Notes: generated by a model from the sequence alone, not told the origin. Shown: positions 1 through 41,953, counted from the first letter of the stretch. The stretch is 41,953 nt of DNA from Deltaproteobacteria bacterium (GCA_033763315.1 JANRKS010000015.1:1-41953); one strand, 5' to 3'. Translations and numbers: made by a program.

Positions 1-2684
1 CACTTTTCCATCACGCCGCGCGTGCGCACCACCACGTCGGGGTTGAGCACCATGCGTTCTAGGGGTTGATCGTGAGGGTAATCGAACCAGTTAAAGCGAC
101 GCACTTTTGTGGGGCAGTTGTTGGCGCAGTAGCGCGTGCCCACGCAGCGGTTGTAGATCTGTTGGTTCAGGCCCTCGCTGGAGTGCACCGTCGCCAACAC
201 GGGGCACACGGTTTCGCAGGGCGCGTTCTCACAGTGCTGGCACATCATCGGCTGGTGCCGCACTTCGGGATTTTCGGGCTCGCCTTCGTAGTAGCGATCG
301 ATGCGCAGCCAGTGCATCTCGCGGCGCAATGCCACTTCAACCGGGCCCACCATCGGAATGTTGTTCTCGGCCTGGCACGAAACCACGCAGGCGCCGCAGC
401 CTGTGCACTTATCGAGATCGATCGCCAAACCCCAACGGTGACCAGGATAGGCGTGCTGTGGCCATAGGCCTTTGCCGGTTGCTTCGTGCTCTTCTGGTTG
501 CCCTGCGTGCTTGGGGTCGTGCAAGAAGTCTTCAAGCGACGCAGCCCGCACAAACGCACGCCCTTCTTGTGAGTTGTGGGTTTGCGACAGATACAGATCG
601 CGCTTGCCACCAGAGGCCTGCACAGTGATGGCGCCGCTGAGGCTGCGGTTTGTGGCGAGCGGCCATGCATCCACGCCATGGCCTTCGGCATTCTTGCCCG
701 CGTGTGCGCGCCCGTGGCCAACCGCGATGGCCACCGTATGCGGGGCCACGCCGGCCTGCACCAAGACGGGCAGTGTGATGCTTTGCGAGGCGCGTGTCAC
801 GGTGATGAGGGCGCCGTCGCCCAGGCCCAATTCTTTCGCTAAAGCGGGGCCCATGGCGGCCACGTTGCCCCAGGTAAGCTTCGTGATCGGATCGGGCAGC
901 TCTTGCAGCCAACCGTTGTTGGCGTGTGTGCCGTCCAAGATGCCCACCTGGGCGTGTAACACCACTTCAAGGTTCCCGGGCGCAGCCGCGGCCGCGATCA
1001 GCGAGGCGGCAGGTGCTTGCACAGCCGCCGGTGCAGGCGCGAAGGCCGTGGCCAAAGCACCGGCCTGCAACTGTGCAATCCATGCGGCATCGAAATTCTC
1101 AACGGAGGCCAGCTTCCCCTTCCACGCCGCTTGAACGAAGGCGTGATCGTCACCCGCCGTGCCAGCCCACGTCAGCAAACTTTGCAACCGCCCGCGCGTA
1201 TCGAACAGGGGCGACACCGTGGGCTGATTGATGGTGTGCACGCCGGGCCGGGGCTCGCTGTCGCTCCAACTTTCGAGCGCGTGGCCCTCAGGCGCATGAA
1301 TGTGGCACAACACGGCCGTTTCATCGGGGCTGATTGACGTCGACACGCTGAACTTGGCTTTGCTCAACGCGGTTTGCAGCTGCCGATCCGCCATGACGGG
1401 GTTGGTGCCCGCAAACACAACGGCGTCCACGTGCCCCGCTTGCAGCTCTGCCACGAACGCTTCCCAGTCGATGTCGCTGGATTGTGTAACGCCTGGGCGT
1501 GCCGTGGTGCCCGCGTTTTCCAACAGTGCGTTGGCCAGCGCCGCCAAAATCTGATCCGTGACTTCGCCGCTGCCGCTGAGCACCAGTCCTTGTGGCCCGG
1601 CCTTGAGCAATCGGGCCGCGAGCTCCTCGAGCGCTGCATTGGCAAGCGCGCTTTGGCCTTTGATTTGCGCACAAACGGTGTTGGCCACGTCCGCCGTGGC
1701 GCCGGGTTTGGCGGCCGCCAGTTTGCTGACCAACGCCGCCAGCGTGGGGCGTAGAGCAGAAGGAGGCACAGGGTGGCGCACGTCGGCGGCTCCACCTGTA
1801 AGCGAAAGGTGTGATTCGATCTGCGCCGCGAACAAACGGTCGGCGGTGGTGCGGCGGGCTTGCGCCCATTGCCGGCTGAACGTGGCGGGGTTCACCCACG
1901 TGCCAAGAAAGTCCGCGCCGAACGACACGAGCACGCGGCTTTCGTCGATGCGGTAGTCAGGAACGTAGGCGCGCGCATAAAGCGCGGCGTGTGCTTGCGC
2001 CAGGGCCATGCGTTCACCCATGGGATCGAAGCGAACAAGCTTTGTTTGTGCAAACTTCGCCTTGAGGGCGGCCAGCGCGTTGTCTTCTGCGGGGCCCGTG
2101 CCAAACGGCAACACCACGAAAACGTTCGCGGCCTTGGCCAACGCCGCCGTCACTTCGGCATCCACCTGCGCCCACGTTGCGGCGTGTGCGGCCGCGCGTG
2201 GAGCTCGCGCTCGATCGTTGTCGTAAAGGCCCAGCAGCCAAGCTTGCCCCACCGTGCACACGGCGCCTTGAGACACAGGGTGCGTGGGGTTGCCTTCGAT
2301 CTTGATGGGTCGGCCTTCGCGCGTTTTGATCAATAGGCCGCAGCGTGCGGCGCACGCCTGGCACGACGTTGCATAGTGAACGGCCAACCCGGGAATGATC
2401 GCTTCGGGGCGGTGCGTGTAGGGCAAGATGTTTTGCTTGGGCGCCCGGTTGCACGCGGCCATCGCCGCTGCCGCGGAGAGGCCCATCATCTTGAAGAAAT
2501 CGCGCCGGGGCGGTTCCACATCGCTTGGACGCTTGAGCTGCACCAACGTGGGATCAGGCACAGGGATTGGCAACGTCTCCGCGAATTCATCGTGGTTTTG
2601 TGCTGCAAATGCGGCTTCATCGTCATACTCGGCAAGCGAACGCCAGAGCCGGGGAGGGTTGGGGTTTTGTTTTGCAGGCGACAT
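1..2684 (-). CDS. actB: Alternative complex III subunit ActB (molybdopterin-oxidoreductase-like domain fused to a 4Fe-4S ferredoxin domain); 3' end runs off the window
   Basis: Absent from the ORF track; both ends translated by hand in one frame. N-term MSPAKQNPNPPRLWRSLAEY..RRDFFKMMGLSAAAAMAAC (ActB-type W-R-S-L-x-E leader, twin Arg, lipobox Cys), then REGRPIKIEGNPTHP. C-term PMMCQHCENAPCETVCPVLATVHSSEGLNQQIYNRCVGTRYCANNCPTKVRRFNWF..LNPDVVVRTRGVMEK. Lies directly downstream of actA. Confidence 0.93.
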   Translation of the reverse strand, partial: MSPAKQNPNPPRLWRSLAEYDDEAAFAAQNHDEFAETLPIPVPDPTLVQLKRPSDVEPPRRDFFKMMGLSAAAAMAACNRAPKQNILPYTHRPEAIIPGLAVHYATSCQACAARCGLLIKTREGRPIKIEGNPTHPVSQGAVCTVGQAWLLGLYDNDRARAPRAAAHAATWAQVDAEVTAALAKAANVFVVLPFGTGPAEDNALAALKAKFAQTKLVRFDPMGERMALAQAHAALYARAYVPDYRIDESRVLVSFGADFLGTWVNPATFSRQWAQARRTTADRLFAAQIESHLSLTGGAADVRHPVPPSALRPTLAALVSKLAAAKPGATADVANTVCAQIKGQSALANAALEELAARLLKAGPQGLVLSGSGEVTDQILAALANALLENAGTTARPGVTQSSDIDWEAFVAELQAGHVDAVVFAGTNPVMADRQLQTALSKAKFSVSTSISPDETAVLCHIHAPEGHALESWSDSEPRPGVHTINQPTVSPLFDTRGRLQSLLTWAGTAGDDHAFVQAAWKGKLASVENFDAAWIAQLQAGALATAFAPAPAAVQAPAASLIAAAAAPGNLEVVLHAQVGILDGTHANNGWLQELPDPITKLTWGNVAAMGPALAKELGLGDGALITVTRASQSITLPVLVQAGVAPHTVAIAVGHGRAHAGKNAEGHGVDAWPLATNRSLSGAITVQASGGKRDLYLSQTHNSQEGRAFVRAASLEDFLHDPKHAGQPEEHEATGKGLWPQHAYPGHRWGLAIDLDKCTGCGACVVSCQAENNIPMVGPVEVALRREMHWLRIDRYYEGEPENPEVRHQPMMCQHCENAPCETVCPVLATVHSSEGLNQQIYNRCVGTRYCANNCPTKVRRFNWFDYPHDQPLERMVLNPDVVVRTRGVMEK

Positions 2685-2692
2685 GGTTTGCT

Positions 2693-3274
2693 CTAGCGGT
2701 GGCACGCGGAACAGTCGGTGGGTGGCGTCAAGGTGCGCGACACGATGGTTTCAGGTGCCGCAAGCATCTGGGCCGGCAGCGTGGCCAGCGGGTGCGGCGC
2801 CGTGGCTTGCACGTCGCGCACGTCGCGGTGGCAATCCAAACACCAACCCATACTCATGGTTTCTTTTTGCTCGACCCGCACCATCTGTTGCACAGGGCCG
2901 TGGCAGCGTTGGCATTCAAGGCCGGCGGAAACGTGGCTGGCGTGGTTGAAGTAAACGAAGTCGGGCAAGCGGTGCACTTTCACCCAGGGGATGGGTTTAT
3001 CCTCGGCCACAAACTTCGCGAGCTTTTGGATCTCGGCGGAATCCGTGCGCACTTGCGTGTGGCAGTTCATGCACACCGATGACGACGGCACACCCGCATG
3101 ACGGCTGCGTTCGGCGCCCGTGTGGCAATATTGGCAATCCAACTCGTAAAGCCCCGCGTGCAGCGCGTGCGAATACGCGATGGGCTGCTCAGGTTGATAG
3201 CCCTGTTGCAAGTTGATCGACGCCGGGTTGCCACAGCCGCCCAGCGCCAGCGCGAGCATCAAAAAGCGTTTCAT
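2693..3274 (-). CDS. actA: ACIII pentaheme cytochrome c ActA (short form with lipoprotein-like signal)
   Basis: Five CxxCH motifs (CQYCH, CMNCH, CQRCH, CLDCH, CSACH); QPIAYSHALHAG, LPDFVYFNHASHV, SMGWCLDCH; N-term MKRFLMLALALGGC. Confidence 0.92.
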   Translation of the reverse strand: MKRFLMLALALGGCGNPASINLQQGYQPEQPIAYSHALHAGLYELDCQYCHTGAERSRHAGVPSSSVCMNCHTQVRTDSAEIQKLAKFVAEDKPIPWVKVHRLPDFVYFNHASHVSAGLECQRCHGPVQQMVRVEQKETMSMGWCLDCHRDVRDVQATAPHPLATLPAQMLAAPETIVSRTLTPPTDCSACHR

Positions 3275-3942
3275 TGTTTGCCCTCGCGCTCATCGGCCGC
3301 CAGGGCGATGCGCCTGGAAACACCTTTGAGCGGAAAGATCTCTTCCCAAGGCAATCCCGCCATCGGCCACGCGGCCACCAAGATCATGAACAACAGCGCG
3401 TGAAGTTTGACGGCCATGGGGCTCGCCACCATCGACGCGGTTTCAGGTTCAAGCACCAACAGCGAGCGCACGTAAGGCGCCGAAATGTACGCGTACCACG
3501 CCGTGATCCAGCGAAAGCCCACGGTGAGCACAACACCCGAAACGCTGGTCAGCAGCATCAACAACAGGATCACGATGCGTGGCTCTTGCTCGGGCACACC
3601 TTGGCGCATGGCCATCCAGCGCTGGCGAAGGCGCGCAAACACGCCCCACGAAAACAAGAGAGCGCCTATGAGCCCCGCCGTTTCGATGACGGCGACGCGT
3701 TCAATATCGGCGAGCAGCGCTCGCATCGCGCCGGGCGCCAGCGTGGTGGCCACGTGGCCCATCAACAGCGTTAAGAATCCGATCACAAGCGCGCCTTCGG
3801 AAGCGCCTGAGATGGCGCCCACGCGGGGGCCGTGGTTGTTGCGAAGAATACCGATGCGGTACATCCACGCGCCCAAGAAACCAAACACCGCCAGATAGGG
3901 CAGGTATGTGAAAGCGGCGTTGGACACAGAAGGCGCGTTCAT
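3271..3942 (-). CDS. NarI-like (nitrate reductase gamma family) membrane cytochrome b with only two of the four heme His
   Basis: About five TM segments; YLPYLA..YR, LLMGH, RW..AW....PY.RSL..L.P and VKLH resemble NarI. 4-bp overlaps with both neighbours. Confidence 0.8.
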   Translation of the reverse strand: MNAPSVSNAAFTYLPYLAVFGFLGAWMYRIGILRNNHGPRVGAISGASEGALVIGFLTLLMGHVATTLAPGAMRALLADIERVAVIETAGLIGALLFSWGVFARLRQRWMAMRQGVPEQEPRIVILLLMLLTSVSGVVLTVGFRWITAWYAYISAPYVRSLLVLEPETASMVASPMAVKLHALLFMILVAAWPMAGLPWEEIFPLKGVSRRIALAADEREGKQ

Positions 3943-4796
3943 GCGTCACCACCGCGGTTCGATTTGTGGCTGTTGCGATGGCGGCCCCACGCCAACACGA
4001 AACCGCCAATCGCCAGGCCCATGCCTTCGAGGCCCAACCAGAAAAAATCACGCTCACGGCGGGGCGGCGTTCCGTTGCGGGATAAGTCGGCAAAGAACGA
4101 TTTCAAGGAGAAGCGCTCCACCTCTGTTAAGGGTGTATGCGCATAAATTGCGCTCATCACGGGCGTGGTCATGCCGGCCAGCTGTGGTTCAAGATCGCGC
4201 TCGCCGAGCCGTGCATAAACGAACGTCAGGTCGGGGCCCATCGTGCCGCCGCCCATGACAGCCGCGCCGCGCACGTTGTGACAAATGAAGCAGGGCGCGC
4301 CGCCCTTGGCGAAGCGGTTTTCGCCGAAGAACAAAGCCTTGCCCGAGGCCACATCTTCTGGCGAGCCGTCGGTGCCCCACTTAGGACCCAGCGCCACGGG
4401 CTGGCAGCCGCCCTTTTCGGTACAGCCGGCCAGGTAGGCCCACAGACCATCAATCTGCGTGGCATCAAGACCAAGCTCAGGCATGCGGATGCCGAACTCT
4501 TTGAACAACTGCGTGGCCACAGGATCGCCGCCATCGATCATGGCGCTGGGGCTGCCCACGAACTTGGTGAACCACGCTTGCGCGCGTCGCTGGTTGACGC
4601 CTAGAAGATCGGGGCCCACTTTGCGCCCGCCGCCGATGGTGTGGCAGGTGGCGCACTTCTCAGCGAACGCGATCGCCGCGGGGCCGGGCGCTTCTGCCGC
4701 TCCGCTTGCGCCGCTGAACGCGAGGGTGAGGCATCCGCTCACCCACAGATATAAAAGTGATGTGTTGATTCGCACGCTTGCGAGGCCCCACTGCAA
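3939..4796 (-). CDS. NarC-like diheme c-type cytochrome with signal peptide and C-terminal membrane anchor (alternative start GTG 4775)
   Basis: CATCH..GPDL..MP and CFICH..GPDLT..PVM: two class I cytochrome c domains. C-terminal TM FFWLGLEGMGLAIGGFVLAWGRHR. Confidence 0.85.
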   Translation of the reverse strand: MQWGLASVRINTSLLYLWVSGCLTLAFSGASGAAEAPGPAAIAFAEKCATCHTIGGGRKVGPDLLGVNQRRAQAWFTKFVGSPSAMIDGGDPVATQLFKEFGIRMPELGLDATQIDGLWAYLAGCTEKGGCQPVALGPKWGTDGSPEDVASGKALFFGENRFAKGGAPCFICHNVRGAAVMGGGTMGPDLTFVYARLGERDLEPQLAGMTTPVMSAIYAHTPLTEVERFSLKSFFADLSRNGTPPRRERDFFWLGLEGMGLAIGGFVLAWGRHRNSHKSNRGGDA

Positions 4797-4968
4797 CCAG
4801 TGGGCCAGGAGAAAAAGCGGCGCAAATCACGGGATTACTGGCCACAGATGCGCGCCCAGTGGCGTAAGCCGGTCCGTGATCGCGCGAAGTCTGCGCGAGC
4901 GCGCGCACGTGCTGCATGACCTGCGTGCGTGCGCGGATGCCGTGCGGGGCCTTGCGGCACCCCAGTTT

Positions 4969-4984
4969 TCATCTCGGACGAGTT
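4969..4984. repeat. 16-bp direct repeat, copy 1 (TCATCTCGGACGAGTT)
   Basis: Identical to 40200-40215; both copies are intergenic. Confidence 0.6.
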
Positions 4985-5030
4985 TTGAGTGAACCCAAAA
5001 ATTGTCCGGACAAAATTCGAGTACACACTA

Positions 5031-5261
5031 CAAGAAGTCGATCTCTTTATCTTGCGAGCCAACAAGCCTTGGATCGCGATCGAAGCTAAGGTCAGTGACA
5101 ACCCGATCAGCCCAGCGCTTAGGTAATTTGTTGAACGAGCGAAACCCGCGTTTGCGTGGCAGGTGGTCTTGCGCAACGCTCAGGAGCGCCGACTGCCGGA
5201 TATTGGCGCGACACAGGTGCGCATCGTTTCGGCCGCACGTTTGTTGGCGAATTTGCCTTGA
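5031..5261 (+). pseudogene. Remnant of the C-terminal PD-(D/E)xK-like domain of an AAA ATPase/DUF4143 protein
   Basis: Hand translation QEVDLFILRANKPWIAIEAKVSDNPISPALR*FVERAKPAFAWQVV..LLANLP*. EVD..IEAK motif, in-frame TAA at 5124-5126, no upstream ATPase domain. Confidence 0.7.
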
Positions 5262-5337
5262 TGTCCGATCGTCTGGCGATCTGCCTGCCACGGCGTGCAG
5301 CGCGCTCCCGGGTGCTGCTTCACAAAACAGGGCAGCA

Positions 5338-6450
5338 CTATTTCAGATCGAGATTGTGGAAGCCCACATGTAACTGCGCTTCGCCAAGAAAGTCTTCCGC
5401 CCACAATGGCTGACGAACCAACCAAAGGTAATTTGTGGACGCATCTGTAGAATCGTTGATGTCGAATAGCGATCGGCTACCTCCGCATGCGCGAAGCAGA
5501 GTGGCTACGCGGTTTATGTGTTCACCATTGATATCTGGTCCCAGAACCAAGTCGATGCGACGACGCTTTAGATATCCGCATCGATCCCTTCTCATGGCTT
5601 CTCTCAGCCTGAAACCGGCACCCACATCACTTTTCGGGAAACTGTAGCCGACGAACACGATGGCACCCGCTGCCTCAAGGTGTTCTTCGGCTTCCCGCCA
5701 CAGCGGAGATAGGTCACTGACAACCTTAGTTTCTTTAGATGTGCCCGGTGCAGCGATCAACGGACAAGCCATTGGGCTTCGGAATATAGAGTCGCGAGTG
5801 ACCCTACTCGCATCAGGCGCCTGCCAATCCACACTTCCGTGAAGCTTGAACACTGGCACCCGATCTGGAATGCGGGAAGACTGCGGGACGCGAATGTCGA
5901 ACTTATCTCCTAGCTCTTCTATGACCAAATCGTAGTTGAATGAAAGCACAACATCTAAGTCGGTATGAAGGGCACCCGCCCAACGACGATAGGGCTGCCA
6001 TTTTTCATCGATTAAGGGATTGGCATCACGCAGAAAACTATCGCACTCGGCGGCCATTGCACGTCGAGTGCAAAGAGCAAAGTTTTCGGAAAACCTGTCT
6101 CTACCGTTTCCATCCCCGGGGCTCGGCGATAACCCCGAACGCTCACTGCTAGTCGAGCGCATCAGAAGCCTCAAAACGCGCTTCTTTGTTTCGTTCGGCC
6201 CTTGGCCGTCGTCTACATATGCAAGGAATTGTTCCGCATTGTCCCAAAGCCTATGTTCTTTACCCACGTCAAAGAACATCCGGGTCCAGTACAGATCCGA
6301 TGCGAGGCACGGAAATTCTTGTCTTGGGTAGAACGCTTCGTCGTAGCCCCACCAGCGCAACCGAAAAAGATCATCGAGAAGTGGCCCACCGAGCGAACGG
6401 CTAAATCCGGCGCCGAGAACCCATACCGTCTTGGTGTTGCAAATTGGCAT
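5338..6450 (-). CDS. SIR2-like (sirtuin-fold NADase) protein, probably defence-associated
   Basis: VWVLGAGFS, SFNYD, KLHGSVDW, FVGYSFPKSD motifs. ATG 6450 has GGAG upstream. Visibly more AT-rich than the flanking genes. Confidence 0.85.
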   Translation of the reverse strand: MPICNTKTVWVLGAGFSRSLGGPLLDDLFRLRWWGYDEAFYPRQEFPCLASDLYWTRMFFDVGKEHRLWDNAEQFLAYVDDGQGPNETKKRVLRLLMRSTSSERSGLSPSPGDGNGRDRFSENFALCTRRAMAAECDSFLRDANPLIDEKWQPYRRWAGALHTDLDVVLSFNYDLVIEELGDKFDIRVPQSSRIPDRVPVFKLHGSVDWQAPDASRVTRDSIFRSPMACPLIAAPGTSKETKVVSDLSPLWREAEEHLEAAGAIVFVGYSFPKSDVGAGFRLREAMRRDRCGYLKRRRIDLVLGPDINGEHINRVATLLRACGGSRSLFDINDSTDASTNYLWLVRQPLWAEDFLGEAQLHVGFHNLDLK

Positions 6451-6510
6451 TCGCTGGTACTCCACTAAAACCTGGCGCATCGCCACGTGCGACGGATTGG
6501 CACCTAACAT

Positions 6511-6525
6511 TGCCGACAGTCGGCA
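6511..6525. repeat. Inverted repeat TGCCGAC-A-GTCGGCA upstream of the SIR2-like gene
   Basis: Perfect 7-bp arms with a 1-nt spacer. Confidence 0.5.
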
Positions 6526-6626
6526 GCGCCACTAACTTACAATTCCCATGAGGCCGATGCCGTGGCAAGGGTGATGAAACCATCAGCTGCCTATGTCCCG
6601 CTAGGACAAAACCAGTGAGGTCACCT

Positions 6627-6667
6627 GGGTCGTGCGGCAAAGAACCGGGGTCGTGCGACAAAGAACC
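6627..6667. repeat. Tandem direct repeat, 2 x GGGTCGTGCG(G/A)CAAAGAACC, 21-bp period
   Basis: 6627-6646 and 6648-6667, one mismatch. Confidence 0.75.
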
Positions 6668-6690
6668 TTCGACGATTTCGTCCGCGTCGC

Positions 6691-7077
6691 CTACCAAAGC
6701 GCCATCACAGGGTATTTGTAGATCCATTCATCCGGGGTCAGCAGCGTCAGGCCGTTATCGATGGCCTGCGATATAAGCAAACGATCGAACGGATCTCGGT
6801 GGACTTCAGGGAGTTCGGTCGCGCGGTAACATGTGGCCGGCGTGATTGGCAAGCGCGTTAACTGCCAGATGCCGGCTTGCTCCTCGATCCACATTCTAGG
6901 GGGCGCAGGTAGCCCAAGCTTTTTGGCTTGCCACTTTGTGCAGATCTCCATGACCGAAACATCGCTCAAAAGGACTTCCACCTGTTCGGCGTTGAGCGCT
7001 CTTTTGGCTTGGGTCCCCAGGCGATCAGGCGCGCTGGTCAACCAGATGAACGTGCACGTATCCAAAAGCAACCTCAA
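6691..7077 (-). CDS. vapC: VapC-family PIN-domain toxin
   Basis: LLLDTCTFIW..SVMEI..HRDPFDRLLISQA..LLTPD; the TTG start overlaps the antitoxin TGA. Confidence 0.93.
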   Translation of the reverse strand: MRLLLDTCTFIWLTSAPDRLGTQAKRALNAEQVEVLLSDVSVMEICTKWQAKKLGLPAPPRMWIEEQAGIWQLTRLPITPATCYRATELPEVHRDPFDRLLISQAIDNGLTLLTPDEWIYKYPVMALW

Positions 7078-7322
7078 CGCAAGCCCCACAGAGCCAGCTC
7101 GTCATCGGAAAGCGGAGCGAACGCCTCCTTCGCTTCGCTAATCGGCTTGGACGTAATGGTTCCTACTCTCGGTCGAAGCGGGTGCGCCCCGGATTTACCC
7201 ACGGCGGTCAAGCGAGCTGCGGGAACACTGCCACGCAAGATAACGACATCCTGCCCCGCTTCAACCTCAGCCAAAAGTCTTGAAAGGTGCGTTTTGGCCT
7301 CATGCGTCGTGACGGTCTTCAT
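7074..7322 (-). CDS. Phd/YefM-family antitoxin
   Basis: MKTVTTHEAKTHLSRLLAEVEAGQDVVILRGSVPAARL; directly upstream of the PIN toxin. Confidence 0.92.
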   Translation of the reverse strand: MKTVTTHEAKTHLSRLLAEVEAGQDVVILRGSVPAARLTAVGKSGAHPLRPRVGTITSKPISEAKEAFAPLSDDELALWGLR

Positions 7323-7346
7323 AAACTATGATTGCGCCCGATGTAA

Positions 7347-7364
7347 ACTTAGTCAAGACTAAGT
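7347..7364. promoter_or_regulatory. Palindromic operator, probably for TA autorepression
   Basis: ACTTAGTC-AA-GACTAAGT, about 25 bp upstream of the antitoxin ATG. Confidence 0.7.
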
Positions 7365-7428
7365 CTATCTTCTGGCTGGCCCGAAACGAGCTCCGTCGCT
7401 GTGTTTGCTTCCCACTCAGGCGCGGTGC

Positions 7429-8127
7429 TCAAACCGTTAAATGCTTGTCGACCAACTCTTGCGTGAGATCCGTCATCGCACCGGAGGCCACTGTGTGACC
7501 GCGCTCCATAATCGCAAAGTGCTGCGCGAACTTGCGCGCAAAGGGCAGCTTCTGCTCCACGAACAGGATCGTAAGACCTTCTTTTTGGTTGAGGCCCGCG
7601 AGAATGTCACCAATTTCGGACACGATGTTTGGCTGGATGCCTTCGGTGGGCTCATCCAAGATCAGCAGCTTTGGGTCCAGCATCAAGGCGCGGCCAATCG
7701 CCAACTGTTGCTGTTGGCCACCCGATAAATCGCCACCCCGGCGTGAACGCATCTGCTTGAGAACAGGGAAAGTGTTGTAAACGCGTTCGAGCGCGCCAGC
7801 CTTCTTCTTCTTCAGCGCCGAGAAGCCCACCATCAGGTTTTCTTCGATGGAAAGCTGCCCAAAGATCTCTCGGCCCTGGGGCACGTAACCGATGCCCACG
7901 CCGGCGCGCACTTCGGCAGGTTTGCGTGAGATCTCACTGTCGCCCATGCGAATGGAGCCTGTTTTGATCGGCAGCAGACCCATCACACATTTGAGCAATG
8001 TGGTTTTCCCGACGCCGTTGCGGCCCATCAAACAGGTGCAAGCGCCCGCTGGCAGATTCAGCTGCGCGTCCCACAACGTGTGGCTTTCGCCATAAAACTG
8101 ATTCACACCTTCAACCGAAAGCATCAT
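7429..8127 (-). CDS. urtE: Urea ABC transporter ATP-binding subunit UrtE
   Basis: Walker A GRNGVGKT, YVPQGREIF, LSGGQQQQLAIGRAL, LDEPTEGIQPNI. Confidence 0.93.
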   Translation of the reverse strand: MMLSVEGVNQFYGESHTLWDAQLNLPAGACTCLMGRNGVGKTTLLKCVMGLLPIKTGSIRMGDSEISRKPAEVRAGVGIGYVPQGREIFGQLSIEENLMVGFSALKKKKAGALERVYNTFPVLKQMRSRRGGDLSGGQQQQLAIGRALMLDPKLLILDEPTEGIQPNIVSEIGDILAGLNQKEGLTILFVEQKLPFARKFAQHFAIMERGHTVASGAMTDLTQELVDKHLTV

Positions 8128-8133
8128 CCGCTC

Positions 8134-8979
8134 CTAGGTGCCAAGATAAACTTCAACGACGCGAGGGTGCTTCTGGATGTCTTCCATTTTGCCCTCTGCC
8201 AACACGTGGCCCTCGTGCAGCACGGTGACCTTGCGGGCGATGTTGCGCACGAATTCCATATCGTGTTCAACCACCACCACGGTGCATTCGCCCGCCAACG
8301 AAACCAGAAGCTGTGCGGTGTGCTCCATCTCTTGATGGGTCATCCCGGCGACCGGCTCGTCCACCAGCAGCACCTTGGGCTCCTGCACCAACAGCATGCC
8401 GATCTCCAGCCACTGCTTGTGGCCGTGGGCCAAGAGGCCTGCCTTCTGCTCCGCCTTGTCCGCGAGGCCAATCAATGCCAGCGTCTTCTCCACACTTTCA
8501 CGCTGGCGCTTTTCTAAGCCACGAAACAAATTGCGAAACACGCCCTTGGGCCCTTTGCAGGCAAGCTCCAGGTTCTCGCGCACAGTGTGGCCCTGGAACA
8601 CCGTGGGGCGCTGAAACTTTCGCCCCACACCCAATCGCGCGATCTCCCATTCTGCTTTGGCGGTCAGGTCACAATCCAGGCTTTCAAGGAAAACGCCGCC
8701 TTGATCGGGCTGGGTTTTGCCCGTGATCACATCCATTAGCGTGGTTTTGCCCGCACCGTTGGGACCAATGATGCAGCGAAGTTCGCCACGATCAAGCTCA
8801 AGCGTTAGATCGTTGAGTGCGCGAAAGCCATCGAACGAAACGGTGACGCCATCCACCCACAGCACCAGCTCGGGACGAAATGGCACGGGCGCGCGGGACA
8901 CCGTCTTGATGCGCTTGTGTGGCTTGGCAAGCGCTGTTGACTCGGATGATTCAACAGCTTCTGCGGTGGCGGTTTTCAT
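8134..8979 (-). CDS. urtD: Urea ABC transporter ATP-binding subunit UrtD
   Basis: VSFDGFRALN, GPNGAGKTTLMDVITGKT, GRKFQRPTVF, QWLEIGM, VVEHDM. Start moved to ATG 8979, which overlaps the urtC stop. Confidence 0.93.
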   Translation of the reverse strand: MKTATAEAVESSESTALAKPHKRIKTVSRAPVPFRPELVLWVDGVTVSFDGFRALNDLTLELDRGELRCIIGPNGAGKTTLMDVITGKTQPDQGGVFLESLDCDLTAKAEWEIARLGVGRKFQRPTVFQGHTVRENLELACKGPKGVFRNLFRGLEKRQRESVEKTLALIGLADKAEQKAGLLAHGHKQWLEIGMLLVQEPKVLLVDEPVAGMTHQEMEHTAQLLVSLAGECTVVVVEHDMEFVRNIARKVTVLHEGHVLAEGKMEDIQKHPRVVEVYLGT

Positions 8980-10076
8980 GGTGCCACCGCCCGTTTGCGA
9001 AAGCGCGCCATCACTTTGCCAATCAAGCTGTACACGCCGCCCGGCAAAAACAATGTCACAAGGATGAACAGGCCGCCCAATGCGTAAAGCCACACTTCGG
9101 GAAACGCACCTGTAAGCCAGCTCTTGCCACCATTGACCAACCACGCGCCCAAGATGGCGCCGCTCAGCGTGCCGCGGCCGCCCACCGCAACCCAAATGGC
9201 CATCTCGATGGAACTTGCGGGCTGCATTTCGCTGGGGTTGATGATGCCCACTTGCGGAACATAAAGCGCGCCGGCAAACCCGCACATGGCCGCTGACAGC
9301 GTCCACACGAAGAGTTTGTAGTTGGTTGATTCATAGCCGCAGAAGCGCGTCTTCAATTCACCATCGCGGATGGCCGCCACCACGCGGCCCATACGGCTTG
9401 TGACAACAAACCGGCAAAGCACATAAATGCCAAGCAGTGCGACCGCTGATATCACATAAAGGCCGATCTTGGTGGAGGGGCTTTGCAACGCGAAGCCCGC
9501 GATGCGCTTAAAGTCCGTGAGTCCGTTGTTGCCGCCAAAGCCCGTGGCGTTCTGAAAGAACAACATCATCGCGGCGTAGGTCAACGCTTGCGTCACGATG
9601 GAAAGATAGACGCCTTTGATCTTCGAGCGGAACGTTAAGAAGCCAAAGACGAACGCCAACAGGCCTGGCACCACCATCGCCATGCACACCGCAAACGGAA
9701 AGCTATCAAAGCCGTACCACGTCCACGGCAGCGCTTTCCAATCGAGAAATACCATAAAATCCGGCAATTCGCTGCGGTATACGCCTTCGCCACTCATCGA
9801 GCGCATGAGGTACATGCCCATAGCGTAGCCACCGAGCGCGAAAAACAGGCCGTGTCCCAGACTCAGAATGCCGGCGAAACCCCACACCAAATCCACAGCG
9901 AGCGCAACCATCGCGTAGCAAAGGAACTTGCCCACCAAAGGCACGAGGTGTGGGGGCAACAGGCCCGTGACCGGCAAAGCGATCACCGCGGCCAAGGCCA
10001 CGAACATGCAAAGCCAAACCTTCGGTGTGTGGATGCGAACGCTGGTGCTGCGCAGATTGTCGAGGAACGCTGACAT
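8976..10076 (-). CDS. urtC: Urea ABC transporter permease UrtC
   Basis: GILSLGHGLFFALGGYAMGMYL, LPDFMVFLDW, KGVYLSIVTQAL, GGNNGLTDFK, PQVGIINP. Confidence 0.94.
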   Translation of the reverse strand: MSAFLDNLRSTSVRIHTPKVWLCMFVALAAVIALPVTGLLPPHLVPLVGKFLCYAMVALAVDLVWGFAGILSLGHGLFFALGGYAMGMYLMRSMSGEGVYRSELPDFMVFLDWKALPWTWYGFDSFPFAVCMAMVVPGLLAFVFGFLTFRSKIKGVYLSIVTQALTYAAMMLFFQNATGFGGNNGLTDFKRIAGFALQSPSTKIGLYVISAVALLGIYVLCRFVVTSRMGRVVAAIRDGELKTRFCGYESTNYKLFVWTLSAAMCGFAGALYVPQVGIINPSEMQPASSIEMAIWVAVGGRGTLSGAILGAWLVNGGKSWLTGAFPEVWLYALGGLFILVTLFLPGGVYSLIGKVMARFRKRAVAP

Positions 10077-10082
10077 TGTGCT

Positions 10083-11723
10083 TTAAGCCTCCACGCGTCC
10101 CTTCAAGGCAAACATGCCTTGCGGGCGCCGTTGAATGAACAGGATGATGATGCAAAGCACGGCGATTTTACCCATCACGGCACCCGCGAAAGGCTCAATG
10201 AGTTTGTTCAACATGCCAAGGCCCAACGATGAAGCGATGGTGCCCATCAGACGGCCGACGCCGCCCAAAACAACAATCATGAACGAATCGATGATGTAAC
10301 CCTGCCCGAGTTCAGGGCCCACGTTGCCAAGCTGCGAGAGCGCCACGCCCCCTAGGCCCGCGATGCCTGAGCCGAGCGCAAAGATCCACGAATCCACGCG
10401 ACGGGTGGGCACGCCCAAACACGCAGCCATCGAACGGTTCTGCGAGATCGCACGCACATGCAGGCCGAGCGACGTCTTTTGAAGAATCAGCCACACCGCC
10501 AACGCCACCAGGCAGGCAAAGCCCACAACAGCGATGCGGCTCCACGGAAACACGAGGCCCATAGCGATCGTCAGACCGCCCGCCAAATAGTCGGGTGTGG
10601 CCACCGCCACGTTCTGTGCGCCAAAAATCAGCCGTACGGTTTGGATCAACACCAAGCTGATGCCCCACGTGGCCAACAAACTTTCAAGCGGCCGTCCGTA
10701 AAGAAAACGCAGCACGGAGCGCTCCATCAGGAGGCCCACAAGGGCCGTGACCAAAAACGCCAAGGGAATCGACGCGACCAAGTAAAGGCCACTGACGCTT
10801 GGAAAATGTGAGGCGAATGCCACTTGAACCGCATAGGTTGTGTAGGCGCCCAACATCAGCATCTCCCCGTGGGCCATGTTGATGACACCCATTAAGCCAA
10901 ACGTCACCGCCAAGCCAAGCGCCGCCAACAGCAACACACTGGCGAGGCTTATGCCATGGATCAAATGGCCGCCCAAACGAATGAACTCTTGCCGCCGATC
11001 GATTGTGCCAAGCGTGCTGGCCGCCGCCGCTCGCACCTCCGCGTCGGGATCGCCTCCCTTGCTGGGCTCACGTACAAGCGGCGCCACGTCGCTGCGGGTG
11101 CTCGGATCGGCTCGGTCTTCCAAGATCTTCAAGGCCGCGAGGCGAAGCGCCTTATCGGGCGACGCCAGATCCATCTTTGCCACCGCGAGTTCAAGCGCGG
11201 TCTTGGTTTCAGCATCTGTCTCTTTGAGCAGGCGTGCGCGCAACAACGGGGCCGCGTCTTGGGCGCCACGCTTCAACAATTCTTCCACCGCTGCGCGACG
11301 TATGGTTGCCTCGGGAGCGTTTAACTGCAAGCGGGCAAGCAACGGCATCACAGTGCGGCGCAAAACGTTTGTCATCCGCACGGCCTGCAGGCCCGAAGGT
11401 GCCGGAGTCACAGGCTGGCCCGTGAAAGGATCGCGTGCGATGCGATCTTTGTTCTTGATGAACACGCCGCCTTGCGGGTCTACGTAAAGTGCATCGTCCT
11501 GCAGTGCCTGCAACGGGCCAAGCAGGTCGGCGCCGTCGAACTTCGTTAGCTCAGCCACCGCGGCTTCCACTTTATCGCCATCATCACTGGCCAAAGCCGC
11601 CAGGGCTTTTGCGAGCGCGTCGTGCGTTTCGTCGGCCTGGGCGAAAGCCGGTGCCGCAAGCGCCGCGGCGAACAACAGAACAAGCTTAGACCAAAGATTG
11701 ATTCGAGACTTGTGCTGTTGCAC
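10083..11723 (-). CDS. urtB: Urea ABC transporter permease UrtB with periplasmic HEAT-like N-terminal domain
   Basis: LGLAVTFGLMGVINMAHGE, LYGRPLESLLATWG, GNVGPELGQGYIIDSF, FIQRRPQG. Confidence 0.93.
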   Translation of the reverse strand: MQQHKSRINLWSKLVLLFAAALAAPAFAQADETHDALAKALAALASDDGDKVEAAVAELTKFDGADLLGPLQALQDDALYVDPQGGVFIKNKDRIARDPFTGQPVTPAPSGLQAVRMTNVLRRTVMPLLARLQLNAPEATIRRAAVEELLKRGAQDAAPLLRARLLKETDAETKTALELAVAKMDLASPDKALRLAALKILEDRADPSTRSDVAPLVREPSKGGDPDAEVRAAAASTLGTIDRRQEFIRLGGHLIHGISLASVLLLAALGLAVTFGLMGVINMAHGEMLMLGAYTTYAVQVAFASHFPSVSGLYLVASIPLAFLVTALVGLLMERSVLRFLYGRPLESLLATWGISLVLIQTVRLIFGAQNVAVATPDYLAGGLTIAMGLVFPWSRIAVVGFACLVALAVWLILQKTSLGLHVRAISQNRSMAACLGVPTRRVDSWIFALGSGIAGLGGVALSQLGNVGPELGQGYIIDSFMIVVLGGVGRLMGTIASSLGLGMLNKLIEPFAGAVMGKIAVLCIIILFIQRRPQGMFALKGRVEA

Positions 11724-11762
11724 GCGCGCGGTCCTCCGGTGGTTTAACAGGGAGATGAAGAA

Positions 11763-13160
11763 CTACTCAGCCATGGCCGAGAATTTGGGCTTTTCGCAGT
11801 TGCCGCATACCCAAGGGTAAGTCCAGTCGGCCACCTTCTTGGCACTTTCAGGAATAAACGGGCTCCAGGCTTGTGCACGCACGGGGCCAGGCGTTTTCCA
11901 GACCACGTTGAACTGACCATCGGCGCGCACCTCTGCGATGAACACAGGCTTGTGCAGGTGGTGGTTCTTTGCGTCCATTGTGATCTCGAAGCCCGAAGGC
12001 GCCTTAACCTTTTGGTAGCCAATGGCCTGGCGAACGGCATCGACGTTGGTGCTCTTGGCTTGCTCGACGGCGGCCGCCCACATCTTGATGCCAATGTATG
12101 TGGCTTCCATTGGATCGTTGGTGACGCGCTTGTCGCCGCCGGGCAGGTTGTTCTTCTTGACGTATGTCATCCATTTCTCGATGAACGCCTTGTTCTCAGG
12201 CGTATCTATCGACATGAAGTAGTTCCACGCCGCCAAGTGGCCCACGAGTGGCTTCGTGTCCACGCCACGCAATTCTTCTTCGCCCACCGAGAACGCCACC
12301 ACGGGGACGTCTTCGGCTTTGAGGCCCTGGTTGCCGAGCTCTTTGTAGAACGGCACGTTCGAGTCGCCGTTGATGGTTGAGATAACCGCCGTGCGCTTGG
12401 CTGCCGCGAACTTCTTTACGTCGTTGACGATCGTTTGGTAGTCACTGTGACCAAACGGCGTGTACGTCTCCATGATGTCGTCGTCGGTGATGCCCTTCGA
12501 GTGCAGGAAGTAGCGCAAGATTTTGTTCGTGGTGCGCGGGTAAACGTAATCGGTGCCAAGCAGCACGAAACGTTTGGCGCCTCCGCCTTGCTTGCTCATC
12601 AAGTATTCCACAGCTGGAATCGCTTGTTGGTTGGGGGCCGCGCCCGTGTAGAACACGTTGAACGACGACTCTTCGCCTTCGTACTGAACAGGGTAGAACA
12701 ACAAACCGTTGAGCTCTTCGAACACCGGAAGCACGGACTTGCGCGACACGGAGGTCCAACAGCCGAAGGTCACGGCGACCTTTTCCTTCTGCAGCAGCTC
12801 ACGGGCTTTTTCGGCAAATAGTGGCCAGTTCGACGCTGGGTCAACCACCACGGGTTCCACTTTGCGACCCAGCAGGCCGCCCGCCTCGTTGATCTCTTCG
12901 ATCGCCATCAAGGCCACGTCTTTGAGCGAGGTTTCGCTGATCGCCATCGTGCCCGACAACGAGTGCAAGATGCCAACTTTGATCGGGCCCTTGTCATCGG
13001 CGGGAGCGGGTGCCGGTGCAGCGACCACGGGGGCCGCTGTTGTTGCCTCCGGTGGCTTCTCTTTTTGGCAGGCAATCAACGTTGAAACGGCCATTGCCAA
13101 CATCCCTACCCACCCGCTTGCCGCGAAAGCGGTGGTGCGGTTCTTGTCTCGCTTGATCAT
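11763..13160 (-). CDS. urtA: Urea ABC transporter substrate-binding lipoprotein UrtA
   Basis: IKVGILHSLSGTMAISE, FGCWTSVSRKSVLP, FYPVQYEG, GTDYVYPRTTN; lipobox LIAC followed by a Pro/Ala linker. Confidence 0.95.
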   Translation of the reverse strand: MIKRDKNRTTAFAASGWVGMLAMAVSTLIACQKEKPPEATTAAPVVAAPAPAPADDKGPIKVGILHSLSGTMAISETSLKDVALMAIEEINEAGGLLGRKVEPVVVDPASNWPLFAEKARELLQKEKVAVTFGCWTSVSRKSVLPVFEELNGLLFYPVQYEGEESSFNVFYTGAAPNQQAIPAVEYLMSKQGGGAKRFVLLGTDYVYPRTTNKILRYFLHSKGITDDDIMETYTPFGHSDYQTIVNDVKKFAAAKRTAVISTINGDSNVPFYKELGNQGLKAEDVPVVAFSVGEEELRGVDTKPLVGHLAAWNYFMSIDTPENKAFIEKWMTYVKKNNLPGGDKRVTNDPMEATYIGIKMWAAAVEQAKSTNVDAVRQAIGYQKVKAPSGFEITMDAKNHHLHKPVFIAEVRADGQFNVVWKTPGPVRAQAWSPFIPESAKKVADWTYPWVCGNCEKPKFSAMAE

Positions 13161-13220
13161 TTCTGTCTCCCTGGTCCTCGTTGAAATCCGCTACCCGAAG
13201 TGAGTTGCGCTCGGGCCCCG

Positions 13221-13274
13221 ACACTACTCGTGCGAAGTATCGGATAGGTTTCACAGCAATGAAACGTTGGTAAA
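13221..13274 (-). promoter_or_regulatory. urtA promoter with 11-bp-phased direct repeats and a -10-like hexamer
   Basis: Minus strand TTTAC-n6-TTCAT-n6-GAAAC-n6-GATAC-n10-TAGTGT. Confidence 0.6.
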
Positions 13275-13308
13275 CAGGTCCACGGATCGAAACGCTCGCT
13301 TGTATGCG

Positions 13309-15129
13309 TCACGATGATGCGTGACCAATGAACGCGCGCCAGTTGCCAAACGGGGAAATATCGCGCGCGTTGATGGTGCTTGCGGCTTCGCAGATGAACC
13401 CTGTCACCAGGTGGCCGTCGGCAAGTTCAACTTTGCCGATGCCCAACGGCGCCGCGACGCCCGCGGTAAACGAACCCAAATGTTCAATGGGCATGGCCCA
13501 CAGCTCACCTTGCACGCTCACACCATTGTCGTTGACACGCACAAGGCCCGGCCTTGCCACGGTGCCACCGGGCAACGCGAGGAATTTGTAAACGGGTGCT
13601 GTGTGCATGGTGGCGAGGAACACAGCGCCGCGGCTTAACATTTGCTGCACGAGCGGTTGGCCCCGCATATGTGCGCCCATCACAAAGAGCGGTGACCAAC
13701 CACTTGTTGTGTTTACGAAGGGACTCGGTTCAGCAGCCCCAATTTGTGTGGGCCCACTGGCGCCGAGCCGCTGGTTGCAGGCCGCGTGCAAATGTGCCCC
13801 GATGCCGCTGAGCAAACTGTCGCGTTGGGCAGGGGCCAGCAAGGTCACGCCTGCCGGCAAGCCATCTTCGCGAAACCCTGTGGGCACTGCCAATCCGCAC
13901 ATGTTCAGCAAGTTTACGAAATTTGTGTAGCGCCCGAGCTCGGCGTTGAGGCCCACGGGATCCGCGTGTATTTGCTCGCGGGTGAAAATCGTGGGCGTGG
14001 TGGGCACCACCAGAACATCCACTCCGGTCCATATGGCCGCCGCTTGCGTGCGCAATGAAGCCAAGCGCCGCTGGCCCACGAACACGTCGGTGGCCTTGAT
14101 GGCGCTCGCTTTTGCGAGGATGCCACGCACCACAAGATCGAACGCTTGCGGTTGGGCGCGCAGCAAAGCGCCGCTGGCTTCTAGGCGCTCTGCCACCCAC
14201 GGGCCTGTGTAAAGTAACTCCGCCGCGCGTAACAAGGGATCGATGTCGATTTCAAGAAGGTCCGCGCCTTGAGCCACCAGGGCGTCGCACGCGGCGCGAA
14301 AGTTTGCTTCTGCCAAGCGATCGTTCAAGAACGACAGTTGCCTTGGCAGCGGTACACCCACGCGGATGTGGCCCGGCACAAACGCGGCCGTGGCCCGCCA
14401 CGAGTCGGCGCTGGGAAGGCTTTCAGGACAAGCTGGATCAAATCCCTTGGCCACATCAGCAACCGCGGTCGCATCCGCAACGGTTAACGCAAACACAGAC
14501 ACACAATCCAGCGACGCGCACGCGGGGACCACGCCTTTGGTGCTGAGCATCCCCTTGGTGGGCTTGAGCCCCACGATGTTGCCGAACCCCGCAGGCACGC
14601 GCCCTGAGCCTGCGGTGTCCGTGCCCAACGCAAACGAGGCGTATCCCCGCGTGACGGCCACGGCCGAGCCAGAGCTAGAGCCGCCAGCGATGTACTTATC
14701 GTTGAACACATTTGCGGGGGTGCCATAGGGCGAGCGTGTGCCAACCAAGCCTGTGGCGAACTGATCGAGATTCGTTTTGCCCAACACCAACGCGCCGGCA
14801 TCGAGCAGCTTCTGCACCACCGTGGCATTCTGGGTTGGCGTATACGCAAACTTCGGGCAAGCGGCGGTGGTGTTGAAGCCGAGGGCGTCGATGTTGTCTT
14901 TCACGACGAACGGAACCCCCCACAGCGGGCCGCGGGCTGCGCTCACCGCGTTGAGCCGACGGGCGGCCGCCATGACCATCGCGCGAGGCGCGAGCTCAAT
15001 GAAGACGCCGGGCACATCTTCAGCGGCGATGCGTTCATAGATGGCATCGATCACCGCTTCGGGCGTCAACGAGCCGGCGCTGTAATGCGCCTGCAGTGAT
15101 GCAATCGTTAAGGCCTCGATGGGCAGCAC
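13309..15129 (-). CDS. atzF: Allophanate hydrolase
   Basis: Amidase triad motifs FVVKDNID, GGSSSGS, GTDTAGSGRVPA; LGRYTNFVNLL; C-terminal domain GAHMRGQPL..RPGL..PLGIG. Start set to GTG 15129 (606 aa). Confidence 0.93.
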   Translation of the reverse strand: MLPIEALTIASLQAHYSAGSLTPEAVIDAIYERIAAEDVPGVFIELAPRAMVMAAARRLNAVSAARGPLWGVPFVVKDNIDALGFNTTAACPKFAYTPTQNATVVQKLLDAGALVLGKTNLDQFATGLVGTRSPYGTPANVFNDKYIAGGSSSGSAVAVTRGYASFALGTDTAGSGRVPAGFGNIVGLKPTKGMLSTKGVVPACASLDCVSVFALTVADATAVADVAKGFDPACPESLPSADSWRATAAFVPGHIRVGVPLPRQLSFLNDRLAEANFRAACDALVAQGADLLEIDIDPLLRAAELLYTGPWVAERLEASGALLRAQPQAFDLVVRGILAKASAIKATDVFVGQRRLASLRTQAAAIWTGVDVLVVPTTPTIFTREQIHADPVGLNAELGRYTNFVNLLNMCGLAVPTGFREDGLPAGVTLLAPAQRDSLLSGIGAHLHAACNQRLGASGPTQIGAAEPSPFVNTTSGWSPLFVMGAHMRGQPLVQQMLSRGAVFLATMHTAPVYKFLALPGGTVARPGLVRVNDNGVSVQGELWAMPIEHLGSFTAGVAAPLGIGKVELADGHLVTGFICEAASTINARDISPFGNWRAFIGHASS

Positions 15130-15190
15130 GAAACTTAGAATGCCTGCGATTTTGTCAACGTGGGCGCCGTTCTTGCGGGCCCATGGAGGT

Positions 15191-15245
15191 TTAACGGCAG
15201 AGGTACCACGTTGAAACTCAACCGAAACATGAGCCGGCTTATAAG
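15191..15245 (+). promoter_or_regulatory. biuH-urease operon promoter with four 11-bp-phased pentamers and a -10-like hexamer
   Basis: TTAAC-n6-GGTAC-n6-GAAAC-n6-GAAAC-n11-TATAAG. Confidence 0.65.
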
Positions 15246-15265
15246 CAACGGGTGACGAGGAATGC

Positions 15266-15958
15266 ATGAAACACGTATCAGCGAAACCCTATGCATGGCC
15301 TTGGAATGGTGATCTGCGGCCGCAGAACACCGCGCTTGTTGTCATCGACATGCAAACCGACTTTTGCGGCAAAGGTGGATACATCGATCAGCTGGGCTAC
15401 GACATCTCGTTGACCCGCAAACCGATCGAGCCGATCAAAGCGGTGCTCGCAAGCCTGCGCCGCCACGGCTTTCACATCATGCACACGCGTGAGGGGCATC
15501 GGCCTGATTTGGCGGATCTGCCTGCCAACAAGCGGTGGCGCTCGCGCCAAACCGAGCATGGCAGCTCAGGCATCGGCATTGGTGATCCCGGGCCTTGCGG
15601 CCGCGTGTTGGTGCGCGGCGAGCCGGGCTGGGAGATCATCCCAGAGCTTGCGCCGCTGCCGGGTGAAGTCGTGATCGATAAGCCAGGCAAAGGCTCTTTT
15701 TATGCCACTGACTTTGATATGACTCTGCGTCTGCGTGGCATTCAAAACATCATCCTCACAGGCATCACCACCGATGTGTGCGTGCACACCACTATGCGTG
15801 ACGCCAACGATCGCGGTTATGAATGCCTGTTGTTGGCTGATTGCTGTGCGGCCACCGATCAGGGCAACCACGAGGCCGCCTTGAAGATGGTGACGATGCA
15901 AAATGGCGTTTTTGGCGCCATCTCCACTTCAGGGGCGCTCATCGAGGCGCTCGGTTGA
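15266..15958 (+). CDS. biuH: Biuret hydrolase (isochorismatase-like cysteine hydrolase)
   Basis: [78 protein letters not shown] triad and BiuH-type specificity residues. Confidence 0.9.
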
Positions 15959-16335
15959 AGCCGCCTTCGTCGCGTCCGCCTGCGCTTTCGTTTCCAGGGC
16001 TGCTCACGGCGGCGCTTGAACCAGAAAAGCTGTTGTGGGAGCCGTTTCGTGAAGGCGTGCAGATCTGTCGGCTGCAAGGCGATCCGGCGCGCGCGCCTGC
16101 GGCAGCTTTGCTGCGTTATGCGCCGGGTGCGATGGTGCCGCAGCACACGCACGAGGGTTGGGAATACATTCTGGTGTTGTCAGGCGCGCAAGAAGACGAC
16201 GACGGCGTTCACGAGGCAGGCACCTTGAAGGTAAACCCACCCGGCAGCACGCACGCGGTTTATGCACCCCAAGGCTGCACGGTGCTGGCCGTGTGGGAGC
16301 GCTCGGTCAGGTTTCACAAGGCGGAGGGCGCGTAG
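15955..16335 (+). CDS. ChrR-like cupin (cupin_7-type) protein
   Basis: [45 protein letters not shown]; the TTG start overlaps the biuH TGA. Confidence 0.8.
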
Positions 16336-16337
16336 CC

Positions 16338-17198
16338 GTGCAGCCCTTCGCAGAGCCATTGAGCCACACACTGCCCGTGCGCGAATGGAAGGCGTGGCTG
16401 CGGTTGGGCTTTGCCAAAGAAGCCTGGGGCACGGCATTGGTGGATCGCGAACACTGTGGACCGCTACGCGTGCAAAAGCCGTTTTTTCCTGAGGGCGATG
16501 CGGTTTGTCACGTCTATGTGTTGCATCCGCCAGGCGGCCTTGTGCAAGGCGACAGCTTGTCAATCGCGGTCACCGTGGGGCAAGACGCGCACGCGCTGTT
16601 AACCACGCCCGCCGCCGGGAAAGTTTACCGCGGCGGCAACGTTCCCGCGGGGCAGACGGTGGTTGCAAACGTTGAGGCGCGCGGTGTGCTTGAGTGGCTG
16701 CCGCAAGAGACGATCGTGTATCGCGGCGCGCGCGCGCAATTGCGGACGCGCATCAACTTGGGTGACGACGCGAAAGTGTTGGCGTGGGAGATGGTGTGTT
16801 TAGGGCGGCCGGCGGCGGGCGAAACGTTTGACGAGGGTGAATGCGAGCTGCAGTTTGAAGTAAGCCGCAACGGCGTGCCCATTCATATCGAACGCAACCA
16901 CCTGCGTGGCGGCGAACCTGTGTTGCAGGCCGCTTGGGGCCTGCGGGGGTTCGCGGCGATGGGCACCATGGTGATCTTTCCGGCCACGCTTGCGTTGTTG
17001 GAAACGGCGCGGGTGTTATGTCACGGCGGCGAGGACGCCGCTTTATGCAGTGCCACCTTGGTTGAAGGCGCGCTGCTGTGTCGCATGCTTGCGCGCGACG
17101 GCGTGCAGGTGCGCGAACGCTTTACAAGAGTGTGGGAAGCGCTGCGGCCCTTGTGTCTTCACCGGCCCGGCAGTGCGCCGCGCATTTGGGCGACGTGA
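16338..17198 (+). CDS. ureD: Urease accessory protein UreD
   Basis: GPLRVQKPFFPEG, LHPPGGLVQGD, TTPAAGKVYR, LEWLPQETI, PRIWAT. Confidence 0.93.
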   Translation: MQPFAEPLSHTLPVREWKAWLRLGFAKEAWGTALVDREHCGPLRVQKPFFPEGDAVCHVYVLHPPGGLVQGDSLSIAVTVGQDAHALLTTPAAGKVYRGGNVPAGQTVVANVEARGVLEWLPQETIVYRGARAQLRTRINLGDDAKVLAWEMVCLGRPAAGETFDEGECELQFEVSRNGVPIHIERNHLRGGEPVLQAAWGLRGFAAMGTMVIFPATLALLETARVLCHGGEDAALCSATLVEGALLCRMLARDGVQVRERFTRVWEALRPLCLHRPGSAPRIWAT

Positions 17199-17227
17199 AA
17201 AAGAACGAAGCGTTGTGGAGATGACCT

Positions 17228-17875
17228 GTGGAATTGACCCCTCGTGAGAAAGACAAACTGCTGCTGTTTACCGCTGCCTTGCTTGCCGAGCGCCGCAAAG
17301 CCCGCGGCCTGAAGCTCAATTACCCTGAAGCTGTGGCCTTCATCTCGGCCGCCATATTAGAGGGCGCGCGCGATGGCAAATCGGTTGCGGAGCTCATGGC
17401 GTATGGCACGCAGCTGCTGCGTCCCGACGACGTGATGGAAGGCATCGCCGAATTGATCCCCGAAGTGCAGGTGGAGGCCACCTTTCCGGATGGCACGAAG
17501 CTGGTCACGGTTCACAACCCAATCGCCGCCACGAATAAAGTTGTGCCAGGCGTTATCGTGCTGGCGCCAGGCGAACCGCCGATTGAGATCAACGTGGGCC
17601 GCGAAACCACGCAGATCTTCGTGGCCAACTCAGGCGACCGGCCCGTGCAAGTGGGATCGCATTATCATTTCTTTGAGACGAACCCTGCCTTGCAGTTTGA
17701 TCGCCAGGCCGCCTATGGCATGCGCTTGAACATCGCCGCAGGCACGGCGGTGCGCTTCGAGCCGGGGCAAACGCGGCAGGTGGCGTTGGTGGCTTTTGCC
17801 GGGGCACGCGAAGTTTGGGGCTTTCGTGGTGAAGTTATGGGCGCCTTAGCGCCGCAAAAAGGGGGCACGCCATGA
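17228..17875 (+). CDS. ureAB: Fused urease gamma/beta subunit
   Basis: [28 protein letters not shown] (gamma) is continuous with [25 protein letters not shown] (beta). Confidence 0.95.
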
Positions 17876-19578
17876 GCGTGTATGTAAACCGGCGCGCCTA
17901 TGCAGATATGTACGGGCCCACCGTGGGCGATAGCGTGCGTTTGGGCGACACCGAGCTTTTCATTCGCATCGAGCGCGACCACACAATCGCTGGCGAAGAA
18001 GTGAAATTTGGCGGCGGCAAAGTGATCCGCGATGGCATGGGGCAAAGCCAACGTGCAGGCTCAGACGTGGCCGACATGGTCATCACGAATGCCATCGTGT
18101 TGGATCATTGGGGCGTGGTGAAGGGCGACATCGGCATCAAGCACGGACGCGTCATGCGCGTGGGCAAGGCCGGCAACCCGGATGTGCAACCCGGCGTGGA
18201 CATCGTGATTGGGCCAGGCACCGAGGTTGTGGCGGGCGAAGGTTGCATCATCACGGCGGGCGGCATCGATTCGCACATCCACTTCATTTGTCCGCAGCAG
18301 ATCGAGGAGGCGCTTGTTTCGGGCGTCACCACGATGATTGGCGGTGGCACCGGTCCCGCGGCCGGCACCAACGCCACCACGTGCACACCAGGCGCTTGGA
18401 ACATGGCGCGCATGCTTGAAGCCGCCGAAGCGTTTCCCATGAATCTAGGTTTTCTGGGCAAAGGCAACGCCAGCCGACCCGCCGGGTTATTGGAACAGAT
18501 CCGCGCCGGCTGCATGGGTCTAAAGCTGCACGAAGATTGGGGCACAACGCCCGCGTCGATCGATTGCTGCTTGTCGGTGGCCGAGCAAGAAGATGTGCAG
18601 GTCGCCATCCATACCGACACACTAAACGAATCTGGCTTCGTCGAAGACACTCTGGCGGCGTTTAAAGGCCGCACCATTCACACGTACCACACCGAAGGCG
18701 CCGGTGGTGGCCACGCGCCTGACATCATCAAGGCCTGTGGCGTGGCCCACGTGTTGCCCTCATCCACGAACCCAACACGTCCTTACACAATCAACACCGT
18801 TGATGAGCACCTGGACATGTTGATGGTGTGCCATCACTTGGATCCAGCCATCCCCGAAGATGTGGCGTTCGCCGAATCACGCATCCGCAAGGAAACGATC
18901 GCCGCCGAGGACATTCTGCACGACCTGGGCGCGTTCAGCATGATGTCGTCTGATTCACAGGCGATGGGACGCGTGGGCGAGGTGGTGACGCGCACGTGGC
19001 AAACGGCGCATAAGATGAGGGTGCAGCGCGGTCCTTTGGCGGGCGATCCGCCGGGTGCCGATAACTTTCGTGCCAAACGCTTCATCGCCAAATACACGAT
19101 CAACCCAGCGTTGGCGCACGGGATTGCGCATGAAGTGGGTTCGGTTGAGCCTGGGAAACTGGCCGATCTCGTGGTCTGGAAGCCGGCGTTCTTCGGCGTC
19201 AAACCATCGCTTGTGATCAAAGGTGGCTTCATTGCCGCGGCGCCGATGGGCGATCCGAACGCGTCGATTCCCACGCCACAGCCCGTGCATTACCGGCCGA
19301 TGTTTGGCGCTTATGGGCGCGCTTGTTCATCCACAAGCGTGACGTTCGTTTCGCGTCTGTCGCTGCAAACCGATCTCGCTTCTACCTTGGGGCTGCATCG
19401 CCGCTTGGTGCCTGTCAGTGGAACCCGCACAGTGAAAAAGACGGATCTTATCCACAATGGCGCTTTGCCGGTGATGGAGGTTGATTCGCAAACTTATGAA
19501 GTGCGCGCCGACGGTGTTCTATTGACATGTGAGCCGGCGAAATCTTTGCCGTTGAGCCAACGATATTTCTTGTTTTGA
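17872..19578 (+). CDS. ureC: Urease alpha subunit
   Basis: [54 protein letters not shown]. Confidence 0.98.
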
Positions 19579-20093
19579 CGCCACCCATGCAAACCAACGA
19601 CAACACATTGCCAAGCTTGCACGGCCCGGTGCAAAGCACAGAAGCGCCTTTGCTGCATTTAACGCTGCCGTTCGACGCCCGCAAACGCAGCCGACAGCGC
19701 GTCCGATTTGATGAAGGGGGAGAAGCGGCGCTGGTGTTGCCGCGCGGCACTGTGTTGCGCCACGGCGACTTGTTGGCCTTGGAAGGGCAGGGCCTTGTGC
19801 AAGTGAAAGCCGCGCCAGAAACGGTTTCCACCGTGTTCGCCGAATCAAGCCTGCACTTGGCGCGGGTGGCGTATCACCTGGGCAACCGCCATGTGCCCTT
19901 GCAGATCACGGACGCGTGGCTGCGATACCAACACGACCACGTGCTCGACGCGATGGTGATTGGTTTGGGCGCCTTGGTGCACACCGAGCAAGCGCCATTT
20001 GAACCAGAAGGTGGGGCCCACGGCGGCGGGCACCACGGTCATAGCCACGAGCATGACGAGCACCACCACCACGATCATGGACACCATCACTGA
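19575..20093 (+). CDS. ureE: Urease nickel chaperone UreE (alternative start ATG 19587)
   Basis: [22 protein letters not shown], His-rich C-terminal tail. Confidence 0.93.
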
Positions 20094-20754
20094 CGGCACA
20101 CGCCTGTTGCGGCTGCTGCAATTGGTGAGCCCGGCGCTTCCCATTGGCGCATTCGCTTACTCGCAGGGGCTGGAAACCGCCGTGGATTTGGGTTGGGTGC
20201 ACGACGCGCCCAGCACCCTGGCGTGGTTGACTGGCTTGTGCCAAAGCGCGTTTGGCACACTGGACATCGCGGTGTTTGCCAGGCTTTACAACGCCTTTTC
20301 GCAGGCAGACGGTGCGGCGGCGGTGCATTGGAACGCCTTCTTGCTGGCCAACCGAGGAGCGGCCGAACTGCGCGCTGAAGATAAACACTTAGGGGCCGCG
20401 CTTAACAAGGTTCTGGTGACGCTTGTGCCCGAGAACAGGCGCCTGCCGTTGGCAGGTCCGGCTTATGCTACGGCGTTCGCTTATGCCGCCGTGACGTTCG
20501 AGATTGATCGCGATGTGGCGGCCTTGGCGTTTGCCTTCGCCTGGGCCGAGGGCCAGGTGAGCGCAGCGGTCCGGTTGGTGCCGCTGGGCCAATCCGAAGG
20601 GCAACGCATTTTGATGAACCTCACGCAAACGCTGCAAGCTTGCGTGCAGCGAGGCCTGCAGCTTCTAGATCACGAGATTAGCAACACGGCGCCCGGCCAC
20701 GTGATGGCGGCGGCGCTTCACGAAACCCAATACGCGCGGCTTTTTCGGAGTTGA
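20077..20754 (+). CDS. ureF: Urease accessory protein UreF
   Basis: [42 protein letters not shown]. Start trimmed to ATG 20077. Confidence 0.93.
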
Positions 20755-21428
20755 GCATGCAAACCACAACCACGTACGCAGCAAAGAAGATCGGTGCTTC
20801 CACCAAAGACAAAACGGCATTGCGCGTGGGCGTGGCCGGTCCCGTGGGCTCAGGCAAAACGGCGTTGATGGATGCGCTTTGCAAGCGTCTTCGCCTTGCT
20901 TATGACATCGCGGCCGTCACCAATGACATCTACACGAAGGAGGACGCACAATTCTTGTTGCGCAGCGGGGCTTTGGCGCCCGAACGCATTGTCGGCGTTG
21001 AAACGGGCGGTTGCCCCCACACCGCGATTCGTGAGGATGCATCGGCAAATTTGGCCGCCATCGATGATCTTCTGGTGAAGTTTCCGACCTTGGAGATCGT
21101 GCTTGTTGAAAGCGGTGGCGACAACTTGGCGGCCACATTCAGTCCCGAGCTGGCGGACATCACGCTGTACGTGATCGATGTGGCCGCGGGAGATAAAATC
21201 CCGCGCAAGGGTGGGCCAGGCATCACGAAATCAGATTTGTTGATCATCAACAAGATCGATCTGGCGCCGGCCGTGGGGGCGTCATTGGAAGTGATGGATC
21301 GTGACGCGCGCAAAATGCGCGGAAACAAGCCGTTTCTATTTACGAATCTAAAAGTGGGCCAGGGCGTTGAAGAGATCGCCGCCTTCATCGTGCATGAAGG
21401 CATGTTACCCAATCGCCTGCACGCTTAG
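20751..21428 (+). CDS. ureG: Urease accessory GTPase UreG
   Basis: [35 protein letters not shown]. Confidence 0.96.
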
Positions 21429-22798
21429 CGACGACGCTGGCGACGCAGGCTCCAGACGGCCAGACCGATCACGACGAGCCACGGTCCGTTGCCGTGGCGG
21501 CGGGCCAGTGCGCAGCCGGATGAGCTTGTGTTCTCGTCAGCGACGGTGTCTCCGCCTTCGCCTCCCATATGGTCTTTTCCACCGGCGCCGCCCACGTCAC
21601 TGCCGCCGCGCCCCGACACCGATCCCGCGCCTCCGCCTTGGCTTGTGCCCACGCTGCCCGCCATGCCTCCGCTTGCCATGCCGCCCGCACCAGCGCTGCC
21701 GCCCGCGCCCGCCATGCTGCCGCCGGCGCCGCTGCCCCCTTGGCCTGCCGGCGCATTGCCCAGCGTGTATGAGGCCGCGTGGTACACGGTTGTGGAGAAG
21801 TCATCACTGGCCGTGGAGAACACCGCCGCGCGCAAGATGGTGTTCTTATCGATCTTGATGGGCTGCGTGTAGATCGTTCCCGTCGATGCTGTGGGCACGT
21901 CGCCGTTGAGCGTGTAGCGAATGGTTGGCTTCTCAAGGCTGGTGGAGATGGTGACCATCGCTTGCGTGCCAATGGGGCCGCCGCTGGGCGTGAACGTGAC
22001 CTGCGACAAAGGCGCGCTCGGTGGCACGCCGTGCCGTTGAGCAAACAGCCAATCATAGTGAACGTCATTCGAGCAGAACGTCCCCGCCACGCCGTGACCC
22101 GGGCCGCCGATCTCCATGAACGTTGGACGTCCACCCGCGGCGGCGACGGCCTTAAACATTTCGCGATCGCTCGATACGGGAACGGCGCCGTCATTTTCGA
22201 AATGCGCCGAGAAAATGGCCATATCCTTCAACTTCCCGGCGGCCTGTGGGGATCCTCCACCATCGGCTGGCACACCAGCGGCGAAGACGTCCGGATGGCG
22301 TGCCAACGCGTCCCACGTGCCAAAACCACCCATCGATTCCCCCATCACATAGATGCGATCGGGATCGATGCTGTATTGCCCGCGCAACGACGCCAAGATA
22401 GCCATGGCTTTCTTCATGCTGGCGCTCTCGGCGACTGCATTTACGTCGTATGAGCCCTTGCCCCAATCCCAATTCACCCAACGATCGTTGCCTTCCGCGG
22501 ACGGTGCTTGTGGTGCAACGAAGAAGGCTGGGTATTTGGCGCGCCTTTCAAGGTAGGCCTGCGGCATCGCGCCCCAATCTTCCACTTGCGAGCGGTTGTT
22601 GGTGCCCGATTGCCCTGCGCCGTGAAAGTACAGGATCAGGGGATACTTCTTGTTGGCGTCATAGCCCGAGGGCAGCCAATAACGGCACTGCATGCCCGGT
22701 TGGCTGCACACCATGCCCGTTTGTGCGACCTGGGCCAGGGCCACAGGGCTGCCAAAACACATCAAGGCAGCGGCGAACGCGAATGTTTTGATTTGCAT
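21425..22798 (-). CDS. Secreted alpha/beta-hydrolase (esterase/peptidase-like) with CHB_HEX_C/Fn3-like domain, Gly-rich linker and MYXO-CTERM anchor
   Basis: Signal peptide; [32 protein letters not shown]; [16 protein letters not shown]; C-term [26 protein letters not shown]. Confidence 0.82.
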
Positions 22799-22806
22799 GG
22801 GTGGCC

Positions 22807-25329
22807 TTAACGGTTGGCGACCACCCAACGGCTCATGACATAGAAGCGCAGCGTCTTGGTGGCGGCGTCGTATCGATAGGTGTTCTCCGGATTGGCCTTC
22901 ATCTCGGCGTCTGTGTTGACCAAAGTCATCTTGTTGTTGGCGGTGGGCACCGCGGAGCGATCGCCGGTGTCGCCTGTTCGGTACACGGCCTTTGGTGCTT
23001 GCGCCATTGGCACCGCCATCTTCGCCGCCGCCTTCGGGTCGTAGCCTTGCGTGAGCGAGCCCATCGGATATAGCCGCGCGGTGAAGGTGCCGGTCGGCTC
23101 TTGTTGGAGGCGGTATTCATTCTCCGTGCCGTACAAGATCTCATAGCCACCGAAGCCAGTCTCGCCCGGTTTGTACATCGCTCCATCGTCACGCAACAGC
23201 GGCACTTTCGTGTGTAGGACGGTTCCACCGAACAGCTCTTCGCCTTCGCCGTCAGTCTTGTCGCCGTCGCGCGCAACCAAAAAGCCCATGCCGTACAGCT
23301 GCGGGCACTTGTAGGTGCCGAAATCGCCCCAATCCATGCGCGAGCAGTCTTTGGCCACCAAAGTCGGCTTCTCCGCATCGGCCACAAGGTAGGCGCCCTT
23401 GGGCAAAAAGGAATCATCCAGCGCCTCCGTCAAGCTCTCAGGCTTCGCCACCACGCTCGGATCCGCGTTTATGAACTTGGCGTTCGAGATGCGAAAGCGA
23501 GCAATCCAGGCGCCCAGAATGTCATTGCTGAAAAAGACGGGCGTTTTGTAATGCGCGAACACCGGTCGCTCCAACGTAAGAGTGCCGCCGTACTGCGCGA
23601 ACACCGCCACACCTTTGTCGTTCCCACCTAACAGCGATCCTGTGAAGATGGAGTCCGTCATCGTATACACGTCGCTTTGGTGCCGCAGCTCCACATTCTT
23701 CGCCGTGTTGTCCACCGCGTAGACGCGCGAAATGGTGAACGGGGTAAATCCAGGATGGAACGATGTGCAATGCTCCGGCCAGAATCCTGCCGGTGAGTTC
23801 TCGCCGTTTCCGCCGTTCTCATAAACCAGCAAATCAAGCACGCGCGATGAGGCGGGTTGCTGCTCCGTACACACAAGCAGCACGCCCGACTGCATGTTGA
23901 AATCTCGGTTGGCCCCCGCCGTCATTGCTGCGTGCACGGTGGTTTTCTCGAAAACCATCGGACCTCCCGCAGCCTCGTCAAAGAAGAAGCCCATGCCCAC
24001 ACTGCCGCCAACCGCATTCTCAGTAAACACGTTGGCCAGGTTGCGGACCCAGAAGCCGCTGGGGATGTCGTCATTCTGCTTAACAAGATCAACGGTGGTG
24101 AACTTCGGCGTGGGCATGCGGTTCACCATTGCCAGGTTGTGGTGGAACGTGCTGCCGGCCGTTGTTTGCGTTTCCACAATGAAGTTGTGGCCCACGCTGT
24201 TGTAGACCACGTTGTTCATGATCAAAAGCTTGGCCGTGTCGTGAACAACGATGCCTCGTTGCACGGTGTCGTGAACGGCGATATCCTTGGCGAAGCAGCC
24301 GTCGCAGCGATCTTGCATGATGTGAAAGTGCACCGGATATCGGCCCAAGTTGTTGGCTTGTCCCATGCGTGTCACTTCGATGTTGCTGAGCCGAACGGTG
24401 GTCTTCGTGGTGGACATGAACATCATGTGACCACCGATACGCAGCGCTTCTGACTCTTCGTCGCCTTGAATGACGATGTTGCGGCTAATGGATGCAACCT
24501 CGGCACGCACGTCGATCACCGTTTCGCCCACTTTGCGAACGGTGCCATAGTGGGCCTTGGCAAGCGCGGCTTTGAGCGTGACCTTGTTGCCACTCACAGA
24601 TACCACCTCGCCAAGTTCGTGCCCCGCCATATCGGGCCCCGAAGGAGCCACCACGATCTTGTCGCCGGCTTTCCAATTCACGGCGTCCGCCACCGTGATG
24701 GTTGTGTCGCCGGCCTTCGCTTCGGCGTCAAGCTTCGTCCACGAACGGGTGGTGGGCGCGCCGTGAATGTCCAAGATGCCGTTCATCACGGCAAATACCT
24801 TGGCGCCAAAGCCCTGCGTCTGGGGCAGCTCAGCGGTGCTCTTGCCGGTCAACGTGATGACAGCTTTGTTCAGGAAAGGCTTGGTGGCTTCGCCCAACTG
24901 GAAGCGCCCGCCGTCCTTGACGTAGATGAAGCCCGTGGTGATCTTCACGTCACGTGGCTCAAACACCAGCGCGCCTTCGATGCTGATGCCTCCGAGCGCG
25001 GGTGGATCGATGTCAACCACGATGGTGCGGCCCTTGGGGATAACCACCTTGTCGCCCGCTTGCGGCAGTTTTCCGCCCCACGTGGCTGGTTGCGACCATT
25101 TGTCGCCTGCCACCTCAATGCCGGCCGGGCCGGTGGGCATGTCGTCAGGTTTAGGCGCCATGCCGAGGTTGGTCGTGGTGCCGGCCGTGCCGCCCATGTC
25201 ACCATGATCGTGTGTGCTGTGGTCGTGCCCGGCAGAGCCACCGGCTGCATCACCCGATGTGGTGGCGCCTTGGCACGCGCCCAACAACAACGCTACCGCG
25301 AAAACGCTTCCCGAAACTGATGGTCGCAT
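22807..25329 (-). CDS. G8-domain / right-handed beta-helix lipoprotein (TMEM2/CEMIP-like architecture)
   Basis: Lipobox LLGAC; WSQPATWGGKLPQAGDKVVIP, SWTKL, RAEVASISRNIVIQG, MGQ..LGRYPVHFH, RGIVVHDT, NNVVYNSVGH. Confidence 0.85.
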   Translation of the reverse strand: MRPSVSGSVFAVALLLGACQGATTSGDAAGGSAGHDHSTHDHGDMGGTAGTTTNLGMAPKPDDMPTGPAGIEVAGDKWSQPATWGGKLPQAGDKVVIPKGRTIVVDIDPPALGGISIEGALVFEPRDVKITTGFIYVKDGGRFQLGEATKPFLNKAVITLTGKSTAELPQTQGFGAKVFAVMNGILDIHGAPTTRSWTKLDAEAKAGDTTITVADAVNWKAGDKIVVAPSGPDMAGHELGEVVSVSGNKVTLKAALAKAHYGTVRKVGETVIDVRAEVASISRNIVIQGDEESEALRIGGHMMFMSTTKTTVRLSNIEVTRMGQANNLGRYPVHFHIMQDRCDGCFAKDIAVHDTVQRGIVVHDTAKLLIMNNVVYNSVGHNFIVETQTTAGSTFHHNLAMVNRMPTPKFTTVDLVKQNDDIPSGFWVRNLANVFTENAVGGSVGMGFFFDEAAGGPMVFEKTTVHAAMTAGANRDFNMQSGVLLVCTEQQPASSRVLDLLVYENGGNGENSPAGFWPEHCTSFHPGFTPFTISRVYAVDNTAKNVELRHQSDVYTMTDSIFTGSLLGGNDKGVAVFAQYGGTLTLERPVFAHYKTPVFFSNDILGAWIARFRISNAKFINADPSVVAKPESLTEALDDSFLPKGAYLVADAEKPTLVAKDCSRMDWGDFGTYKCPQLYGMGFLVARDGDKTDGEGEELFGGTVLHTKVPLLRDDGAMYKPGETGFGGYEILYGTENEYRLQQEPTGTFTARLYPMGSLTQGYDPKAAAKMAVPMAQAPKAVYRTGDTGDRSAVPTANNKMTLVNTDAEMKANPENTYRYDAATKTLRFYVMSRWVVANR

Positions 25330-25336
25330 TCCCTCT

Positions 25337-25364
25337 AGTAGCGTGCGTTCACACGAACGATCAT
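25337..25364 (-). promoter_or_regulatory. Putative ECF-sigma promoter of the G8 gene
   Basis: ATGATCG-N15-GCTACT, ending 7 nt before ATG 25329. Confidence 0.7.
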
Positions 25365-25387
25365 CGCGGTCGGCTGTTTTCCGCGAC

Positions 25388-26674
25388 CTAAACTAGAATT
25401 TCGCTAAGCATGCCTGTGCTCAAGGTCTTTTCGCCGAAATCGCTTGGATCAGCCACCCCCATCTGTTGGGCGATGGCGCGGTAGAGCTGCCCGTTGGTCT
25501 TGTTGCTGACCACCACGCGTTGCCCCATTTTGATCTTGCCGCCCAAGCCACCCGCCAGCACGAACGGCATGCGCACAGTGCCGTGAATGTCCTCGGCTTT
25601 ATTGAATGTGCCCGACACTTCCGACGACCAGACGACGATCGTGTTGTCCAATACGGTGCCCGAGCCTTCAGTGATGCTGTCTAGGTGCCCCAAGATCTTG
25701 GCGATCACGGCGCTAAAATCGCGATCCGTCTTCAACAGCTTGTCATGCAAGCCAGCACCGTCAGTCGTCCAGTGGCTGTATTCGTGGTGCGGATCATATG
25801 GGCCTAGCGAGAGCGCGCCGATGCGGCTGCGTCCGCAGGCAAAGGCTTGCGCCATCACCAATCCCAACCGCTCAGCTTCCGCGGCTGTGCCCGCAAACGC
25901 CGTGTTGTTGCAACTTGGCAGCTGCGCTGGGGGAGTCGTGCCGCCGCCGCCGGACGTCGGCATGATTCCCGCGCGCACTTGCGCCAGCGTCTGCAAATGC
26001 AGATGCAGCTTCTCGGCCTGAGCGGCGGGAACAACCTTCTCGAGCCTCGACACTTCGGACATCAGATAGTCGTTCAAAGCCAGTTCATCCGCGGCCGCGT
26101 TGCTGGTCATTGTCATTGCGGCAGGCGCACTTGGCTGCGTGGGCGCTGGCGTGACGCCGTTGAACAACTTCTTAATGAGATCATTGCTGCTGGCGATGAA
26201 GCCTTGGTTGGGCTTGTTGGCGCCGAACCAGCTGATCGATTGATTCAGATTGCCCACGTCAAAGCCGGGCGCCTCGACGCCAGCGTAGATGGCTTGCCCC
26301 TGCGTGAGCTTATCGGCCATGTAAATGTCGATGCTTTGGCCGCGGCTGCGTACATTTTCAGTGGATTTCCAACCTGTGAGCATCGAGCAGCGCCCGGCCG
26401 GGTGCTCTTCGCCGCCATGGTCAGGCAAATTCACGCCATCAAGAATCAGCAACTTCTTCTTAAAAGGTTCGAGGGCGGACAACCCCGCGCCCAACGTGAA
26501 GTTGCTGCCGGTGCCACTGCAAACGCTCTCTTGATCCCGTCCATGCGGCGTGAACAGATAGAGAAATCGCGTGGGATAGGCTCCCGCTTCGGCGGTTCTA
26601 ACCAAAAAGCGGGCCGCGGCCGCGGCACACGTGGTGCCGGCGAAGGTCTTGAGGAAACTGCGTCGGTTGTTCAT
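25388..26674 (-). CDS. DUF1552-family Tat-exported protein
   Basis: MNNRRSFLK Tat signal; FTPHG, LSALEPFK, SID..A, HHEYSH, TVLDNTIVVWSSE, MPFVLAGG. Confidence 0.88.
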   Translation of the reverse strand: MNNRRSFLKTFAGTTCAAAAARFLVRTAEAGAYPTRFLYLFTPHGRDQESVCSGTGSNFTLGAGLSALEPFKKKLLILDGVNLPDHGGEEHPAGRCSMLTGWKSTENVRSRGQSIDIYMADKLTQGQAIYAGVEAPGFDVGNLNQSISWFGANKPNQGFIASSNDLIKKLFNGVTPAPTQPSAPAAMTMTSNAAADELALNDYLMSEVSRLEKVVPAAQAEKLHLHLQTLAQVRAGIMPTSGGGGTTPPAQLPSCNNTAFAGTAAEAERLGLVMAQAFACGRSRIGALSLGPYDPHHEYSHWTTDGAGLHDKLLKTDRDFSAVIAKILGHLDSITEGSGTVLDNTIVVWSSEVSGTFNKAEDIHGTVRMPFVLAGGLGGKIKMGQRVVVSNKTNGQLYRAIAQQMGVADPSDFGEKTLSTGMLSEILV

Positions 26675-28332
26675 TGGTCACCACGGTTGGCAAGGGCGGT
26701 TTTCGCAAAGGCAGTCGTCAGCACGTCAAGCAACGACGATGAGGGTGAAGTCACAACGGCGGCCACATCCTTGATCAAACAGGCGTCTGCGCTGCCACGC
26801 TCGAAACGCGATGCCACATAGCGGAAGCTCTGCAGCGCATAGCATCCCTTGACCAGCGGACTCTCCGAGGCCTTCTGCATGAACTCCCGAGCGTCCTTGT
26901 ATTGCAGTGTGGATCCATCAGCCGCGGTGAAGCTTGACGCCGTGTCTATCACGTTGCCCTTTTCGTCCATCGTGCGCGTTCGGCCAAGTTCGTCATAAAC
27001 TTCAAACGGGTAGGCCAAATGATCAATCGTGACGTGGCAAGCCGCGCACTGCGGTTGTGTCTCCACAGCTTCAAAGCGCTGACGTTGGGACGCGGTGTCG
27101 GGCAGCGTGGGAACCTTGTTGATGACCCCCGGTGGCGGCAAAACAGCTTCTTCGCAAAACAGATTCCGCATCAACACGCGTCCGCGCCGAGGAATGTTGG
27201 TGTGATCAGCCGCGGAGGACGCAGCCACAACGCCCGGTAAGGCAAAGAAGCCAGGCCGTTGGGCGCCCGCGTTTCCATCGAGCAGGGTGGAGGATTGTGT
27301 CGAGGTCAGCAGCTTGGCCAGGGTCATTGTGTTATCTGAAGATGCCCGCGCCACCGCGGCATCTGTTTCGTCGCGCAACTTTGTCAAAAACACCGCGTCG
27401 GCCTCGGGATGTTTACCCTTGTCGCGTGCCAGCTTCGCAATGTCAGATGTGTTGAGCCAGTGCTTTAAAAAATCAGCCAAGGCCAGTTGCCGTTGCTGAT
27501 CGCTGAACTGCTGTTTGAGCAGCGCCTGCAGTGATTCTTGCGTAAAAACCTTGTCGGCCACAGCTTTGAGCAGCGCCTCTGATGGCGGCTCACCGGTGAT
27601 GTGAAACGATAAGTACGCCGCCAGTTCAGGTCCACTCATAGGCGAAGCTTGTGGTTTGCTCGCAAGCGCGGCGTCAATCCCTTCAGCCAGATATAGGAAC
27701 TTGGGTGATTGCAAACTCGCGCGCACCACCAACTCAAGCGCGCGTTGCCCGCCGGAACGGCTCGCCACTGTTTGCGCCAATCCGGCCAGCGCCGCAACGT
27801 CTTTGCTATCACTGCGGCCCCGAAACACGAGCGGCAGCCACTTGTTCAAGAGTGTGTTGGTGCACGTGGCTTCCACGCCAAACTTAGCCACGTCACACGG
27901 AAGCGCGTTTGCTTGGGGCAGCTGTTTGGCCACGCCGATCGCCACCTCGTGAATCGCGTCATAGAACGAACGCGACACCACCAGCGAATCGTCGGCGCGC
28001 GGGCTTTGGTTCGGATCCTTGAGCTCTCCCGGCCACACCACCTGTGTGGTGGCATTGGTCTTAGCGAGTGAGGCCACAACCTCGGCGCCCGCCAGGCGTA
28101 AGAGGCGGCGCGGAAACGCCGCATCTTTCGTGCACGAAGTCTGCAGGTCTGCAGGGCTCAAGGGCTCGGTGGGCGCGGCGGGGGGCGAGGGGCTTCCTGC
28201 TTGCCCGCCGCCACCCATGTCAGTGGATGAGTCGTCATCCGCGGCCGCTTTGTCATGGTCTACTTTGCCCGTGCATGCCCACCACGGAGCCATCGCCAAA
28301 AACACGACGGTCAAGCTTTGTCGTTTTGCCAC
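26671..28332 (-). CDS. DUF1592/DUF1588/DUF1595/DUF1585-type lipoprotein with one CxxCH
   Basis: LQSPKFLY, ELAAYLSF, RPGFF, HTNIPRRG..LFC, CAACH..D.L.Y.FE.YD.LGR. Start set to GTG 28332 (signal VAKRQSLTVVFLAMAPWWAC); stop overlaps the DUF1552 start. Confidence 0.85.
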   Translation of the reverse strand: MAKRQSLTVVFLAMAPWWACTGKVDHDKAAADDDSSTDMGGGGQAGSPSPPAAPTEPLSPADLQTSCTKDAAFPRRLLRLAGAEVVASLAKTNATTQVVWPGELKDPNQSPRADDSLVVSRSFYDAIHEVAIGVAKQLPQANALPCDVAKFGVEATCTNTLLNKWLPLVFRGRSDSKDVAALAGLAQTVASRSGGQRALELVVRASLQSPKFLYLAEGIDAALASKPQASPMSGPELAAYLSFHITGEPPSEALLKAVADKVFTQESLQALLKQQFSDQQRQLALADFLKHWLNTSDIAKLARDKGKHPEADAVFLTKLRDETDAAVARASSDNTMTLAKLLTSTQSSTLLDGNAGAQRPGFFALPGVVAASSAADHTNIPRRGRVLMRNLFCEEAVLPPPGVINKVPTLPDTASQRQRFEAVETQPQCAACHVTIDHLAYPFEVYDELGRTRTMDEKGNVIDTASSFTAADGSTLQYKDAREFMQKASESPLVKGCYALQSFRYVASRFERGSADACLIKDVAAVVTSPSSSLLDVLTTAFAKTALANRGDQ

Positions 28333-28339
28333 GCACGTC

Positions 28340-28367
28340 TGTTGCCTGAACGTGGCAAAACGATCAT
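28340..28367 (-). promoter_or_regulatory. Putative ECF-sigma promoter of the DUF1592-DUF1552 pair
   Basis: ATGATCG-N15-GCAACA, ending 7 nt before GTG 28332. Confidence 0.65.
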
Positions 28368-28396
28368 TGCCGCCGCCGGTCAAAGAAATGTTTGCG

Positions 28397-29794
28397 TTAA
28401 GGCTGCGGCACGCGCAAGACGAACCCGTCCTGTCCATCCGTGGCTGTGGCCTGCTGACCCACGCCGATCGTCAACTGGTTGGTGAAGCTGCCACCAATGA
28501 GCAAATCATTGCCCTGCGCCGCCATCGCCCTAACTTGAACAACACCTGTGCTGCTCCACCGCTGCAGGGCCTTTCGCTGGCCGTCGACGCCCAACCGAAC
28601 CAGCCCCGGTACACCTTGATCTTCGTCAGCGTCCACCACCGCACACGCGCCGCATGCCACAATCACATCGCCTGCCGCGGTGGCAAGCACATCGTGGCCC
28701 CCCTCCACCAGGTCGTTGCCGCCCAAAGATTGCAACCAACGCGGGGACAGGTCGGGATTTAGCGCCAAGACGAAGGTGTCTTGCGGTCTGCTGGTGATCA
28801 ACGCGGGGAGTCCGTCGATCGCGAAACGACCGGCAAAGCCGCCCACAACCACAGGGCCCGCGCTTGTCAGCGCCAAACGGGGATGCACCACACCTTCGGA
28901 GCTTCGAAACGATCGGGCCAGCACCATCTCCCCCGCACTGTTGAACTTCAACAACCACAACCACGGCGGTCGGTCGGCGTCATCGGACACCGCCGAGTCA
29001 GAGCCCGACGCGGCCACCAGAAGTCCATCGGGCAGCCAGGTTACGCTGCTCACGGACCGGATAAACCGATCCCCCTGCGAACGGGCCCACAGGGGCAGAC
29101 CATTTCGAACGACCCCGACAAATCCCCACCCGTTTGAATCAGATGGCACGGGACCGTTGAACCATGGCAGAGGCGCGGACTCGACTGTCCACAAGATTCC
29201 CCCAACAGCGAGATCATCTGCCGCTGGCCGCGCTGTCAGCAACCGGTGGGTGAGAGTTGGATCGCACGGTATTCCGGCAACACAGCTGGGATTCAGAGGC
29301 GTCGACGATTTCGTGACGGCGCCGGTGGACGAGACTGAATCTATGAAGCCGATTGAGTCCTGAGATTCTGTGCGGTACGTGCCCGCGACAGACACGCTGC
29401 TTGCGTCGGCGCTGAACATCGTCGCCACTTCGTCATCCCATCCGAAGTCACGGCCTGGCACGGGCATGCGCCACCGGGCGGTGCCATTGGTTCGCGCAAA
29501 AGCCGCCACGAACACATCCGTCGATGCTTCATCGGGATCTGTTCCGGGCTGTTGGCCGGCCACAATGATTTGATCATCGGGACCGAAGGCCACCGCCGAT
29601 ACGGCTTGATCTCCCTCACCTGGAACGATCGCGATCCACGAGGCAGGTGCGCCCACCTCTGCTCCTGCATCGCCGCCCGCATCGGAGCTGATGGTTCCAA
29701 GCGAAACCTCGCGCGGCGCGCACGCCGGGTGCAAGGCCAGCAGACCCAGAAGAGCACACGTCAACCGACGTGGTGTGCAGACCATAGCCAACAT
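28397..29794 (-). CDS. Hypothetical lipoprotein, likely beta-propeller
   Basis: Signal ..LLGLLALHPAC; repeated units DVFVAAF...G...W, LLKFNSAG, DTFVLALN....W, DGFVLR. Confidence 0.65.
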   Translation of the reverse strand: MLAMVCTPRRLTCALLGLLALHPACAPREVSLGTISSDAGGDAGAEVGAPASWIAIVPGEGDQAVSAVAFGPDDQIIVAGQQPGTDPDEASTDVFVAAFARTNGTARWRMPVPGRDFGWDDEVATMFSADASSVSVAGTYRTESQDSIGFIDSVSSTGAVTKSSTPLNPSCVAGIPCDPTLTHRLLTARPAADDLAVGGILWTVESAPLPWFNGPVPSDSNGWGFVGVVRNGLPLWARSQGDRFIRSVSSVTWLPDGLLVAASGSDSAVSDDADRPPWLWLLKFNSAGEMVLARSFRSSEGVVHPRLALTSAGPVVVGGFAGRFAIDGLPALITSRPQDTFVLALNPDLSPRWLQSLGGNDLVEGGHDVLATAAGDVIVACGACAVVDADEDQGVPGLVRLGVDGQRKALQRWSSTGVVQVRAMAAQGNDLLIGGSFTNQLTIGVGQQATATDGQDGFVLRVPQP

Positions 29795-29852
29795 GCTCGA
29801 TGTGGCGGCGAGCGTACCATGACCTAAACAACGAGGCTTCCGAACGCCCTTG

Positions 29853-29880
29853 ATGATCGAATCGGTGTGGCGACGCTACT
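29853..29880 (+). promoter_or_regulatory. Putative ECF promoter, distal, facing the sigma gene
   Basis: ATGATCG-N15-GCTACT. Confidence 0.65.
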
Positions 29881-29986
29881 TAGCCGGCCATAACAGCCAC
29901 GGTCGCTAGGCAACCGCTGGTGGTTTACATGTAGGCGAAAAGAGGTCTTGTGACGCGCTTGGGAATTTCGGTGAATCTGCCGAATA

Positions 29987-30014
29987 ATGATCGAAATGGC
30001 ACCGGCAGGATACT
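29987..30014 (+). promoter_or_regulatory. Putative ECF promoter, proximal, facing the sigma gene
   Basis: ATGATCG-N15-GATACT. Confidence 0.65.
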
Positions 30015-30060
30015 GGCCTTTAAACCAGTTCCTGCAGGGTCCAAAGTGTCATCTCCGTCC

Positions 30061-30681
30061 ATGTCACGCTCCAACGCCAGCCGCCCGCCCGCCGGCCTTC
30101 GTTCACTCGAAGACGCCGTTAAAGCCGCGCAAGCAGGCGACGCCGAGGCCGTGCGTGATGTGATCTTGGCTTGTGCCAGCAGCATCCTTGGCACCGTTAG
30201 GCGTATTGTGGGGGCACGCCACCCTGACGTTGAAGACATCGCTCAAGACGCCGCGATTCACTTGGTCAAAGCGCTGCCCAGTTACCGCGGCGAATGCTCG
30301 TTGCGGCATTTCGCATGCCGCGTGGCCACCAACCGCGCGCTGGCGGCCCGTCGACACGCGGGTTACCGGCAAGAGTGGACGCCCGCCGTGGATCCCACGC
30401 TGCTTGAGCAGCACGCCGACGTTGACGCCGACGAAGAAGATCCCATGGTCGCCGCGCAAAAGCGTGCCGCGGTTCGGGCGTTGTTGGATGAACTTCCTCC
30501 AGCCCAGTCCGAAGCGTTGGCGCTATATTTTGTGATGGGTTTGACCGCCGAAGAGATCGCGGCGACAACGGGCGTGGGCGTGCCTGCGGTGCGTGGGCGC
30601 TTGCGGCTTGCGCGGCAAGAACTCAAAGCGCGCATCGAAGGCAATGTGACCTTGTCAGATATGCTGAAGGGCAGCGCATGA
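30061..30681 (+). CDS. ECF-subfamily RNA polymerase sigma factor
   Basis: Region 2 DVEDIAQD..LPSYRGECSLRHFACRVA; region 4 LDELPPAQSEALAL..GLTAEEIA..VRGRLRLAR. Start uncertain (ATG 30061 or GTG 30046). Confidence 0.92.
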   Translation: MSRSNASRPPAGLRSLEDAVKAAQAGDAEAVRDVILACASSILGTVRRIVGARHPDVEDIAQDAAIHLVKALPSYRGECSLRHFACRVATNRALAARRHAGYRQEWTPAVDPTLLEQHADVDADEEDPMVAAQKRAAVRALLDELPPAQSEALALYFVMGLTAEEIAATTGVGVPAVRGRLRLARQELKARIEGNVTLSDMLKGSA

Positions 30682-31643
30682 GCCGCGAACATGACGATCA
30701 ACACGATAACGAGCAAGCCGACCAAGAGCTTGCGCGCTACGTGCAAAAATTGTTCGCTTCACAAAGCGCGGCGCAACCAGGGGATGAACTGCGCAGCATG
30801 CGGCTCGCCACCCGCACGGCGGCCGCTGTGTCTCGGCTGCAAGAGGATCCGCTGTTGTCGTCAACGTTGCGTGCCTTCGATGCAGAGGCATTGGTGTTGC
30901 CTGACGATCAAGCTTTGGCAGCGCGCCTCGCATCTGCGGCCGTCTTAGGTTCGGGAGCGTCGCCCGTGCGCCGACGCCGCAGTGGCTCTTGGCTGGGCAT
31001 GCCGATGGCTCTCAGCGTGGTTCTGATTTCATCAGGTGTGTTGGCGGCCAGCGCGTTGGTTGTCAAAGTTGTTGTCCCTGCGTTCGTGGCGCGCGAACCG
31101 CTTGAGCCTACGCGTCGACATCCACGCCGCGTGTCCCCGCCGATCGTCGCTGCACCCGTGGTGCCGGTTGTGCCAACGAAGCCCGAAGAGCCGCCCACCG
31201 AAGCCCCACAAGAGACTCCCGCGGTGTCCGCCCCCAAACCGCGCGCGCATTCTGAGCTCGGCAAGGCGTCGCAGTTGTTTGCCCAGGCCAACCGCGAGCG
31301 ACGCAACGGCCACACGAGCCAAGCCATCGCGCTTTATAGGCGTTTGGTTCAACGCCACGGCGGCGCCGCCGAAGCTGGTTTGGCGCGTTTGTCGTTGGCT
31401 GATCTGGATGCGGCTGCTGGGCGCCGCAGGCAAGCGTTGGCTCAACTCAACGCCTTTTTGGCATCGCCTTCGTCATCACCCGCCCTGGTGCAAGAGGCTT
31501 TGCAGCGAAAGGCACGCCTTCTGGCTGCCGCACATCGCACGCGGGAAGCGCGCGCGGCTTGGAATGAACTTCGCACGCGGTTTCCCCAATCTGTCTATCG
31601 CGCAGAAGCGGAGCGTTTCTTGGCTTCGCCTGCTTCACAATGA
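30678..31643 (+). CDS. Putative anti-sigma factor: cytoplasmic N-terminus, single TM, Pro-rich linker, periplasmic TPR-like domain
   Basis: ATGA overlap with the sigma gene; TM ALSVVLISSGVLAASALVV; LFAQANRERRNG..AIALYRRL..RFPQSVY. Confidence 0.75.
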   Translation: MSREHDDQHDNEQADQELARYVQKLFASQSAAQPGDELRSMRLATRTAAAVSRLQEDPLLSSTLRAFDAEALVLPDDQALAARLASAAVLGSGASPVRRRRSGSWLGMPMALSVVLISSGVLAASALVVKVVVPAFVAREPLEPTRRHPRRVSPPIVAAPVVPVVPTKPEEPPTEAPQETPAVSAPKPRAHSELGKASQLFAQANRERRNGHTSQAIALYRRLVQRHGGAAEAGLARLSLADLDAAAGRRRQALAQLNAFLASPSSSPALVQEALQRKARLLAAAHRTREARAAWNELRTRFPQSVYRAEAERFLASPASQ

Positions 31644-32764
31644 CACGAAACCTGCGCCTCGTTGTCCTGAGCCTGATCGTTGGCGTGGCTGCGTGGGCGC
31701 CGCGCCTATTGCATGCGGCCTCATTGCGCGTGGTGGTGGCGCCCCCGCACGCGCCGCTGCTGCCCGTGTTGCAGGAGCGCTTTCTTCGCCGGCATTGGCA
31801 GGCGCGCATCGAACAACGCGAACGTGTGGATCGGGCAGAACCAACCACGCAAACGATGGCCAGCGACGCGGCCGTGGTGAAGGTGTTCATTGATTTGCAA
31901 ACCCCCGGTTGGGCACGCCTGGTGTTTGTGCAGCCGGGAGGGGAACGTTTCACGATCCGAGATCTGCGTTTTGCACAGGGGCTTAACGAAGTGGCGCGCG
32001 AAACGATCGGCTTCGTCGTTGACTCGGCGGTGGATAGTTTATTCGCTGGTCTGCAATTCGAGTTGTCGCGCAACGACGCCGAGGTTGCCTTGCAAAAGGC
32101 GCCCACCCCGGTGGCGCCTGAGCCAGTGACGCCGCCGGCGCGCCCGGCTTCGCCGGTGAGTGTGCCTGTGCCCGTCGTTAGACCAGCCGCGGCGGTCGTG
32201 AGAGAAAACGCCATCGCCACGCCCACGCCTGCAAGATGGAGTCGCTATGTGGGCGCAGGCTACAGCGCGAGCGCTGCCGGTACGTCGGGCCTGGCCTGGT
32301 TGGCTGGGCCGTCACTCTTACTGGGCCAACATTCGTCGCGAACACAGACGCAGCTCGAAGTCGGTTGGTTGATGTCAACGCCGATCAGCGGCGATGTTGT
32401 TGCCGGCGATGTGTGGGGTGCAGGCGGCCGCGCAAGTGGCGGGTGGCGATGGTCGCGCGGCGCTTTTGCGTTTGCCCTGCTGCCAGTGCGCGTTGGCGTC
32501 GAGGTTCTGCGTGTGAACCCAGAAGCGCAAACCACGGGTGCCACGGCCGCCAGCGCTCAAACGCTGGTGTCTCCGCTGGTGGGCGCGGCCGCGGGGGCCT
32601 CGTGGCGTGTGGGCGGCGGCATCACGTTTATGGCATTCATGGCAGCCGATGTTGACCTGCGCGGCACGCGCTTTACCGCGCAAAACAGCGGCACCACGCA
32701 AACCGTCGCCGACGTGTGGCGTGTGCGGCCGTGTGCGACGCTCGCCGTGGCCTGGGGCCACTAA
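31640..32764 (+). CDS. Hypothetical exported protein with probable C-terminal beta-barrel
   Basis: Signal peptide, Pro-rich hinge, alternating amphipathic strands ending LAVAWGH; ATGA overlap with the anti-sigma gene. Confidence 0.6.
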   Translation: MTRNLRLVVLSLIVGVAAWAPRLLHAASLRVVVAPPHAPLLPVLQERFLRRHWQARIEQRERVDRAEPTTQTMASDAAVVKVFIDLQTPGWARLVFVQPGGERFTIRDLRFAQGLNEVARETIGFVVDSAVDSLFAGLQFELSRNDAEVALQKAPTPVAPEPVTPPARPASPVSVPVPVVRPAAAVVRENAIATPTPARWSRYVGAGYSASAAGTSGLAWLAGPSLLLGQHSSRTQTQLEVGWLMSTPISGDVVAGDVWGAGGRASGGWRWSRGAFAFALLPVRVGVEVLRVNPEAQTTGATAASAQTLVSPLVGAAAGASWRVGGGITFMAFMAADVDLRGTRFTAQNSGTTQTVADVWRVRPCATLAVAWGH

Positions 32765-32836
32765 AAAACGCGCGCTTGGCTTGCTCCCGCACTTAATTGA
32801 GCTGACCTGCGCGCGGGCCGCGTCTATCTCCCCCTT

Positions 32837-34162
32837 ATGAAGCGCCATCCCTTGAGTGCCATTGTGTTGTGTGCCCTTGTTGTGGCTTGCCGAGGCAGCT
32901 CGGGCGAAGGTGAAGCCGCGGGCGGTGACGGTGGCTTGGTGGCGGACGATGGGCAGGGTGGCGCGGCAGGGATGGCGGGTCGCAACGCTGGTGGGGCCGT
33001 CGCAGGCGAGGGGGGCGGCTCGGGCGGTGCAGGCGTGGGGGGCGGCGGTGCAGGCGGAACGTTGGGCGCCGGTGGCAAAGGAGGCGCTGCAGGCGGCTCG
33101 CAGAGTGCGGGTGGAAATAGGGGCACCGCTGGCTCTGGCGGCTCCGCCACATTGGGTGGCACGGGTGGCGGAGCGAAACGCGATCCGTGGTTGTGGCCGT
33201 TTTCTGCAAACAGCATTTGGAACCAGCCGATCGGTGACGGTGCGGTGATGGTGCCCGCAAACTTGCAATCCGCCGCGCACGTCGGCGTCGACATTCAAAT
33301 CATGTTGAAGCTCAAGGCGTCTGATCCGGCCCGCGCGGTGCTCGGCAGCACCACATTCGGCCCCGGAAGGTGTGGCGGCACCGAAGATCTCGGATTCAAA
33401 CTAAATGTTCCCGACAACTGGATCGTGCCAGACGCTGGCAACAGCCCTTACGGTGGCACACCCAACAGCAACTTTGCCTTCCTGCAGCCCGATGGCGTCA
33501 CATTGTTCGAGGGCAACGTGGTGGCGCGCTGTGTGGCCGCGGGCCCTGTCTATGTGCCCGACTTTTTCCGTTTCCCCAACAACCGCAAAATGCAATCCAT
33601 CACGGGTGACGGGCTCAACGGTGGCGGCCAAGGCGCAAGCCACATGTCGGCCATGGGCGGAACCTTGCGCAAGGGTGAACTGACCGGAGCCGATCCGATT
33701 CGTCACGCGGTGAAGGTAAACCCATTTGCGCAGAAGTATCTTTTCTACTCCGCACAAGTCCCGGGTTTTCGATGGCCCGCGAAAGCGGCCGATAGCTACG
33801 CCAACGGCGGCTACAAAGGCACGAACGCCGCCCTCGTCATGGGCGCGCTGTTGGCGATTCCAAAGAACGTCACGCCCGAATCAATCGGCATAGCATCGGA
33901 ACCGGCCAAAAAGCTATTTTTCGCCCTCAAACACTACGGCGCCTATTTCACCGAAGACGCCGCGTGGGACGTTTGGGATCTGGTCGTTGAACGCGACGCT
34001 GAACTCGAGTTCGAGAAAAAATGGGGCTTCTCCATGTTCAGCGACATTTGGAAGGCGGACGTGAACCGCCTGGCCAAGGCGTTGTGGATCGTCGACAACA
34101 ACACGGCCACATCGATTGGTGGCGGCGGTACGCCGCTTCAACCGCTGGCGCCGGGGTTCTAG
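32837..34162 (+). CDS. Hypothetical lipoprotein with Gly-rich linker
   Basis: Lipobox VVAC, long Gly-rich tract, then a globular domain starting RDPWLWPFSANSIWNQPIG. Confidence 0.75.
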   Translation: MKRHPLSAIVLCALVVACRGSSGEGEAAGGDGGLVADDGQGGAAGMAGRNAGGAVAGEGGGSGGAGVGGGGAGGTLGAGGKGGAAGGSQSAGGNRGTAGSGGSATLGGTGGGAKRDPWLWPFSANSIWNQPIGDGAVMVPANLQSAAHVGVDIQIMLKLKASDPARAVLGSTTFGPGRCGGTEDLGFKLNVPDNWIVPDAGNSPYGGTPNSNFAFLQPDGVTLFEGNVVARCVAAGPVYVPDFFRFPNNRKMQSITGDGLNGGGQGASHMSAMGGTLRKGELTGADPIRHAVKVNPFAQKYLFYSAQVPGFRWPAKAADSYANGGYKGTNAALVMGALLAIPKNVTPESIGIASEPAKKLFFALKHYGAYFTEDAAWDVWDLVVERDAELEFEKKWGFSMFSDIWKADVNRLAKALWIVDNNTATSIGGGGTPLQPLAPGF

Positions 34163-34170
34163 GCGCCCTT

Positions 34171-34938
34171 TCACTTCAACGCTGGCCGCAATACGTCCCA
34201 CAAAAGCAGCTTCAGCGCCAGCGCGGCCACAGACACCAAGAACAACACGCGTACGAACTTATCGCCTTTCTTGAGCGCCGCGTGTGCGCCCAGCCATCCA
34301 CCGCCGAAGTTGGCGATGGCCAGGGGAACCCCGATGCGCAAGTCGATGAGGCCGCCCGCAAAGAACACCGCGCAGGCCGCCACGCAGGACACAAGGTTCA
34401 CGGGTTTTGTGATCGCCACTGATTCCATCATCGAAAGGCCAAGCGCCGCCGTGCAAAGCACCGTCATCAGCGTTGTGTAGCCGCCAGAAAAGAAGCCACC
34501 ATAGATCCCCAGCAACGTGGCGCCCGCAAAGCCCACAAGTTTGCGTTTGTTCGTCAGCGTCTCGGGCGGCGCGGTGGCGCCTTTGCGCACGATCATAAAC
34601 AACACCAGCGCGCCCATGCACAATCCCACCACAGCTTTGACCAGTGGCTCCGCCAATTTTACGGCGATAAGGGCGCCGAACGCAGACGTGAGCGCCGTGA
34701 TCACGCCCAGCGGCCACAGCAGCTGGCTTTTGATCAGTCCCGCCCGTGCGAACCGTGCGGTGGCTGAAACAGTCATGAACAACACCGCGAACATGTTTGT
34801 GGCCACCGCGTGGCGCGCGCTCATGCCCATTGTGATCATGATTGGTACATTGATGAGCGAATTGCCGCCCGTGATGGCACCAATGGCCCCCGTGATCAGC
34901 ATCAACACCGTTAGAACCGCCAAGGCGCTTGCGCTCAT
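34171..34938 (-). CDS. TauE/SafE (TSUP) family membrane transporter
   Basis: GAITGGNSLINVP, AVATN, GIYGGFFSGG, GGWLGAH; highly hydrophobic. Start trimmed to ATG 34938. Confidence 0.85.
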   Translation of the reverse strand: MSASALAVLTVLMLITGAIGAITGGNSLINVPIMITMGMSARHAVATNMFAVLFMTVSATARFARAGLIKSQLLWPLGVITALTSAFGALIAVKLAEPLVKAVVGLCMGALVLFMIVRKGATAPPETLTNKRKLVGFAGATLLGIYGGFFSGGYTTLMTVLCTAALGLSMMESVAITKPVNLVSCVAACAVFFAGGLIDLRIGVPLAIANFGGGWLGAHAALKKGDKFVRVLFLVSVAALALKLLLWDVLRPALK

Positions 34939-34996
34939 GTCGTGGTTCTTATCGCTTGGATCACCGGAGGCAAGCCCCCCCGTCAAAGGCGGGTTG

Positions 34997-36211
34997 TCAA
35001 TTGGCCGGCAAGGCTGAGAAGCGCTGCACAAGCTGCAAAAGCTCGCGATCTGATCCCCTCGGGCCCACCACTGACACACCAAACGGGCAGCCTTCAAGGG
35101 TGCCAACGGGCAGTGAAATCTGCGGCAAGCCAGCCAAGCTAGCAATGGCACACAGCATCGAACACTTTTCCGTGAACGCCTCTAGGTGATCGTCCGATTC
35201 GCGGCGTGGCGGCGCCGCGCCTGCGGCCGTTGGAATCACCAGCACGGATCCTGTGGATAGCAGCGCGTGCATCGCAGCGTTGATGGACTCAGCGTGCGCG
35301 CGTATGGCGTCGGTCACTGGCGGCGCCGTCATCGCTTGCGTCACAAGTTTTCCCGCCATCGCACCCAGATGTGGCCGCTGTAGTTCAATCCATTCGCCGT
35401 GGCATTGCCTCAGCTCTTCGTTTTGCAGCGCCACATAGGTGCTTCGCCACGAAGCAAGCGAGCCTGTCTCAGGGCTGGTCACCAGACCCGTGGTCAATGG
35501 CAAACCCGTGGTCACTTGCACGTGGTCTGCCCCTTGCGCAAACACACGCCATACGTGATTCGAGAGCAAGTCGTGCGTGTCCAAAGGCACAAGCAGCTGC
35601 GTGAAAGGAACGCTGAGCCCGCTTGCCGGCAGCAATGCGTTGCCCACCTCGCGCAAAAGGCGTGGCGTTCGGCACAGCCATCCCACTGTATCGAACCGGG
35701 GTGCCAAAGGCCAAACGTCCTTCATCGACACAGCGCCATGGCTCGGCCGCATGCCAAACAAACCACAATGGCCCGCAGGAACCCGGACGGAACCACCGGC
35801 GTCGGTGCCAAGCGCGAAGTCCACCTGGCCTGCGGCAACCGCCACAGCGGAGCCTGCAGCCGATCCACCTGGAACACGATCAAAGCGCGCTGGATTCGGT
35901 GGGCAACCGTAGTGGGCGTTCTTGCCGCTCAAAGTGAGGGCCAGTTCATCTGTCTGCGTGAGCCCCGTCAGAGTGGCGCCTGCCGCCAGCAGCCGTGCAA
36001 TGACGACCGCCGTCCGCTCGGCCGGCTCGTGGCTGGCCAGCCACGCGGGGTTCCCAAAACAGCACCGTACGCCCTCCACAGAAAACGCGTCTTGAACGGC
36101 GAAGTTGAGCCCGCGCAACGGGCCGTCGGGCGCGCCTGGCAGACGTACCACATCATGCCGGCAGAACGCCGCATGCGAAATGTGGATCTCAGCTTTACGG
36201 GCTAGCTTCAA
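34997..36211 (-). CDS. Amidase-signature family protein with the catalytic Lys position as Gln
   Basis: GPLRGLNFAVQD, TDELA, GKNAHYG, PGGSAAGSAVAVA, GTDAGGSVRVPA, LAGLPQISLP. Start set to TTG 36211, downstream of a hairpin. Confidence 0.8.
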   Translation of the reverse strand: MKLARKAEIHISHAAFCRHDVVRLPGAPDGPLRGLNFAVQDAFSVEGVRCCFGNPAWLASHEPAERTAVVIARLLAAGATLTGLTQTDELALTLSGKNAHYGCPPNPARFDRVPGGSAAGSAVAVAAGQVDFALGTDAGGSVRVPAGHCGLFGMRPSHGAVSMKDVWPLAPRFDTVGWLCRTPRLLREVGNALLPASGLSVPFTQLLVPLDTHDLLSNHVWRVFAQGADHVQVTTGLPLTTGLVTSPETGSLASWRSTYVALQNEELRQCHGEWIELQRPHLGAMAGKLVTQAMTAPPVTDAIRAHAESINAAMHALLSTGSVLVIPTAAGAAPPRRESDDHLEAFTEKCSMLCAIASLAGLPQISLPVGTLEGCPFGVSVVGPRGSDRELLQLVQRFSALPAN

Positions 36212-36237
36212 GGTGATGACCTTTGCAAAAGACGAAC

Positions 36238-36267
36238 GCTTGCGCCCACCCTGTGGCGGGCGCAAGC
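36238..36267 (-). terminator. Stem-loop after the porin gene (terminator or mRNA-stabilising hairpin)
   Basis: GCTTGCGCCC / GGGCGCAAGC arms, followed on the minus strand by GTTCGTCTTTT. Confidence 0.55.
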
Positions 36268-36283
36268 CACGCATCTCAGCGAG

Positions 36284-37558
36284 TCACATCATGATCTGAA
36301 AGCCGACCTGCATGATGTCCTCGGTGGGGCTTGACATGCCCATAGGACCGCCGCCCTTTCTGTGGCGGTAATTCAAGTACCAGCGATCGGCGAAGCCATC
36401 AATGATGTAACCCAAGCCCACGTCAACCACATGCAAGTTGGTCGACCCATCGTAGTCTCCCAGTTGGTAACGAACGTTGGGCTGCAATTGTCCAATACCC
36501 ACCTTGTTGGCAGAGAGCCAGCTCGCTGAAGCCATGAAGCTCTTGCCGGGGAAGGGGCCCGCGATGCCAAGGCCTTGATCAACGGTCCCTTGGTTGACGA
36601 CGTAGCCTGCATCCACATTCGAGAAATCCCAATATCCGCCTTCAAGCGTGATTGTTCCCGGCGTGCCCAGGTTCTTTTCATAGAACACGTCGAATGAGTA
36701 CCCGAGAAAATCGTTCTCGAGCGGCATGGCCGTCTCAACACCCTTTTGGTAGTTGATTGTGGCGCCGATCGCCAGCACATCCTTCTGTCCGAAGTACGTC
36801 CCCGAGTTGTAGTAAAACGCCTCTGGCTCCAGCAGATGAAGAACCAAACGGCCACCGTAGCGCGCGTTCTTCAGGGTCTGTCCCGGTTGCAAGTCAAGCA
36901 TTGAAGCGTGGTATTTAAGCCGGCCGCCCTTGATCAAACCCCAAATGGTGAAACCGCGATCGCGGGCGCCTGTATCGAACGGATAGCTTGGAACGCCGAT
37001 CGCGAAGTTCCATCCGTTGCCAAAGAATGGTCCGTTCATGTTGTTGCGATCGTTGGCACCGATGTGTTGGCCCACCCAGATCTGAAATTCCTCGCGAAAT
37101 TTCAGCTGCATGATCGCGTCGAGTATGGCGAATTGCCCTAAGCCTTTGGCCGTTCCCAATTCAAACGATCCGAAAAATCCGAGCGTGGGATTGAGCTGTC
37201 CTGTCATGAAGGGACGTATGTTGGCCTGATCCACCAAGCCGTCGTTGAGGCTTATCAGGGTTTTGTCTTGAGGGTTGTTGAACGACAATGCAAGGCCTGT
37301 ACGCATACCCAGGCCAACGGTTAAGGTGGGCTTCGCGGGCGGCGCTTCTTTCTTGACGGCAATCTCCGCTACCTTTGGCTCCGGATCTGCCGCTTGCGCC
37401 TGCGTGCCTGTCATGCTTGTGGCGATCAGCAATGCCACGGCCGAAAGCTTCGCGAGCCGTGCAGGTGCCGGAACTTGTTTGCGGCCACATTGTGCCTTCG
37501 CTATCTGCCCGCCATAAACGCCGCAGTTCACCGGTCTACCTTCGTTGCAATTCTCCAT
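36284..37558 (-). CDS. Outer-membrane porin-like protein (possibly short-chain amide/urea porin, FmdC-like)
   Basis: Strong SD GAGGAGG; long signal ending AQA-A; ILDAIMQLKF..IWVG..DRNNMNGPFF; amphipathic strands ending QVGFQIMM; nitrogen-operon context. Confidence 0.7.
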   Translation of the reverse strand: MENCNEGRPVNCGVYGGQIAKAQCGRKQVPAPARLAKLSAVALLIATSMTGTQAQAADPEPKVAEIAVKKEAPPAKPTLTVGLGMRTGLALSFNNPQDKTLISLNDGLVDQANIRPFMTGQLNPTLGFFGSFELGTAKGLGQFAILDAIMQLKFREEFQIWVGQHIGANDRNNMNGPFFGNGWNFAIGVPSYPFDTGARDRGFTIWGLIKGGRLKYHASMLDLQPGQTLKNARYGGRLVLHLLEPEAFYYNSGTYFGQKDVLAIGATINYQKGVETAMPLENDFLGYSFDVFYEKNLGTPGTITLEGGYWDFSNVDAGYVVNQGTVDQGLGIAGPFPGKSFMASASWLSANKVGIGQLQPNVRYQLGDYDGSTNLHVVDVGLGYIIDGFADRWYLNYRHRKGGGPMGMSSPTEDIMQVGFQIMM

Positions 37559-37673
37559 GTCTTCGACCTCCTCGGAAGGGACGCAATGCCCTCAATACGC
37601 ACATGCCACGGGATGTGTGGCTCATGAATCGCGGTCACATGCCGCCACTCATTGCTTTCCTCTATGCGTACGC

Positions 37674-37733
37674 ACCGTACTTCGGCGAATGTTTCGTTCG
37701 CGTCTCGCCATTGAAAAATGCACGAATAGTTTC
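37674..37733 (-). promoter_or_regulatory. Porin promoter with phased repeats and a -10-like hexamer
   Basis: Minus strand TTTTC-n6-GAGAC-n6-GAAAC-n11-TACGGT, with an extra GAAAC upstream; AT-rich. Confidence 0.6.
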
Positions 37734-37768
37734 GTTTTACTCACGTTCTATTTCGGTGAAAGCAAAAC

Positions 37769-37808
37769 GCGAAAGGCGGCGCCGTTTTTCTACGGCACCG
37801 CCTTTCGC
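37769..37808 (-). terminator. Rho-independent terminator after the permease gene
   Basis: Hairpin GCGAAAGGCGG-CGCCGT..ACGGCA-CCGCCTTTCGC, followed on the minus strand by GTTTTGCTTT. Confidence 0.8.
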
Positions 37809-37832
37809 ACGAACAAGCCAAGCGAACCTTGA

Positions 37833-39425
37833 TTAAGCCACAGGCACCAGTTCTTCCGCCTTTGGCTCATGCGCTTCATGAACGACAGGCGACACAGATG
37901 AAACGGTGGCAAAGCGCGCGCAGCCGTAAAGCACGGCGGCCACGCCCAGATAACTTGCTGCCACAACCGGTGTTTGGCCGAAGCCAATCGATTCGCCGTG
38001 CATAAAGCCAAAGAACGTCAACGCGCCACCGGTGGCTGCAAATGCCGAAGCCTTTAAGAATTGACGATCTACAACGAAGGCCCCAATCGCACCTAAGATC
38101 AAGCCGCCTAAGATGGCGCCACCACCTAACACCGACAGACCTTCATAAAGCACGCCCATCTGGCCCAGCTTATCGAACCCCACCGTGGCCGCGTTCGTGC
38201 CTGCGGCCGCCAGTGAGTTATCAATCTGCAACTTGCCCCACGCGGCCAAGTGCGGCGTCAACGCCAAGATGATCGCAGGCGCATGGCTCTTGGGCGTTTC
38301 TTGGAAGGATTGCGCGCCAATCAACATGCCGATGTAAAGCAAGATGGGTGAAATCGCGACGACGGGAATCACGGCCACCATGAGCGAGATGATGCCGAAC
38401 CAAGACAGCAAGATCACCATCACCCCTGTTGCCGCCGAATAGCCGATGCGGCCACCCATCGCCTTCCATCCCGGATGCCCGATGTAAACCGCATTAATGA
38501 AAGGGTTGCCCATCAAACAGCCAATCAAGCTCACAACGCCATCCGCGGTAAGTACGCGCGTGGTTGGATAAGCGTCGCCGGCCACGGCCGCGCTTTCAAC
38601 GTTGTCGAGCGCTTCCACCAAGTCGTAGATACCGAAGGGAATCGCCGTCACGAGGATCACGCCCAAGAACTCGAATCCCGAGAACACGTGACCAAACGCT
38701 GGCAAAGGCAACGAGAAACCAAAATTGGCGAACGAACCTTTCAAGTTATCAACGCTCATGCCGCCATAGTTGAGGCCCAACGCGGTTGAACCCCAAGCGA
38801 TCGCTGTGCCAACCGCGATCGCAACCAGACCTGCAGGAATGCCTTTGAAGTAGCGAACGCCGCCAAACCAGCTCGCCAAAATGATGGCGAAGCAAACGAT
38901 GCCAATGGCAGGTGTCATGAACATTTCAAGCGCGGGACGCATCGAGATGAACGCGATGGAAACACCGGCCAGCGTGCCCAACAAGGCGGCGCGCGGTGTG
39001 ATCTTGCGGATGATGGGGGCCACGAAGCCGCCTGCCATCAACACGAAGCTTTGGATGAACACCCACGTGAGCCCTGCCTCCCAGCCCTTCACGGGGTCGC
39101 CGGTTTTGGCGGCGATCGGCATCATGATGACGAACACGACCACGAACATGTGCGGAACGCTGATGCCCGAAGGCAGCGCGCACACGTCAGTTCGCCCGGT
39201 TTCCTTGGCCTTTTTGTAAGCCAATCGCGCGTAGTACATCGTGCTCAAGAACATCATTAAGCCTGTGGCGGGCAGGATCCTGCCAAACACCAGCGCATCC
39301 GGCATTTTGAGCACGAAACGCAACAGCCCGGTTAGAACCAGAAGGTTCACCAGGATGTTTGTCCCGAAGCCGAAAAAGGCGTTCCAATCGCCGGGGGTCC
39401 ATAACAACGGTTTCTTTTCACTCAT
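37833..39425 (-). CDS. NCS2/AzgA-like permease, candidate triuret/biuret importer
   Basis: Polytopic; WTPGDWNAFFGFG, ALPSGISVPH, DNVESAAVAGD, AVYIGHPGWKAMGGRIGYS. Start trimmed to ATG 39425 (GGAGAG upstream). Confidence 0.8.
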   Translation of the reverse strand: MSEKKPLLWTPGDWNAFFGFGTNILVNLLVLTGLLRFVLKMPDALVFGRILPATGLMMFLSTMYYARLAYKKAKETGRTDVCALPSGISVPHMFVVVFVIMMPIAAKTGDPVKGWEAGLTWVFIQSFVLMAGGFVAPIIRKITPRAALLGTLAGVSIAFISMRPALEMFMTPAIGIVCFAIILASWFGGVRYFKGIPAGLVAIAVGTAIAWGSTALGLNYGGMSVDNLKGSFANFGFSLPLPAFGHVFSGFEFLGVILVTAIPFGIYDLVEALDNVESAAVAGDAYPTTRVLTADGVVSLIGCLMGNPFINAVYIGHPGWKAMGGRIGYSAATGVMVILLSWFGIISLMVAVIPVVAISPILLYIGMLIGAQSFQETPKSHAPAIILALTPHLAAWGKLQIDNSLAAAGTNAATVGFDKLGQMGVLYEGLSVLGGGAILGGLILGAIGAFVVDRQFLKASAFAATGGALTFFGFMHGESIGFGQTPVVAASYLGVAAVLYGCARFATVSSVSPVVHEAHEPKAEELVPVA

Positions 39426-39475
39426 GGGTTTGTTCTCTCCTTGCCAAAACGCGCCGCCGCCAATGGGAAAAACAA

Positions 39476-40150
39476 TCACGCCATGCCCAGGGCGGCCAGG
39501 ATGCGTGACGAATCGGACACCCAACCAAAGATTCCACCTTGGGCCTTGATCATTCGTAGGCCCATCTCGTGAAACTCCGGGAAATACGAGGCACAACAAT
39601 CAGAAGGGACGATGCAGCGAAAGCCTCGATCGTTGGCCTCGCGCACCGTCGTGTGAACGCACACTTCCGTGGTCACACCACACACGATAAGAAATTCGAT
39701 CTGCTTGTTGTTCAGAATCGGATGCAGCTCGGTGGCGTAGAACGCGCCTTTGCCCGGCTTATCGATCACCGGCTCGCCGGCGATGGGATAAAGTTCCGGG
39801 ATCAGATCTTGGCCTGGTTCGCCACGAATCAAGATTCGCCCCATGGGCCCCAGGGCGCCGATGCGGGTGCTGGGCGATCCGCGCTCAACCTTGGCTTTGG
39901 GCGCGTCGCTCAGATCGGGCCTATGGCCCTCGCGGGTGTGAATCACAAGTATGCCCAGCTCGCGGGCGGCTTTGAGCAACCGCAGGCACGGTCCAACGGC
40001 GGCCTTCAGCAGTGAAACATTGTTGCCAAGGCTTTCCCCGAACCCACCCGGTTCAAGAAAATCGCGCTGCATATCAATCATCACAACCGCGGTTTTCGCG
40101 GTATCGATGCCTATCGCCTCTGGTTCAGCCTGCACCGTCACAACGCCCAT
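39476..40150 (-). CDS. trtA: Triuret hydrolase (isochorismatase-like cysteine hydrolase)
   Basis: IDMQRDFLEPGGFGESLGN, IGALGPMGRILIRGEPG, DKPGKGAFYAT, GVTTEVCV, ASYFPEFH, AQGGIFGW: the F/L/N/E/Y/I residue set that separates TrtA from BiuH. SD GGAGG. Confidence 0.85.
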   Translation of the reverse strand: MGVVTVQAEPEAIGIDTAKTAVVMIDMQRDFLEPGGFGESLGNNVSLLKAAVGPCLRLLKAARELGILVIHTREGHRPDLSDAPKAKVERGSPSTRIGALGPMGRILIRGEPGQDLIPELYPIAGEPVIDKPGKGAFYATELHPILNNKQIEFLIVCGVTTEVCVHTTVREANDRGFRCIVPSDCCASYFPEFHEMGLRMIKAQGGIFGWVSDSSRILAALGMA

Positions 40151-40173
40151 GAGTGACCCTCCGTTCTGCCGCA

Positions 40174-40217
40174 ACCCTAGGTCGGGCGTTGTTTCGGAGT
40201 CATCTCGGACGAGTTAA
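40174..40217 (-). promoter_or_regulatory. trtA promoter with phased repeats and a -10-like hexamer
   Basis: Minus strand TTAAC-n6-GAGAT-n6-GAAAC-n11-TAGGGT. Confidence 0.6.
40200..40215. repeat. 16-bp direct repeat, copy 2
   Basis: Identical to 4969-4984. Confidence 0.6.
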
Positions 40218-40240
40218 ATGTGTGTCGCAGGTAACGGGCG

Positions 40241-40573
40241 CTAATTGGCGGCGGGGCCGAGGGCAAACCAGATGCGCCGTGCTGTGAAACATGTCTTGCA
40301 CTTCATGTCCACGCGCCGCAGCTGAGCGCCGTGCAGGAATTCCGCTTCGTGCGCCAGCAACTGCAGTTCGCCCTCGCAATGGGCGCACCGCATGGCGCGC
40401 GCTTTGATCTCGACAACGGACGCCGAAGTCACCGGAATGCTCCGCTCGGGTGTGCCGCCAACGGCCTGCATCACCAACCGATCGATCTTTTGGCCGAGCT
40501 TGGCGATCTGCCGATCTTTTTCGCGAACCAACGCGCGCGTGCGTTTGGGAGCCTTGGCCACGGCCGCTTTCAC
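40241..40573 (-). CDS. Small basic hypothetical protein with a Zn-ribbon-like CxxC..CxxC
   Basis: CAHC and CKTC pairs; the GTG start overlaps the upstream stop. Confidence 0.7.
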   Translation of the reverse strand: MKAAVAKAPKRTRALVREKDRQIAKLGQKIDRLVMQAVGGTPERSIPVTSASVVEIKARAMRCAHCEGELQLLAHEAEFLHGAQLRRVDMKCKTCFTARRIWFALGPAAN

Positions 40574-41091
40574 TTCACTTTGGCCGCTAACTTAAGCGCT
40601 TGCGCCTTTGAGCACACTTTGACCGAAGCGTTGATGTTTACAACGTAGTCTTTGCCGGGATACCAAATGCCCGTCATGTTTTGCAACATAGGTGCGGCCT
40701 TCGGGGTTTTTGCCTTTTTGGTCACATAGGCTTTGCCCACGCGGGTCCAATCGAAGAATGGATCCGTGGGTTCCGTGCCGGGGTCTTTTTGTTTGGGCGC
40801 GTAGACCTGAACGAACGTGGTGTCTTCCTTCTCGTTCGCGATCTTGAAGAAGTACTTGCACGTGTCCTTTGCCGCTTGCTCACCCAGGTATTGCGCGTCG
40901 CTTTTGCCACAGGATGAGAACACCGCCTCTTTGGGCAGATGTGCGGCGATCGCAGGATCGCAGCATTTACCGTTGTAGGCCTTGCAGGCAGGGGCCGCTG
41001 GCTCGGCATTCGCCGTTCGGCCACCGACAGCGCCTGCGCCTGCAGTGAGGAATGTCAGAAGAATCGCAGGGGCAATGTGTCGGGGCGTCAT
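40570..41091 (-). CDS. Hypothetical secreted Cys-containing protein
   Basis: Signal MTPRHIAPAILLTFLTAGAGA..ANA-E, six Cys. The longer track ORF includes the antisense of the next gene's Gly tract. Confidence 0.7.
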   Translation of the reverse strand: MTPRHIAPAILLTFLTAGAGAVGGRTANAEPAAPACKAYNGKCCDPAIAAHLPKEAVFSSCGKSDAQYLGEQAAKDTCKYFFKIANEKEDTTFVQVYAPKQKDPGTEPTDPFFDWTRVGKAYVTKKAKTPKAAPMLQNMTGIWYPGKDYVVNINASVKVCSKAQALKLAAKVK

Positions 41092-41227
41092 GCTCCCTAC
41101 GTTAAGCGCGTTCATGGCTTGGGCGCAATTGTGGTTTGGTAATGATAGCGTCTTGAATTCGCTATCTGGCGATCCGGGCTTGGGTGTGGTTGCAGAAGCA
41201 TGGGGGCGCGGGCCAAACTGCGATCCT

Positions 41228-41953
41228 ATGAAGTTCACACGCTGGTTTGCTCTTGCCATGGTTGCGGTGCCGTTGTTCGTTTCATGCAGCTCGAAGGGCG
41301 GGGGCGATGACGGCCAAGCCGGGGGTGGTGGCGGCGGTGCTGACGCGGGGGGCGCGGGTGGAGACAACACGGCCGGCACAACAACGGGAGGCACGGGGGG
41401 CGGCGGCACCGGGGGCGGCGGCGCCGGTGGCTCACCGGGTGGCGCGGGCGGGACCGCAAGCGGCGGTGGTGGCGGCTCTGCAGGAAACGCGGGCGGCGTG
41501 GCGGGCAGCCAAGCCGGCGCGGGCGGAACGGCGTCGGGCATCTGCCCCACACAAGCGCAATGGCCGGATCCGTTGCCTCCCGAGGGGCAAGCACGGCGTG
41601 CACGTCAAATCATCTCCAACCTCCCCGGCCAGACGGAAGGGCCCGTTTGGATCGCGAGCAAGGGCGTCCTCCTTTTCACGCAGTTTGAAGGCACGGGTAC
41701 CAACGGAACCATTCGCAGCTTGACGCCTCCAAGCGCCGTTGACACTTGGGTGCCAACGGTTGGTGTCAACGGGTTGGCTCTCGACGTTGATGGCAACGTG
41801 CTCGCGGCCGCTCACGATGTGCAGTGGATGGCGAAGTTCAACGTAGAGACGAAGGCCCGAAGCGCGTTGCCGGACCCATCGAAGTATATGGACGCGTCTT
41901 TCAATTCGGTGAACGACCTTACCGTGCGCTCCGACGGCAACATTTACTTTAGC
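41228..41953 (+). CDS. SMP-30/gluconolactonase-family beta-propeller lipoprotein; 3' end runs off the window
   Basis: Hand translation MKFTRWFALAMVAVPLFVSC, Gly linker, TEGPVW, VNGLALDVDG, FNSVNDLTVRSDGNIYFS. Confidence 0.88.
   Translation, partial: MKFTRWFALAMVAVPLFVSCSSKGGGDDGQAGGGGGGADAGGAGGDNTAGTTTGGTGGGGTGGGGAGGSPGGAGGTASGGGGGSAGNAGGVAGSQAGAGGTASGICPTQAQWPDPLPPEGQARRARQIISNLPGQTEGPVWIASKGVLLFTQFEGTGTNGTIRSLTPPSAVDTWVPTVGVNGLALDVDGNVLAAAHDVQWMAKFNVETKARSALPDPSKYMDASFNSVNDLTVRSDGNIYFS

Follow-up and report, generated by a model that had tools for sequence, protein, structure and literature searches.

A stretch of DNA from a soil myxobacterium (class Polyangia, phylum Myxococcota; genome size 7.63 Mb), 41,953 nucleotides long and referred to here as the window, carries four nitrogen-scavenging transcription units with similar upstream sequences, and this raises the question of which regulatory system these promoters answer to. 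The sequence-only reading of the window had proposed a GlnR-like nitrogen regulon in a lineage where NtrC/sigma-54 control would be expected, and the sigma-54 machinery is indeed present, as the genome retains rpoN and about 50 sigma-54 activators, a difference from the known GlnR systems. Reading the DNA and re-extracting it by coordinate returned all four sites with the reported pentamers, spacers and -10-like hexamers exact, together with the further in-phase pentamers upstream (TTAAC, GGTAC, TTTAC and TTTTC). The urtA array (13237..13274, minus strand) has the sequence TTTAC-n6-TTCAT-n6-GAAAC-ctatcc-GATAC-n10-TAGTGT, with four pentamers in 11-bp phase (TTTAC 13274-13270, TTCAT 13263-13259, GAAAC 13252-13248 and GATAC 13241-13237) and the hexamer TAGTGT at 13221..13226, 10 nt past the proximal pentamer. 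On the plus strand, the biuH array (15191..15228) reads TTAAC-n6-GGTAC-n6-GAAAC-tcaacc-GAAAC-n11-TATAAG, its pentamers starting at 15191, 15202, 15213 and 15224, and TATAAG lies 11 nt past the last of them at 15240..15245. The same 11-nt distance is found at the two remaining promoters, both on the minus strand: the array of the gene named 'trtA' (40191..40228), GCGAC-n6-TTAAC-n6-GAGAT-gactcc-GAAAC-n11-TAGGGT, comprises GCGAC 40228-40224, TTAAC 40217-40213, GAGAT 40206-40202 and GAAAC 40195-40191 with its hexamer at 40174..40179, and the porin array (37691..37728), TATTC-n6-TTTTC-n6-GAGAC-gcgaac-GAAAC-n11-TACGGT, comprises TATTC 37728-37724, TTTTC 37717-37713, GAGAC 37706-37702 and GAAAC 37695-37691 with its hexamer at 37674..37679. 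Each array points along its own gene, and the start codon, as chosen by a custom ORF scorer, lies 37-132 nt past the end of the proximal pentamer. The proximal sites are GAAAC, GATAC, GAGAC or GAGAT and the distal ones TTTAC, TTAAC, GGTAC and the weaker TTCAT, TTTTC, TATTC and GCGAC, with TATTC, GCGAC and TTCAT showing how degenerate the distal half-sites can be.

The genes behind these promoters were assigned by model searches, and the names given earlier held over curated cut-offs for urtABCDE, biuH and urease but not for 'trtA' and the porin, which fall below their model cut-offs. The urtA promoter precedes the urea ABC transporter operon urtABCDE (7429..13160, minus strand), in which the NCBIfam equivalogs UrtA to UrtE are all over their cut-offs. 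The biuH promoter precedes biuH, encoding biuret amidohydrolase (402 bits, over the cut-off), followed by ureD, ureAB, ureC, ureE, ureF and ureG (15266..21428, plus strand; NCBIfam for the urease subunits, UreE and UreG, Pfam for UreD and UreF), and the shared strand and short gaps suggest a single biuH-ureDABCEFG operon. Between these two promoters lies an allophanate hydrolase gene (13309..15129, minus strand; NCBIfam TIGR02713, 715 bits) that lacks an array in sense orientation and whose start was likewise set by the ORF scorer. The product of 'trtA' (39476-40150, minus strand) scores 269 bits on the BiuH model against a cut-off of 370 and is best described by the looser name of BiuH-like cysteine hydrolase, with a putative triuret specificity. 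Its unit (37833..40150) also encodes a 548-aa integral-membrane protein (37833-39479, minus strand) with nine hydrophobic segments and no Pfam or NCBIfam match, which is probably a permease; its Atlas neighbours carry the name AGZA/xanthine-uracil permease, which we take as a lead only. A terminator-like hairpin (19 pairs, 12 of them G-C) with a T-run, at 37767..37810 on the minus strand, separates this gene from the porin promoter. The porin unit spans 34171..37558 on the minus strand and encodes a porin-like outer-membrane protein (36284-37558; ExtI-porin model 89.9 bits, cut-off 150), an amidase (34997-36274; PRK08310 404 bits, over the cut-off) and a TauE/SafE-family membrane protein (34171-35151; Pfam TauE).

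No canonical -35/-10 promoter was found in the four upstream regions. As the sequence-only reading had observed, the sigma-54 element (-24 GG/-12 GC, TGGCAC-N5-TTGC) is also absent: the best GG-N10-GC candidates have at least 3 mismatches (3-6) over the 11 specified positions, and the urtA and porin upstream regions hold no such candidate. An NtrC/sigma-54 promoter reading of the four sites was rejected for lack of a -24/-12 element; the best sigma-54 activator in the genome scores 490.5 bits on the NtrC equivalog against a cut-off of 558.6, and none passes. GAAAC resembles the -35 motifs of ECF sigma factors, and an ECF sigma gene is found in the window (29950-30681). The -35 to -10 spacing of the sigma-70 family, including ECF factors, is about 16-17 nt, whereas either GAAAC-type site lies 10-11 or 21-22 nt from the hexamer, and on this spacing the ECF-sigma promoter reading was also rejected.

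The sites could also reflect chance or the composition of generic A/T-rich promoters. The pattern GANAY-N6-GAWAC has exactly four matches in the window (13237-13252, minus; 15213-15228, plus; 37691-37706, minus; 40191-40206, minus) and a mean of 0.72 in the shuffled window, although this degenerate pattern was written post hoc, after the sites had been seen, and one of 100 shuffles reached four matches, so that the window count is weak by itself. Genome-wide specificity is more informative. A strict 12-position pattern that includes TAnnnT has four matches in the 7.63-Mb genome, counting both strands; they lie upstream of urtA, the porin gene, the BiuH-like gene and glnB, each time in sense orientation, and biuH is excluded solely by the final G of its hexamer. 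With the four sites as its sole seeds, a matrix gave six non-seed matches above 20 bits, the next being 15.8, and among the six are two textbook nitrogen genes, glnB (PII, 26.5 bits) and nrtA (23.2 bits), the others being an amidoligase cluster, glgP, pfk and an unknown gene. The reverse-strand control reached at most 16.2 bits, excepting two of the same sites met from divergent neighbours. One iteration adds the promoters of GS-III and nirBD-nasA and the intergenic region between gltB and a regulator gene, and the resulting round-2 matrix scores about 13 promoters at 17-50 bits against shuffle maxima of 13.1, 10.8 and 14.9, although it was trained on its own top matches and the seed-only scan alone is independent. 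The genes behind the array promoters encode PII, NrtABCD, NirB-NirD-FeS-NasA, GS-III, GltB and the regulator, two amidoligase-transglutaminase clusters, GlgP, phosphofructokinase (pfk) and pyruvate kinase (pyk). The suggestion that such a scan would recover nitrogen genes was thus borne out for glnB, nrtABCD and, in the second round, GS-III, nirBD-nasA and gltB/regulator, but not for the two type-I glnA genes, which have no array, nor in the expected form for the amtB genes, which carry the repeats in inverted orientation; both points depart from the actinobacterial GlnR regulon. The four sites are not a product of chance, because the matrix made from them next picks the promoters of glnB and nrtABCD, and with this specificity and enrichment at nitrogen genes, the spacing given above and the conservation described below, we find an origin in chance, promoter composition or an ECF -35 scarcely credible.

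The same scan bears on whether the motif could belong to a local regulator of urea, biuret and triuret pathways, confined to this gene island and with no global nitrogen regulon behind it. Three of the four strict-pattern matches in the genome do lie in this 42-kb contig, and all four units handle urea-type compounds. The architecture recurs, however, at glnB, nrtABCD, nirBD-nasA, GS-III and gltB on other contigs and precedes glnB across the genera of the class (counts below), and no gene for such a regulator is present in the window, which makes a purely local system very improbable.

Conservation was followed in related genomes, which are not independent samples. In same-genus genomes the four window promoters keep their pentamers, phase and -10-like hexamer while the spacers have diverged, as would not be expected of chance matches. 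Among 25 family relatives, 12 have an array scoring at least 18 upstream of urtA, compared with 18 of 2981 upstream regions of the source genome itself, and these relatives retain TAnnGT or CATAGT at equal distance. The biuH array is present, with diverged spacers, in both same-genus genomes (G002 and G021), where the hexamer TATAAG is identical, and in G007; it scores at least 18 in 3 of 27 relatives, and in the rest biuH sits inside an operon. The 'trtA' array is retained in G002 and G021 as TTAAC-n6-GAGAT-n6-GAAAC-n11-TA(C/G)CGT despite a rearranged gene order, and GAGAC-n6-GAAAC-n11-TACGTT precedes the porin gene in both same-genus genomes (2/2); the remaining 38 genomes of the family yielded no such porin gene.

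The NCBIfam and Pfam search found no GlnR-type regulator gene in the window, consistent with the earlier view that it is encoded elsewhere, and the genome-wide search for a GlnR-like OmpR regulator yielded one, a 227-aa OmpR-family protein, P0001, encoded beside gltB on contig C2 (G000:C2:470672-471355). Its neighbours are genes for prephenate dehydratase and DAHP synthase/chorismate mutase and the divergent gltB, and no histidine kinase adjoins it, which makes it an orphan. The C-terminus is an OmpR/PhoB winged-helix domain (PF00486, 91.6 bits, cut-off 26.2), and the N-terminus matches PF21695 (GlnR_1st) marginally, its 27.5 bits barely exceeding the cut-off of 27, with no PF00072 match at E<=0.01. 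Of the nine OmpR-family proteins in the genome, the other eight each contain PF00072, and PF21695 stays below its cut-off in every one of them; a whole-genome search with PF21695 found one place over the cut-off (29.1 bits), compared with none in 14 control genomes. The best matches of P0001 in the PDB are 8hig (131.1 bits), 8hih (130.2 bits) and 8hml (DNA-binding domain, 106.6 bits), of which 8HIH and 8HML are GlnR structures according to the part of PMC10235972 available to us, whereas RegX3 (91.5 bits), MtrA (88.2 bits) and PhoB chains (about 64 bits, against 131 for GlnR) are more distant; chain 7e1b, at 109 bits, was left outside this sorting into GlnR and non-GlnR chains. On the PhoB equivalog P0001 scores 121 bits against a cut-off of 296, and among its 118 nearest full-length representatives 68 have GlnR_1st and 20 a normal receiver.

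The receiver of P0001 is atypical, as it is in GlnR. Read from the translation, the phospho-pocket lacks the DD pair (VVTSKPSD), keeps the central Asp (VVVID) and has Ser for Lys (DDFVLSP), a pseudo-receiver signature in which the acidic pair, Thr/Ser and Lys are lost; the roles of these residues were taken from the accessible part of PMC12632262 and from general knowledge of response regulators. For Saccharopolyspora erythraea GlnR, the base-contacting residues are given as R186, V190, R193 and R194 (PMC10235972, in excerpt), and R194, I198, R201 and R202 of P0001 align to them, three being identical and one a conservative V to I change. P0001 is nevertheless shorter than GlnR (227 against about 255 aa), with an overall identity of about 40-45%. 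These comparisons make P0001 the best candidate for the protein that binds the arrays.

The regulator and the motif also occur together. Of 59 Polyangia genomes, 45 encode a P0001-type regulator, compared with none of 241 from other classes of the phylum. With one genome taken per genus, GAAAC-n6-GAAAY lies upstream of glnB in 18 of 20 regulator-positive genomes; where the regulator is absent, it is seen in 1 of 20 genomes of other classes and in 1 of 5 Polyangia genomes. Sense arrays precede the P0001-type gene itself in 23 of 60 related MAG loci, always at the same distance, and none of the 60 has an antisense array; the other 37 loci have no array within 260 nt upstream. Those 37 loci might suggest that P0001 is merely a member of the regulon and that the arrays, as true nitrogen-regulon sites, are bound by a canonical OmpR-family regulator or an unrecognised factor. 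Eight further OmpR/PhoB-type regulators are encoded in the genome, and direct 11-bp repeats are a feature of this family in general. Against this stand the status of P0001 as the sole GlnR-type protein in the genome, its position next to gltB, the 18/20 versus 1/20 co-occurrence across genera and the agreement of its recognition helix with that of GlnR, whose sites are gTnAc and GaAAC words with 6-nt spacers (PMC10235972, in excerpt). We therefore judge a different binder unlikely, and P0001 would be the protein that binds the GaAAC/gTnAc-type sites and controls the nitrogen genes.

The layout of the arrays fits the published GlnR cis-element, described as 5-nt sites with 6-nt spacers, four of them around the -35 (PMC10235972, in excerpt). 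At the four promoters, 5-nt sites in direct orientation with 6-nt spacers are present, as are words of the b-site (GaAAC) and a-site (gTnAc) type, with up to four head-to-tail sites around what would be a poor -35. The order of the half-sites is different: the two proximal ones are b-like GAAAC words and the two distal ones a-like or T-rich, unlike the alternating a1-b1-a2-b2 order of actinobacteria. The proximal site ends 10-11 nt above TAnnnT, and if TAnnnT is the -10, this matches the poor-(-35) geometry of GlnR, with the proximal site downstream of the -35 as in the solved GlnR activation complex (PMC10235972, in excerpt).

We propose that the four sites are most likely sigma-70-type promoters that depend on an activator and serve a single nitrogen-scavenging regulon, bound by a GlnR-type orphan regulator. 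The promoters would offer no usable -35 and up to four pentamers, TTnAC-like distally and GAAAC-like proximally, on one helix face at 11-bp spacing, the last ending 10-11 bp above a presumed TAnnnT -10; were transcription to start about 7 nt past the hexamer, the array would cover about -61 to -23. P0001, through its OmpR/PhoB winged helix and carrying a pseudo-receiver, would bind the pentamers head-to-tail with up to four protomers and recruit RNA polymerase in a class-II-like manner, as solved for actinobacterial GlnR. Nitrogen limitation would then switch on urtABCDE, the biuret hydrolase and urease, the BiuH-like hydrolase with its putative permease and the porin-amidase unit, and elsewhere in the genome glnB, nrtABCD, nirBD-nasA and GS-III. 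The sites with their specificity across the genome, their conservation, the family of the regulator and its occurrence alongside the motif are observed; we infer that P0001 binds and activates, where transcription starts and that nitrogen is the signal. The bound protein might instead repress, the arrays acting as operators, given that they overlap the -35 and spacer region, that the inverted amtB repeats imply more than one mode and that GlnR activates or represses by position (PMC10235972, in excerpt). At none of the four sites, however, is a -35 or sigma-70 promoter recognisable, which is typical of activator-dependent promoters, and both the constant 10-11 nt that separate the array from the -10 and the sense orientation shared by about 13 promoters agree with the solved activation complex; repression is in our view quite improbable.

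Among other systems, the arrays resemble those of the wider OmpR/PhoB family with its class-II-like activation. The pho-box, like these arrays, has direct repeats of 11-bp periodicity in place of the -35, and they reach to about 10 bp above the -10. The word here is GAAAC/TTnAC rather than the pho-box, and the genes are for nitrogen, not phosphate; head-to-tail binding by winged helices, described for Escherichia coli PhoB (PMC10235972, in excerpt), is predicted here. With NtrC/sigma-54 of Proteobacteria the system shares its nitrogen-scavenging role (urea, nitrate, PII and GS), although the proposed promoters are sigma-70-type with a promoter-proximal activator. The closest likeness is to the regulon of GlnR, the actinobacterial master regulator of nitrogen, with its targets of urea, nitrate/nitrite, PII, GS, glutamate synthase and some carbon genes, known from Streptomyces coelicolor, Mycobacterium, Amycolatopsis mediterranei and S. 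erythraea, with the 8HIH activation complex and the 8HML DBD-DNA structure (PMC10235972, in excerpt), the host here being a Gram-negative member of the Polyangia.

Taken together, the enrichment of the matrix at nitrogen genes, the GlnR-like regulator, the absence of a -24/-12 element and the array geometry support the regulon that the sequence-only reading had put forward, and this is most likely a GlnR-type nitrogen regulon outside the actinobacteria, with predicted binding and starts. GlnR-type control is framed as actinobacterial in the available text of PMC10235972, and a literature search of titles and abstract openings brought up nothing on a myxobacterial GlnR of the OmpR type. A bolder and rather doubtful possibility is that Polyangia run their entire nitrogen-scavenging programme through this pseudo-receiver regulator in place of NtrC/sigma-54, held in common with Actinobacteria and Armatimonadota through an ancient transfer or a shared ancestor, with glgP, phosphofructokinase and pyruvate kinase wired in and array orientation as the switch: arrays in sense orientation, positioned around -61 to -23, would activate, and the conserved inverted amtB arrays would provide a second mode. 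The regulator, the site model and about 13-15 promoters make a complete and testable regulon prediction for a large class of bacteria from soil and sediment, most of them uncultured. The results are evidence that sigma-54-rich Myxococcota need not rely on NtrC for nitrogen control, the scavenging of fertiliser-derived biuret and urea nitrogen would be tied to the general nitrogen response, and the class may offer a second natural lineage for studying the way in which nitrogen status is sensed by a pseudo-receiver regulator.

The four promoters under study lie on contig C15, which the window covers completely, in a genome (G000) of 7.63 Mb in 40 contigs with 60.6% G+C. Family scans place urtABCDE from 13160 down to 7429 on the minus strand, the allophanate hydrolase gene at 13309-15129 (minus) and biuH at 15266-15958 (plus), with ureD, ureAB, ureC, ureE, ureF and ureG following 3' of biuH on the plus strand up to 21428. 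The BiuH-like cysteine hydrolase gene occupies 39476-40150 (minus; 269 bits, under the BiuH cut-off of 370). The map also holds a gene for a 548-aa protein with nine hydrophobic segments and permease-like Atlas neighbours (37833-39479), a terminator-like hairpin (37810-37767), the gene for the porin-like protein (36284-37558), and genes for an amidase and a TauE-family protein. The pattern GANAY-N6-GAWAC matches the window exactly four times, 5' of urtA, biuH, the BiuH-like gene and the porin-like gene. These are the places where the sequence-only reading had put a shared direct-repeat promoter, and the pentamers, spacers, hexamers and further in-phase upstream pentamers that it described were all re-read from the DNA as written. 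It was also right that sigma-54 motifs are absent from these promoters: no GG-N10-GC site with fewer than three mismatches occurs in the four regions, which rules out sigma-54 promoters here. Both rpoN and some 50 genes for sigma-54 activators are present in the genome, but no activator reaches the NtrC equivalog cut-off (best 490.5 against 558.6 bits). No canonical sigma-70 -35/-10 pair was found in the four promoter regions, and a reading of GAAAC as the -35 element of an ECF sigma factor is ruled out by its spacing to the hexamer (10-11 or 21-22 nt). A strict 12-position pattern that includes TAnnnT occurs only four times genome-wide, before urtA, the porin-like gene, the BiuH-like gene and glnB, each time 5' of a gene and in sense orientation; biuH is missing from this set solely on account of the final G of its hexamer, TATAAG.

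The array of biuH shares its intergenic region with the allophanate hydrolase gene, relative to which it is inverted. On the minus strand at 15132-15158, TTGACA-n15-TAAGTT ends 2 nt 5' of the predicted GTG start of the allophanate hydrolase and, being so near, may indicate that this gene is leaderless or mis-started. The interval between urtE and the respiratory genes (5338-7362) contains a PIN-domain gene (6691-7065, minus) and a weak SIR2-like gene of 390 aa (5338-6510), which together may be a small insert for defence or of toxin-antitoxin type. At 4792-4807 (minus) lies TGGCCCACTGGTTGCA, a sigma-54-like element that departs from TGGCAC-N5-TTGCW by one mismatch and heads a gene row (3-4796) of cytochrome c/Qrc-ActB-like molybdopterin oxidoreductase type.

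Genes were called with our own codon-usage ORF scorer (5,718 genes, 90% coding), so distances to start codons are approximate. A matrix built from the four window sites alone was scanned over 4,422 upstream regions, a check that had been proposed from the sequence, and it finds the promoters of PII/glnB (C9:320493, 26.5 bits) and of nrtA with nrtBCD (C8:32489, 23.2 bits). The other non-seed sites precede a transglutaminase-DUF2126 amidoligase gene (C24:21221, 29.2 bits), a gene of no assigned function (C19:217350, 28.8 bits), glycogen phosphorylase (glgP, C8:162982, L015, 22.9 bits) and ATP-dependent phosphofructokinase (pfk, C40:137034, L014, 20.6 bits). After these six the score falls to 15.8; the maximum of the reverse-strand control is 16.2, leaving out two hits that are these very sites met again upstream of a divergent neighbouring gene. 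A second-round matrix was made from the ten sites, and since this round is partly circular the seed-only scan is the sole independent one. In the second round we obtained scores of 29.0 for a circularly permuted ATP-grasp/alpha-E plus transglutaminase cluster (C26:107750), 24.7 for an outer-membrane protein gene followed by a hybrid kinase (C32:569355), 17.0 at C40:198026, 14.6 for GS-III, 13.6 for nirB-nirD-FeS-nasA and 10.1 for pyruvate kinase (pyk, C32:559530, L022), against maxima of 13.1, 10.8 and 14.9 in three shuffles. The intergenic region between gltB and the candidate regulator gene described below scored 10.8. The architecture common to the sites is TTTAC-n6-TTnnC-n6-GAAAC-n6-GAAAC-n10/11-TAnnnT, and a pentamer-only score of at least 18 is reached in 18 of 2,981 upstream regions of the genome, where the 99th percentile is 12.3. 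Control by a local, pathway-specific regulator is ruled out because other contigs carry the motif too, at glnB, nrt, nir and GS-III. Two top-scoring arrays stand 5' of amidoligase-type clusters, the transglutaminase-DUF2126 locus (L010, C24:21221-24568) and the circularly permuted ATP-grasp/alpha-E plus transglutaminase locus (L016, C26:107750-110296).

Among family relatives, the urtA array scores at least 18 in 12 of 25 genomes over many genera, and the distance from array to hexamer (TAnnGT or CATAGT) is unchanged. For biuH this score is reached in 3/27, namely two same-genus genomes and one other family relative (G007); in the remaining relatives the DNA 5' of biuH is coding, so the gene is intra-operonic there. 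The porin-like gene is confined to the genus (3 of 41 genomes, including G000), and its promoter is kept in both same-genus relatives as GAGAC-n6-GAAAC-n11-TACGTT. Both also keep the promoter of the BiuH-like gene, TTAAC-n6-GAGAT-n6-GAAAC-n11-TA(C/G)CGT, even with a changed gene order in which the hydrolase and porin units are divergent. Throughout these comparisons the pentamers, their 11-bp phase and the hexamer are retained and only the spacer sequences change, the footprint to be expected for a binding site.

A GlnR-like regulator of the OmpR family had been expected outside the window, and the search for one yielded a candidate on contig C2. This protein, P0001 (227 aa, C2:470672-471355), is encoded divergently from gltB; its gene is followed by pheA-type genes and has no adjacent kinase gene. 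It is the only one of the nine OmpR-family proteins of the genome without a Response_reg match and the only one above the Pfam cut-off for GlnR_1st, the N-terminal domain of the GlnR type, by a marginal 27.5 against 27. A whole-genome search with GlnR_1st gave one place over the cut-off (29.1 bits, P0001) and none in 14 control genomes. As read from the translation, the central Asp of a phospho-receiver is still present in the N-terminal domain, whereas its acidic pair, Thr/Ser and Lys are gone. Its best solved relatives are 8hig (131 bits), 8hih (130) and 8hml (107), of which 8hih shows GlnR of M. tuberculosis in its activation complex and 8hml the DNA-bound DBD of S. erythraea GlnR (PMC10235972), compared with 91 bits for RegX3, 88 for MtrA and 64 for PhoB; a score of 64 bits to PhoB against 131 to 8hig rules out that P0001 is a PhoB. 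The residues described as making the base contacts of GlnR, R186, V190, R193 and R194 (PMC10235972), are matched in the alignment with P0001 by R, I, R and R. We collected the best 150 representatives among 1.84 billion proteins and aligned the 117 longest with P0001; of these 118 sequences, 68 carry GlnR_1st and 20 a normal receiver. Among the nearest relatives, the minority with a taxon name come from MAGs of Myxococcales, Polyangiales and Polyangiaceae, from two MAGs of Armatimonadota and from one Actinoplanes. The GlnR-like relatives in Armatimonadota MAGs (P0152 and P0185) therefore make the GlnR_1st type wider than Actinobacteria and Polyangia.

To relate regulator and motif, 300 genomes sampled across the phylum were searched, and a P0001-like gene (E<=1e-40) is present in 45, that is in 45/59 of the same class as against 0/241 in other classes. 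The glnB promoter was compared with one genome per genus, using the 350 nt that precede the best match to glnB. GAAAC-n6-GAAAY was present in sense in 18 of 20 regulator-positive genomes of the same class (17 also with TA at n10-11), in 1 of 20 regulator-negative genomes of other classes (none with TA) and in 1 of 5 regulator-negative genomes of the same class (also with TA). Median matrix scores were 14.2 in the first group versus -2.4 in the second; the nominal P of 1.2e-6 is too strong because the relatives are kin. The spacers of the glnB arrays differ from genus to genus. A class-level test on urtA, limited to genomes having the gene with readable upstream DNA, gave best array scores of 14.0, 12.8, 1.7 and 13.3 in four regulator-positive genomes versus -0.1, 1.3, -1.6 and -3.1 in four regulator-negative ones, a difference too weak, in too small a sample, to be relied on. 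We also fetched 80 P0001-type loci (proteins 73-96% identical, all from Polyangia-type MAGs), 60 of them with a readable start. In 23/60 the regulator gene is preceded by a sense array whose score equals or exceeds the 99th percentile of the background, at a constant distance of 92-110 nt to the ATG, and in none of the 60 by an antisense array; the 37 loci without an array are a more distant group. Just downstream of the sense array of the P0001 gene itself, between this gene and gltB (L021:7419-7439), lies a perfect 21-nt palindrome, AATGTTTCGTTACGAAACATT. ATGTTTC stands 5 nt before the ATG, and TGTTTC is found near the start in 26 of the 60 loci.

The type-I glnA and amtB genes do not fit the pattern neatly. 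No arrays were seen 5' of the two type-I glnA genes, and a sigma-54-like stretch there has, by our reading, the wrong spacing. Upstream of two amtB paralogues lie three pentamers in 11-bp phase that run opposite to the gene, GTTTC-n6-GTTTC-n6-GTTTC (L138, C9:354397-354448) and GTTTC-n6-ATTTC-n6-GTATC (L136, C21:107414-107454), with a lone GTTTC 25-28 nt further on. Upstream of amtB in family relatives, GTTTC-n6-(G/A)TTTC occurs in 16/29 and the direct form in 1/29; the antisense form is found in 3 of 1,611 upstream regions of G000.

We propose that the four promoters are of sigma-70 type but lack a usable -35, and that a GlnR-type regulator would occupy up to four phased sites there, from about -61 to -23, and would recruit RNA polymerase in the way seen in the solved complex of GlnR. 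GlnR sites are described as words a (gTnAc) and b (GaAAC) six bases apart, on which four protomers bind head-to-tail around -35, with the b2 site downstream of it (PMC10235972). As to how nitrogen status would be conveyed to a regulator that lacks the phospho-pocket, Ser/Thr phosphorylation and acetylation have been reported in actinobacteria (PMC12632262). The system resembles GlnR in its working and, so far as tested here, is a member of that kind, although the a-b-a-b alternation, one defining detail of actinobacterial GlnR sites, is not seen in the arrays and the host belongs to a different phylum. In the literature searched, by titles and the beginnings of abstracts, no description of an OmpR-type GlnR in myxobacteria was found. 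Several strong sites precede carbon genes (glgP, pfk, pyk) or genes of no assigned function, and the array-plus-hexamer promoters at glgP, pfk and pyk suggest a tie between carbon-reserve catabolism and the nitrogen regulon.
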